64,000 nucleotides of DNA from Mytilus trossulus (GCF_036588685.1 NC_086380.1:75826001-75890000), one strand, 5' to 3'; numbered from the stretch's first letter, positions 1 to 64,000 are shown. The notes: generated by a model not told the origin, from the sequence alone. A program made the numbers and translations.

Positions 1-607
1 GAACCAAACCTTCTCTCTTAAATATGAGGATATGATTTTTCATTATATTTTGCGTTACCATTGTATGATCAACTGTTGTTTTCGCTCTGTTGCGAAGGGT
101 TTTAAAACTTTTAAAAAGAGAATTTGAAGGTTCAAAGCTTATATACGCTAGTAAATTATTATGTTATAAATAATACAGTTTTGTTTAAGTTATTAATCAA
201 AATTAAATGTACAAATTTACAATACTAAAACAACGTCAGAAAAGTTAAATTATATACATGCATCAAGCTGAGAAACCCGGGAAAACAAGGTTATCATAGC
301 CTTTCAACCGAAAAGAGTTATATGTTTGCTTACCTTTATCAAATATTTTTTTTGTACCTCAGCTAAAGTTAGTATATTCATAGCCATTAAAATAATTTAT
401 TTTGTCAATTCACACTGTTCAACCGAAAACTAATTATTTATGTACTCTAGGCACCTTATTTTCTGACGACACGCTCATACCAACTACGAAAATAATACGT
501 ATATCTCAATTATTTGTAGTGAAATTATTTCCATATTTATACAGACAAACACCATTAAAGAGACTGTCAGGTACGGTGACCATCTTCGAGTGTACAAAGA
601 AATCATG

Positions 608-1505
608 TCAGATGCCTGGTTTTCTAGAAACAGACAAACGTTTATCTAGAATGTCAGCAATGTATCCATCTTTCGCTTTTTAGTTTTTTTAACAACCATG
701 CACTAAAAAGGGTCTTTCTGAAATTCCATTATTTGTGTCTGCAGAAGCACTGCCTGATCTGAAACTATGAAGGCCATACAATTTTGCATCTTTAGCAATG
801 AAAGAAAGTGCAGCTTTAATAATTTCTCTTGCACGCGTATATAACATTTTTAAACTCTTTGTTCTTAAAACAAATTTGCTATATTTTTTTAACATAAGTA
901 TACAAAATCAGACAAAATACATATTAGAAGTCAAAACAATGTCACATGCTTTTGTAATCCAACAAAATTGCTACGAGACAAAACAGTGTATTCGTTTCAG
1001 CTATAACAACGCTTTTTCTTTTCCTGTAACAGTCTGTTTTGCCGCTAGAGATAAAAATGTCTAAATATCCTGGTTTGAAAGCCAGGTAACTGGCCTAAAT
1101 TGAACAAAGTTCATTATATCTCTAGAATCCTGCGTATGGAACCTTGCAATTTGATAATATTTGCAGATCTATAACATGTATAAGTGTCCTAGGATTACAA
1201 AATCTATAAAACAGTTGTTATAGAAATATCAAATTTGGGTTCTGTCTTCTGTATAGGCCTAGTCAAAATTGTTTTCGAAGATTTGACTATACTATTAACT
1301 AAATCTGATTTTCAAGGATCAAATAAATTTGCTAACTTGTGTGCCCACTTCATACTATAAAACGCCGTTTAAACTGAAATACAATGCTTCACTGTCTGCA
1401 TGAGATGTTGTAAATAAAGGCACATGTACAATTCTGGTAGGATTGAATCTATTTCTGGATATTTTTGCGCCCAGGCTAAAAATCTTTCAAAACCGTAAGC
1501 ATACT
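608..1505 (-). pseudogene. Tyrosine recombinase pseudogene of the DIRS/Ngaro relic
   Basis: HSFRSG (H-x-x-R) motif in ORF 689-895 and a catalytic-Tyr-like DGY just downstream; frameshifted. Confidence 0.8.
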
Positions 1506-1523
1506 TGAAAACGGTTGGCTTTA

Positions 1524-1690
1524 ATGAATTGTTTTACATTGTCTTATCGGGGTCTTTTATAGCTGACTATGTTGTATGGGCGTTGCGCATTATTGAAGGC
1601 CGTGTGGTGACCTATAGTTGTTAATGTTTGTGCTATTTTGTGGATAGTTGTCTCATCGGCAATCATACCACATCTTCTTTTTTTATATTT
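1524..1690 (-). repeat. Interspersed repeat, inverted partial copy of the repeat at about 11590-11900
   Basis: GTTGTCTCATCGGCAATCATACCACATCTTCTTTT and its flanks are the near reverse complement of AAAAGAAGATGTGGTATGATTGCCAATGAGACAAC at about 11594. Confidence 0.8.
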
Positions 1691-4399
1691 GTTCTCGAAT
1701 CAATTACAGTCGAACGTAAATGAGACAAAAGTATTTTTCAATTCTGAACTTTGTACAGGGTCACTGTTATTCCAAAATCCTGATGAAAAACATCTCTTCA
1801 AACAAAAACTTCTTTTAATTTATTTTATAAGGAAATCATTGAATCAACTGTAACATATAGATATAGTTACCTCTAATGGCCAGAAGTGGCCGGCCCAGTG
1901 ACCAACTATCACCCAGTGGTGAACACAAAAAAGGTCCAATGACCAAACAAAACACATTTCATAGGTCCAATGATCTAGTACACTACCAACGTAGGTCCAG
2001 TTGCACAGTGCATCTGTATAAACATAGTCCAATTACCACTTGTAACATACATTCTAATAAAACAGTAAAGGTCAAAATGGTACCAAAGACCATCTAGGGA
2101 CAAGCAAAGTACTATTTGATCTGCATTTAACTAAATTTATTTTCATTGATGCAAGCGAAACTGGAGGTACATGTACCTACCGATTGTTTTCACAAGACCA
2201 ATGACATGTAAAAGCATCAGTAGCCACGGTTCCAATAGCTCAAATAAGGTCTTATAGTTTTTGCATTTTCAGTATTTGCAAATCTATCTAAACTGTGATG
2301 GCTCCATATTAAATCTAGAAATCTAAAAATTTCAGGAGAAACACCCAAATCATCTACACCTTCTATTTACTTAATAAACCAGTTTTTTTTTGTTTTGTTC
2401 CAGAGGAATCCTAAGTATGTGTTAAGAAATGTTATGTAAAACACTGAGATGAAAAAAGTCTAATGCTTAGTTCTGTAACTTGGGCAACTTACTGCCTTTC
2501 GCCACTATATACTCACAGCATTTATCGCCATCCATGTGGAGCTTCTAAATTTCTAATGATTTAACCACATCTTGTGAAAAACATAAGCTAAATCTGAATT
2601 TACGGATACGAGTGACACAGCCACCAGCGCCTGTGTCACTCGTATCCATAAATACATGAAAATCTGAATAAAACATTTCAGTTGGTTTTAGCGAAAAAAT
2701 ATTCTCTTACCAAATCCACAACTTTTCAATACAATCTTGAAAAGGAAACACAATTATTAATTGATTGCAATGCTCACGTTGATTGATCACTAAGAAAATA
2801 TTTCTAGTCATAATCTGTGTTTCCAAACCAATAGCAAATTTTAATGAGACAATCTTACCGCAACATCTGCCTAAATCTCTGATTTTAACTAGCGAACCTG
2901 TTTGTAATAAATAGCATAACTGAACAATATCACTTAATATTTTGTTTGGAACTGAAAGTTTTCCCAATTTCAAATCCCAGTGCAAATCTAACCAGTCTAA
3001 ATGTTGCGATGGGTTCCAGTTGCACTTATCTCTGTTAGGTACACACTCCGAATCAATCAGATATGTTTTTATAACTTTAGTAAATATATAACTGCTTGTT
3101 CTTTGACCAAATGGAAGTATCGTAAAAATATAAAACTTGTTTTTACATTGAAAACCTTAATACTATCTGTGTGCACGGAAGACATCTATGTCATGACAGC
3201 CAGACTTTAAATCAGAAATAAATCTAACCTCTTTGACTTAATATATTGACTGACTGTTTTCGAATCTTCAAATTCAACTCATTCTACTTAAAACTACATG
3301 ACGTACATTCATGTTAAATATTAGCCTTTCTTTACCTTTCGATTTGACAGATACTGTTAACGGATTTATTACATATGGTCGAACGGAAACTATCTCAGCT
3401 GACCCTGAAATACATAATCTTCAATTACTAAATCTACTTTTTTTCATTCATGAAAGCAGATTTTTTTTATTCCAGCCGGCGTTTGACTTATTGGCTATCC
3501 GGATCAGCTTGTTACGCTTCTTAAGTATTTGTACCGACTATTCAAGAAGCTTCGAAGCTCTAGCGGGCCTTTTACAATCAGTATACACCACGGCTCTATA
3601 ATGTCTATTATGTCAGGGATTCAATTCAAATTGGATCCAGTTATCTTTGGACAAAAAAGAGGTTTCAACCTCCTTCTCCTTCTTAGTCAGACTGTGAGTT
3701 TCGTCGTCCAAGTTTCTTTCGATAAAAGCAACCTTAATGTCAATGTAAGTCTTGAACAAAGACAACAAATCTGCATTAACTACTTCCTCGTTACAATATC
3801 TGTCTGGTTCAACGGACTCCTTACTGAGTACTTCAATGTCAGACATTCTTCCTATACCCAAATACACGTACACACTACTCGTTAGATGGTCTCCACCCTT
3901 GTCGATAACTTTTCTCGTGCACGACTTTAGATACTAACGGAACTTCTTTCTCTACTGTTATTAAATTAACTTTTTACCTGAACTCGCAAATTCATTCGCC
4001 TGTCGTACCTACATATATTAATAGTTTTCCATCCCTAAATGAACAGTATATACTGTAAGAAAACAATGCATGAATTGGCGATTGTTGTAGGAAAAAAAAA
4101 GAGTCAATGTATTTCACTGGTTGATTGATGTACTAATTATATAAATACTGTAATAAAAGGACTGTGCATAAATATATACATGTGTTAATGTATACTTATT
4201 TTGCACTTTTTCAAAATCTTTTTTTTTAAATTTTACATGGCAATATATAAAATAATCTTATTCTGAATAAATAAGTAGATTTTATCAAAGGACAAACATT
4301 CACATGTTTACAACAACTAAAAGAAATAAAAAATACCTGAAATGCAACACAACCACTTGACTGAAAATGTTATGTGGTTATACCCCCTTCACATACACG

Positions 4400-4730
4400 A
4401 ATGTTTCTTACGAATGCTAACGAATCACCAAAATTTACAAGATTCGTTAAACTTTAACGAATCTTTTGCGAATAAACCACTTTTACGAGTGATTTGCGAG
4501 TGCTTTACGATTGGTTACGATTTACTAAGAATGAATGCGATGCTTTTACGATAACAGTAGACGATTCATTGCGAATAGATACGAGCAATTAACGAATGCA
4601 TACGAGTGTTTTGCGAGCACAATACGAATGGTAACGATCTGATCCAAGTTTTTACGATTGGTTAACGAATAGTTTACGATAGCCCACGAACATTTGCGAT
4701 TGAGTTACGAGTGTTTTACGAATGTTTATT
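4400..4730. repeat. Left subterminal array of the Harbinger element (TTACGA/TTGCGA motifs)
   Basis: Dozens of short (T)TACGA/TGCGA/AACGA motifs spaced about 11 bp apart. Confidence 0.85.
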
Positions 4731-4820
4731 TTTTTTGCAATGGGAAATGCATGCACTCATATAGATAGTAGGCCATACAGTCTCATTTATTATCCATGTA
4801 AACATTCGGAGTAACAAGAC

Positions 4821-6566
4821 ATGTCTTACGAGAGAAATAAATTATTACTCTTCCATAACTTCCTTCGACTTCTTCTTCCACTGGAACAGAGGGCAGAGGA
4901 AGAAAATCAACAACTGTTTCCTCTTTGTTTTAGGAGGAGGAGGAGGCGGACTCAACGTAGAATTTGGTGCAGGCCATGGCTCATCAGAAGAACTTTGTTT
5001 GGACAATATGACCAAATCCTGCATGAGCTTAACCGGGAAGATGCGTCTGGTTACAGAAACTTTTTAAGAGTTGATGCCGACTTGTTTGGGGAGATACTTG
5101 ACAGAATTACCCCTGCAATCAGAAAAAGCTCTACCTCTTTCAGGTAAGTACTTCAATTTTCAAGCAAAATAAAACAGAAATGTACATTAAGAATAATAGT
5201 TAGTTTTATTTTGTATGCTGACTATATCATATGAATATCCGACGGTGCCGAAGGACGAGGCTTGGATTTTCCGCATGATATAGTCAGTTTAGAAAACCAT
5301 ACTAACTGTTTTTTCAGAAATTCATATCTAAGTAAAAAGGTCAGCAAAACAATCTTTTAAAAAACTTTCCTTAAGCACTTTGCTTCTAAATAATTCAATT
5401 TAATACAAAGTGAACAAAGTACGTGTTAGTAACGCCCCAAATAACGTTTGTATTCATATGGAAGTGGGTATATTAAACTGTCTTGTCTTTTGTTATTCTA
5501 ATGTATGACACATTTCCAGTTTACCTTTTATGCGACAAAAAATATTCTTTTAATTGCATTGTAAGTTTAGATAAATATTTCTCGTTACAGGGAACCACTT
5601 GAACCAGGACTGAAGTTAGCCGTTACACTCAGACATCTGGCTACCGGTTCCACGTATGCTGATCTTATGTATGCCTTTCGTGTTGCCCGGAACTCCATAT
5701 CACTCTTTGTGCCTAAAGTCTGCGAAGCAATTTACTTAGCATACAAAGATGAAGTCATGCCGGATGAGATTACGACGGAAGATTGGATGCGTATAGCATC
5801 TGACTTTGAAAGAATATGGAACCTCCCACACGCTTGTGGTGCTTTGGATGGGAAGCACATTAGAATAAGAAAACCGCCTAACTCGGGGTCGTTATTTTTT
5901 AACTACAAACATTTCTTCTCTACAGTGATGATGGCTCTAGTTAATGCAGATTATAAGTTTATTTGGCTGAGTGTGGGCTCATACGGAAGTGCATCTGATA
6001 GCCAGATGTTTAGGGACTCGGAACTACGACCAATGTTAGAAGATGGAACTTTGGATCTTCCGCCTCCCTCCCCTCTTCCAAATGGTGAAACAGATATTCC
6101 TTATTTTCTTATTGGCGATGACGCATTTCCTCTCCGATCATGGATGATGAAACCCTATTCAAGAAAACGTTTAGACCACGATGAGCGCATCTTTAACTAT
6201 AGGTTGTCCCGTGCACGGAGAATTGTGGAGAATGCTTTTGGCATTCTTGCCATGAGATTTCAGATTTTGATTGGAACTATGCAACAACTGCCAGAAACAG
6301 TAGATTTAATCGTACTGTCTTGTACTACTCTTCATAACTTACTTCGGATAAGGAAACGTGCTGATCTACAACTGTTTGCTGACGAAGAAGACAACAATCA
6401 TAATTTAATAGAGGGACAATGGCGACAAGGTGCGCAACTTACCGACGGAGACCCAGGGTATCAGAGAAATTTTGGTAACGCTGCTGGAATTGATCAAAGG
6501 AACTATCTTAAAAATTACTTCAACTCGGAAGCAGGCGCCGTAGATTGGCAAGAGAACATGATTTGA
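4821..6566 (+). CDS. Harbinger transposase (HARBI1-like DDE nuclease); two exons, 4821-5143 and 5591-6566; 432 aa
   Basis: GT-AG intron 5144-5590 (CAG|GTAAGT ... TTACAG|G). Splicing restores the family motif SFREPLEPGLKLAVTLRHLATG. Catalytic triad in GALDGKH, LIGDDAF and RIVENAFG. No stops or frameshifts. Confidence 0.93.
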
Positions 6567-7408
6567 CTGGTTCAGAAACATTGATTGTTTTGAATGCATC
6601 AGTATTGTGTTAATTGATGTAATGTTTAAAAATAAAAATTTAGATATAGATAGGACTATAAAAAATCTCAGAATGAGGTTCTATCATAATGAATAATTCA
6701 CTCCAACTTTGTTTGACATACACTTTATAATACAAATTTGTTGCAATACTAGTACTTGGAATGGTATTTAAGGGATAGAATATGAGTGAAGACGGGGAAT
6801 GTGTCAAAGAGGCAACGACCCAACACGCGCAAAAAAGAATAGGTTGAGTTTAAACACAAACTTTGATAAGCATCAATAAATGAGTTTCAGAATGATTTTG
6901 ACATTTAAGCTAAACGACGGTTGTCACACTTGAAGCAGGAGCTGCTAACCCTTCCAGGGTACTTGAGTTCACCACATTTTGTTTTTGTTTGGGGTCCATG
7001 TTGCTTTGTTTTTAGTTTTTGTTATGTTGTTATTTGTGTTGCCTGTTGTGTATTTGCCATGGCATTGTCTTCTTTGTGGTTTATGATTATTGATTGCTCC
7101 TTAGTGTGTTCGAATTTGATTTACAACTAAATGTACATTGAAAAGGGCACAGGCGCCAAGTAATGGCAAAAGATTCCGTTTGCATATTACACTTTTCAGC
7201 GATGTCATTTTTTATTGGTTTTGTTTAAAAATTTTGGTTCCTAAAATAAACAACATAAACAAATGTGGATTAACCTATTTCTTTTCATTCTCAAAAAAAG
7301 CTACAAATTTTCTACAATCTACAAATAGTTATACATTTAAAGGTTCTCTATTCAAGATTTTCCTAAATCTTTTCTAAATGAAAATAAACAGTCATTCACG
7401 TCGAAGAT

Positions 7409-9253
7409 CTATATGAAAGGTGTTTCTGGGTTTATTGTCTCATAAGCATCCGTCAGTACTGATGTTGTATCTGTCGCAGTTGATTCAATAGCACTTGGTG
7501 TCTGACTTGTAGTGTGAGTTGAGTATACTGTCTGTTGCTGTTGACCCATTAAGATAGGTTGCAAGTTAGTCGGTTGCAGTTCTGCCCATTGGTATCGACC
7601 ATATTGTTGAAGGACGTCAGCTGGCGGATTCGAAGCTGCTAAGTTGCGTGCAATGATATAGTCGCGATCAGTAGACATTTGTTGCGGCTGACGATGCCTG
7701 AACGACATGGATGATGTTGTCGGTCTAATTGAAGGCCTGTTATTTCCTACTGCAGTTTGCTGTTGAGGTTGTAATTGGGTAAATTGAGGTAATGTTTGGC
7801 GATTTACTTGCTGGGAAGGGTCTGTGAATGTAGATGAAAGCTGGGATGGCTGTATAAAATCATCCCTTGGCGGTTGTTGTGTTTGACGCTGTTCCTGTTT
7901 AGACTGTTTAACATACTCCATTGCCTTGAAGATAGTTTCATTCGTAAAATCCTCCAGACAGGAAGGGGTCATCTTTGCCATTAGCGTACTAAGGAAAACG
8001 CAGGTCTTCTCTATGTCACTCTTTGGGACTGCTAACTGCTGAGAAACTTTTTCTAGGCAGTCAGATATCTTTGTTGTAGTTGACGGTGTTGTCACTGACT
8101 GTGGTGTACTTTCCATGGTCGTTATTGATGGAACTGATGACTCACTGCAGTCTGAGTACCGGTCAGGTTTCTTGATCTGTGACCCCTTGGTTCCTCTTGC
8201 CTGACAGACAAAGGGTTTTACAAACTCGAATTTCTCCAACAACCAGCTAGTTCTAGATGTTAGCAAACCATCTCCGACACCGGCTCCGGATCGTGTGGTG
8301 TTTTCTCTTTTCTTTACTTCTTTCACATACGTGGTTCTTAAGGACGTATACCATCTTTGAAGATCACCGGGATTCAACTTCATCCTCTGTTCCATTTCAT
8401 GCCATGTTCGCTCTTTTTTATCGCGATTTTTGAAATCAATACTTGTCTTGTCGTATAGAAAACGATTTGACTTTAACCACTCAATTACTTCGTCTTCCTC
8501 TTCGATCGTCAGTATTCTCGCACTTTTAGTTTTGGGTTTATTCTTCTTGCGAGTCTGAAAATACACAATGTCCATTTTCGTGATAACTATCAACGACTTT
8601 ACTATAAAATACACTCATAAATATTTTTATAATGACCGGTCTTTCAAGAAGTTCATATGCTGATTGCAATTGTTTGAAAAGTATCATAAACATTGTTATC
8701 TTTTTTAATTACATTTTTGCCAATACGTTCAACAACAGTTATACACTGGCCTCTGGATATAGATTCCGTGTTATAATTATTTTAACTTTAATCTTATTAT
8801 ATTGCTATTCTGTCCAACTAATCTGATTTAAATAATGCAGATTTTCTTTGCATGTATCGTATTTTGATGATTTATTTGAATAAAATGCAGTTCCTCAATT
8901 GCCAATTTCACTAAATGTCTGTCTATGAAACTCATACATTTTTTATGTGCTTTATAAAGGTGATTTTCAAAGACATTGAATAAGCAAATCTCATTTACTG
9001 CTGCACTGGTTGTGGCAGTGGCTATCAAATCGTCCTCATCTGAGGCAAAGTTTGAGCCGGCTGTATCAACATTGTCAGTATCTGAAAGTTGCTGCTCAGG
9101 ATATTCGATACCAACGGTTGGTGGGTTTGCCTCTGGTGGTGGTAATTCGGCGGGGTTTGGTGTTTCGGGCGATGGTGGTGGTGGTGTAGGGGATCTAGGT
9201 GAAGCAGGATTTGTCTTCCTTTTCCTTGCAGCAGGTCTTCTCTTTGGAGCCAT
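7409..9253 (-). CDS. Harbinger DNA-binding partner protein (MADF/Myb-SANT domain); two exons, 9253-8999 and 8554-7409; 466 aa
   Basis: Phase-0 intron 8998-8555 (GCA|GTAAAT ... TTTCAG|ACT). Basic NLS-like and Pro-rich N-terminus. MADF-like IEWLKSNRFLYDKTSIDFKNRDKKERTWHEM...LQRWYTSLRTTY...SGAG...WLLEKFEFVKPF, followed by a possible BESS-like helix and a Gln-rich tail. Confidence 0.88.
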
Positions 9254-9374
9254 GATTCAATAGTAAAATGCGACTTCCTTCTTCCACGATTTTATAACAA
9301 CTGAAACGAACTATTAGAATAAAAACAAAACCCCAATTTTATCGTCAAATCATTTGTTAAATATTCCTATTTGT

Positions 9375-9860
9375 AAAACATTCGCAAAGCACTCGCAAAG
9401 CAGTCGCAAAGTATTCGTATACATTCGTAAAGCAATCGGATATATTCGTAAAGCACTCGCGTGAATTCGTATCAATTCGTTAATCCATCGCAAAGCGATC
9501 GTAAACTGCTCGCAACTATTCGTAAATGAATCGTTAAACATTCTTAAATCAAACTGTTCACGATTTCTTGCGAATGATTTACGAGTTGTTGCGATCGGTT
9601 AACGATGCATTAACGAATTGTTGCGAGTGATTTGCGAGCTCTTTACGAATGAAATGATTCGTGGACATTCGTGTAAAATTTTTGGCATGTCCAAAAATTT
9701 CCAAATAGTTTTACGAATCGATACGATTGTCTGCGAATGTCTACGATTTGTTTAAGAGTGGTTTACGATTGCTTGCGAGTGATTTACGATTGCTTGCGAG
9801 TGGTTTACGATTGCCTGCGAATGCTTGCATTTGATAAAACAAACAACATTCGTAAGGAAT
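9375..9860. repeat. Right subterminal array of the Harbinger element
   Basis: TCGTAA/TCGCAA motifs at 9380-9540, followed by motifs in the opposite orientation (TTACGA/TTGCGA) at 9560-9830, including about 3 copies of a 22-bp unit GAGTGRTTTACGATTGCYTGC(G). Confidence 0.85.
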
Positions 9861-10041
9861 CGTAAGACACATTCGTGTATGTGAAGGGGGTATAAATCAT
9901 TTTGTTTTAACATATTAAAAACGTAAAATCACAAAAATACAGAACTCCGAGGATAATTCAAATAAGAAAGTTCTTAATCAAATGGCAAAATCAAGCGAAT
10001 GGAAAAACACTGTCATATTTTGGGTAAATATTTTCTTATGT

Positions 10042-10488
10042 ACACAGGCAAATTTCACTCACATAAATTTCACGTGAATTTCACCTCAAACGAGCTTATA
10101 TGTGAAACTCACGTGGAATCATATTTTGTGAGTTTCATGTGAATCTAATGTGAAACTCATTTGAATTTCAAATGATAATCACGTAAACAATTTTCACGTG
10201 AAATTCACATGAATTTTTTAAATAGAGTATTTCAAATAACATCTGAATTTTCAAATTTAATTTAAATCATGAAAAACATCATTTTTTTTGTTGTTGTAAA
10301 TTTCACGTGAAATTCATGTGAAAAAATTCACATCAGATTCATGTGAATATCAATTCACGTGAAATTCACATGAAAATTTTCACGTGCGTGTCATGTATAA
10401 GCTCGATTGAGGTGAATCCCACGTGAAATTTTCATGTGAATTTCATGTGAGATTCATGTGAAATTCATATGATCAAGTTTTGCCTGTA
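10042..10488. mobile_element. MITE-like element rich in TTCACGTGAA/TTCATGTGAA palindromes
   Basis: Ends ACAGGCAAA(T) and TTTTGCCTGT are inverted. The interior is built from repeated CACGTG/CATGTG-centred 10-mers. It appears to be inserted at a TA inside another repeat. Confidence 0.75.
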
Positions 10489-11589
10489 CAGAAAAAGGAA
10501 GAACAAACCTGGTTTTTAAAGTTAACGCAACCTCTCACTTGTATAATCGTTGCATCAAATTCCATAATATTGACAACGTTGCGTAAACAAAACAAACAGA
10601 CATAATAGGTAATAATGTCAAAAATAGGGATACATCAGTCAACATTGTGTTATAATCTTAATGACTTAATCACTATAGAAAAAAAATGTTGTAAATAATT
10701 CCAAAATGTCATAAAGACCCAGCATAATATATTGGGTTTTTTTAAGGACAAGAATACACAATTTTACCATAGGACAACACAATGACGGGATGTATAAGTA
10801 CCGAGACACGTTATACATGCATCAAAGAAACTTAAAACGGTCAAATAGGCAAAGCATATTAGAAAAAACGAAAGACAAGAATAAAAAAAAATGTATTGTA
10901 TAACAGCTCAATAACGGTAAATATGCTGTGTACATTTTATTATTTTGTACAGGCTATAATTGTACAAAAACTTTATACAAGACATTTCTTGTATGATGCC
11001 ATCATACAGGTTATTATTTGTATAAATATAATTGTACAAGTAATTACCTGTACATATTTTGTGGAGAAAAAGATAATAATTTGAATAACTAACTATCTTT
11101 TGTATTTTTGAAATTTATATAGTATTTGCTTTTCTTTTCTTATTTTTAAGTGTTTATTAGTATTGCTTTTGAATTGTTAGAAGTTTAAAGACGAACGAAG
11201 GACACAAAGTAATAACATAAGATTACGAGATATCTTGTTCAAATTTAGCTAACCAGCTTGATGCCACGTAAATACGTAGTTCTGGTGCAAAGTGACATAG
11301 TCGTAAAAAGCAAAAATGAATTGCTACCCTTCGTCCATTTATTTTCAAACATACATCATGAAAAAAAGTTGCATACATAAAATCATACATTGGAAACACA
11401 AATCAAGCCTAATAGATTAAAAATGATATGTGTTTGCACAAGACATGGAAGCATGGCATCTTGATTTACACAATGAGTCCATTTTTTGGATTTACATTTG
11501 CCTGTCTTACAGCCACTCCTACAGCTGTAGTGAACATAATCTTGGCCACAATTTAAAGAAAGCAATTATAATGCTTTCCTGACGTTAAT

Positions 11590-11900
11590 GTAGAAAAGAA
11601 GATGTGGTATGATTGCCAATGAGACAACTATCCACAAAAGAACAAAATGACACAAACTTTTACAACTATAGGTCACCATACGGCCTTCAACAATGAGCAA
11701 AGCCCATACCGCATAGTCAGCTATAAAATGCCCTGATAAGATAATGTAAAACAATCCAAACGAGAAAACTAACGGCCTTATTTATGTAAAAAAATTAACG
11801 AAAAACAAATATGTTACACATAAACAAACGACAACCAATGAATAACAGGCTCCTGACTTTGGGCAGGCACATACATAAATAATGTGGCGGGGTTAAATAT
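11590..11900 (+). repeat. Interspersed repeat inserted into the integrase pseudogene
   Basis: Interrupts the integrase C-terminal region; a related inverted copy lies at 1524-1690. Confidence 0.7.
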
Positions 11901-12279
11901 ATTGGAAACCCCAGTGTTCTCTTGTATGTCCAATATTGTCAATTTATTTTTCTGAATCTTTTCGATTTGATTTCGACTCATCAAACCAAACATGATTCCA
12001 ACTTTTGTACATATTTTATTTCCATTTACTGCAATATTAAGCACAACACCTTTAGTGTTTTTACAGTCCATTGGACCGCGGTCTACTCTTTGTACTAGTA
12101 TTATGACATTATCTCCAATATATATTGTTTTTATCTTCTTTTGGGAGAAGACAACATCTCATCAGCCGTTTTTGTTGCCCTGACAGGGCTCGTTTTCTCG
12201 CACGTATTATTTTGAAATTTGTGTCCGTTTCAACACTAGGTTCAGTTCTCGCACTAGTTGTAAAACTAATTTCAGTTTC

Positions 12280-12700
12280 AGTGTCAAGATCAGTTTCGTC
12301 TCAATGTTTGTGTCAATATCGGTTTCTATTTCATTTTTTGTGTCCATATCAGTTTCCATTTCAGTGTTTGTGTCCATATCAGTTTCCATTTCAGTGTTTG
12401 TGTCAAGATCGGTAACTGTTTCAGTGTTTGTGTCAAGATCATTTTTCATTTCAGTGTTGGCGTCAAGATCGGTTTCTGTCTCAGTATTTGTGTCAATATC
12501 GGTTTTGTCTCAGTATTTGTGTCAAGATCGGGTTCTGTCTCAGTATTTGTGTCAAGATAGTTTCTGTCTGAGTGTTTGTGTCAAGATCAGTTTCTGGTTG
12601 AGTGTTTGTGTCAAGATCGGTTACTGTCTCAGTGTTTGTGTCAAGATCAGTTTCTGTCTGAGTATTTGTGTCTAGATCAGTTTCTGTCTCAATGTTTGTT
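12280..12700. repeat. 30-bp minisatellite (about 14 copies) encoding ETETDLDTNT-like repeats on the minus strand
   Basis: Unit approximately TCAGTGTTTGTGTCAAGATCRGTTTCTGTC; in frame with the integrase linker in ORFs 12493-12888 and 12207-12449, apart from a frameshift. Confidence 0.9.
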
Positions 12701-12934
12701 CTGATATTGTTGTCACTAGTACTTGTTGTCAATGAAATTAAATCTTCTTCAGTTTCTAGAGTGTCAAGTAATTCTTTTGGAAGGGCTGACGATGACAAGC
12801 CAACTTTATGGACACATCCTAATAAAGCTGTAAACGGCGACTGATCTATCGTTCTATGGCGTGACCTGCGGGAAAAAAATAAAATCATAGAATGATTTTA
12901 AAAAATAATCAGGGAATGCCAATAATTCAAATCA

Positions 12935-12949
12935 AACAACAACAACAAG

Positions 12950-12999
<50 letters not shown>

Positions 13000-13000
13000 C
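12935..13000. repeat. (CAA)n microsatellite
   Basis: About 21 CAA units with one GAA interruption. Confidence 0.97.
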
Positions 13001-14799
13001 TTGAATCGTTTGTTAGTTTTCCAACGGCCACTATAAAGTGTTCAGTGTTAAAGAAAACACTACATTATGATGTAAACATACCTGATAATACAAACAATAA
13101 CTACTGGAATCCTGCCAACTAATATAGGTTTACAGGTAAACCAGATGTAGAAGTAATGGTCTAGCCCAGCTTTTTTGACCATCATCTTCTAAAAAATAAA
13201 ATTAAAAACCACAGAGTAGCTTAACCAAAAAATACATGTAAATACAATATTCTATAATTACAAATGATTAACTACATCTATAAAAAGTTTCGTATAACTG
13301 AAACGCCAAAATAACTTAAATGTAATCTATTTTTACAAAACATTTACTTTTACAAATAGACCCTGGTTGCTGAACAAAATGCTTATAAGTTTTAACAAAT
13401 AAAATATGTTTCTTCAAAGTTAATTTAGCCAAAGCTTTATTACAATCTGTTACACTTTGTTTAGTGTCCTCAAAATTTGTGGGTCTTGACAAAATTGCTG
13501 AAACTGTGATTTACTAGATAAACCATGAAGTTAACGTGTCATGAACTGACCAGTAAACTTTTTGAAATGACCAGGGAATATAAAATTTATCTGAAGTGAA
13601 CAGGTATTTCTATAAATGTTTGTACAAACAGGTAACAAGAAATGTCGAAAGGTAACGAGTATTGTCGAAAGCATTCGAGATGGAATTAACTATTTTAATC
13701 AATGAAAAATTTACTCATTATCACTTTGCAGCATATGTGGAGCTCCCAAAAGTAAAAAAGTCCGTGTGTTGGTAAGCCACTTCAGCTGCTCTTTCAAAGG
13801 TCACAGTACACTTAATTTGGTTAAGTGGTCCTGGCAGTGCATGATCCACTTTTACTCTTCATCTGGACATGACTGATTTTAAAAAGAGTCTACTTGATAA
13901 CGGGAATGAAAGTCTGTAGAAGTGTTAGGACGAACAACTAATTAGGTGCTTTCAGATGGACTTTTTTCAAATACACAGTTCACACATCTGAATGAAAAGT
14001 CTGATAATTTATCTGCTGATATTGACAAATTGTTTTTAACTCCTTATATTTTCTGTTCATGCCTCCATGACCGACAACTCACAAATGTGCAGTTCTAATC
14101 ATCTACTGTACAATAGTAAATTATTTCGTCACATTTGCGAATGCGTTTTTCAATGCCAGCTACACTCAAAACATCATATTGACTTAACAAACATCTTTGA
14201 AGAGCAGTCTTTTTGGAACTTAATTTTGCCTCCTATATTACCAATAGTCTCTCTGTATCTTTCACGTGTACATATTTAATTATCAGAAGGTTTATTATCA
14301 TCACACAATTTTATTATTTCATCATAAAATTTCTTTTCTATATTGCTTTCCATCTTAACACTTTAGTTTTGACTACTGAAATAAACAGTTTTGCTTATAT
14401 ATTTGAAATATAAAATGTACTCACATATTGAGAGTGTATACCTTTACGCTAAGTTATGAATTACATGTTAAAAGTTATTATCTTTTTCTCAGTAAAAATT
14501 GTACTAGTAATTACTTGTATAATTGTATTTGTACAAGTAATAACTTGTATGATGGCATAACATGTACAAAATAATAACATGTAAATGGCATATATATGTA
14601 CAGAGCCACGTCATATGTATCAAAGAGGCACAACAAGGCACATGAACAAAAAACATTAGCAAAAATGAAAGACAAGACTACGAGCATTATCATAGAACAA
14701 TAACAGGATATAAAAGTAACGTCAAATGAATATCAATAAAAACAGACTAAACATAAAAGTAATATTAATAAACATATATATATAAAAATAGTATAAAAC

Positions 14800-15250
14800 G
14801 TCAGTAACCCGAATCTAAACTTCAAGACCATCTTGTATAACTAGTATTTGTGAAGTTGACACGGAATGTTTATCAACAATGTCGATGAACCTTTTTAGAA
14901 AAATTACAAAACGTTCACTGATATACTCCTGGTTTATCAACTTTCTTCTCAGACACTTGTGACGTTTTACAAAGTCTGAGCAAGCTCTTGAATATCGAAT
15001 AAGTTTGAAAATGTATATCTCATATGCAGGTGAAGTTGGTGTATTGCTACTGAGGAAGAAAAATTGACAATTTTAAAATTAAAATCGTCTCGTTTGCCGT
15101 AGATTATGGTACTGACATGACCGTGTATGTCAAATTCGAGAAATATGTCTAAAAATGAGGTGGAGGAAGTCGACTCTGTTGTTACTGTAATTGCAAGTTT
15201 TAGGGTATATATCAATGGAATCCAATCAGAAAATGAAAAGAACCTTCATC
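14800..15250 (-). mobile_element. Penelope-like retroelement RT fragment (paralogous copies at about 25380-25820 and 44690-45140)
   Basis: ESTSSTSFLDIFLEFDIHGHVSTIIYGKRDDFNFKIVNF matches the thumb-region pattern of Penelope-type RTs; the same segment recurs in each duplicated block. Confidence 0.75.
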
Positions 15251-17860
15251 TGTAATTGTAATTATATGTCAAGCGTGCCTAGTGCATAAAACTATACACA
15301 TGCAATGTCTTCAATAAGATTTGTGTATTGAATCGAATTCATTTATTTGTAGTTAAGATACTGTTTTGAAATAAAAGAAATAAAGCAAACAAATAATATA
15401 ATACCATACTATTCACGATCCGAGTGCGACACTTGACCACCGAACCATTTTGTTTTATGTCATCGACGTATCGGGGAGTATTACATTTTACAGTTATACG
15501 TCTCTACGTCCTTGCGTCCAAGAAACATTTTCGTTCACTTATTTTTAGTTTGCATCATCCAAGTGTTAGAGCATCATCAATATTAATTTGTGAAATTTAA
15601 TGACCCGGCTTCTTTGATATTCCTGTTTTGACAAGTGTTTGAAGGATCTCCGATTCGTACGAAAATAAGAAGAGGTCGACAAGAAGAAGTGCATAGTTCG
15701 TTACCATAGGATTGACGACAATTTGTTAAACAAGTCTACCTCCAAATAAAATAGATATATTGTCAAAAGAAAACTTGCTACGTTTATTTACGCTCTTTCT
15801 TTGAACGCTACTTGGATATTTTTAAAAGTTTATTGGCTTTTTTGAAATTTGTCTGTCTTTGAACTTGTCTTTGACCTTGTCTTTTACCTTGTATGTTACT
15901 GAAGTTTGTAATTGTATGTCTATGATTTCGTATTAATGACAACTGAAAAAATAATAGTATAGACTGAAAATCTACCTATGTTATTAAAAATCATGATATC
16001 TTTTTTTCTGCACTCAACATGCTTAATGTTCATATGGACCCTTTCGGCTTCACTTCCACTTTTACTCTGAGTACAGACAAACCTGTGTATCTGGAAAAAG
16101 ATAAATAAACATAAAATATATAGTTTGTTTTAAAAAAATTCAAAACTTAAATGGATTTTGCAGTCCACATGAACCTTGATAAAAAAAATATTGTAAGCTG
16201 TCTGTGTCAATAAATCCCTAAGAATATAAAACCGAAAAATATTCCTGTGCAGCCGGCATAATTATATATTGTTATCATCATTACAATTTTTCTATATACA
16301 AATCTAGCAATAAATAGTTTGATTTAAATATTGAAACTTCATATTTCATGATTTAAAATGTATTTAAATTGTGTGTTTATTTTTAACCAGGAAGTGTGCT
16401 TATTTTGTTATCAGCGCCACGTAATGTTTAAAATCATCATACATCACACAGGTGTTTTACTGTTGTCTTCAAGAACCAGAATTACTAGTTAAACAGTAGA
16501 ACCGTCGTGGTTTTATTCTTAATTAGAAGCTTTACGAAAATCAATCAGGTATGTAATCTAATTTTGTAATATGATTATGAATTATGAAGAGCTAAACTAG
16601 CTTAGGTGGATACCGTTAAAAGCGAAAGTAAATATTTTAACAATCCTTTGTTTATTCCGTTTATGTTAAGATAGTCACATGTTACTTTAAAAATATTCTG
16701 TTTTGTAAATAAATTAATTTGGTTTCAAATGGATATCTTTCTTTCTCTGATTCTTCTTTATGTAATCGATATTCAGGTAAAAATCACTGTTAAGAAAGTG
16801 CGAATCGTATCTTCAATAAGATTTGTGTATTGAATCGAATTCATTTATTTGTAGTTAAGATACTGTTTTGAAATAAAAGACATAAAGCAAACAAATAATA
16901 TAATACCATTCTATTCACGATCTGAGTGCGACACTTGACCACCGAACTGGTTTTTTTTATGTCATTGACGTATCGGGGAGTATTACATTTTACAATTGTA
17001 CGTCTCTACGTCCTTGCGTCCAACAAATATTTTCGTTAACTTATTTTTAGTTTGCATCATGCAAGTGTTAGAGCATCATCAATATTAATTTGTGAAATTT
17101 AATGACCCGGCTTCTTTGATATTCTTGTTTTGACAAGTGTCTGAAGGATCTCCGATTCGTACGAAAATAAGAAGAGGTAGAATATAAAACCGAAAAATAT
17201 TCCTGTGCAGCCGGCATAATTATATATTGTTATTATCATTACAATTTTTCTATATACAACTCTAGCAATAAATAGTTTGATTTAAATATTGAAACTTAAT
17301 ATTTCATGATTTAAAATGTATTTAAATTGTGTGTTTATTTTTAACCAGGAAGTGTGCTTATTTTGTTAACAGCGCCACGTAGTGTTTAAAATCATCATAC
17401 ATCACACAGGTGTATTACTGTTGTCTACAAGAACCATAATTACAAGTTAAACAGTAGAACCGTAGTGGTTTTATTCTTAATTAGAAGCTTTACGAAAATT
17501 AATCAGGTATGTAATCTAATTTTGTAATATTTTTTTTGATGAAGATCTAAACTAGCTTAGGTAGATACCGTTAAAACCGAAAGTAAATATTTTAAAAATC
17601 CTCTGTTTATTCCGTTTATGTTAAGATAGTCACATACTACTTTAAAAATATTCTGTTTTGTAAATAAACTAATTTGGTTTCAAATGGATATCTTTCTTTC
17701 TCTGATTCTTCTTTATGTTATCGATATTCAGGCAAAAATCACTGTTAAGAAAGTGCGAATCGTATCTTCAATAAGATTTGTGTATTGAATCGAATTTATT
17801 TATTTGTAGTTAAGATACTGTTTTGAAATAAAAGAAATAAAGCAAACAAATAATATAATA

Positions 17861-18325
17861 CAGTCCTTGGATGGTGTAAACTTCCCACTAACACCATACA
17901 CCATTACACCATACACCATACCCCATTACACCATACACCTTGTACCATTACACCATACACGTTACACCTTTGCACCATACACCTTACACTTTACACCATA
18001 CACCATTCCCCATTCTATCTACACGATCCGAAATTACCCATAATGCAATTAAATTTTAAATATTAAGATTTTTATTATGTTTATGCTAACAATCCAAAAA
18101 AATGAAATAAAAAAAAATTCGTTTGCAACCAATGAAAGGTCGTACATTATCATTCACACCATTCCCGATCGCACGTTACACAATCACACCATTCCTCATA
18201 CACCATTACACCATTCCCCTTACACCATACACCATAGCACCATACACCTTACACCTTTGCACCATATGCCATACACCATTACACCATACACGTTGTTTTG
18301 GGAAGTTTACACCATCCAAGGGCTG
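17861..18325. mobile_element. Tc1/mariner-type MITE with internal (TACACCA)-like simple repeats
   Basis: About 27-bp TIRs CAGTCCTTGGATGGTGTAAACTTCCCA and TGGGAAGTTTACACCATCCAAGGGCTG, TA TSD (17859-17860 and 18326-18327). Sister units show the empty site TAATATAATACCATACT. Confidence 0.92.
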
Positions 18326-18777
18326 TACCATACTATTCACGATCCGAGTGCGACACTTGACCACCGAAAGTTTTTTTTTTTTTATGTCATCAACGTATCG
18401 GGGAGTATTACATTTTACAATTGTACGTCTCAACGTCCTTGTGTCCAAGAAATATTTTCGTTCACTTATTTTTAGTTTGCATCATCCAAGTGTTAGAGCA
18501 TCATCAATATTAATTTGTGAAATTTAATGACCCGGCTTCTTTGATATTCTTGTTTTGACAAGTGTCTGAAGGATCGCCGATTCGTACGAAAATAAGAAGA
18601 GGTCGGTAAGAAGAAGCGCATATTTCGTTCCCATAGGATTGACGACAATTTGTTGAACAAGTCTACCTCCAAATAAAATAGATATATTGTCACAAGAAGT
18701 CTGGCTACGTTTATTTACGCTCTTTCTTTGAACGCTACTTGGATATTTGTAATAGTTTATTGGCTTTTTCTGTCTTT

Positions 18778-18880
18778 TACCTTGTCTTTGACCTTGTCTT
18801 TGACCTTGTCTTTGACCTTGTCTTTGACCTTGTCTTTGACCTTGTCTTTGACCTTGTCTTTGACCTTGTCTTTGACCTTG
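18778..18880. repeat. 12-bp minisatellite (GACCTTGTCTTT)n, copy number variable between units
   Basis: About 8 copies here, 1-5 copies in sister units (near 15860, 26430, 27690, 29195, 34830, 45735), and a derived longer unit at 46885-47005. Confidence 0.92.
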
Positions 18881-19375
18881 TATGTTGCTGAAGTTTGTAA
18901 TTGTATGTCTATGATTTCGTATTAATGACAAATAAAAAAAAATAGTAGCGTAGAATGAAAATCTACCTATGTTAATAAAAATCATGATATCTTTTTTTCT
19001 GCACTCAACATGCTTAATGTTCATATAGACCCTTCGGCTTCACTTCCAATTTTACTCTGAGTACAGACAAACCTGTGTATCTGGAAAAAGATAAATAAAA
19101 TTAAAATATATAGTTTGTTTTAAAAAATTCAAAACTTAAATGGATTTTGCAGTCCACATGAACCTTGATAAAAAAAATATTGTAAGCTGTCTGTGTCAAT
19201 AAATCCCTAAGAATATAAAACCGAAAAATATTCCTGTGCAGCCGGCATAATTATATATTGTTATTATCATTAAACTTTTTCTATATTCAACTCTAGCAAT
19301 AAATAGTTTGATTTAAATATTAAAACTTCATATTTCATGATTTAAAATGTATCTAAATTGTGTGGTTTTTTTTAA

Positions 19376-19543
19376 CCAGGAAGTGTGCTTATTTTGTTAA
19401 CAGCGCCACGTAGTGTTTAAAATCATCATACATCACACAGGTGTTTTACTGTTGTCTTCAAGAACCAGAATTACAAGTTAAACAGTAGAACCGTCGTGGT
19501 TATATTCTTAATTAGAAGCTTTACGAAAATTAATCAGGTATGT
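19376..19543 (+). promoter_or_regulatory. Putative proximal promoter and non-coding first exon of TRIM copy 1, ending in a splice donor
   Basis: CCAGGAAGTG (ETS-like, 19376), GCCACGT and CACAGGTG, then ATCAG|GTATGT with GT at 19538. Matching acceptor TTTTTTTAG| at 21024, 10 nt before the ATG. The same block lies only about 250 bp upstream of copy 3. No transcript evidence. Confidence 0.6.
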
Positions 19544-21034
19544 AATCTAATTTTGTAATATGATTATGAATTATGAAGAGCTAAACTAGCTTAGGTAGAT
19601 ACCGTTAAAACCGAAAGTAAATATTTTAACAATCCTTTGTTTATTCCGTTTATGTTAAGATAGTCACATGTTACTTTAAAAATATTCTGTTTTGTAAATA
19701 AATTAATTTGGTTTCAAATGGATATCTTTCTTTCTCTGATTCTTCTTTATGTAATCGATATTCAGGCAAAAATCACTGTTAAGAAAGTGCGAATCATATC
19801 TATGTTAGAAAAGTGCGAATCGATAAATGATCGATATCGCTTGTTGTAGGGTATATATTTTACTTTTATAAAATATAGGTAGATTGTAGTTATTAGAAAA
19901 GAAGATACCAGTGGGGCAGTCAAACTTTCAACTGACAACGCCATGACTAAAACAGAGACATAATATCAGACAAATAACAGAACACAATACACATGATACA
20001 CAAAATAGAAAACTAAAAACAAAGTAACACAAACCCGACCAAACATTTGGGGTGATCTCAGGTGGTCCAACAGGGTGAGCAAATCCTGCTCCACAATATC
20101 AAATGTTCGGAATGTTATACACAATGGTTAGTACCACAATATACAGATATACTTTGATTTGCGTAATGAATAAATTACAATTAGCATTATTAGGAAAACG
20201 ATCAAATCATTAGAATATGCTTATTGCCAATTCTACTAGGTAAATTATGTCTCTCGTCTATTTTATTCCTTTTCTGTTCTGGTTGAAAGACAATAAAAAT
20301 CAAAACCAAGGAGTAAACAAAGTCTCACAAAACCAAACGACATTTACATCAACAGTTATAAATAATAAATAAGAAACAACACGAACTCCAATAAAAAATG
20401 GGAGTAAAATCAGGTGTTCCGGAAGGATAAGCATTTCCTGCACCGTATACGGCACCCGTCGTGTTATTTCTTTGTTCAGTTCGGTAATGATGAAAAGTTT
20501 AATGACTGAGGAACATCATCACCCCATATTTATTGGTATTTGTACAATGTAGTTATAAGAAGATGTGGAATGAGTTTTCATTAGCATGATTAGACAACTT
20601 TCCATCCAAGTCACAATTTGTAATAGTAAACCATTATAGGTCAATGCACGGTCTTCAACACGGTGGCGTGGCTCACACTTAACAGTTAGCACTAAAAGGC
20701 CCATAAAAGGCTAGTTTACCTTGTTTTCAAACATGCAACACTTACATTTATGCATGTTTGAGTTTTTGTGTATTTAATGTCGTGTTTGAATATACTGAAC
20801 ATCTCAAAATGTGACTATGGATGGTTTGACTCTGGTAGAACAAGTCATATATCATTTCGATTAATTACAAGTTGCGTTTTAAAAAAAAATGAGATTAAAT
20901 TTAAATTCTAGATTGTCAAATGTTAATTGCTTATACTGCTTAGAAAAACTTGTATACAATACAGAACATGAAGAAAAATCTTTTGATTTAGAGTATAATA
21001 AAACCACACCTCTCCTTTTTTTAGAAGTTTTCTT

Positions 21035-22684
21035 ATGGCATCGACTAGTTTATGTGATCCTTGTTCCGAAGCTGACAAGTCTTCAACAGCAACAAAGTAT
21101 TGCTCTGACTGTGAAGAAAGACTTTGTACAGACTGTGATGAATCACATTGCAGATTCAAAGCCTTCAAATCTCACCATGTTATCGACCTGTCGTCCATCG
21201 GATCCAATAAATGTATGCCTGCGATGAAAAACTGCAATGTCCATTCAGAGATGCTTTTGGATTATTACTGCACAGACCATGAGATCGTATGCTGTAGAGC
21301 CTGCATATCTAATGAACACAGGCTTTGTCAGAACGTTCTCCCATTGGAACTGGCCTCGAAGGATGTAAAAAAGTCTGCACTGTTTAACGATGTTATGGAA
21401 GACATGACGCATCTTATTACAACATTGAATGCTTTAGACAATAACAGACAGTCAAACTTTCAATCAATGGAGGAATCCAAATCAACAATAACAAAGAAGA
21501 TCCGAGCAGTGAAATCCAAATTTTTGAAACAAATTGACGATTTGGAGCGTGAATTAACGACCACTTTGTCATCTCTCCAACGAAAACATGAAATGGAAAT
21601 CAACAAACAAAAGCAAGAAATATCGCAAGTCTTGGTCAATGTTATAGAAAATAAAAACGAGATGGATTTTTTGAGAGATCATGGATCTAAGAATCAGCTC
21701 TTCATATTCCTTCGCCAACAAGTAACAAATATTCATAGCGCCGAGGCCAAGATTCAGCAGATAGTATCCGATTCACAAGAATTCAATATAACCTTTGACG
21801 AAAAGAAAGATGTTAAGCTTGAGTCTCTCGGGTCACTGTCAGAGTATGTCCAACCATGTCAAGTTCAATACAAACCAAAAAAATTTCAACAAGCCCAGAT
21901 AAAGGCGGAACCAATGAAAAATATTCTAGGGTTTGAGAAGGATACAGTATTAAAACTTAATACTAATGTGGTAAAACGTCTTATTTGTGTGTCAGTGACA
22001 GATAATAATAAGCTGTTCATTACTAATGCAGTACCATCCAATAACAAAATCTATGTTTACAGAGACTGTGAAGATTATGAGACAGAGATAGCATTTTCCT
22101 CCACACCTTATTGTGTCGCTTTGATACCTGGTACGGACAGAGCTGTTATTACCCTACCTAACGAGAATTCTATACAATTTATAAACACTACAAAGATGAC
22201 AAAGGACAACAAAGTAAATGTTGGATTTACATGTTATGGTATTACTGCTGGACGTGACAGAATTATCGTTGGCGGTTATGATGGTATTATCAAAATATTA
22301 AACACCAATGGGGCAATTCTAAAGGCAACCCAGCATGGATCTTATTGTATTTGCTTCATAGCATACGATGGTATTCATGATCATTTGATTGTTAGATGTT
22401 ATGGTAAACTCCTTTGTATCAAGTTAGATGGAACACTAGTATACAGTAAGGACGTTTCAGGGGTAGCAGGTTTAACACTTGATCGACAGAGGAACATTTA
22501 TTTTGGTGGTTTTTCAACTCACAATATACAAAGAATATCATCAGATGGAGACAACTGTGAAGAAATGCTGAACAAAGACAATGACATTGACCATCCATTG
22601 GGAATGTGTTTTAACAATGACTTCACAAAACTCTTTGTTATTAATAACGATGGTAAATCTGTTTGTGTATACAAATGCAAGTAA
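21035..22684 (+). CDS. RING-less TRIM-like protein (B-box1, B-box2, coiled coil, NHL/beta-propeller), copy 1, intact, 549 aa
   Basis: B-box1 CDPC...YCSDCEERLCTDCDESH...HH; B-box2 CNVH...YYCTDHEIVCCRACISNEH; long heptad region; C-terminal repeats such as PYCVAL, CYGITAG, GLTLDRQRNIYF and HPLGMCFN. Single uninterrupted ORF. Confidence 0.93.
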   Translation: MASTSLCDPCSEADKSSTATKYCSDCEERLCTDCDESHCRFKAFKSHHVIDLSSIGSNKCMPAMKNCNVHSEMLLDYYCTDHEIVCCRACISNEHRLCQNVLPLELASKDVKKSALFNDVMEDMTHLITTLNALDNNRQSNFQSMEESKSTITKKIRAVKSKFLKQIDDLERELTTTLSSLQRKHEMEINKQKQEISQVLVNVIENKNEMDFLRDHGSKNQLFIFLRQQVTNIHSAEAKIQQIVSDSQEFNITFDEKKDVKLESLGSLSEYVQPCQVQYKPKKFQQAQIKAEPMKNILGFEKDTVLKLNTNVVKRLICVSVTDNNKLFITNAVPSNNKIYVYRDCEDYETEIAFSSTPYCVALIPGTDRAVITLPNENSIQFINTTKMTKDNKVNVGFTCYGITAGRDRIIVGGYDGIIKILNTNGAILKATQHGSYCICFIAYDGIHDHLIVRCYGKLLCIKLDGTLVYSKDVSGVAGLTLDRQRNIYFGGFSTHNIQRISSDGDNCEEMLNKDNDIDHPLGMCFNNDFTKLFVINNDGKSVCVYKCK

Positions 22685-22789
22685 ATGGTTTTTTTTGTGA
22701 AACAATATGAATACTCTTAACTATATTATGTAATTTATCGTGTTACTTAAATATACAATAAGTACACACTTCTTATTTTATATTATCTG

Positions 22790-25700
22790 TTTAATAATCG
22801 CTTTTTATTTGCGGTTACGAGGAAATAATATTCGGAGAAAAATAAGTAAAGTCCAAACAAAGACAAAATAAACAAAAAATAATATAAAAATTGAGAATAA
22901 AAGTGGAAAAAATAAATACAAATAGCGTACATAAATAGCACGCACAATCAAACAATACAAGCAAACAAATGTTAAACAAGTATTTACAAAGTCTTCGAAA
23001 AAAAGATAAAAAAATCAAAGTAGAAATGAACAATTTAAACTCATTTACAAAGAAAAATAAAATACCACAAAAAACAACACAATTCATCTGCACTCAAAAT
23101 ATTTAAATTGTTACTTTAATTTATAAACCACATTTATTCTGGATTTGTATTCAGTATCTGTTGTATAGTAGTATCATGTTTGGTGAAAATCAATTTTTTT
23201 TACCACATACAATGGGAGATCAAGCGTGCGTGTACGAGGTTATACTGTCGGATTTGTCTGGCGTCAACTTTGTTCCGAAAGATCTATGAAACAATATGAC
23301 GATTATGGTCGCACTCATTTACCCGATTCTGGATTATATTATAATGGTATGTATGCTCTGCAAACTAATCAATCTTTTCCTACCTTATCAGACAATTATG
23401 ATACCGTAAACTCGGATGAATATTATCACGGATTGCCAAATTATTCAACACAAGTATCGATTGAAAACATAAAATCACTATCAAATGAACATATACAAAA
23501 CGGTATAGATGAAGAAAACGTGTGTGTCAAGTGTACTTTAATTTTAGTTTCTTGTGTACAATTTGGAAATTAGTATGGCGTTCATTATCACTGAACTAGC
23601 ATATATTTGTTCAGGGGCCAGCTGAAGGACACCTCCGGGTGCGGGAATTTCTCGTTACATTGACGACCTGTGGGTGACCTTCTGCTGTTGTTTTTTGTAT
23701 GGTCGGGTTGTTGTCTCTTTGATACATTCCCCATTTCCATTCTCAATTTTATGTGTGTTAATTTGTGTTTTGCTATTCCTTGTAGTTGTCATTCTATTGT
23801 ATTCAACGACATAATTAATGTTATATTAATTGATATCAAATAAGGTAATAATACGATGATAATCAAATGGTTGCCTACGCGAAATGTGCGTAATTTTTAT
23901 TTTCATTTTTTGTGTGTTATTTGACAGAAGATAACATTCAAAACCAAGGAGTAAACGAAGACTCACAAAACCAAAAGACGTTTACATCAACAGTTATAAA
24001 TAATAAATAAATAAAAACACGAAATCCACTAAAAACATATGACGTGGTGCTGTACTTAAATATCCCGTCTTTTACATTGTGTTATTGTGCTATTGTAAAT
24101 GTTTTGTATTCCTGTCTTTCATTTTGTTTATGTGTCATATGTGCTTTGTTTACATGTCTTTTTTGTTTCTTTGTTACTTTTTGTAATATCATAGTGATAA
24201 AGATTATAACCCAATGTTGAATGCTATACCACTATTTTGATATTTTAACCTATGATGTCTGTTTTTTTCACTCATTGTTGTCAATATGATATATATTATC
24301 TGCATAAGAATATACCTGTACCAAGGCAGGAATTTGACAGTTGTTATCCATTCATTTGATGTGTTTAAGCTTTTGTTTTTTTCCCATTTGATTAGGGTCT
24401 TTCTGTTTTAACGTTTGCATTTTCATGGGAGTTCAGTATTTTTGCGATTTTCTTTTTACATGTAAAATTGTAAGATGTCGGCCGAAGAATGCCAATACGA
24501 TCAGTTTTCACATTACATATGATTTGTAAAAAACATTTTTTACTAAACCGAATAAATGACGGGTTATATTTTGTTTACTTCTGTAGCATATACATATCGG
24601 TGAGGTATATACATTTAATGATTTGGAACATCGCCAGTTTGTCAGTTTGTCAGTTTAGTGAACATGTTGAATTGTTAAAAATTTTAAAACCGGATATTGA
24701 AAAAGATAACATCGTATTCACATACATTGGGAGGAGTATTATTAAAATTTAAAAGTAAATAAACTTGAAAGATATTGTGCTTTTTTAGATGCACATTGAC
24801 ACTTGAATAATTCAGTCAGTAGTCTCCTTTCAAATTGAAATGCTAGGATTGCGAAGACTTCAATTGAATACTTTTGAAGCTAGATATCTTATTATATTTA
24901 TTGAATAAAACTATAGTACAAACGTTTGAATATAAATTTCTCAGTGGATTATTGTAAACAACTTTTCATACTGTATATTTTGGTATTTATTACTTTTTAA
25001 TTTCAATAAAACATTTTTTGTTGGTTATATATTTTGTTGATTTTCGGAAAGTAACTATAGAACATTATAGACGTATGGATATGTAAAGTTATTATGCACA
25101 AACCCACGATGAAAAGTAATAATCTGTACAAAATGATAACATGTTCATGGCATATATGTGTACAGAGCCACTTCATATGTATCATAGAAGCACAAAAGGG
25201 TACATGAACAAAGCACATTAGCAAAAATGAAAGCCAAGAATACGAGCATTACCATAGAACAATAACACAATAACAGGTGTACAAGTGCCGAGCTACGTCA
25301 AATGAATATCAACAAAAACAGACTAAACATAAAATTATTATTAATAAATATATATAAAAAATAGTATACAATCTCAACTTCATGACCAACTAGTATTTGT
25401 GAAGTTGATACGGAATATTTATCAACAAGGTCGATGAACCTTTTTAGAAAAAATACAAGACGTTCTTTGATATACTCCTGGTTTATCAACTTTCTTCTCA
25501 GATACTTGTGACGTTTTACAAAGTCTGAGTAAGAGTTGTAAGATCCTGGATATCAAATAATTTAAAAAATGTTTATCTCATATGCAGGTGGCGTTGGTAT
25601 ATTGCTACTAAGGTGGGGAAATTGATAATTTTAAAATCAAAATCGTCTCCTTTGCCATAGATTATGGTACTGAAATGATCGTGTATATCAATTCCGAGAA

Positions 25701-25880
25701 ATATGTCTAAAAATGAGGTGGAGGAAGTCGACTCTGTTTTTACTTAAACTGCAAGTTTTATGGTATATATCAATGGAATCCAATCAGAAAAGTTTGGATT
25801 GTTATTGTAAAGAACCTTCATCTGTTATTGAAGTTTGTAATTGTATGTCAAGCATGCCATAAAACTATACACCTGCAATG
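22790..25880. repeat. Intergenic spacer segmentally duplicated at about 41400-45200 (partial homology at 14565-15300 and near 50415)
   Basis: Long collinear similarity, for example GCGGTTACGARGAAATAATATTCGGAGAAAAATAAG and GATGTCGGCCGAAGAATGCCAA, differing by lineage-specific insertions and deletions. Confidence 0.9.
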
Positions 25881-28800
25881 TCTCAAATAATATTTGAGTA
25901 TTTAATCGAATTCATTTGTTTGTAGTTAAGATACTGTTTTGAAATAAAAAAAAAAAAAACCAAACAACTAATATCATTCCATATTATTCACGATCCGATT
26001 GCGACACTTGACCACCTAACTTTATTTTTATGCCATCGACGTATCAAAGAGTATTACATTTTACAATTGTACGTTTTACGTCCTTGCGTCCAATTTTTTA
26101 AAAATTTCGTTCATTTATTATAGTTTGCATCATTCAAGTGTTAGAACATCATTAATATTTATTAGTGAAATTAAATGATCTGGCTTCTTTGTTTTTTGTT
26201 TTGTTTTGACAAGTGTCTGAAGGATCTCCGATTCGTATGAAAATAAGAAGAGGTCGGAAAGGAGAGCGCATAGTTCGTTCCCATAGGATAGACGACAATT
26301 TGTTGAACAAGTCTACCTCCAAATAAAATAGATGTCAAAAGAAAACTGGCTACGTTTATTTCCGCTCTTTTTTTTAACGCTACTTGAATATTTTTAATAG
26401 TTTATTGGCTTTTTTGAAATTTGTCTGTCTTTGACCTTGTCTGTTACTAAAGTTTGTAATTGTATGTTTATCAATTCGTTTTAATGACAAATGAAAAAAA
26501 CATATCGTAAAATGAATATAAAATCTACCTATGCTATTAAAAATCATGATATCTTTTTTTCTGCACTCAACATGCTTAATGATCATATGGACCCTTTGGC
26601 TTCACTTCCAATTTTACTCTGAATACAGACAAACCTGTGCAACTGGAAAAAGATAAATAAAATTAAAATATATAGTATGTTTTAAAAAATTCAAAACTTA
26701 ATTGGATTTTGCAGTCAACATGAACCTTAATAGAAAAAAATATTATAAGCTGTCTGTGTCAATATTCCTGTGCAGCCGGCATAATTATATATTGTTATCA
26801 TCATTACAATTTTTCTATATACAACTCTAGTAATAAATAGTTTGATTTAAATATTGAAACTTCATATTTCATGATTTAAAATGTATTTAAATTGTGTGTT
26901 TATTTTTAACCAAGAAGTGTGCTTATTTTGTTAACAGCGCCACGTAGTGTATAAATCATCATACATCACACAGGTGTTTTACTGTTGTCTTCAAGAACCA
27001 GAATTACAAGTTAAACAGTAGAACCGTCGTGGTTTTATTCTTAATTAGAAGCTTAACGAAAATAAATCAGGTATGTAATCTAATTTTGTAATATTTTTTT
27101 TTATGAAGAGCTAAACTAGCTTAGGTAGATACCGTTAAAACCGAAAGTAAATATTTTATCAATCCTTTGTTAAACACTTTATTCCGTTTATGTTAAGATA
27201 GTCACATGTTACTTTAAAAATATTCTTTTTAGTAAATAAATTAATTTGGTTTCAAATGGATATCATTCTTTCTTTGATTCTTCTTTATGTAATCGATATT
27301 CAGGCAAAAATCACTGTTAAGAAAGTGCGAATCGTATCTTCAATAAGATTTGTGTATTGAATCGAATTTATTTATTTGTAGTTAAGATACTGTGTTAGAG
27401 CATCATCAATGTTAATTTGTGAAATTTAATGACCCGGCTTCTTTGATATTCTTGTTTTGACAAGTGTCTGAAGGATCTCCGATTCGTACGAAAATAAGAA
27501 GAGGTCGACAAGAAGAAGCACATATTTCGTTCCCATAGGATTGACGACAATTTGTTAAACAAGTCTACCTCCAAATTAAATACATATGTAGTCAAAAGAA
27601 AACTGGCTACGTTTATTTACGCTCTTTCTATGAACGCTCTTTGGATATTTTTAAAAGTTTATTGGCTTTTTTTAAATTTGTCTGTCTTTGACCTTGTCTT
27701 TGACCTTGTCTTGACCTTGTCTTTGACCTTGTATGTTACTGACGTTTGTAATTGTATGTCTATGATTTCGTATTAATGACAAATGAAAAAATAAGGGCGT
27801 AGAATGAAAATCTACCTATGTTATTAAAAATCATGATATCTTTTTTTCTGCACTCAACATGCTTAATGTTCATATGGACCCTTCGGCTTTACTTCCAATT
27901 TTACTCTGAGTACAGACAAACCTGTGTATATGGAAAAAGATAAATAAAATTAAAATATATAGTTTGTTTTAAAAAATTCAAAACTTAAATGGATTTTGCT
28001 GTCCACATGAACCTTGATAACAAAATATTGTAAGCTGTCTGTGTCAATAAATCCGTAAGAATATAAAACCGAAAAATATTCCTGTGCAGCCGGCATAATT
28101 ATATATTGTTATCATCATTACAATTTTTCTATATACAACTCTAGCAATAAATAGTTTGATTTAAATATTGAAACTTCATATTTCATGATTTAAAATGTAT
28201 TTAAATTGTGTGTTTATTTTTAACCAGGAAGTGTGCTTATTTTGTTAACAGCGCCACGTAGTGTATAAATCATCATACATCACACAGGTGTTTCACTGTT
28301 GTCTTCAAGAACCAGAATTACAAGTTAAACAGTAGAACCGTCGTGGTTTTATTCTTAATTAGAAGCTTTACGAAAATTAATCAGGTATGTAATCTAATTT
28401 TGTAATATTTTTTTTTATGAAGATCTAAACTAGCTTAGGTAGATACCGTTAAAACCGAAAGTAAATATTTAAAAAATCCTCTGTTTATTCCGTTTATGTT
28501 AAGATAGTCACATGCTACTTTAAAAATATTCTGTTTTGTAAATAAACTTATTTGGTTTCAAATGGATATCTTTCTTTCTCTGATTCTTCTTTATGATATC
28601 GATATTCAGGCAAAAATCACTGTTAAGAAAGTGCGAATCGTATCTTCAATAAGATTTGTGTATTGAATCGAATTCATTTATTTGTAGTTAAGATACTGTT
28701 TTGAAATAAAAGAAATAAAGCAAACAAATAATATAATACCATACTATTCACGATCCGAGTGCGACGCTTGACCACCGAACTTTGTTTTTTTTTTATGTCA

Positions 28801-31800
28801 TCGACGTATCGGGGAGTATTACATTTTACAGTTATACGTCTCTACGTCATTGCGTCCAACAGATATTTTCGTTCGCTTATTTTTAGTTTGCATCATCCAA
28901 GTGTTAGAGCATCATCAATATTAATTTGTGAAATTTAATGACCCGGCTTCTTTGATATTCCTGTTTTGACAAGTGTCTGAAGGATCGCCGATTCGTACGA
29001 AAATAAGAAGAGGTCGACAAGAAGAAGCGCATAGTTCGTTCTCTTGGGAATGACGCAATTTGTTAAACAAGTCTACCTCCAAATTAAATACATATGTAGT
29101 CAAAAGAAAACTGGCTACGTTTATTTACGCTCTTTCTTTGAACGCTACTTGGATATTTTTAAAAGTTTATTGGCTTTTTTTAAATTTGTCTGTCTTTGAC
29201 CTTGTCTTTGACCTTGTCTTTGACCTTGTCTTTGACCTTGTCTTTGACCTTGTATGTTACTGAAGTTTGTAATTGTATGTCTATGATTTCGTATTAATGA
29301 CAAATGAATAAATAATAGCGTAGAATGAAAATCTACCTATGTTATTAAAAATCATGATATCTTTTTTTCTGCACTCAACATGCTTAATGTTCATATGGAC
29401 CCTTCGGCTTCACTTCCAATTTTACTCTGAGTACAGACAAACCTGTGTATCTGGAAAAAGATAAATAAAATTAAAATATATAAACGTTACGCTCAATGTT
29501 GGTGACGTTTTCTGATTTCAAGTACCTCTGACCAATAATCAGCTTAAAATAAGAAAAATACCGGGAATATCAAATGTTTTTTTGTGTTAAAATCTTTGGA
29601 GCACTTAAAACATTATTTTTACGGTGGCTCATTAGTTTTTATTAACTTTTGTCAATAAGCTTTTCAAAAACAAACTAGACAAATCATATGTTTTTGCGTG
29701 TAGACGGGTAACATACTAATATTGTTTTTGAGGGTTCCTCCTAATTTTGGATACCCACAAGTAAATAAAATATAAAAATTGTATACTAGTTGGAAGAGGA
29801 ACGTTAGGTCTTTGTGATGTCATATTTGTATAACTCAATTGACACCATTTTCGAATCGAGTAGACCTTGGAAAAAGCCATTTCAGCTTGTAGACACTGAA
29901 GGAAAAATATAAGCCCTTTGCGGCATAACAGATGAGAATCGATCGATAGCGAGATTATTTTTCATCAAAGTCTTTATATCAAATATCATTACGTAAAACA
30001 AACTTGGAAAATGCTTTAAAAACATTGATTCCCAACGAATTCAATGAGAACGTCGACATCATAATCAAAATCAAAGCCCCGAAAAACACTGTCACAACAA
30101 CGTTTAAAAAAACATGCTCTACTTGAAATTATCAATACCGAGTAAAAATATGTAAAGCATGTTATCTTGTCAGAAAATACTACATATCCGGTAATATAGA
30201 ACATCTGAACCGCATTTATTCATATCGCAGTCTCTTTTTTAGCATTACATAAAATCATATTTTGCATATGAGTCCCCACAGGGCTCCCGTCACAAAACTT
30301 TTACCTAACGTTTAACGTTAGTAATTTCGATGGTTTTTAAAGAAAACGAAGAAAAAAAATTGTGCATTTTAAAACGGAGAAATGAAGCCAATATGATAAA
30401 TTCCGAATAAAAAAGAAACGGTAGTATGCATTCGTTTATATTTTTGTCAATTTATTTCGATTACTAATGTATTGGAAGAGTGTCTACCAAAATGTCACAA
30501 AAATGGCATCTTCAATTTTTTCCTAAAATACTGGAAACAAGTTGTTACAAATCTTTAGAAATAAGTGAAAACTGTATAATTAAGAAGAAGATTTAAGCGA
30601 TAATCGGAAATTCTCAAACCGAAGGAACATTTCAATATAAATAGGATAAAGATTAATGTACAAATTATCAAAATACAGTGGTCACATGGTGGTCTACCAA
30701 AATGTCACAGCGTCGCTTATTTTGACGTTTTTGACGTTCACCATTACATGTAACCGTTTTTTGCATTATTGCGTTTTTGAAACGTATTTATTTTATTATA
30801 AAAACATCTAAAACTTAAATTCGGAATAAACGATTTATTTCAAATGGTTTTTTTTTCTTTCATGTCATTTTTTGTTAAAGCTAATGAAACCGAAACCCAA
30901 CAACAACAAAATTATACATGTATTCAAAATTAATATCTTCAGTGGAGATAATCGCCTCAAAGTACAACTAGCATATCATACATACTGGATATTCGTATCA
31001 ATCAAAGTATTGAGTAAGAAAGTTGAACGTTGTATTATACATTATTGTGTTATTACATACATGTATACGAATACAGACACACGGACAAATATCGATATGT
31101 AAACAATCAAATACGGAGATGTTATACATACAGCTAATTGGATATTAATATTTCAAAACATAGCGGTGTTAGGTATTTTTAAGTTGACTTGTCCAATAGT
31201 AAGACTTAAGTTCTAATGACGAAGACACATGCAATTTTACGCCATTCATTGGTATCCTAGTAAAATCTGTAGCCGAATTTGGATATACACAAATAATTAT
31301 GAATTATTTTGAAAGTTGTCATAGAAAGGGTCCACAGTATGCTGAAGGTGGACTTTTGAAAAACCAAGCAGATATTGTCGTTATATACACGGACAATTTC
31401 AGATATGTTCGGATGTATAACTGTTTCAATTCACGCAGTCACGATTAACAACACCATGGTCATATGCTTGCAAACGAAGGATTTTTAAATATGTAGAAGA
31501 AATTCCTATTGAGATAGACAATCATTTAAACCAATAAAGGGTATACGGACCATACATCGAGTAGAAACAAAAAATCTACAAACGGTACTAGTTCGAACCG
31601 TTTTGTGTTATTGCGACGGGTGCCTTGAGCGTGACTATTGTTTGTTTACTGATTCTAGTTGGCATTTCGTTGGAAGTCAAAGTAGACCGGTCAAATTTTT
31701 GCAGTTGTATGTGATGAGGAGGAAAATGTTCTATTCCTCCTTATAGCTGCATCGGGGAGTCATAATTATGTTATCAGGAGAAGAAACTAATGAGTGGAGG

Positions 31801-34800
31801 TCAACTTTCGGCATTCTTTTTATTTAGGGGTCACACCACTTATAGAGCATTACTAATATATTTAAAAACCCCAAATCTTTCCTTAACCAATATACCTTAC
31901 CGTAACACTCGCCCTAACTATAAAACCTAACCCTTACCTAAAATTTCCTCTGACCTAACAATTACAATGAATATGAACCCTACCTCTAAAGTATAGGGAC
32001 CCTTAAAGTAAAAGAAGGCCCAACTTTCCCTGAAGGAAGATTAATGGACATTATTTCATAAAAAAAAAACCATCACGGTTTACAGGACAGTCTTTGGAAA
32101 AATCAAAAAGCAATTGTCCGAAGAGCTTCCGTATTGAATTTGTATGTATGCCAAGACAATATTTGAAAAGAAATACGCTCGTTTTAACCGAAGAAGAGAA
32201 TAAAAATATTTTGGAATGTGTTAATTTATGTTAACTGCTTCATTAATAATCATTTGACATTTATATTGTGTCACGGCTTCGTAATGTGTCACGACATAGG
32301 ATGAGAGCACTACATCCTGTGCCGTGACATTACGTTAGTGTCATGTGATTTTCCTCGAGTAAATAAAATTGAGAATGGAAAAGGGAATGTATCAAAGAGA
32401 CAACCACCCGACCATAGGAAAAACAACAGCAGAAGGTTATCAACAGGTCTCAAATTTAACGAGAAATTCCCGCACCCTGAGGCGTCCCGTTTTCAGCTGG
32501 CCCCTAAAGTTTTCAATTTTGCATTTCTCTTAAATATCACAAACAAAGTACATTTAATACAAGATTTATCTATCGCGAGAAAAAAGATAAATTACGCGTC
32601 ATACATTTCTAAATCCCTTCTCTTAATATCAATTGGAGAAATAAAATAAAATAAAAAAAATCTTCAATGTAATAGATATTATTGCTTTGGACAATATTGG
32701 ATCAATAGAGAGAAAATCACATGACACTAAAGTACATCTTTACTTAAATTGTATTCTAAGGAACAGAAAATCATTTCGTTGAGAAATAAAGAATGTGGCA
32801 AATGAGAACAATTAAATAAGACATCATCAACGACAAAAACAGGTAAATGAGAGAGAGAAAAAAATAAATACAAAACAAATACAGAACAAAGTAAAACATA
32901 AAATATACAATTGAGAATTGAAACGGGATATGTCAACAACCCGACGAATTAAAGAGAAGACAGCAGTCGAAGGCCACCAATGCAGTGATAAATTCCTGCA
33001 CCCGGAGGCAAGCCTTTTATAACCACCCCATTCCCAATAAATTCAAACTTGACAATAAAATACTGCTATTGTAGAATTTTGACAGATATTAAAGTCTTAC
33101 AATCATTGAAAATACGCAGACGCTAATTTGTTTAACTACTTTGAGGTTGATATAAAAAAAAATTATACCGGACCTCCCTACAACCATATTTAAAGTTAGA
33201 ATAAAAAGATCATGATTAAAAAAAATCTAAAATTGTAAAGCGTTTCTCCTCTTCAGTACTATTTTCAAAATAAAAAAAATCTTGTTTTTTTTCAACCAGT
33301 AAAAATTATTTTAAAACAAATTGTGCATGAATGCATACGCGTGGCTTTGAATGTAGCATAAATCCCACAATTGATTTTCCGTCCTTTTCACAAAACACCA
33401 TACGCATTGATCTTATATTTCCTTTGTCAAGAGGTCACCTGGCACAAACCAATATCTCCTTTCATTAACTGAAAACCAAGTGTCTAACGAATATACTGGA
33501 CGTCAATATTACAAAACGTCTATATAATATGATTTTGACGTTAACATACGACGTTACCAAAAATGACACCAACATCGAGCGTAACGTCATAGTTTGTTTT
33601 AAAAAAATCAAAACTTAAATGGATTTTGCAGTCCACATGAACCTTGATGAAAAAAATATTGTAAGCTGTCTGTGTCAATAAATCCCTAAGAATATAAAAC
33701 CGAAAAATATTCCTCTGCAGCCGGCATAATTATATATTGTTATCATCATAACAATTTTTCTATATACAACTCTAGCAATAAATAGTTTGATTTAAATATT
33801 GAAACTTCATATTTCATGATTTACAATGTATTTAAATTGTGTGTTTATTTTTAACCAGGAAGTGTGCTCATTTTGTTAACAGCGCCACATAGTGTATAAA
33901 TCATCATACATCACACAGGTGTTTTACTGTTGTCTTCAAGAACCAGAATTACTAGTTAAACAGTAGAACCGTCGTGGTTTTATTCCTAATTAGAAGCTTT
34001 ACGAAAATTAATCAGGTATGTAATCTAATTTTGTAATATTTTTTTTATGAAGAGCTAAACTAGCTTAGGTAGATTCCGTTAAAACCGAAAGTAAATATTT
34101 TATCAATCCTTTGTTTATTCCGTTTATGTTAAGATAGTCACATGTTACTTTAAAAATATTCTGTTTTGTAAATAAATTAACTTGGTTTCAAATGGATATC
34201 TTTCTTTCTCTGATTCTTCTTTATGTAATCGATATTTAGGCAAAAATCACTGTTAAGAAAGTGCGAATCGTATCTTCAATAAGATTTGTGTATTGAATCG
34301 AATTCATTTATTTGTAGTTAAGATACTGTTTTGAAATAAAAGAAATAAAGCAAACGAATAATATAATACCATACTATTCACGATCCGAGTGCGACACTTG
34401 ACCACCGAACCTTTTTTTTTTTTTATGTCATCGACGTATCGGGGAGTATTACATTTTACAATTGTACGTCTCTACGTCCTTGCGTCCAACAAATATTTTC
34501 GTTAACTTATTTTTAGTTTGCATCATCCAAGTGTTAGAGCATCATCAATATTAATTTGTGAAATTTAATGACCCGGCTTCTTTGATATTCTTGTTTTGAC
34601 AAGTGTCTGAAGGATCGCCGATTCGTACGAAAATAAGAAGAGATCGGCAAGAAGAAGGGCATATTTCGTTCCCATAGGATTGACGACAATTTGTTGAACA
34701 AGTCTACCTCCAAATAAAATAGATATATTGTCAAAAGAAAACTTGCTACGTTTATTAACGCTCTTTCTTTGAACGCTACTTGGATATTTTAAAAAGTTTA

Positions 34801-35773
34801 TTGGTTTTTTTTGAAATTTTTCTGTCTTTTACCATGTCTTTGACCTTGTCTTTGAGCTTGTCTGTTACTGAAGTTTCTAATTGTATGTCAATGATTTCGT
34901 ATTAATGACAAATGAAAAAATAATAGCGTAGAATGAATATAAAATCTACCTATGTTATTAAAAATCATGATATCTTTTTTTCTGCACTCAACATGCTTAA
35001 TGTTCATATGGACCCTTCGGCTTCACTTCCAATTTTACTCTGAGTACAGACAAACCTGTGCATCTGGAAAAAAGATAAGTAAAATCAAAATATATATTAT
35101 GTTTTAAAAAAATCAAAACTTAACTGGATTTTGCAGTCCACATGAACCTTGATAGAAAAAATATTATAAGCTGTCTGTGTCAATAAATCCCTAAGAATAT
35201 AAAACCGAAAAATATTCCTGAGCAGGCGGCATAATTATATATTGTTTTTATCATTACAATTTTTCTATATTCAACTCTAGCAATAAATAGTTTGATTTAA
35301 ATATTGAAACTTCATATTTCCTGATTTAAAATGTATTTAAATTGTGTGTTTATTTTTAACCAGGAAGTGTGCTTATTTTGTTAACAGCGCCACGTAGTGT
35401 TTAAAATCATCATACATCACACATGTGTTGTCTTCAAGAACCAGAATTACAAGTTAAACAGTAGAACCGTCGTGGTTTTATTCTTAATTAGAAGTTTTAC
35501 GCAAATTAATCAGGTATGTAATCTAATTTTGTAATAATTTTTTTTATGAAGAGCTAAACTAGCTTAGGTAGATACCGTTAAAACCGAAAGTAAATATTTT
35601 AACAATCCTTTTTTTTATTCCGTTTATGTTAAGATAGTCACATGTTACTTTAAAAGTATTCTGTTTTGTAAATAAATTAATTTGGTTTCAAATGGATATC
35701 TTTCTTTCACTGATTCTTCTTTATGTAATCGATATTCAGGCAAAAATCACTGTTAAGAAAGTGCGAATCGTAT
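25880..35773 (+). repeat. Tandem array 2: four copies of the ~1.5-kb unit upstream of TRIM copy 2, the third interrupted by a 4.1-kb transposon
   Basis: Units start at about 25880, 27337, 28643 and 34273; donor sites CAG|GTATGT at 27071, 28385, 34016 and 35514. Confidence 0.92.
29483..33588 (+). mobile_element. Decayed TIR DNA transposon with a Sola2-like transposase remnant
   Basis: 28-bp TIRs ACGTTACGCTCRATGTTGGTGWCRTTTT (3 mismatches), ATA duplicated on both sides, empty site in sister units. Remnant at about 31270-31390, EFGYTQIIMNYFESCHRKGPQYAEGGLLKNQAD, resembles the H-G-K-G-x-x-D-x-x-GG motif I associate with Sola2. The boundaries are solid; the superfamily is tentative. Confidence 0.75.
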
Positions 35774-37007
35774 CTATGTTAGGAAAGTGCGAATCGTTTA
35801 AATGATCGATATCGCTTGTTGTAGGGTATATATTTTATTTTTATAAAATATAGGTAGATTGTAGTTATTAGAAAAGAGGGTCGAAAGATACCAGTGGGAC
35901 AGTTAAACGTTCAACTGACAACGCCATGACTAAAACAGAGACATAATATCAGACAAATAACAGAACACAATACACATGATACCCAAAATAGAAAACTAAA
36001 AACAAAGTAACACAAACCCGACCAAACATTTGGGGTGATCTCAGGTGGTCCAAAAAGGTGAGCAAATCCTGCTCCACAATATCAAATGTTCGGAATGATA
36101 TACACAATGGTTAGTACCACAATATACTGATATACTTTGATTTGCGTAGTGAATACATTACAATTAGCATTATTAGGAAAAGGATCAAATCATTAGAATA
36201 TGCTTATTGCCAATTTTACTAGGTAAATTATGTCTGTTGTCTATTTTATTCCTTTTCTGTTCTGGTTGAAAGACAATAACAATCAAAACCAAGGAGTAAA
36301 CAAAGTCTCACAAAACCAAACGACATTTACTTCAACAGTTATAAATAATAAATAAGAAACAACACGAACTCCAATAAAAAATGGGAGTAAAAACAGGTGT
36401 TCCGGAAGGATAAGCATTTCCTGCACCGTATACGGCACCCGTCGTGTTATTTCTTTGTTCAGTTCGGTAATGATGAAAAGTTATTATGACTGAGGAACAT
36501 TATCACCCCATATTTATTGGTATTTGTACAATGTAGTTATAAGAAGATGTGGAATGAGTTTTCATTAGCTTGATTAGACAACTTTCCATCCAAGTCACAA
36601 TTTGTAATAGTAAACCATTATAGGTCAATGCACGGTCTTCAACACGGTGGCGTTGCTCACACTTAACCGTTAGCACCAAAAGGCCCCTAAAAGGCTAGTT
36701 TACCTTGTTTTCAAACATGCAACACTTACATTTATGCATGTTTGAGTTTTTGTGTATTTAATGTCGCAGTTGAATATACCGAACATCTCCAAAATGTGAC
36801 TATGGATGGTTTGACTCTGGTAGTTTAAGTCATATATCATTTCGATTAATTACAAAAAAAAATGAGATTACGTTTAAATTCTAGGTTGTCAAATGTTAAT
36901 TGCTTATACTGCTTAGAAAAACTTGTATACAATACAGAACACGAAGAAAAATCTTTTGATTTAAAGTATTATAAAACCACACCTCTCATTTTTTTAGAAG
37001 TTTTCTT

Positions 37008-38655
37008 ATGGCATCGGCTAGTTTATGTGATCCTTGTTCCGAAGCTGACAAGTCTTCAACAGCAACAAAGTATTGCTGACTGTGAAGAAAGACTTTGTAC
37101 AGACTGTGATAAATCACATTGCAGATTCAAAGCCTTCAAATCTCACCATGTTATCGACCTGACGTCCATCGGATCCAATAAACTTTTGTCTGCGATAAAA
37201 AACTGCAATATCCATTCAGAAATGATATTGGACTATTACTGCACAGACCATGAGATCGTTTGCTGTAGAGCCTGCATATCTAATGAACACAGGGTTTGTC
37301 AGAACGTACTCCCATTGGAACTTGCCTCGAAGGATGTAAAAAAGTCTGCACTGTTTAACGATGTTATGGAAGACATGACGCATCTTATTACAACATTGAG
37401 TGCTTTAGACAATAAGAGAGAGTCAAACTTACAATCAATGGAGGAATCCAAATCAACAATAACTAAGAAGATCCGAGCAGTGAAATCCAAATTTTTGAAA
37501 CAAATTGACGATTTGGAGCGTGAATTAACGACCACTTTGTCATCTCTCCAACGAAAACATGAAATGGAAATCAACAAACAAAAGCAAGAAATATCGCAAG
37601 TCTTGGTCAATGTTATAGAAAATAAAAACGAGATGGATTTTTTGAGAGATCATGGATCTAAGAATCAGCTCTTTATATTCCTTCGCCAACAAGTAACAAA
37701 TATTCATAGCGCCGAGGCCAATATTCAGCAGATAATATCCGATTCACAAGAATTCGATATTACCTTTGACGAAAAGAAAGATGGTAAGCTTGAGTCTCTC
37801 GGGTCACTGTTAGAGATTGTTCAACCATGTCAAGTTCAATACAAACAACGAAAATGTCAACAGGCACAAATAAATGCAGAACCAACGAAACGCATTGTAG
37901 GTTTTGAGAGGGATACAGTATTAAAACTTAATACTGATGTGATCGAAGGTCTATTTAGTGTATCAGTTACAGATAATAATAAGCTGCTCATTACTAATGC
38001 AGCACTACTCAATCCCAAACTGTATGTTTACAAAGACTGTAAAGATTATGAGACAGAGATAGTTTTTTCCTCCGCACCTTGTTGTGTTGCTGTTATACCT
38101 GGTACGGACAGAGCTGTTATTACCCTACCTAACGCAATGTCTATACAATTCATCAATACGACAAAGATGACAAAGGACAACACAGTTAACGTCGGATTAA
38201 CATGTTATGGTATTACTGCTGGACGTGACAGAATTTATGTTGGTGGTACAGGTGGTACTATCAAAACATTAGACCCCAATGGGACAGTTCTAAAAACGAT
38301 TCAACAAGGATCTAATAATATTTTCTTCATAGCATACGATGATATTCATGATCATTTGATTGTTAGATGTCATGACAAACTCCTTTGTATCAAAGTAGAT
38401 GGAACCCAAGTATACAGCAAGGACGTCTCAGGTTTAGCAGGAGTAACACGCGATAGGCGTGGTAACATTTACTACGGTTGTTACTATGCCAACAACATAC
38501 AGAGAATATCATCAGATGGGGAAAACTGTGAAGAAATGCTGAACAAAGACAATGGCATTTACCGTCCGTATGGAATGTGTTTTAATAACGACTTCACGAA
38601 ACTGTTTGTAATTAATAACGAAGGTAAATCTGTTCGTGTATACAAATGCAAGTAA
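37008..38655 (+). pseudogene. TRIM-like copy 2 with a single 2-bp frameshift in B-box1
   Basis: Orthologous ATG at 37008 after the acceptor at 36997. TATTGCTCTGACTGT in copy 1 is TATTGCTGACTGT here, giving TGA at 37077 after 23 codons. The rest is open to 38655. Confidence 0.85.
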
Positions 38656-39393
38656 ATGTTTTTATGAAACAACATGAGTACTTGAATTTATATTATGTAA
38701 TTTATCGTGTTACTTAAATATACACATATAAAGTGCAAACTTCTTTTTTGGAAAATGACGCAGTCATTGTTCCATAACTGCCGACCTGAACTTCATTACA
38801 TTTCTCTGCCTACCGCGCTTGGTTTCGTGTTTCCTATTTTCCATACAAACTGGAATCTGCTTGTGTTATCATTATGCATCATTGTGTAGTATTAAATCAG
38901 CCAGGACCCAGTTTACACTGGTTTTTGCTTGTATTCCACTACACTCAAACAAATTGTTGTAATTTGACGGGAACCAGTTTTAGAATTTGTAAACTACAAA
39001 ACGTAATCGGTTATTGTTCATTCCGTTTTGGTGTTACATACCGACTTATATGGTTTGAATAAGCTTAAGACCCTTCAAACATTAATGTGATAGGTATATT
39101 AAAGATTGTTTTACAAAAGGATTGAACTGTTTTACTTTCAAAGTCGTACTATAGGGATATCTGTCATATACGGATTTCCACTCTCACCGGTTAATTTCTT
39201 CTTTTACACGTGCTTTGGAAACTTCCTGTTTAATCGCAAGTTTTAAAATTGTTTTTGAGTGAATTAAACTTATTTTAACAATCATGAAGCGTTCCAGAAT
39301 CATTTTAAAGCAGTTTCTTCTTCTCTTTGATGATGGAAAATACGTTTTCTCAAGAAAATACCGCAAACGATCGCAGAGGAATTGAAACGTACA

Positions 39394-40289
39394 AGTCAAG
39401 TCGGCACCTGGTTAAATTGGCATCTAGTCAAATCGGCACCTATTCGACGTCAATTCGGCATCCAATAATATTTGTTATAATATTTTCTTATCAATTAATT
39501 AATTACTGTTACCAGGTACATAGTGAATATGTTGTTGTGTATTTTGGTAAACCACGAAACGAAAGTGAATATGTAGTGTATAAAGGTAAACAACGAAGCC
39601 CTTACCAAAGCTGTTGTTTTAACAATTAGACGATTTGTGTAATTGTAAAAACAAGTCAATTATTAAAATAAAATGGAAAACTATGAGTCCCTTTCAATAA
39701 ATCAAACTTTCATGCCAAATAATTAGCAAATTTAAGGTGTTTGTTTTTCAGTAAAGTTTAAACAGCATTAAACCTACAATCCTGTAAAATGCTCAACTGG
39801 TTAAAATAATGCAGAAAAATACACAATATCTCATGTATTAGTCCAAATAATTATGACGTCTGGCAAGGCTATTTTATTATTTTTCTGGGACGCCTTCCTA
39901 CGACGTTCGTAGGAAGGCGTCCCAGAAAAAAATTTAACATAGCCTTGCGGTCATAGGAAGTTGTTCCAGAATAAAATTTAAAAAGCCTTGCCAGACGTAA
40001 TAATTATTTGGACTACTCATATATATATATATCATTAAAAATACACCAAAAAAGTCATTAGTTGAGAAAAATAAATATATACAAAATGTACATGAACACC
40101 CAAAAATGTGAAAGTTAGTATTTAACTCTTTTTGCTTAAATACTGAAAAAAATTCTGGCAACCCCTTTCTTATTTTTACCCTATTGCTTAAAATACTGTT
40201 AAAAATATATATTTAACATGGGTGACGAATTGACTATATCAGGTGTCGATTGTAACCAGGTGCTGATTTGTCCAGGTGCCAGTTTGACT
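39394..40289. mobile_element. MITE-like element with repeated subterminal ~16-bp motifs
   Basis: AGTCAAGTCGGCACCTGG-type repeats at the left end are inverted relative to CCAGGTGCCAGTTTGACT-type repeats at the right end. Confidence 0.75.
39839..40015. mobile_element. Short foldback element nested in the previous MITE
   Basis: Outer IR TAGTCCAAATAATTAT-ACGTCTGGCAAGGCT and a perfect 24-bp stem with a 3-nt loop at 39880-39930. Confidence 0.85.
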
Positions 40290-40404
40290 AGAATTCTTTG
40301 ACAAATGTTTGAAACTATCTGAGTTTCATTAGACCTTTGATAGCAGTAACAAAAAGATTATTTACTTAATATTTTGTGGGAGAAGGGGGTTCAGACTTTG
40401 TGGT

Positions 40405-41122
40405 ATCAGGTCTGTTTGTGCCCAATACATTTTCGCACCCTACACGTTCGCACATTCACACTCTACTCATTCGTGCCCAATTTTAATTCAAATTCAAGTT
40501 GAATAATTGGAAAATCATGGTTGTTGTTTTAAATTGCTTTGGTGTAAATACTGAATGTATTTATAGCTTGGTATGAGCAAAACATTGAAGATTTTAAAGG
40601 AAAAAACACAAAAGATAATTGTTTTTAACAGCTTGGTCCCATTGATCTGAAACAACGAAACAATAAAACATAGAAACCAAAATATAGCAATCCACTAATA
40701 TAACCAAAACATGATTAAATTTATTCAACACGCAGAAACAAACAACTGTAGTCAGAATCTCACTTCATTTTGAAACAAGTCAATGAAACAAGTTATAGCA
40801 ATACACTAACCAAAACATGATTAAGAGTTATTCAACACAAAATAAAACGTTGACAAAATACCACTTTATTTAGAAAGGATTATTATTATTTTTAGCAATA
40901 CCTTATCCAAAACATGATTAAGATTTATTCAACACAAAAAAAAAATTGCTGTCTCACTTTATTTTGAGACAATGACAACAATTATACTTATAAGAAAACA
41001 CTTGCTTACAGAGTTATTAAACACAAAACCAATTAAGATTGGGTGCGAACATGTAGGGTGTGAAAGTGAAAGGGGTGAAAATGAGTGGGCGCAAACGTGA
41101 ATGGAAGCGAACGGACCCAGAT
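40405..41122. mobile_element. MITE-like element with TTCGCACC-type subterminal repeats and an internal ~115-bp tandem triplication
   Basis: TTCGCACCCTACACGTTCGCAC at the left versus GGGTGCGAACATGTAGGGTG at the right; CCAAAACATGATTAA...TTATTCAACAC occurs three times (about 40704, 40810, 40908). Confidence 0.7.
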
Positions 41123-42500
41123 TCAGACTATGTACCAGTGAGAAATATACAAGCCTTTCTACGGTATTTATTTGTACAATTCAGCTAGTCTTGACCTATT
41201 CATTTGTCTTAAAAAACCAGCCAGTTGTCACCTTCACTTCACACACACACACATATACGAATATCAATTATATGCTCACGATACATGTTGCATTGTTAAA
41301 CTAATTACGGTATGTGAAAAAAAAGACTTGCATAAAAACTATCCCAATATTAGAGAGAGTGGCGTCATTTTTCTTCAGAGCTTTCAGCTCTTTGATTATA
41401 TTTTCTGTTTGATTTTCGCTTTTTTATGCGGTTACGAAGAAATAATATTCGGAGAAAAATAAGTAAAGTACAAACAAAGACGAAATAAACAAAAATGAAT
41501 ATAAAGATTGAGAATAAAAGTGGAAAAATAAAAAAAAAATACAATAAATAGCGTACATAAATAGCACGCATTAGTAAACAATACAAGCAAACAAATGTTA
41601 AACAAACATTTACAAAGTCTTCGAAAAAAAGATGAAAAAGCCAAATAGAAATGAACAATTTAAACTCACTTACAAAGAAAAATAAAATACCACAAAAAAT
41701 CAAATAAAAATTGTAGATTCAATATATGAAATGATTCAAATGTTTACACAATTCATCTGCACTCAAAATATTGAAATTTGTACTTTAATTTAGAAACCAC
41801 ATTTATTGTTATGCAGTATCTGTTGTATAGTAGTATAATGTTTGTTGAAAATCTTTATATTGTGTATCGCCAACTTGTTTCATTACGTAATTTGCACTTG
41901 GTACTTTTTTGGCGGGTGATTAAGAATACAATATTACAATGTATTTCCTATTTCCTATTTCCTCTTAATACCGCATTTCTATAACGAAACCAACTTTGAG
42001 TAGTAATGAATGTTAATCTGCGGCTAACGGATTTTTTTTCCCTCAGGATCTAATTTTAAGTACATTTAGAAGACACATTAGATGAACTTATAAATGGATC
42101 AGCCACAGTTTCAAGTATTCATATAATCAGCATGTTCTGATGGATTGACAAGTTAACACAGGATAATCGCAATATATGGGTACTCCGAACAGCGGAAGAT
42201 GTTTGGAAATTTAATTCAATTCCTGTGTTTGAAACTTAAGGTAGAAATTCAAAAAAATTAACCACACACAATGGGAAATCGTGCGTGTACGAGGTAATAC
42301 TCTCGGATTTGTCTGGCGTCAGCTTTGTACCGAAAGATTTATGAATTAATATGAAAACTATGGTCCCACTCATTTGCACGATTATGGATTAGATTATAAT
42401 GGTATGTATGCTCTGCAACCTAATCAATCTTTTCCTACCTAATCAATCTTTTCCTACCTTATCAGGCCATTATGATACCGTAAACTCTGATGAATATTAT

Positions 42501-42964
42501 AAGTTACATAGTGTGTTAGTGACCTAATATGATATATAGAGGGTCAGTAAATTCCATATGGGGTGAGAGGTCATTTGCACACTATGTAACGAATTTATCT
42601 TACCGACTATCTTTCTTTGTTGAATTTAGGCTAAAGCTTTCTTATTTGCTATCATAACACATCTCCTTATTTCTGTATTAAAAATGTTCAAGTGTTCAAT
42701 TTTAAGAACCTTCTTCAATTGATCTGCACTAAAAAAAACTAATGTAAACGATTAATAACTATGATAAACAACCTTGATATAACAATATAAAACAGAACTT
42801 TCAATATTTTAAATAATTAAACAATGCCTAAGTGGCAAATTCACTACTAATCGCGTATTGAAATAAGCCTCGCCTCCCTACTAACCTAATATTGAATATG
42901 CACGGTCTCCAAGAGGTCGCTTTTAACCAATCATATTCCTAGATATGTATTTGAGGTAAGATAA
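42501..42964. mobile_element. Short non-autonomous insertion whose internal segment is complementary to both ends
   Basis: Absent from the paralogous spacer (near 23425). Left end 42503-42515 pairs with 42578-42590; right end 42955-42964 pairs with 42595-42604. Confidence 0.75.
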
Positions 42965-45900
42965 TATCCCGGATTGCCAAATTATTCAACACAAGTATCG
43001 ATTGAAAACACAAAATCACTATCAAATGGACATATGCAAAACGGTATAGATGAAGAAAATTGGTGTTACATGTGTGTTAATTTGTGTTTTGCTATTCCTT
43101 GTAGTTGTCATTCTCTTGTATCAAACGACATAATTAATGTTATATATCAATTAATATCAAATAAGGTAATACTACGATCAAGCAAATGTTGCCTATGTGA
43201 AATCTGCGTAAGTTTTATTTACAGTTTTTTGTGTGTTTATTTGACAGACAATAACAATCAAAACCAAGGAGTAAACAAAGACTTACAAAACCAAAAGGCA
43301 TTTACATGAACAGATATAAATAATAAATAAGAAACAACACGAACTCCAATAAAACATATGACGTGGTGCTGTACTTAAATATCCCGTCTTCAACATTGAG
43401 TTAGTGTGCAATTGAAAATGTTTTGTATTCCTGTATTTCATTTTGTTTATGTGCTTTGTTTACATGCCTTTTTTGTTACTTTGTTACTTTTTTGTAATGT
43501 TATAGTGATAAAGATTATAACCCAATACTGAATGCTATACCCCTATTTTGATATTTTAGCCTATTAAGTCTGTTTTTTTCACACATTGTTGTCAATATAA
43601 TATGTATTATCTGCATAAGAATATACCTGTACCTAGTCAGAAATTTTTTGTTATCCATACATTTGATGCGTTTGAGCTTTTGTTTTTTCCCATTTGATTA
43701 GGGTCTTTCTGTTTTAATGTTTGCATTTTCATGGGAGTTCAGTATTTTGGCGATTTCCTTTTACATGTAAAATTGTAAGATGTCGGCCGAAGAATGCCAA
43801 CACGATCAGTTTTCACATTACATATGATTTGTAAATACATTTTTTACTAAACCGAATAAATGACGGGTTATATTTTCTTTACTTCTGTAGCATATACATA
43901 TCGGTGTGGTATATACATTTAATGATTTGGAACATCGCCAGTTTGTCAGTTTGTCAGTTTAGTGAACATGTTGAATTGTTAAATATTTTAAAACCGGAAA
44001 TTGTAAAAGATAACATCGTATTCACCTACATTGCAAGGAGTATTATTAAAATTTAAAAGTTAATAAATTTGAAGGAAATTGTGCTCGTGTTAATGTATAT
44101 TTTTAGATGCACAATGACACTTGAATAATTCAGTCAGTCTCCTTTCAAATGGAAATGCTAGGATTGCGAAGACTTCAATTGAATACTTTTAAAGCTAGAT
44201 ATCTTATTATATTTATTGAATAAAACTATAGTATAAATTTCTCAGTGGATTATTGTAAACAACTTTTCATACTGTATATGTTGGTATTTATTGCTTTTTA
44301 ATTTCAATAAAACATTTTTTGTTGGTTTTATATTTTGTTGATTTTCGGAAAGTAACTATAGAACATTATAGACGTATGGATTTGTAAAGTTATAATGTAC
44401 AAACCCACGATGAAAAGTAATAACCTGTACAAAATAATAACATGTTCATGGCATATATGTGTACAGAGCCACTTCATATGTATCAAAGAAGCACAAAAAG
44501 GCACATGAACAAAATACATTAGCAAAAATGAAAGCCAAGAATACGAGCATTACCATAGAACAATAACACAATAACAGGTGAACAAGTGCCGAGCTACGTC
44601 AAATGAATATCAATAAAAACAGACTAAACATAAAAGTAATATTACTAAACATATATAAAAAAATAGTATACAACGTAGATATCCCGAATCTCAACTTCAT
44701 GACCATCTTGTATTTGTGAAGTTGATACGGAATATTTATCAACAAGGTCGATGAATCTTTTGAGAAAAATTACAAGATGTTCTTTGATATACTCCTGGTT
44801 TAACAACTTTCTTCTCATATACTTGTGACGTTTTACAAAGGCTGAGTAAGAGTTGCAAGCTCCTGAATATGGAATAAGTTTGAAAATGTATATCTCATAT
44901 GCAGGTGAAGTTGGTATATTGCCACTATGGTGGAGACATTGATAATTTTATTAAAATTAAAATCGTCTCGTTTGCCATAGATTATGGTACTGAGATGACC
45001 GAGTATGTCAAATTCGATAAATAAGTCTAAAAATGAGATGAAGGAAGTCGACTCTGTTGTTACTTTAATTTCAAGTTTTAGGGAATATATCAATGGAGTC
45101 CAATCAGAAAAGTTTGGATTGTTAGTGGAAGGAACCTTCGTCTGTTATTGTAATTGTATGTAATTGTATGTCAAGCTTGCCATAAAACTATACCTGCAGT
45201 GTCTCCAATGAGGTTTGAGTATTGAATCGAATTCATGTTTTTGTGGTTAATATACTGTTTTGAAAAAAAAAATATCATACCACATTATTCACGATCCGAT
45301 TGAGACACTTGACCACCGAACTTTTTTTTTTTTTATGCCATCGACGTATCGAGGATTATTACATTTTATAATTGTACGTCTCTACTTCATTGTGTCCAAA
45401 AAAAATTTCGTTCACTAATTTTAGTTTGCATCATCCAAGTGTTAGAACATCATCAATATTAATTTGAGAAATTAAATGACCTGGCTTCTTTGATATTCTT
45501 GTTTTGACAAGTGTCTGAAGGATCTCCGATTCATATAGAAATAAAAAGATGTCGACACAGAGAGGCGCATAGTTCTTCCACATATGAATGACGACAACTT
45601 GTTGAACAAGTCTACCTCCAAATTAAAAAGATATGTTGTCAAAAGAAAACTGGCTACGTTTATTTGCGCTCTTTTTTTGAACGCTACTTGGATTTTTGTA
45701 TTAGTTTATTGTTTTTTTTGAAATTTGTCTGTCTTTAACCTTGTCTGTTACTGAAATTTGTAATTGTATGTTCATCATTTCGTTTTAATGACAAATGAAA
45801 AAAAACATATCGTTAAATGAATATAAAATCTACCTATGTTATAAAAAATCATGATATCTTTTTTCTGCACTGAATGTTCTTATGGATCCTTTGGCTTAAA

Positions 45901-47439
45901 CAATAATGAAATGTCTTAAAAAAAAAAATAATTCACTAAGTTTCATTAAGTAGCCATATTTGAACATAAAAAATGCCATTATAAGAACTGTTTGGCTGTA
46001 TTAATAAAAATAACCCCACTATTAAAGCAGTACCCCTTTCTGAAAACAGGCAAAATTTGGAAATCTGTCATGTCTACTAAATGATCTGTAAATCTCATTC
46101 TAGTCTATCTTTTTGAATGTTTTCCTATTATTTGGATACTGTGGAGCTAGAAGAGTATTCTTATCTATTATTTTTATTTTTTCCCTCAAGTTTTAGGGTA
46201 TGATATATCAATGAAGTCCAATCAGAAAAGTTTAAATTGTTAGTTGAACATGTTGAAAGAAACTTCGTCTGTTATTGAAGTTTGCAATTGTATGTCAAGC
46301 GTGCCATAAATCTATACACATGCAATGTCTCAACTAATATTTGAGTATTGAATCGAATTCATGTATTTATAGTTTAGATACTTTTTTGAAATAAATAAAC
46401 AAAAAACAAACACAAAATAATATCATACCATATTATTCACGATCCGATTGCGACACTTGACCACCGAACCTTTTTTTATGCAATTGACGCATCAGGGAAC
46501 ATTATATTTTCCAATTGTACGTATCTACTTCCTTTCGTATTTTTTTAAAAATTTTCGTTCAATTATTTTAGTTTCAAGTGTTAAAACATCAACAATATTA
46601 ATTTGTGAAATTAAATTACCTGGCTTGTTTGATATTCTTGTTTTGACAAGTGTCTGAAGGATCTCCGATTCATACTACGAAAATATAAATAGGTCGACGA
46701 AGAGGCGCATAGTTCGTTTCCCTAGAAATGACGACAATTTGTTGAACAAGTCTACCTCCAACTTGTCCAAATTAAATAAATATGTTGTGATAAGAAAACT
46801 GTCTATGTTTATTTACGCTCTCGCTTTGAACGCTACATGGATATTTTTTATGGTTTTATTGGCTATTTTGAAATTTGTTAGTCTTTGACCTTGTCTTCGA
46901 CCATGTCTTTGACCTTGACCTTTTAGCTTGTCTTTGACCTTGACCTTTTAGCTTGTATTTGACCTTGACCTTTTAGCTTGTATTTGACCTTGACCTTTTA
47001 GCTTGTCTGTTATTGAAGTTTGTAAGTGTATGTCCATCAGTTCGTATTAATGACAAATAAAAAAAAAATATATCGTAAAATGAATATAAAATCTACATTT
47101 ATTATAAAAAAAAATCATGACATCTTTCTTCACTTATGGTTCATATATATTGTGTGCTTTAACAAAATCAAAACTGGGTTTTGCAGTCCACAAGAACCTT
47201 AATAGAAAAAAATATTACTAGTATAAGCTGTCTGTGTCATTAAATCCTTAAAAATATAAAATCTAAAATAATTCCTGTGCAGCCGGCCTAATTATCTATA
47301 GTAATTATCATTACTTTTTTTTCTATACACAACTCTAGAACTAAACAATTTGATTTAAATAATGAGAAATCATTTTTCATGCTTTAAAATGTATTTATAC
47401 ATGTTAAAGTGTGTGTTTATTTTTAACCAAGAAGAGAAC

Positions 47440-47581
47440 AGCGCCACGTAGTGTTTAAAATCATCATACATCACACAGGTGTTTTACTGTTGTCTTCAAG
47501 AACCAGAATTACAAGTTAAAGTGTAGAACCGTCGTGGTTTTATTCTTAATTGGAAGCTTTACGAAAATCAATCAGGTATGT
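47440..47581 (+). promoter_or_regulatory. Single putative promoter/first-exon block of TRIM copy 3
   Basis: Same block as in the arrays, with donor GT at 47576 and acceptor AG at 47820-47821, 10 nt before the ATG at 47832. The ETS-like motif just upstream is disrupted. Confidence 0.6.
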
Positions 47582-47831
47582 TTTCTTACTTTTGTAAGGG
47601 TTATTTTTTTATGAAGAGCTAAACTAGCTTATAGCTGGTAGTTTAAGTCATACATCATTTCGATTGATTACAAATTGCGTTTTTTTCTTTTAAAATGACA
47701 TTAAGTTCCTATTCTAGATTGTTAAATGTTGATTGCTTATAAAAACTTGCATACAATACAGAAAATGTTGAACAATCTTTTGTTTTAAAGTTTAATAAAA
47801 CCACAATTCACCTCTTTTTAGACGTTTTTTT

Positions 47832-49490
47832 ATGGCATCAGCAAGTTTTTGTGACCCTTGTTTCGAAGCCGAAAATTCTCTAGCAGCAACAAAGTATTGC
47901 TCAGAATGTGCAGAAAGACTTTGTACAAACTGTGCGGAATCACATTGCAGATTTAAAGCCTTCAAATCTCACCATGTTATTGACCTGTCGTCCATCGGAT
48001 CATATAAACTTATATCAACGAAGAAAAGCTGCAACGTTTATCTAGAAATGAGTTTGGATTATTACTGCACAGACCATGAGATCGTATGCTGTAAAGCCTG
48101 TATTTCTGATAAACACAGGCTTTGTCAGAACGTACTCCCGTTGGAACTTGCCTCGAAAGATGTTAGAAAATCTGCACTGTTTAACGATGTTATGGAAGAC
48201 ATAACGCATCTTATTACAACATTGAATGCTTTAGACAATAACAGACAGTCAAACTTACAATCTATAGAGAAATCTAAATCAACAATAACTAAGCAGATCC
48301 GAGCAGTGAAATCCAAAATACTGAAACGAGTTGGAGCTTGAACTTACGACCAGTTTCTCGTCTCTCCAACGAAAACATGAAATGGAAATAAACAAACAAA
48401 AGCAAGAAATATCACAAGTCTTGGTCAACGTTATAGAAAATAAAAACAAAATGGACTTTTTGAGAGATCATGGATCTAAGAATCATCTGTTTATATTCCT
48501 GCGACAACAAGTAACAAATTGTCATACCGTCGAGTCCAAGATTCAACAGATCGTATCCAATTCACAAGAATTCAATATTACCTTCGATGAAAAGAAAGAA
48601 GTTAAGCTTGAGTCTCTCGGGTCACTGTTAGAGTATGTTCAACCATGTCAAGTTCAATACAAACCAAGAAAATTGTAACAGGCCCAGATGAAGACTGACT
48701 CAATGAAACGCATTATTGGGTTTGAGAAGGATACGGAAATAAAAAAAAAAAAAAAAATGTGAAATTTTCTCTTGGAGATGTATCAATCACAAATGATAAT
48801 AAGCTACTCCTCACTAATGATGAGTCATCAGATCCAAAACTCTATGTTTTACAGAGAAGATAAAGAATTTGAGATAGAGATGACATTTTCCTCTGAACCT
48901 AGATGTGTAGCTGTGATACCCGGTACAGACCAAGCTGTTGTTACCCTACCAACAGCTAGGTGTATTCAATTTATAAACACCACAACCATGACAACGATGA
49001 CAAAGGGCGACAAAATTCACGTGGGGTTTCATTGTTGTGGTATCACTGCTGGACGTGACAGAATTTACGTCGGTGGTCAAGATGGTACAAACAAAACATT
49101 AGACACAAATGGAACAATTCTAACAACAATTCAACAAGGAACTAGTTATATTTACTTTATGACATATGATGATACTTATGATCAATTGATTGTAAGAGTT
49201 TATGACAAACTCCTTAACGTCAAACCAGATGGTACACAGGCATACAGTAAGGACGTTCCATGATTAACAGGGATAACACTTGATCGACAGGGAAACATTT
49301 ATTTCTGCAATTTCCAAGACAGCAACATTCAAGAATATCATTAGTTTGGGAAAACAGTGAAGAAATGCTGAACACAGACCATGGTATTTACCAGCCGTAT
49401 GTTATGAGTTTTAACAATGACTTCACAAAACTGTTTGTTATTAATAACTGTTATAATTCCGTATGTGTATACAAATGCAAGTACGAGTAA
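47832..49490 (+). pseudogene. TRIM-like copy 3, multiply disrupted
   Basis: Collinear with copy 1. Lesions: 8-nt deletion at about 48328, TAA at 48676, poly-A run at 48741-48757, TGA at 49261 and a 1-nt loss at about 49332. Ends ...VYKCKYE*. Confidence 0.92.
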
Positions 49491-50609
49491 AACAACATAA
49501 AAACTTAAACATGGATTTTTTTTTATAGCATTGTGTTATTCACATATACATAGAAAATATATATAGCTTGTTTTTATTATCATTTGATCATTATATTAAG
49601 AAGAAAATAAGAATAAAGTTTCAAAGTTCAATTTTTTAATGTTGACTAGCATGACGTTTTTTTATAGGAAGGCGTTGAAAATTGATATATAGTTCAAAAC
49701 CACAAAACGTCATGCCATAGCAAATCCAAATCAATGTTTGATGTTTACATGTTAGATTTGATATAGGCAAATGTAATATACCGCTGTTTCAAAGTCATAA
49801 ATCGATTGAGAGAACAAATCGGGGTTACAAACTAAAACCGAGGGAATCACATCAACTATATATAGAACGGAAACAAAAAAACAACAGAACACTGAAGTGC
49901 AAAAAAAACCAAAACCCGACAAATGAAATATTAAGTAGAAGGAGAGAGACAACAATATTTCGAAAGATAGTGCGAGCAAAGCGGCAAAGAAATCAATTTA
50001 AATATATATATATATACGAAGGCAAATAAAAAGATTTAAGATAAGTGTACATTGAATAAAATTGAGAATGGAAATGGGGAATGTGTCAAAGAGACAACAA
50101 CCCGACCAAAGAAAAAAACCAGCTGAAGGTCACCAACAGGTCTTCAATGTAGCGAGGTTGTTGTCTCTTTGATAATTCCCCATTTCTATACTAAATTTCA
50201 AAGAATAGAAAAATACAAAATAGCAAACCAAAAAATGCAACCCCTCCCTAAACAAACAAATGAAAAACCCAAATTAAACGTTTATACACAAAAAAAAACA
50301 AAAAAACAAATAAAAAAAAAAACAACAAAAAACAAACCACAAAAAGTACAAAAGGAAATTTCAATCATATAACAATAAATTACTTTAATATAACAGTAAA
50401 ACTGAAATGACAAAAAGGTGTAGATTCAATATATGAAATTAGAAAAAAATAAGTAAACAACTTATCATTGCTCAATATATTTAAAATAGTACTTTTTAGG
50501 ATAATTGTTAACTTTTTGTATTCCGATGAGCAAAAAAGATGTGAATAATAAATTCAATTCAAGTATATAATGTTTTTTGAAAAATATTCCTGGTGTTTAA
50601 TTTAACTTT

Positions 50610-51030
50610 TATGATTTCCTTGATAGAAGGTTGCTGCTCACAAGGACGCTATTAAACCTAGAGTTCTTATGGTGAAGTAAATTTAACGGTCACCAACACG
50701 AGTTGTTTGACCGTTATGGAATTCCCGTTTCACAGATGATATCGGAGATGTTTCTCATGATGTTGCTACAATCCGGTTCACTTTCAAAAATTTGACCTAC
50801 CAAATTAGACTATTTACTGGGTTTGAAATAACATGAGCTACACGACGGGTACCACATGTAGTGCAGGATCGCTTACCCTTCCAGAGCACATGAGATCACT
50901 CCTAGCTTATTGTGAGGTTTGTATTGCTTAGTCTTTAGTTTTCAATGTTGTGACTTATTTGTCCGTTTGCCTTTTTCAGTTTATTTTCGATCTATGAGTT
51001 TGAATGTCCCTCATGTATCTTTCAGCCCTC
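50610..51030 (+). mobile_element. 3' fragment of a Penelope-like/non-LTR retroelement
   Basis: DFLDRRLLLTRTLLNL-like remnant, followed by a tail (GCAGGATCGCTTACCCTTCCAGAGCAC) that also occurs at about 6930-6975 and, inverted, at about 20050-20095 and 36030-36080. Confidence 0.55.
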
Positions 51031-53694
51031 TTTTTCAAACAAGTTCAAACATGTAACGGTGTATTAAGTGTGCGTATAATGGGTTATGCTAGTTTGGCGT
51101 CATCTCAGTATTGTAACGTCTATCAATATGAAAACCAATCCCACGAATTTACACAATTCTTGATCATCCGATTGAATTATGCAGTTTAAATAAGTCTATC
51201 CTTGTGAAACTTATCAGAATATTCTGACACAGAAAACTTTAGGATTCTTATGCCTGATTTCCAAATTATTTAACCAAATCTCGATTAAAAAAGCAAAATC
51301 AGGATCAAATTATTATATTGTGGACCGAAATTGTCTTTCAAGGGTGTCTAATTTAAAAAAAAAATATTCTTGTAGTTACCATCCTTGTGTACATAATCAT
51401 TGTTGTATTATTTAATATTACATTAGTTACTCATACAATTCTTATACGAGGGTTTCAAACATACGAAAATAGAGCTTTTGGTCTTGTTATGAGATGTTGT
51501 ACGAATGCAGTAGAACTACATCATAAAGTACACATGAATTGTACAATTAGTTCAACAATTGATTTCTTAGAATGTTTAATTGTTATTGAAAAATTTATGA
51601 TTAGACCGAATCGTCACTAGCATTGCGTTAGGATTGTGTGGTTGAATATTTTTGAGTTGCCTGATAGAAGTTCATTAAATTCAACGTTTTTAATGACTTC
51701 GTTTTAATTTACTGTTCACTAGACTTGTAACGCTACTTCTTGAATTTGTGGGTTTACAACTTTCTATGTCAATAAACCTATAAATATCTGAATCGCTAAA
51801 TACCCGAACAGTCGGTATGATTCTCTACTGTAATATCTCGCCAATTCTATGTAAAAATAACAGAAGAATACATTAAAAATATGCATTTAACCTGCAATGT
51901 TTTATTTATTTGAATTGATTTTTATCTATGGGTTGTTGTTAGAAATCTACATAGGACCAATTATATCACATGTTATATTTAAAAAAACGTCATACATTGA
52001 ACTAAGATAATCTATGCCTAGAATAAGAAAATCCTTAGTTTTTAGAAAAATTCAAAGTTTTGTAAACAGGAAATTTATGAAAATGACCACATTATTGATA
52101 TTCATGCCAACACCGAGGTGGTAAACTGTTAAACTGCTACAGTTACTCTGATGTGAAAAAAAACAGTAAAGTTTGTAAGCTATTTTTATTGTTCTTTTTT
52201 ATGACGATGTAATTTATGTTTATTTAAATCGAATTTGCATTACTATTACATATAATAATATTTATATGTTTAAGTTTGAAATGGATATATGTTTTGCTTC
52301 AATTGATCTTTATATAACATACATGTAAGTTAAGTCACATTTTGGAAAGTGCGGACCGTTTGTACTATATTACTTGTTGTAGGGTAAATCATTATACTTT
52401 ACTCGAATAAACGTTGATAATTGAATATATCATTTGATAAAACATACCACTTGGTGTAAATTACCAATTAACAGAATTGACGAACAGACGCCATTGATGC
52501 TTTGATTTGTATTTCAGTACAACAAATAACAAACACTGATTTTGTTTGAATATTGAATTGTCATGGCAACATTTAATCAAAATTCATTCATAAAGCAACA
52601 ACAACTGTTACAACAACAGTACACAACCAAAATATTTGTCAATCAATAAAATGTTGATGACGATTGAACTAATCATTGTATCACAGCTGGGCGATCCAAA
52701 GCTGGTGTACTGAAGGGCGGTCCATTCAGCAATATTTCAGAATTAGCAGCTGGGCTATCCACAGTCTGCATAAAATGAAGTAAATTTCGCTCCGGTTGTG
52801 TGACTGCTTCAGCATGTTACCATGACGGATTTGTGTTTGAAGACTGGAGCATCTGAAAAGTAAATAGAACCAGCAGCAAACAAAGTTCAATTCTTAAGGG
52901 TGGGCGAGGGGGTCTTAATTTTTTAACGTCCTCTCCGATCCGTTCGGTTTTCAAGGTAAAAGATACCGTTAAATTGCACGGACTTTTACGACTCGGCTGT
53001 CACATGCTCAAATTAGCATAATAAGAGTAAAGGACGACTCGATTTGTCGAGTCTCAATACATGTCTATATGTTAATTCAATAAATGAATTTAATTTTCAT
53101 TTAATGAAATTCTATTATTGAATATATCATTTGATAAAACATACCACTTGGTGTAAATTACCAATTAACAGAATTGACGAACAGACGCCATTGATGCCTT
53201 GATTTGTATTTCAGTACAACAAATAACAAACACTGATTTTTTTTTGGATATTGAATTGTCATGGCAACATTTAATCAAAATTTATTCATAAAACAACAAC
53301 AACTGTTACAACAACAGTACACAACCAAAATATTTGTCAATCAATAAAATGTTGATGACGATTGAACTAATCATTGTATCACAGCTGGGAGATCCAAAGC
53401 TGTTGTACTGAAGGGCGGTCCATTCAGCAATATTTCAGAATTAGCAGCTGGGCTATCCTTAGTCTGCATAAAATATAGTAAATTTCGCCAAAATTATCAT
53501 TCGGACTTTAGTACAGAATGATAATCCGCCACAAAATTTACCCATGACAATTCAGTTATTTCCAATTCTACGATCAACTTATCAACAACATTTAAACAAT
53601 CAAGATAATAAAAGATATTACCAATTCAACATTTATGTAACAACCAAATTTCATAAAATACATATATTTAATCCATTAGATTATGAACTGTTTA

Positions 53695-54306
53695 CTATAG
53701 TATTTTAAATACAACACAATGTGGATACTTTATGAATGTTTCTAGTGCTGACTGAATTTGATTCAAGAAAATATCATTTCCAATAAATGATAGATGTACT
53801 CCATCGTCAGAATATAGCGCTGGATGACAATCGTCAAAATCTGGATATTTAATAACGTATCCTCCATGTTTGAGTATATAAGATCTCACTCCCCTATTTA
53901 TTTTCTTTCTTGTAACTTCCAGGGCATGGTCATCACTTGAGTAACGCCATGATCGCCTGGGAAGAATGCTTGACCATATAAGAGAACAATTTGGGAGCAT
54001 GCGAGACAGAATTGCTAATTGTGAATTTAACATGATATAGCAGAGCACCACATGGTACATTTCCTATGTCATTCCCACCACAATGCAATATCAACGCATG
54101 TGGAAGTTTGTTGCATAAATTAATGATGCTGTTAACTGTGCCAACAACATCGTCCCATTTCATACCAGATTTGCCTGCCCATCGCAAAAAACAATTATTA
54201 TTTTTTAAAAGACCTAAATTACTACCTGAATGTCTGTTCTCCGAGTGATCACGAGCACTGCATATCATTGAAGAACCAATAATCCATATTTCATTACTAA
54301 GACAAG
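53695..54306 (-). pseudogene. SGNH/GDSL hydrolase-like ORF carried by the Ngaro element, one frameshift near 54015
   Basis: Block I EIWIIGSS, block II WAGKSGMKW, block III LILHCGGND and block V DGVHL are all recognisable. Confidence 0.85.
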
Positions 54307-54319
54307 CTGAAATTATAAG

Positions 54320-55230
54320 TTATTTGGTTAGCTCAATTCTTATATAACGTTTAAAGGATGCAGATTTCCAACGACCTAAAGTCATAATTTCTTCATCAGT
54401 ATGACCGTTCATAGCAAAATGTGTAGCTGCTCATATTCGAAATGAATGCGTGTTGTACTCATTTGGATGACAATCAATAAATTTCATGGTTTTGCATAGT
54501 ACATTAGAAAATTGATATCGTGTTACACCGGTTTTGTTAAAATGACAAAAAAATGGTCCACTGTGTTGATGTCTGATTGAAATAAAGTTTAATAACAATC
54601 TCACCGGGCAAATATCTACTTGATTAAAACTTTCAACTGTTAATGTTGTAGATAAACCTTTTTGGTCTGTTTTCGAAAAGGGAATTGTGATATATGCACA
54701 TTGTGAATGATGTTAAACATTGACATCATCATTGTTAATGACATGTTGCGTATTTCTATTAATTGTAATTTCACCGATTCTCAAAAATGCAAAAAATGCT
54801 AATGAAAACATGGATCTAAATAACGTACATTCATATACTGAAGAGCAGACAAATTGCAACGAGTGTATTAATCGAGCTAATATTTCTCAAGTTATAGGTT
54901 TGCGACTATCCACTACGCCATATAATTTGTCCATTCCTTTCAACATTTTTTGTATAATGAACGATGAAGTCAAATCAGTGAGCTCATTTATTCGTAAATA
55001 ATAGCTTAAGCCTGACAAGTACACCTTAACCGTTGCAGGGGCATATCCTAATTTTGATAAATAAGCAACATAGTTAACTAAATACGAAATACTGGGTGGC
55101 CATGTATTTCCTAAACCTTCTTTTAATCTAAATGAAACAAATGAAGTCAGTCCATTATTATACGTTTTCCATGTATTCTGAGAATTCGAGGCGTCCAATA
55201 ACTTTGCTATTTCTGGTCTAAAATGTTCCA
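54320..55230 (-). pseudogene. Ngaro tyrosine recombinase, disrupted
   Basis: NTWKTY...YVAYLSKLGYAPATVKVYLSGLSY...DSRKPIT*; FLRIGE; NTHSFRI*AATH; LGRWKSASFKRYIRIELTK* (stop at 54320). Confidence 0.9.
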
Positions 55231-55289
55231 AAATTCCTCCAGAATTGTAGCTGGATCTGTATCTGCTGTTAGAGCCAGACTTTTGAATT

Positions 55290-56842
55290 TCTGATTTTTT
55301 ACGAGAAATACAATCTGCAATTATATTTGTATAACCAGGAATGAACTGTGCCTTAATGTGAAAATTGCATAATAATGACCAATATACTATGTGTCTAACA
55401 AGGTTCATAATTCGTATAGATTTTGACGACTTCTTATTTAAAATTTCAACCACGGCATTATTATCCGAATCAAATAAAATTTTCTCTTTTTGAAAAAGAT
55501 TACCCCATAAGTAAACAGATAGTGCAATTGGTATCATTTCTAAATTTGATATATCCCTGAGAACTTCAGTAACAGACCACTCTACAGGCCATTCAAGAAA
55601 AGCCCATTTGCCTTGGAAATAGCAGCCACACCCTTTTGTTGAACCACCAGCGCTGTCAGTAAATAGTTGTAAAACTGAATTTGAAGTCCAATCAATGTCA
55701 AGCATGTAACTAATACGGATAAATTTGTCTAAAAACAATTCCCATACCAATAAGTCTTGATCAAGCCTTCTGTGATTCTCACATAATGATGTGGTTTCTT
55801 TGCTTGACTACATGTACTTGCCAAATACATTCGTCTGCTAAATGCCCTGCCTGCAGGTAGAGCGTTAGCACAAAAAGCTAATGACCCACACAAAGATTGT
55901 AGGTCCCTTAAAGTTATCTTTTTCCTACCTAATACCCACTTAATTTTTGACTTTAACTCCAATACTTTGTCCTCCGGAATTTGTATAAGCATTTTTTCTG
56001 TGTCTATAAGCAAACCTAAATAACTAAGTTTTGTTGTTGGGCCTTCTGTTTTTTCATTAGCAATTGGGACTCCAAGAAGACAACATACCCTATCAAAACT
56101 ATTCATCAAATTTTTACAATCCTCAGTATTGCTTTTACCACCAAAAAAAATTCATTCAAATAATGATCAAGATTATCTGAATTGGACTCAGTCATGACAG
56201 CCCATTGAATAAAAGTTGAATTTTTTTCGAAAAAGCAATTTAATTCTGAATACACCATAGGCAATGATTTATCTATGAAATAATATTCATTAAGTTTAAA
56301 CCCTAATAGATCAAAGTCCCCCGGATAAATTTTTAACAATCTGAAGGCGGATTTAATGTCCTTTTTTCCAATTTCAACATTTGAACCCAATATTTTAATC
56401 ATATCAATAGCATTGTCAAAAGACGAATACTTTACTGTAGTAAATTTTTCATCAATAAAGTCGTTTACACTCAAATTCGGCGGAAAAGATAAGTGCGTAA
56501 TCAATCTAAATCCACCCGGTTTTTTTAGGAATTACACCTATAGGCGAACACCTTAGATTAGATAAAGGTCTAGTCAAAAAAGGACTAGCTATGCGACCAT
56601 TTTTTACTTCACTCATGACTTTTCCCATGCCACCCGAGGATTTAGGATGACTGAATGTATTTTTTTTGATTCAATCCTACATCGGGGTCCCAAATAATTT
56701 AGCCTAAAACCTTCAGAAAATCCCTTGCATAATAACATTGCATCATGTTGATTTGGGTAATTGAAAAGAAGTTTATTTAAATCTGTGATATTGATCGGAG
56801 TAAAGCCAAGACACCATATGTCCAACAGGTTAATAACAGATT
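55290..56842 (-). pseudogene. Ngaro reverse transcriptase/RNase H, frameshifted
   Basis: KKDIKSAFRLL, DKSLPM, HYLNEF (degenerate YLDD), EKTEGPTTKLSYLGLLID; RNase H motifs LFTDSAG, LEMIPI, DSDNNAVV and NIIADCISR. Confidence 0.9.
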
Positions 56843-56858
56843 CTGAAAAATATAAAAT

Positions 56859-57968
56859 TTAATTGTTAAATGTATGTGGTGCGGGCATTCGAATGGCAGG
56901 GAATCTGCTTCCTGGAGGTCTAAATCCTTGGTTCAAATTCGCTCCCCTTTGAAAATTTGTTTGACTTCTAGGTGCAAAATTTCTAGCACCTCTATTTTGA
57001 TATGTGCCTCGGGCTGCATTTTGAGAACGAGCATATGCCTGGTTGCTATTTACTTGTTGACAGCCAGCGAAAGGGTGGGCCATTCCGCATTTCATACATA
57101 AATGGGTGTAAAAACAATTTTGACGATTACAAGCTCCCTTGAAATTATAATCATAGCATGGTCGATTACCTACACTTGTCTGTTGAATTGTATTACCCTC
57201 CGGTTCCCCATTAGCTATGACGGTTTACCATAAAATTCCATCAATGGAAGACCAAGATCTTGTAGGATTATTTGCCATTCTTAATCTAAATTGCTGGTCA
57301 TAACAATAAATCTTCTCAAAAGACACTTGTGTACCTCTAATGATTGGCATATAAGTGGTAAATTCACTAGCTAAATTTGGAAAACGTTGAATAAATATTT
57401 TCATATAATTTATAAATGCATCAGTCCATGACTCAATGTTTTGAATAGATTTAACTTTGCTGTTTTTGTTTGATGTAATTACAAGTGAAACAGCTGCATT
57501 ATCATTACTTATAACATTTTGAGGTCTGTCAACTTGGCTAATAAAATTTTGATAAAGAAGTAATGACAAATCTATAAATTCTCTATTCCAAATTTTTTCT
57601 TTCAATTTTTGGGATACGTAAACATCACATTCTGACTGATTAGGTATAAGCATAGGATCATTATTTATCTCACCATTTTGATTAGGCATTGGCACAGGAG
57701 CTGGTATTTCAACTTGCGCAAATGGCCCTTGTACGTTCATTGCTGGTGCTACAGGACCTTGCAAAGCAGGTTGTCTTTCAATTGGCAAAGGAGGAGCCTG
57801 GATTTGTAGAGGAAGAGGTGTTTGTACTTGTACTTCACCAACAATTGCCCCCACATCTTGAGTTCTTGGTGCAACAACTGCACGGTTTCTCCTTCCGCGT
57901 CGTCTCTCTGGTGGTTGCGCTTCAACAACGGGCCCATTCCCATTTCTTCGTCGACCAATTCTAGGCAT
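56859..57968 (-). pseudogene. Ngaro gag-like ORF with one in-frame stop
   Basis: MPRIGRRR...VSQKLKEKIWNREFIDLSLLL...IESWTDAFINY...YDQQFRLRMA; stop at 57225-57227; then in-frame zinc finger CYDYNFKGACNRQNCFYTHLCMKCGMAHPFAGC. Confidence 0.85.
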
Positions 57969-58154
57969 TTGTATAAACAAAATAGGTTAAAAATTGAAGT
58001 ACTTACTAACATCACATAGCTAGTATTCTGTCTTTTAATTTGATTTATTTTTGTAACAGTTTCAATGCATCGACTTCAGTATTCATTTTATTCATATATA
58101 TCAACTCTGTCATTTGAGCTTAATAAATCAATTCCTTAGATTGTCTCTTATCTA

Positions 58155-58188
<34 letters not shown>

Positions 58189-60219
58189 AGTACATGTATA
58201 TCACGAATTGTGATATGTAAAATATATAAATTATTTATGACCAACCCAACCTGTAAACATACACCTACCTGTCTCTACGCATTATAACAGGTGTACTTTA
58301 ACATTCTGCATCAAGGATGAATAAACTGTGAAATTAAACATGTCTAGGCAATGCATATACTAATAAAAAATATTCATTTAGAATTTCCATGCCACGTGGC
58401 TCAACCGCATATTTAATTCGACGAAGTAATAAGTTAGTTTAAAAATTACAAAAACAATCAATAAAAAAAAATCATTAAATCCGAATAAGATTTAAAATAT
58501 GAATTCTTAAATAAACTTATTAAAACAATACTTATCTTGATAGTGTATGTAAAATCTTTCTCTTAGTTTTGTAACGTTCGTTTTTCAAAATAAAAGAGAC
58601 CGCTAAATTGCACGGACTTTTACTACTCGGCTGTCACATGCTCAAATTAGCATAATAAGAGTAAAGGACGACTCGATTTGTCGAGTCTCAATACATGTAT
58701 ATATGTTAATTCAATAAATGAATTTAATTTTCATTTAATTAAATTCTATTATTAACCTCTGATTACTAGTTGTTAGTAGATCTATGTTAATTAATGTATC
58801 ATTGTCAATTTATTTAGTTTCTTTGGTTACCTATTCTGACATTGGCATCGAACTTCCTTTTAACTATGTGTTTTTGTCTGTATTATTTTTTCTGCATTGG
58901 CTAGATGTATAAGGGGTTGGTTGAGATCTTAACAAACCATGTTTAACCTCGCCGCATTTTGCACCTGTCCAACGTCAAGAGCTTCTGACATTTGCTAGTT
59001 TGGTTTGATTTGTAATTTCTGTTTCGGAGTTTAGTATGACGTCCATTATATTTGAACCAGTAAACACTTTTATTTAGGGGCCAGATGTTTAGAAATCAAT
59101 AATTGTTTTGGTGGAGTTTGTGTAGGTCAGTTTTATAAATGTTTTATAGAGTGTTATTGGTATTTTGATAGTTTTATATATTGAGCATACAAATGTGTTT
59201 TAAAATTAACAACTAACGTACCTTGGATAAAGCGGGATGAGGAGCTCATATTTTGGGATTTATCAAAATTCTGCAATTAAGCGCCATTATGTTATTTCAT
59301 TTACGCTTATGCATCCTGCAAGAAGCAAATTTAAATATACAGATACATTAATACAGACAATCTAATTAGATATTATGAAGTATATCAAATACATACCATG
59401 GACATTTGATCATGGAGGTTGTAAACTGATTTTTCATGAGTAGTAACAACCCTTTGGCTTAAAAAAGTTACATACTCATAAAATGTATTTAAAGTGAAAA
59501 GCATCAGACCCCCTGTTCTTCTGGTCAGTCGTAAATTCACAGTCGTTGACAAAGCCATTTTAAAGTCTAACACATGCAAGTCATATACTAGTATAGGGAG
59601 TGGTGGTGGTGTTTCCATCTTTACTTACGGAATTGCCGTTTGTTTGTTTAAAAAAGATCCTCCAAATAAATGTTACAAACATATTGATAATCAAAAAATT
59701 GTTGTTTGAAAATGAGATTTTTTTTACAAAGTATGAGTTTAGACACTGTCCACGCTTTTCAATGAAACCAAGCAGGATCATTTGTTTTTAATTTGTCTTT
59801 TACTTTGAAATGGGGAATTTTTGTTTAAGTATAAAACAGTCAAATGTTTTCATACTATAACAAAGTGAAAGAGTGTTAAAATGTATTTACTCAAAAAAGA
59901 TGTTTTGAAAAGAATAGGTAATTTCACAATAACTTTAGAGCCCGGCTTTGTTTGTTGATACAATTGATGTAAATAATTTAAAAAAGAGGTTTCATGGATC
60001 AACTTGAAGACATGGCAATGTTATGTTGTTTGTAAGAACTCTGATACAGTTTCGTTATCCAATACAGTGATGGAAGATTTTGTTCTTCATATGTGGTCGC
60101 AATTCATAAGAAACATAGAACAGACCTATGATTATCTACGATTTCAATTTAATACGTGTCGTGGGGGGTATGTGTTGTGTTTGCAAGTCAACCGTAAATA
60201 CCTGCAAATACGTAAGCTG

Positions 60220-62215
60220 CAACATCCAGTCAGAAATGATTTTAGATTATTACTACACAGACCATGAGATCGTTTACCATGTACACTGAAGAGCCTGTAT
60301 ATCTAATGAACACAGGGTTTGTCAGAACGTGCTTCAATTGGAACTTGCCTGAATGGATGTCAAAAAGTCTGCACTGTTTGATAATTTAAGCGAAGACACA
60401 AAGCATCCTATTACAACATTGAACGCTTTGAACGATAACAGACAGAAAAACTTACAATCAATAGAGAAATATAGATTCTTACACTGCAACAAGTGTATTA
60501 CGATATTTCATCACTCGAGACAGTTAAATTTTAGTATGTAAAGCGCGAGGCTTGCCGAACCCTTTAAATTATAAAATGTAACTGTCGAGAGTGGAGAAAT
60601 ATCGTAATACACGAGTTATAGTGTCGAAATCTGTTTCTCTAATGCTTTTTATCGTTCTTTTTCAAAGATTTTCAGAAAATTGTGCTCTTTATATGCGACG
60701 CCATTAGGCAAGGTAGCATTTTGTCATGACGTCACAATAGGAAAATTGAAAAGAAAAGAAAACATTTTGACGTCATAATCAAATTTAGACTAATCATTTG
60801 ACGAGAACAGATTTTTCACTAGTGAGGAGAAATATTTTTCTCACACTGGTCAGAAAATGTGAAAATAGCACAAAAATTAGAGAATTCTAAATCATCAATA
60901 ACTAGCCAGATTAGAGCAAAGCAGTTAAATCCAAATTGTTGAAACAAATAGACGAGTTGGAACGTGAACTTTCTACGAGGTTCTCATTTCTTCAACGAAA
61001 ACATAAAAAAATGAATAAACAAACAAAACCAAGAAATGTCACAGGTCTTGGTCGATGTAATAGAAAATAAAACCGAAATGGATTTCTTACGAGATTACGG
61101 ATTAAGGAATCAGATCTTTATATTCTTGCGATAAAAAGTTACAAATATTCATAGTACCGAGGCTAAGATTCAGCAAATCACAAGAAATCGATAATATCTT
61201 TCATGAAAAGAAAAATGTTAAGCTCGAGTTTTTCAGGTCACTGTTAGAAAAATTATCAACCACGTCTGCTTCAATACAGACCAAAGATAATGACCGAACC
61301 ATAGAAACGCATTGTCGAGTTTAAGAAGGATGATACAGAATTAAGAGTTAGAACTGAATCCTATGAAAATAAAAGAGGGACGCATGATACCAAAGGGACA
61401 GTCAAACTCAAAAATCTAAAACAAACTGACAACGCCATGGCTAAAAATGAAAAAGACAAACAGAAAATTAATAGTACACATGACACAACATAGAAAACTA
61501 AAGAATAAATAATATTTTGGATGTTACAGATAATAATGAATTGCTTCTTATTAATCATTCATTATCAGAATCAAAACTCTATGTGTACAAAAAATGCAAA
61601 GATTATGAGATGAAGATGCCATTTTCCCCTATCCTTCATGGTGAAGCCGTGAAACCTGATACCAATAGAGCTGTTGTTACTTTATCTGAATATCAGTCCA
61701 TAAACACTACAACGATGAAAAGAGACGAAAAAAGTTAACGTAGGATTTACATGTTATGGTATCACTGCTGGACGCGAGAGAGTGTACGTTGGTGGTGAAG
61801 GTGCAATTATCAAAACATTAGACACCAATAGGAAAATTCTTAAAATACATTTGTAATTCAACAAGGATTTGATTGTATTTTCTTCATTGTATATGATGAT
61901 ATACATGATCAATTGATTGTTAGATGTCTTGACAAACTCCTTTGGATAAAATTAGATGGAACACTTGTATACAGTTAGGACGTTTCAGGATTATCCGGAA
62001 TTACGCTTGATAGACAAGGGAACATTTAGATCGGTGGTTACAGGACCAACAACATACTGAGAATATCATCAGATTAAAAAAAAAACAGAGAAGAAATGCT
62101 GAATAAAGACAATGGCATTAGACATCCGTCTGGAATGTGTTTTAACAATGACTTCACCACACTGTGTGTTATTAATAACGGTTGCAAATCCGTACATGTA
62201 TTCAAAGGCAAGTAA
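60220..62215 (+). pseudogene. TRIM-like copy 4, 5'-truncated and heavily decayed
   Basis: Homology starts in B-box2 (EMILDYYYTDHEIV) and continues through the coiled coil and propeller to TTCAAAGGCAAGTAA (62215). Many stops; insertions at 60471-60885 and about 61362-61510. Confidence 0.9.
60471..60885. mobile_element. Short foldback insertion inside TRIM copy 4
   Basis: Splits the codons AAA TCT AAA. Long imperfect hairpin 60473-60632; internal TTCTCTAAT (60635-60643) is complementary to the right end ATTAGAGAA (60876-60884). Confidence 0.8.
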
Positions 62216-62688
62216 AAATATATGTCAAAGAATTTAGATTTCTTTATCAAAATGTAACTTATATACAAAAAGTATAGTTTTTAGTTTTACTATGGAAGAT
62301 CATTTTTTTTACAATAAAACCTGACTTTTCATTTAAAAACTGTGTGAACTAGTATGAAATTACAAATATGTTTAATCCATAATGGCAAATGCGAGAAATT
62401 AATGTATTTTAAAAAGAATAGGATAAGTGACGTATATTTATCAGCATGAAAATAAGGATACTTTTAGATACTGTAAGTGCTCTAAAATCATTGACCGATA
62501 GTGAGGTTCTAGAAAACGGAGGTGATTAGGAAAAATTAGTAGATACTTTAACACGTGTGTTACCTATGCAATGTTAAGAGTGCAAGACATCTATGTACAT
62601 TGTATTAACCATATATTTTGTTTAACAAAGGTGATATAAACATTTACCTTGACTGCATATAAGCTTATTTGCGATTTCGATCGGTTTA

Positions 62689-62896
62689 TTTTGGATTCAT
62701 TTACGTTCGTTGGTATCAGTTTTCGTGGATTGAAGAAAACTTGCATTTTCATGGATATTTGATTTCGAGGCTTTTCAATCTCAGAACATAAAGTCTTTTT
62801 TGAATTTGAAATTCGGTCAACAATTGAATTCGTGGTTCACATGTACACACGAAGCCCACGAAAATTTGTATCCACCGAATAATAATGAATCCACAG
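62689..62896. mobile_element. About 210-bp MITE (Tc1/mariner-like end ...CCACAG|TA)
   Basis: TGGATTCATT...TTCGTTGGTATCAGTTTTCGTGG at the left is inverted relative to CCACGAAAATTTGTATCCACCGAA...AATGAATCCACAG at the right. Confidence 0.7.
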
Positions 62897-64000
62897 TATG
62901 TTTCAGTTGAGATTGCATTTTAAGGATGTACTTTGGTCAGATTTAAGAACTTCCGTCAGATGTTCGATCTCCTTGATTTTATTTGTTTGATACAGGATAA
63001 AGTATCTTGCCCAATAATACTCATTTTTTCATATAAGAGTTCATTAAATCATAAAAGTTTAGTAAGTAAAATTCAAGCAGATTCTAGATTTATATAATTT
63101 GAGATATAATTAGTTATAGCAGTGCAATTAAAATATAAGGTAATAGGCTGAGGCAGCTTATTTTCCGCCGTTGTAAAAACTTAAAAAATAAAAAATATCT
63201 GGAATACGGGCTTCACAACATGTCATTGATTTTAGCTTATTTTGTTTCTTAACTTTTGACTTTAATTTTCAATATTAAGTTCTATATTGTTTTCATTGTA
63301 TTCATTTATCAGTTAAAGACAAATTGACAATTGAATTAACCAGTTAGTTCAATCAAAGCAAGATATGATTTGTTCATTTTTTTTATTATTTTTGTTTGTG
63401 TGCACATCCTGTTTGTTAGAATCTTGTTATTGTGAAACTCCTATAAATTTAATCAACGATGGTTTATCGATGCGTTTTCATTGTTTAAAGACAAACATGG
63501 TGTTGTTCCAGCAGTTAAAATAGCAAATAACATTATGTTCAAATGCATAGTTCGTTTTTTGGAATGTCTATCTAAAGACTTTTAAAGAGTTTGCAGCGAA
63601 TCTGAGAATCTGACTTATACCCATATATTATTCACGAAAGAGAATATTTTAGTAACTTACTAATCTATCGTTTTCTCCTTTTATATTTAACACAATTCCA
63701 ATCGTTCTGCATAACCCTCTGTCTTACCCATGATTGCAAATGTCTGCGTTAGGGCACCTGTAATGATGATTATAAGTTTGTTCTGGTAAATTTAAAAAAA
63801 GTTAAATACAGAATCTTTTAATCAAACTTTTCCGTTCTAATGCTTTTTCTTAATCTTGATGTTTGTTTCTGTCAACGATTTATATCAATCCATTAAGGTT
63901 ATCATGTTAAAAAGAATCACTGGCTAATGATGCCTGAAAAAGATTGACATTATAATGTATGTTATAGAATATATGTTGTTGTTTGTCTTTCCCCGAACTG

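What the first reader, a model, noticed from the sequence alone, without database searches (positions are those of the whole stretch)
15308..37000. Tandem amplification of the promoter and first exon (not the CDS) in front of TRIM genes: 3 and 4 candidate leaders feeding one coding exon
Seen: the ~1.5-kb unit looks like junk but contains a conserved block (CCAGGAAGTG, GCCACGT, CACAGGTG ... ATCAG|GTATGT). Donor GTs lie at 16549, 17507 and 19538 (copy 1) and at 27071, 28385, 34016 and 35514 (copy 2). Copy 3 has one block, with its donor at 47576, only 245 nt from an acceptor 10 nt before the ATG, which identifies the block as a likely 5'UTR exon. The block survives in all 7 units, whereas the large deletions and insertions fall in other parts of the unit. 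Inference: this is a promoter-copy-number 'accordion' in which several start sites splice onto one coding exon, tuning expression of a putative immune gene without duplicating the protein.
Basis: partly seen in the sequence, partly recalled or inferred. Interest (0 to 1): 0.8.

Follow-up and report, generated by a model that had tools for sequence, protein, structure and literature searches.

The report
Tandem 5' leader exons before mussel TRIM-like genes
In a mussel (Mytilus trossulus) cluster of fast-evolving TRIM-like genes, a 1.5-kb piece holding the promoter region and a 158-base non-coding first exon is repeated 2-4 times in front of single coding exons; RNA data show the exon is really spliced to the coding exon and hint that the repeats are spliced one after another, but any effect on expression is unproven.

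Summary
All eight ATCAG|GTATGT donors sit at the stated coordinates, inside about 95%-identical blocks. The blocks lie in tandem units of 1502, 958 and 2034 bp (gene 1) and 1.3-1.5 kb (gene 2, split by a 4.1-kb transposon).

The unit is not a dispersed repeat. Whole copies occur only in the megabase TRIM-like cluster on contig C8 and on contig C65. One microhomology junction is shared by all internal boundaries.

No unit's nearest relative lies in its own array (0 of 20). The array therefore predates the latest gene duplications and is inherited by at least six paralogues carrying 2-4 units.

RNA-like contigs from two studies carry a GT..AG junction from the leader end to 21025, so the block is a true, ATG-free 5'UTR exon. 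Their 30 leader bases are identical in units 2 and 3, so the unit used cannot be assigned.

A 188-nt contig (30 + 158) starting at CAG|GAAGTG best fits leader-to-leader serial splicing. This is inferred, not read.

Arrays also precede broken genes: gene 2 has a stop at codon 24. Evidence of constraint is marginal.

The closest known case is Drosophila hydra, with nine tandem first exons. Expression tuning is untested.

The parts
15308..16809 (+). Gene 1 array, unit 1 (distal), 1502 bp
   Evidence: Self-BLAST, 94-96% to other units. Boundary junction ...GTATCT|TCAATAAG.
16810..17767 (+). Gene 1 array, unit 2, 958 bp (short type, lacks about 544 bp equivalent to 15677-16220)
   Evidence: The same short-type junction is seen in an independent DNA run, X15 (joint 18603->16221).
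17768..19801 (+). Gene 1 array, unit 3 (proximal), 2034 bp, with a 464-bp ACACCAT-rich insert at 17862-18325
16391..16548 (+). Leader exon of unit 1 (158 nt). Carries a unit-specific ATG (CGTAATG) and a C at -7 from the donor.
   Evidence: Run X1 has low depth (2.9) in bin 16401-16600.
17349..17506 (+). Leader exon of unit 2 (158 nt, ATG-free)
   Evidence: The X4 junction contig was placed 17506|21025, but its 30 leader bases are the same as in unit 3.
19380..19537 (+). Leader exon of unit 3 (158 nt, ATG-free). T-rich tract plus CAG|G at its 5' edge, CAG|GTATGT at its 3' edge.
   Evidence: X4 contig covers 19377-19537 and has 27 more letters upstream. X1 junction contig is 19537|21025.
19350..19358 (+). 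TATA-like box. It reads TATTTAAAT in most units and TATCTAAAT here, and lies 28-30 nt before the exon start.
   Evidence: That it acts as a promoter element is inferred.
19538..21024 (+). Intron 1 of gene 1 (GT..AG). It holds high-copy transposon fragments at about 20200-20800.
   Evidence: Joint skipping 1487 nt in X1. Unique intron bins have zero depth in the RNA-like runs but are covered in DNA run X15.
21025..22684 (+). Single coding exon of gene 1. ATG at 21035. Intact 549 aa with two B-boxes, a coiled coil and a C-terminal propeller-like domain, and no RING.
26914..27070 (+). Gene 2 array, leader exon 1 of 4 (157 nt). Its 5' edge reads CCAAG.
28228..28384 (+). Gene 2 array, leader exon 2 of 4 (157 nt)
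29484..33587 (.). 4.1-kb non-autonomous element with 28-nt terminal inverted repeats, inserted between units 2 and 3 of the gene 2 array
   Evidence: pair I2, 89% complementary. No long ORF.
33859..34015 (+). Gene 2 array, leader exon 3 of 4 (157 nt)
35364..35513 (+). Gene 2 array, leader exon 4 of 4 (proximal, 150 nt). An 8-bp deletion creates an ATG.
36998..38655 (+). Coding exon of gene 2. ATG at 37008. A 2-bp deletion gives a TGA at codon 24, and the rest of the frame stays open.
47431..47575 (+). Single leader exon of gene 3 (145 nt, 13-nt deletion, 95% identical to gene 1's leader over aligned bases)
47822..49483 (+). Coding exon of gene 3, a pseudogene with many stops and frameshifts

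Best explanation
Origin (shown from sequence). One microhomology-mediated tandem duplication copied a 1.5-kb segment. It held about 1.24 kb of upstream sequence, the non-coding exon 1 and the first 263 nt of intron 1 of a RING-less B-box/coiled-coil/propeller gene in Mytilus trossulus. Unequal crossing-over then made arrays of 2-4 units. These arrays were inherited and shuffled as the gene cluster itself expanded.

Unit anatomy (shown from sequence). Each unit keeps four features:
- a TATA-like box about 30 nt before the exon;
- an ATG-free exon of about 158 nt;
- a strong donor, CAG|GTATGT;
- a T-rich tract plus CAG|G at the exon's 5' edge that can serve as a 3' splice site.

Use in RNA. It is shown that the leader's donor is spliced to the acceptor 10 nt before the ATG. 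It is inferred from contig geometry that transcripts starting in an upstream unit splice its leader to the next unit's leader. The mRNA would then carry one to several leader copies in series before the coding exon.

What remains open. Whether every unit fires as a promoter is not known. Whether unit number changes mRNA or protein output is not known either. The arrays may be a tolerated by-product of a recombination-prone cluster.
For: Donors and blocks sit at the stated places.

The unit is specific to the cluster. There are at least 40 scored copies of the leader block, all on C8 at 75.35-76.37 Mb or on C65 at 1.83-2.04 Mb. Full-length units occur only there.

All internal boundaries share one junction...GCGAATCGTATCT|TCAATAAG..., with TCT microhomology.

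RNA evidence:
- The unique intron bins 19601-20200 and 20801-21000 have zero depth in X1, X2 and X4, but are covered in DNA run X15.
- GT..AG joints 19537|21025 (X1) and 17506|21025 (X4) each carry exactly 30 leader bases, which is k-1 for these contigs.
- X4 record 27 is 188 nt. Its bases 1-161 match 19537 back to 19377, and 27 further letters lie upstream.
- Those 27 letters do not match the window, although 19369-19376 is identical in all units.
- 30 + 158 = 188. The alignment ends at the CAG shared by the leader end (AATCAG) and the site CCAG|GAAGTG.
- X1's depth (1.22 = 10.1 x 24/200) also places its contig start at 19377.

Sequence features of the copies:
- The exon is ATG-free in 27 of 30 copies, where about 3 ATGs are expected from composition. 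The 160-nt flanks carry 2 and 4.5 ATGs.
- All 30 copies keep an AG|GT donor.
- 26 of 30 keep TTTATTTTTAACCAG|G.

Age of the array: 0 of 20 units have their nearest neighbour in their own array, and proximal, second and distal units pair across arrays. Units within an array differ by 4-5%, against 3.3% for the introns of gene 1 versus gene 2.

Conservation: the leader exon is 92-95% identical in paralogues whose flanks are 82-87% identical.
Against: - The 27 upstream letters of the X4 contig were never seen. The tool did not list a leader-to-leader joint, perhaps because a 27-letter side is too short, so serial splicing is a deduction.
- The RNA runs are labelled RNA only by guess. They come from other individuals or species (37-49% of 31-mers shared) and could derive from any paralogue.
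- RNA contigs read T at 19502, where the reference proximal unit has its private A.
- No transcription start site is mapped.
- Arrays precede broken genes: gene 2 has a stop at codon 24, array D has 6 stops, and C65:1872000 has 1 TGA.
- The constraint test is marginal. In non-proximal units the core promoter has pi 0.020 against 0.046 in unique flanks (MWU p=0.017, Fisher p=0.07). The exon shows no significant reduction.
- The leader RNA has no unusual fold, with z = -0.4.
Confidence: 0.6

Rival explanations
1. Only the proximal unit is used. The upstream units are neutral relics of unequal crossing-over in a recombination-prone tandem gene cluster. They are too young (4-5% diverged) to have decayed.
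For: - Arrays stand before pseudogenes as well as intact genes.
- Three of 30 leaders have acquired an ATG.
- The reduction in diversity is marginal against unique flanks.
- Junction contigs cannot be assigned to a unit.
- Single-unit paralogues have intact CDSs.
Against: - The X4 contig has 27 non-genomic letters upstream of CAG|GAAGTG, and its length of exactly 30+158 nt implies that a leader is used as an internal exon. That requires transcription from upstream.
- X1 has a low-depth contig placed best on unit 1's leader.
- All 30 donors are intact.
- The core-promoter region is least variable in the non-proximal units, with pi 0.020 against 0.049 in proximal units.
Confidence: 0.22
2. Each unit is an independent promoter, and its leader splices directly and exclusively onto the coding exon, as mutually exclusive alternative first exons like those of Drosophila hydra. 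Copy number would then set total output.
For: - Each unit keeps the TATA-like box, the exon and the donor.
- Leader-to-CDS junctions exist.
- There is a precedent in hydra, where at least 4 of 9 tandem exon 1s act as start sites (PMC1904467).
Against: - The good 3' splice site at each leader's 5' edge and the X4 188-nt contig point to inclusion of downstream leaders rather than skipping.
- No junction could be assigned to a distal donor.
- Nothing links unit number to expression.
Confidence: 0.13
3. The leader is always an internal exon fed by an unrecognised exon 0 further upstream, or the leader-to-leader signal is a back-spliced circular RNA. In either case the array would hold no extra promoters.
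For: - The CAG|G site is conserved even in single-unit paralogues.
- The 27 unseen letters could belong to any exon ending in CAG.
- A 158-nt cycle in a k=31 graph is also what a single-exon circle would give.
Against: - No RNA-like contig marks an exon 0 within 16001-19376, apart from low-depth pieces in high-copy repeat parts.
- The contig starts exactly k-1 bases before the junction. That is expected if the preceding 30-mer is the leader end, which is shown to be a branching node by the leader-to-CDS contigs.
- The X4 contig is not split at 19377, which argues against transcripts running in from contiguous upstream DNA.
Confidence: 0.05

Closest known systems
Drosophila melanogaster hydra: nine tandem alternative first exons (Chen et al. 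2007, PMC1904467; reviewed in PMC9013439)
   Same: - Recurrent tandem duplication of exon 1 with its upstream region, but not the rest of the gene.
- Repeat or transposon sequence sits inside or beside the units.
- It is a fast-evolving gene.
- Several copies keep donors that join a common downstream exon.
   Different: - In hydra the first exons are used in a mutually exclusive way, and at least 4 were shown by RACE to be start sites. Here start sites are unmapped and the leaders seem to be spliced in series.
- Here the array is shared by at least six paralogues of a large gene cluster and predates their split.
- The exon here is purely non-coding and the coding part is a single exon.
Tandem exon duplications in untranslated regions (Ivanov and Pervouchine 2022, PMC9013439)
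   Same: Homologous exons repeated in tandem within a 5'UTR. That paper describes such duplications as frequent in UTRs.
   Different: The surveys there cover human, fly and worm and emphasise mutually exclusive choice. This case is in a mollusc, its unit also carries the promoter region, and it is inherited across a family.
Spacer promoters in the rDNA intergenic spacer (for example PMC1215480)
   Same: Tandem copies of a core promoter upstream of one transcription unit. Copy number varies and has been proposed to modulate output.
   Different: Those are Pol I promoters without exons or splicing. No homology, only an analogy.
RING-less B-box/coiled-coil/NHL (Brat-like, 'TRIM71-like') gene arrays of Mytilus
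   Same: The genes fed by the leaders belong to this cluster. NCBI names close paralogues TRIM71-like or TRIM45-like. Earlier scan notes describe the megabase array and its hypervariable propeller.
   Different: Those descriptions concern the proteins. The repeated 5' leader and promoter module was not part of them.

Membership tests
Tandemly duplicated first exon/promoter arrays (hydra type) | Homologous copies of exon 1 plus upstream sequence in head-to-tail array upstream of one downstream exon | tested here: met
   Self-BLAST and alignments. There are 3 units before gene 1 and 4 before gene 2.
Tandemly duplicated first exon/promoter arrays (hydra type) | The copy's donor is spliced to the common downstream exon in RNA | tested here: met
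   GT..AG joints from the leader end to 21025 in X1 and X4. Shown for the leader type, but not assignable to one unit.
Tandemly duplicated first exon/promoter arrays (hydra type) | More than one copy acts as a transcription start site | tested here: inconclusive
   Only contigs were available, and these cannot show starts. The indirect hints are the 188-nt X4 contig and the low depth on unit 1 in X1.
TRIM (tripartite motif) proteins | N-terminal RING finger | tested here: not met
   Pfam finds only B-box domains. The protein starts directly with B-box 1 at residue 6.
TRIM (tripartite motif) proteins | B-box(es) followed by a coiled coil | tested here: met
   PF00643 at residues 64-96 and an ANCHR-like B-box at 6-49. 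Residues 10-175 align to the TRIM28 B-box/coiled-coil structures 6h3a and 6qaj, E=6e-6.
TRIM-NHL subfamily | C-terminal NHL-repeat beta-propeller | tested here: inconclusive
   No Pfam NHL hit at E<=0.01. NCBI names paralogues TRIM71-like. No structure prediction was run here.
Spliced-leader (trans-splicing) RNA gene arrays | Short leader exon (about 16-50 nt) in tandem genes that are independent of their targets and used by many mRNAs | tested here: not met
   The exon is 158 nt. Copies occur only upstream of paralogues of one cluster. There is no Rfam match in 15000-21100.
Dispersed transposable element or satellite | Copies scattered over the genome independent of gene context | tested here: not met
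   All scored copies of the block and of the full unit lie in C8:75.35-76.37 Mb and C65:1.83-2.04 Mb. Only sub-fragments of the unit are high-copy: 1611 first-look candidates and high DNA depth.

The most novel reading that the evidence does not exclude
The leader array is a heritable, copy-number-variable control module for a diversifying receptor-like gene family. Each added unit would supply both an extra start site and an extra 158-nt 5'UTR cassette that is spliced in series. Unit number, 1-4 among paralogues and perhaps variable among individuals, would then set transcription and the length of the 5'UTR. That in turn would set translation or stability, without touching the hypervariable protein.
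Probability: 0.15. Interest if true: 0.7.

Novelty: new member of a known kind. Interest (0 to 1): 0.4.

Why it matters
Mussels carry very large, fast-evolving families of candidate innate-immune genes, and how these are regulated is almost unknown. This finding gives the first anatomy of the 5' end of one such family. It consists of a conserved ATG-free leader exon and a single coding exon. In one sub-clade the promoter-plus-leader module is repeated 2-4 times and has been passed on through several gene duplications.

If the repeats are used, in series or as alternative starts, they offer a simple natural system to ask how promoter and 5'UTR copy number affect output. If they are not used, they show how readily non-coding 5' modules are duplicated and tolerated in recombination-prone gene clusters. 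They also warn annotators that such arrays create multi-leader transcript models.

Tried and rejected
Explanations rejected:
- Assembly artefact. Units differ by 3-6% and carry private indels and a transposon insertion. Six arrays show positional orthology. An independent DNA run holds the short-unit junction.
- Dispersed transposon or satellite.
- Spliced-leader RNA gene or another known RNA family. There is no Rfam hit at E<=1, and the leader fold is not unusual, z = -0.4.
- The - strand motif hit at 13076, which is a chance match.
- Recent independent amplification in each gene. 0 of 20 units have their nearest neighbour in their own array.

Tests that led nowhere or were blocked:
- Assigning junction contigs to units failed, because the 30 leader bases are identical in units 2 and 3.
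- The diversity tests for purifying selection came out marginal.
- The full-unit tree is a mosaic and not interpretable clade by clade.
A protein search of the genome served instead.
Orthologous loci in M. edulis and M. californianus and a Logan transcript could therefore not be inspected.
- The joined leader-leader and leader-CDS sequences were not searched anywhere.


Full report
WHAT THE WINDOW IS

The window is G000:C8:75826001-75890000 of a 1.3-Gb genome. Protein hits on the same 80,675,551-bp contig are named Mytilus trossulus, and close paralogues are annotated 'E3 ubiquitin-protein ligase TRIM71-like / TRIM45-like'.

Gene 1 (CDS 21035-22684) is an intact single-exon ORF of 549 aa. It has two B-boxes and no RING. 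Its B-box/coiled-coil part aligns to TRIM28 structures.

Earlier notes of this scan describe the same megabase cluster as RING-less B-box/NHL genes with a hypervariable propeller. My own comparison of genes 1 and 2 agrees. The propeller part is 84% identical, while the introns are 97% identical.

CHECKING THE OBSERVATION

Every stated donor is there. ATCAG|GTATGT places the donor G at 16549, 17507, 19538, 27071, 28385, 34016, 35514 and 47576. The motif is far above chance, with 11 hits against 1.6 expected.

The surrounding 400 nt align at about 95% among the seven units of genes 1 and 2, and at 83% for gene 3.

Self-BLAST defines the units:
- 15308-16809, 1502 bp;
- 16810-17767, 958 bp, with an internal 544-bp deletion;
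- 17768-19801, 2034 bp, with a 464-bp ACACCAT-rich insert.

In gene 2 the donor spacings are 1314, 5631 and 1498 bp. The long one is explained by a 4.1-kb element with 28-nt terminal inverted repeats at 29484-33587.

The acceptor lies 10 nt before the ATG in all three genes.

- Gene 2, the gene with four leaders, has a 2-bp deletion that puts a TGA at codon 24.
- Gene 3, the gene with one leader, is a pseudogene with many stops.

WHAT THE UNIT IS

It is not a dispersed repeat. At least 40 scored copies of the leader block all lie on C8 at 75.35-76.37 Mb or on the 4.2-Mb contig C65 at 1.83-2.04 Mb. All full-length units lie there as well.

Only sub-fragments of the upstream part are high-copy. 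This shows as 1611 first-look candidates and as DNA depth in the thousands over 17001-17200 and 17801-18800.

All internal unit boundaries share one junction...GCGAATCGTATCT|TCAATAAGATT.... It joins intron position +263 to a point 1.24 kb upstream of the exon, with 3-4 nt of microhomology. I read this as one founding duplication that was then expanded by unequal crossing-over.

Other arrays with about 1.5-kb spacing exist in the cluster:
- four units at C8:76175561-76180088;
- three units at C8:76083709-76087081;
- four units at C65:1835566-1839553;
- two units at C8:75800346/75802411.

A profile search finds a single, more diverged leader before further paralogues, for example C8:75774216 and C8:75947350. 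It also finds an older partial duplicate before the gene at C8:75936036.

AGE AND DYNAMICS

None of the 20 units in six arrays has its nearest relative in its own array. Proximal units pair with proximal ones (C4-A2-E4, F4-D3). Second units pair with second ones (B2-C2-F2-D2), and distal units with distal ones (C1-F1-A1-E1), at 97-98% identity. Within an array the identity is 95-96%.

The introns of genes 1 and 2 differ by 3.3%. The multi-unit state is therefore older than the latest gene duplications. It was inherited, and units were later lost, gained and exchanged. The full-unit tree is a mosaic.

This speaks against a picture of rapid gene-by-gene expansion. It is still compatible with slow variation in copy number, from 1 to 4.

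RNA EVIDENCE (the single call allowed; contigs only)

Runs X1, X2 and X4 are RNA by the tool's guess, and they behave as RNA. They cover the CDS but have zero depth in the unique intron bins 19601-20200 and 20801-21000. The large run X15 covers those bins at single-copy depth.

X1 and X4 come from different studies and different coded organisms. Each has one contig with a GT..AG joint from the leader's last base to 21025. This proves that the block is a 5'UTR exon spliced to the coding exon.

The tool placed the joints at 19537 (X1) and 17506 (X4). Each contig holds only 30 leader bases, and that 30-mer is identical in units 2 and 3 and in 15 of 30 genome copies. The unit used is therefore not known.

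THE SERIAL-SPLICING INFERENCE

X4 record 27 is 188 nt long and lies on the - strand. Its bases 1-161 match window 19537 back to 19377, and 27 more letters lie upstream of 19377.

I checked the orientation rule against two other records. For record 5, the joint side agrees. For record 19, its 29 loose letters lie 'behind' 18078, as the rule predicts.

The alignment stops at the C of CAG (19377), although 19369-19376 is identical in all units. The contig therefore truly departs from the genome there.

The sequence at that point is TTTATTTTTAACCAG|GAAGTG, a good 3' splice site. The leader ends in ...AATCAG, so a leader-to-leader junction would share exactly those three letters.

The length fits as well. 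The 30 bases (k-1) of the leader end plus the 158-nt exon make 188 nt. The contig ends at the leader's last base, which the leader-to-CDS contigs show to be a branching point.

X1's depth in bin 19201-19400 (1.22 = 10.1 x 24/200) places its contig start at 19377 too.

I conclude, as an inference at about 70%, that leaders are spliced to the next leader. That requires transcription from an upstream unit.

The X4 contig is not broken at 19377, so no transcripts seem to run in from the contiguous upstream DNA. This fits a start site at about the exon's 5' edge, 28-30 nt after the TATA-like TATTTAAAT.

I did not see the 27 letters, and the tool listed no such joint. I did not search any joined exon-exon sequence.

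SEQUENCE SIGNS OF USE

- The exon has no ATG in 27 of 30 copies. About 3 ATGs are expected from composition, and the 160-nt flanks carry 2 and 4.5 per copy. This fits a 5'UTR exon.
- The three exceptions include unit 1 of gene 1 and the proximal unit of gene 2.
- All 30 copies keep an AG|GT donor.
- 26 of 30 copies keep the acceptor-like tract unchanged.
- Diversity in promoter plus exon is 0.032, against 0.054 in the rest of the unit.
- The same contrast holds in non-proximal units alone, 0.026 against 0.053.
- Against adjacent unique flanks only the core promoter of non-proximal units stands out, 0.020 against 0.046 (MWU p=0.017, Fisher p=0.07). The exon does not. I treat this as suggestive only.
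- In older paralogues the exon is 92-95% identical while the flanks are 82-87%.
- The leader RNA has no unusual fold and no Rfam match.

ARRAYS AND GENE STATE

- Two units: intact CDS at C8:75804215.
- Three units: intact CDS (gene 1).
- Four units: intact CDS at C8:76181896.
- Four units: stop at codon 24 (gene 2).
- Three units: CDS with six stops at C8:76089088.
- At least two units: CDS with one TGA at C65:1872000.
- Single units: intact CDSs at C8:75612058, 75623936 and 75640928.

Arrays are thus not tied to working genes.

COMPARISON WITH WHAT IS KNOWN

Tandem duplication of exon 1 together with its promoter is known. Drosophila hydra has nine tandem alternative first exons, and at least four of them are start sites (PMC1904467). 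Tandem exon duplications are reported to be frequent in UTRs (PMC9013439). Repeated spacer promoters in rDNA are an analogy for copy-number tuning (PMC1215480).

This case is a new member of that kind, in a mollusc gene family. It has two particular features. The array is inherited across paralogues, and the leaders are probably included in series rather than chosen exclusively.

VERDICT

The 5'UTR-exon reading and the 'promoter plus exon 1 but not CDS' anatomy are right. Multi-unit use is likely, but in a different form (serial splicing) and not proven. The expression 'accordion' is untested and is weakened by the arrays in front of pseudogenes.

LIMITS

Noticed in passing
window 37008-37080: Gene 2 has a 2-bp deletion (TTGCTCTGAC becomes TTGCTGAC) that gives a TGA at codon 24. 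Many M. trossulus and M. edulis paralogues are annotated as 477-480 aa proteins that would start at Met73 of the 549-aa form. N-terminal truncation that removes B-box 1 may therefore be recurrent in the family.
   Followed up: partly
window 29484-33587: A 4.1-kb insertion with 28-nt terminal inverted repeats (ACGTTACGCTCAATGTTGGTGACGTTTT, 89% complementary) and no long ORF. It is probably a non-autonomous DNA transposon and splits the gene 2 leader array.
   Followed up: partly
window 21901-22684 versus 37872-38655: The propeller-coding part is only 84% identical between genes 1 and 2. The introns are 97% identical and the B-box/coiled-coil part is 95.5%. This agrees with the earlier notes on diversifying selection in this cluster.
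   Followed up: partly
window 18771-18881, 29191-29253, 46881-47008: A 12-mer microsatellite, TGTCTTTGACCT, lies inside the units and has a different copy number in each (9.2, 5.2 and about 10 copies). A 7-mer ACACCAT array at 17891-18291 is private to unit 3 of gene 1.
   Followed up: no
window 54887-57980 (- strand): Two ORFs of 287 and 251 aa. The first has weak matches to the phage-integrase SAM-like domain and to the RNase H-like RVT_3 domain. It looks like a DIRS/Crypton-type tyrosine-recombinase retroelement fragment.
   Followed up: no
window 5667-8614: A Harbinger/PIF-type DDE transposase ORF (PF13359, E=2e-34) lies next to a MADF-domain ORF on the opposite strand.
   Followed up: no
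window 12281-12699: A 30-bp minisatellite with 14 copies at 83% match.
   Followed up: no
C8:75932001-75933146 (extended coordinates 106001-107146): A more diverged paralogue (CDS at C8:75936036) has one full leader and, about 900 bp downstream, a second copy that keeps only the last 100 nt or so of the exon plus the donor. This is an older or independent partial duplication of the same module.
   Followed up: partly
window 26761-26764: This is a mosaic boundary. Upstream of it, the distal unit of gene 2 is only 84-86% like the other units and resembles the gene 3 type. From the conserved CCTGTGCAGCCGGCATAATT element onward it is 95% like them. That suggests a recombination or gene-conversion breakpoint just before the promoter block.
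   Followed up: no
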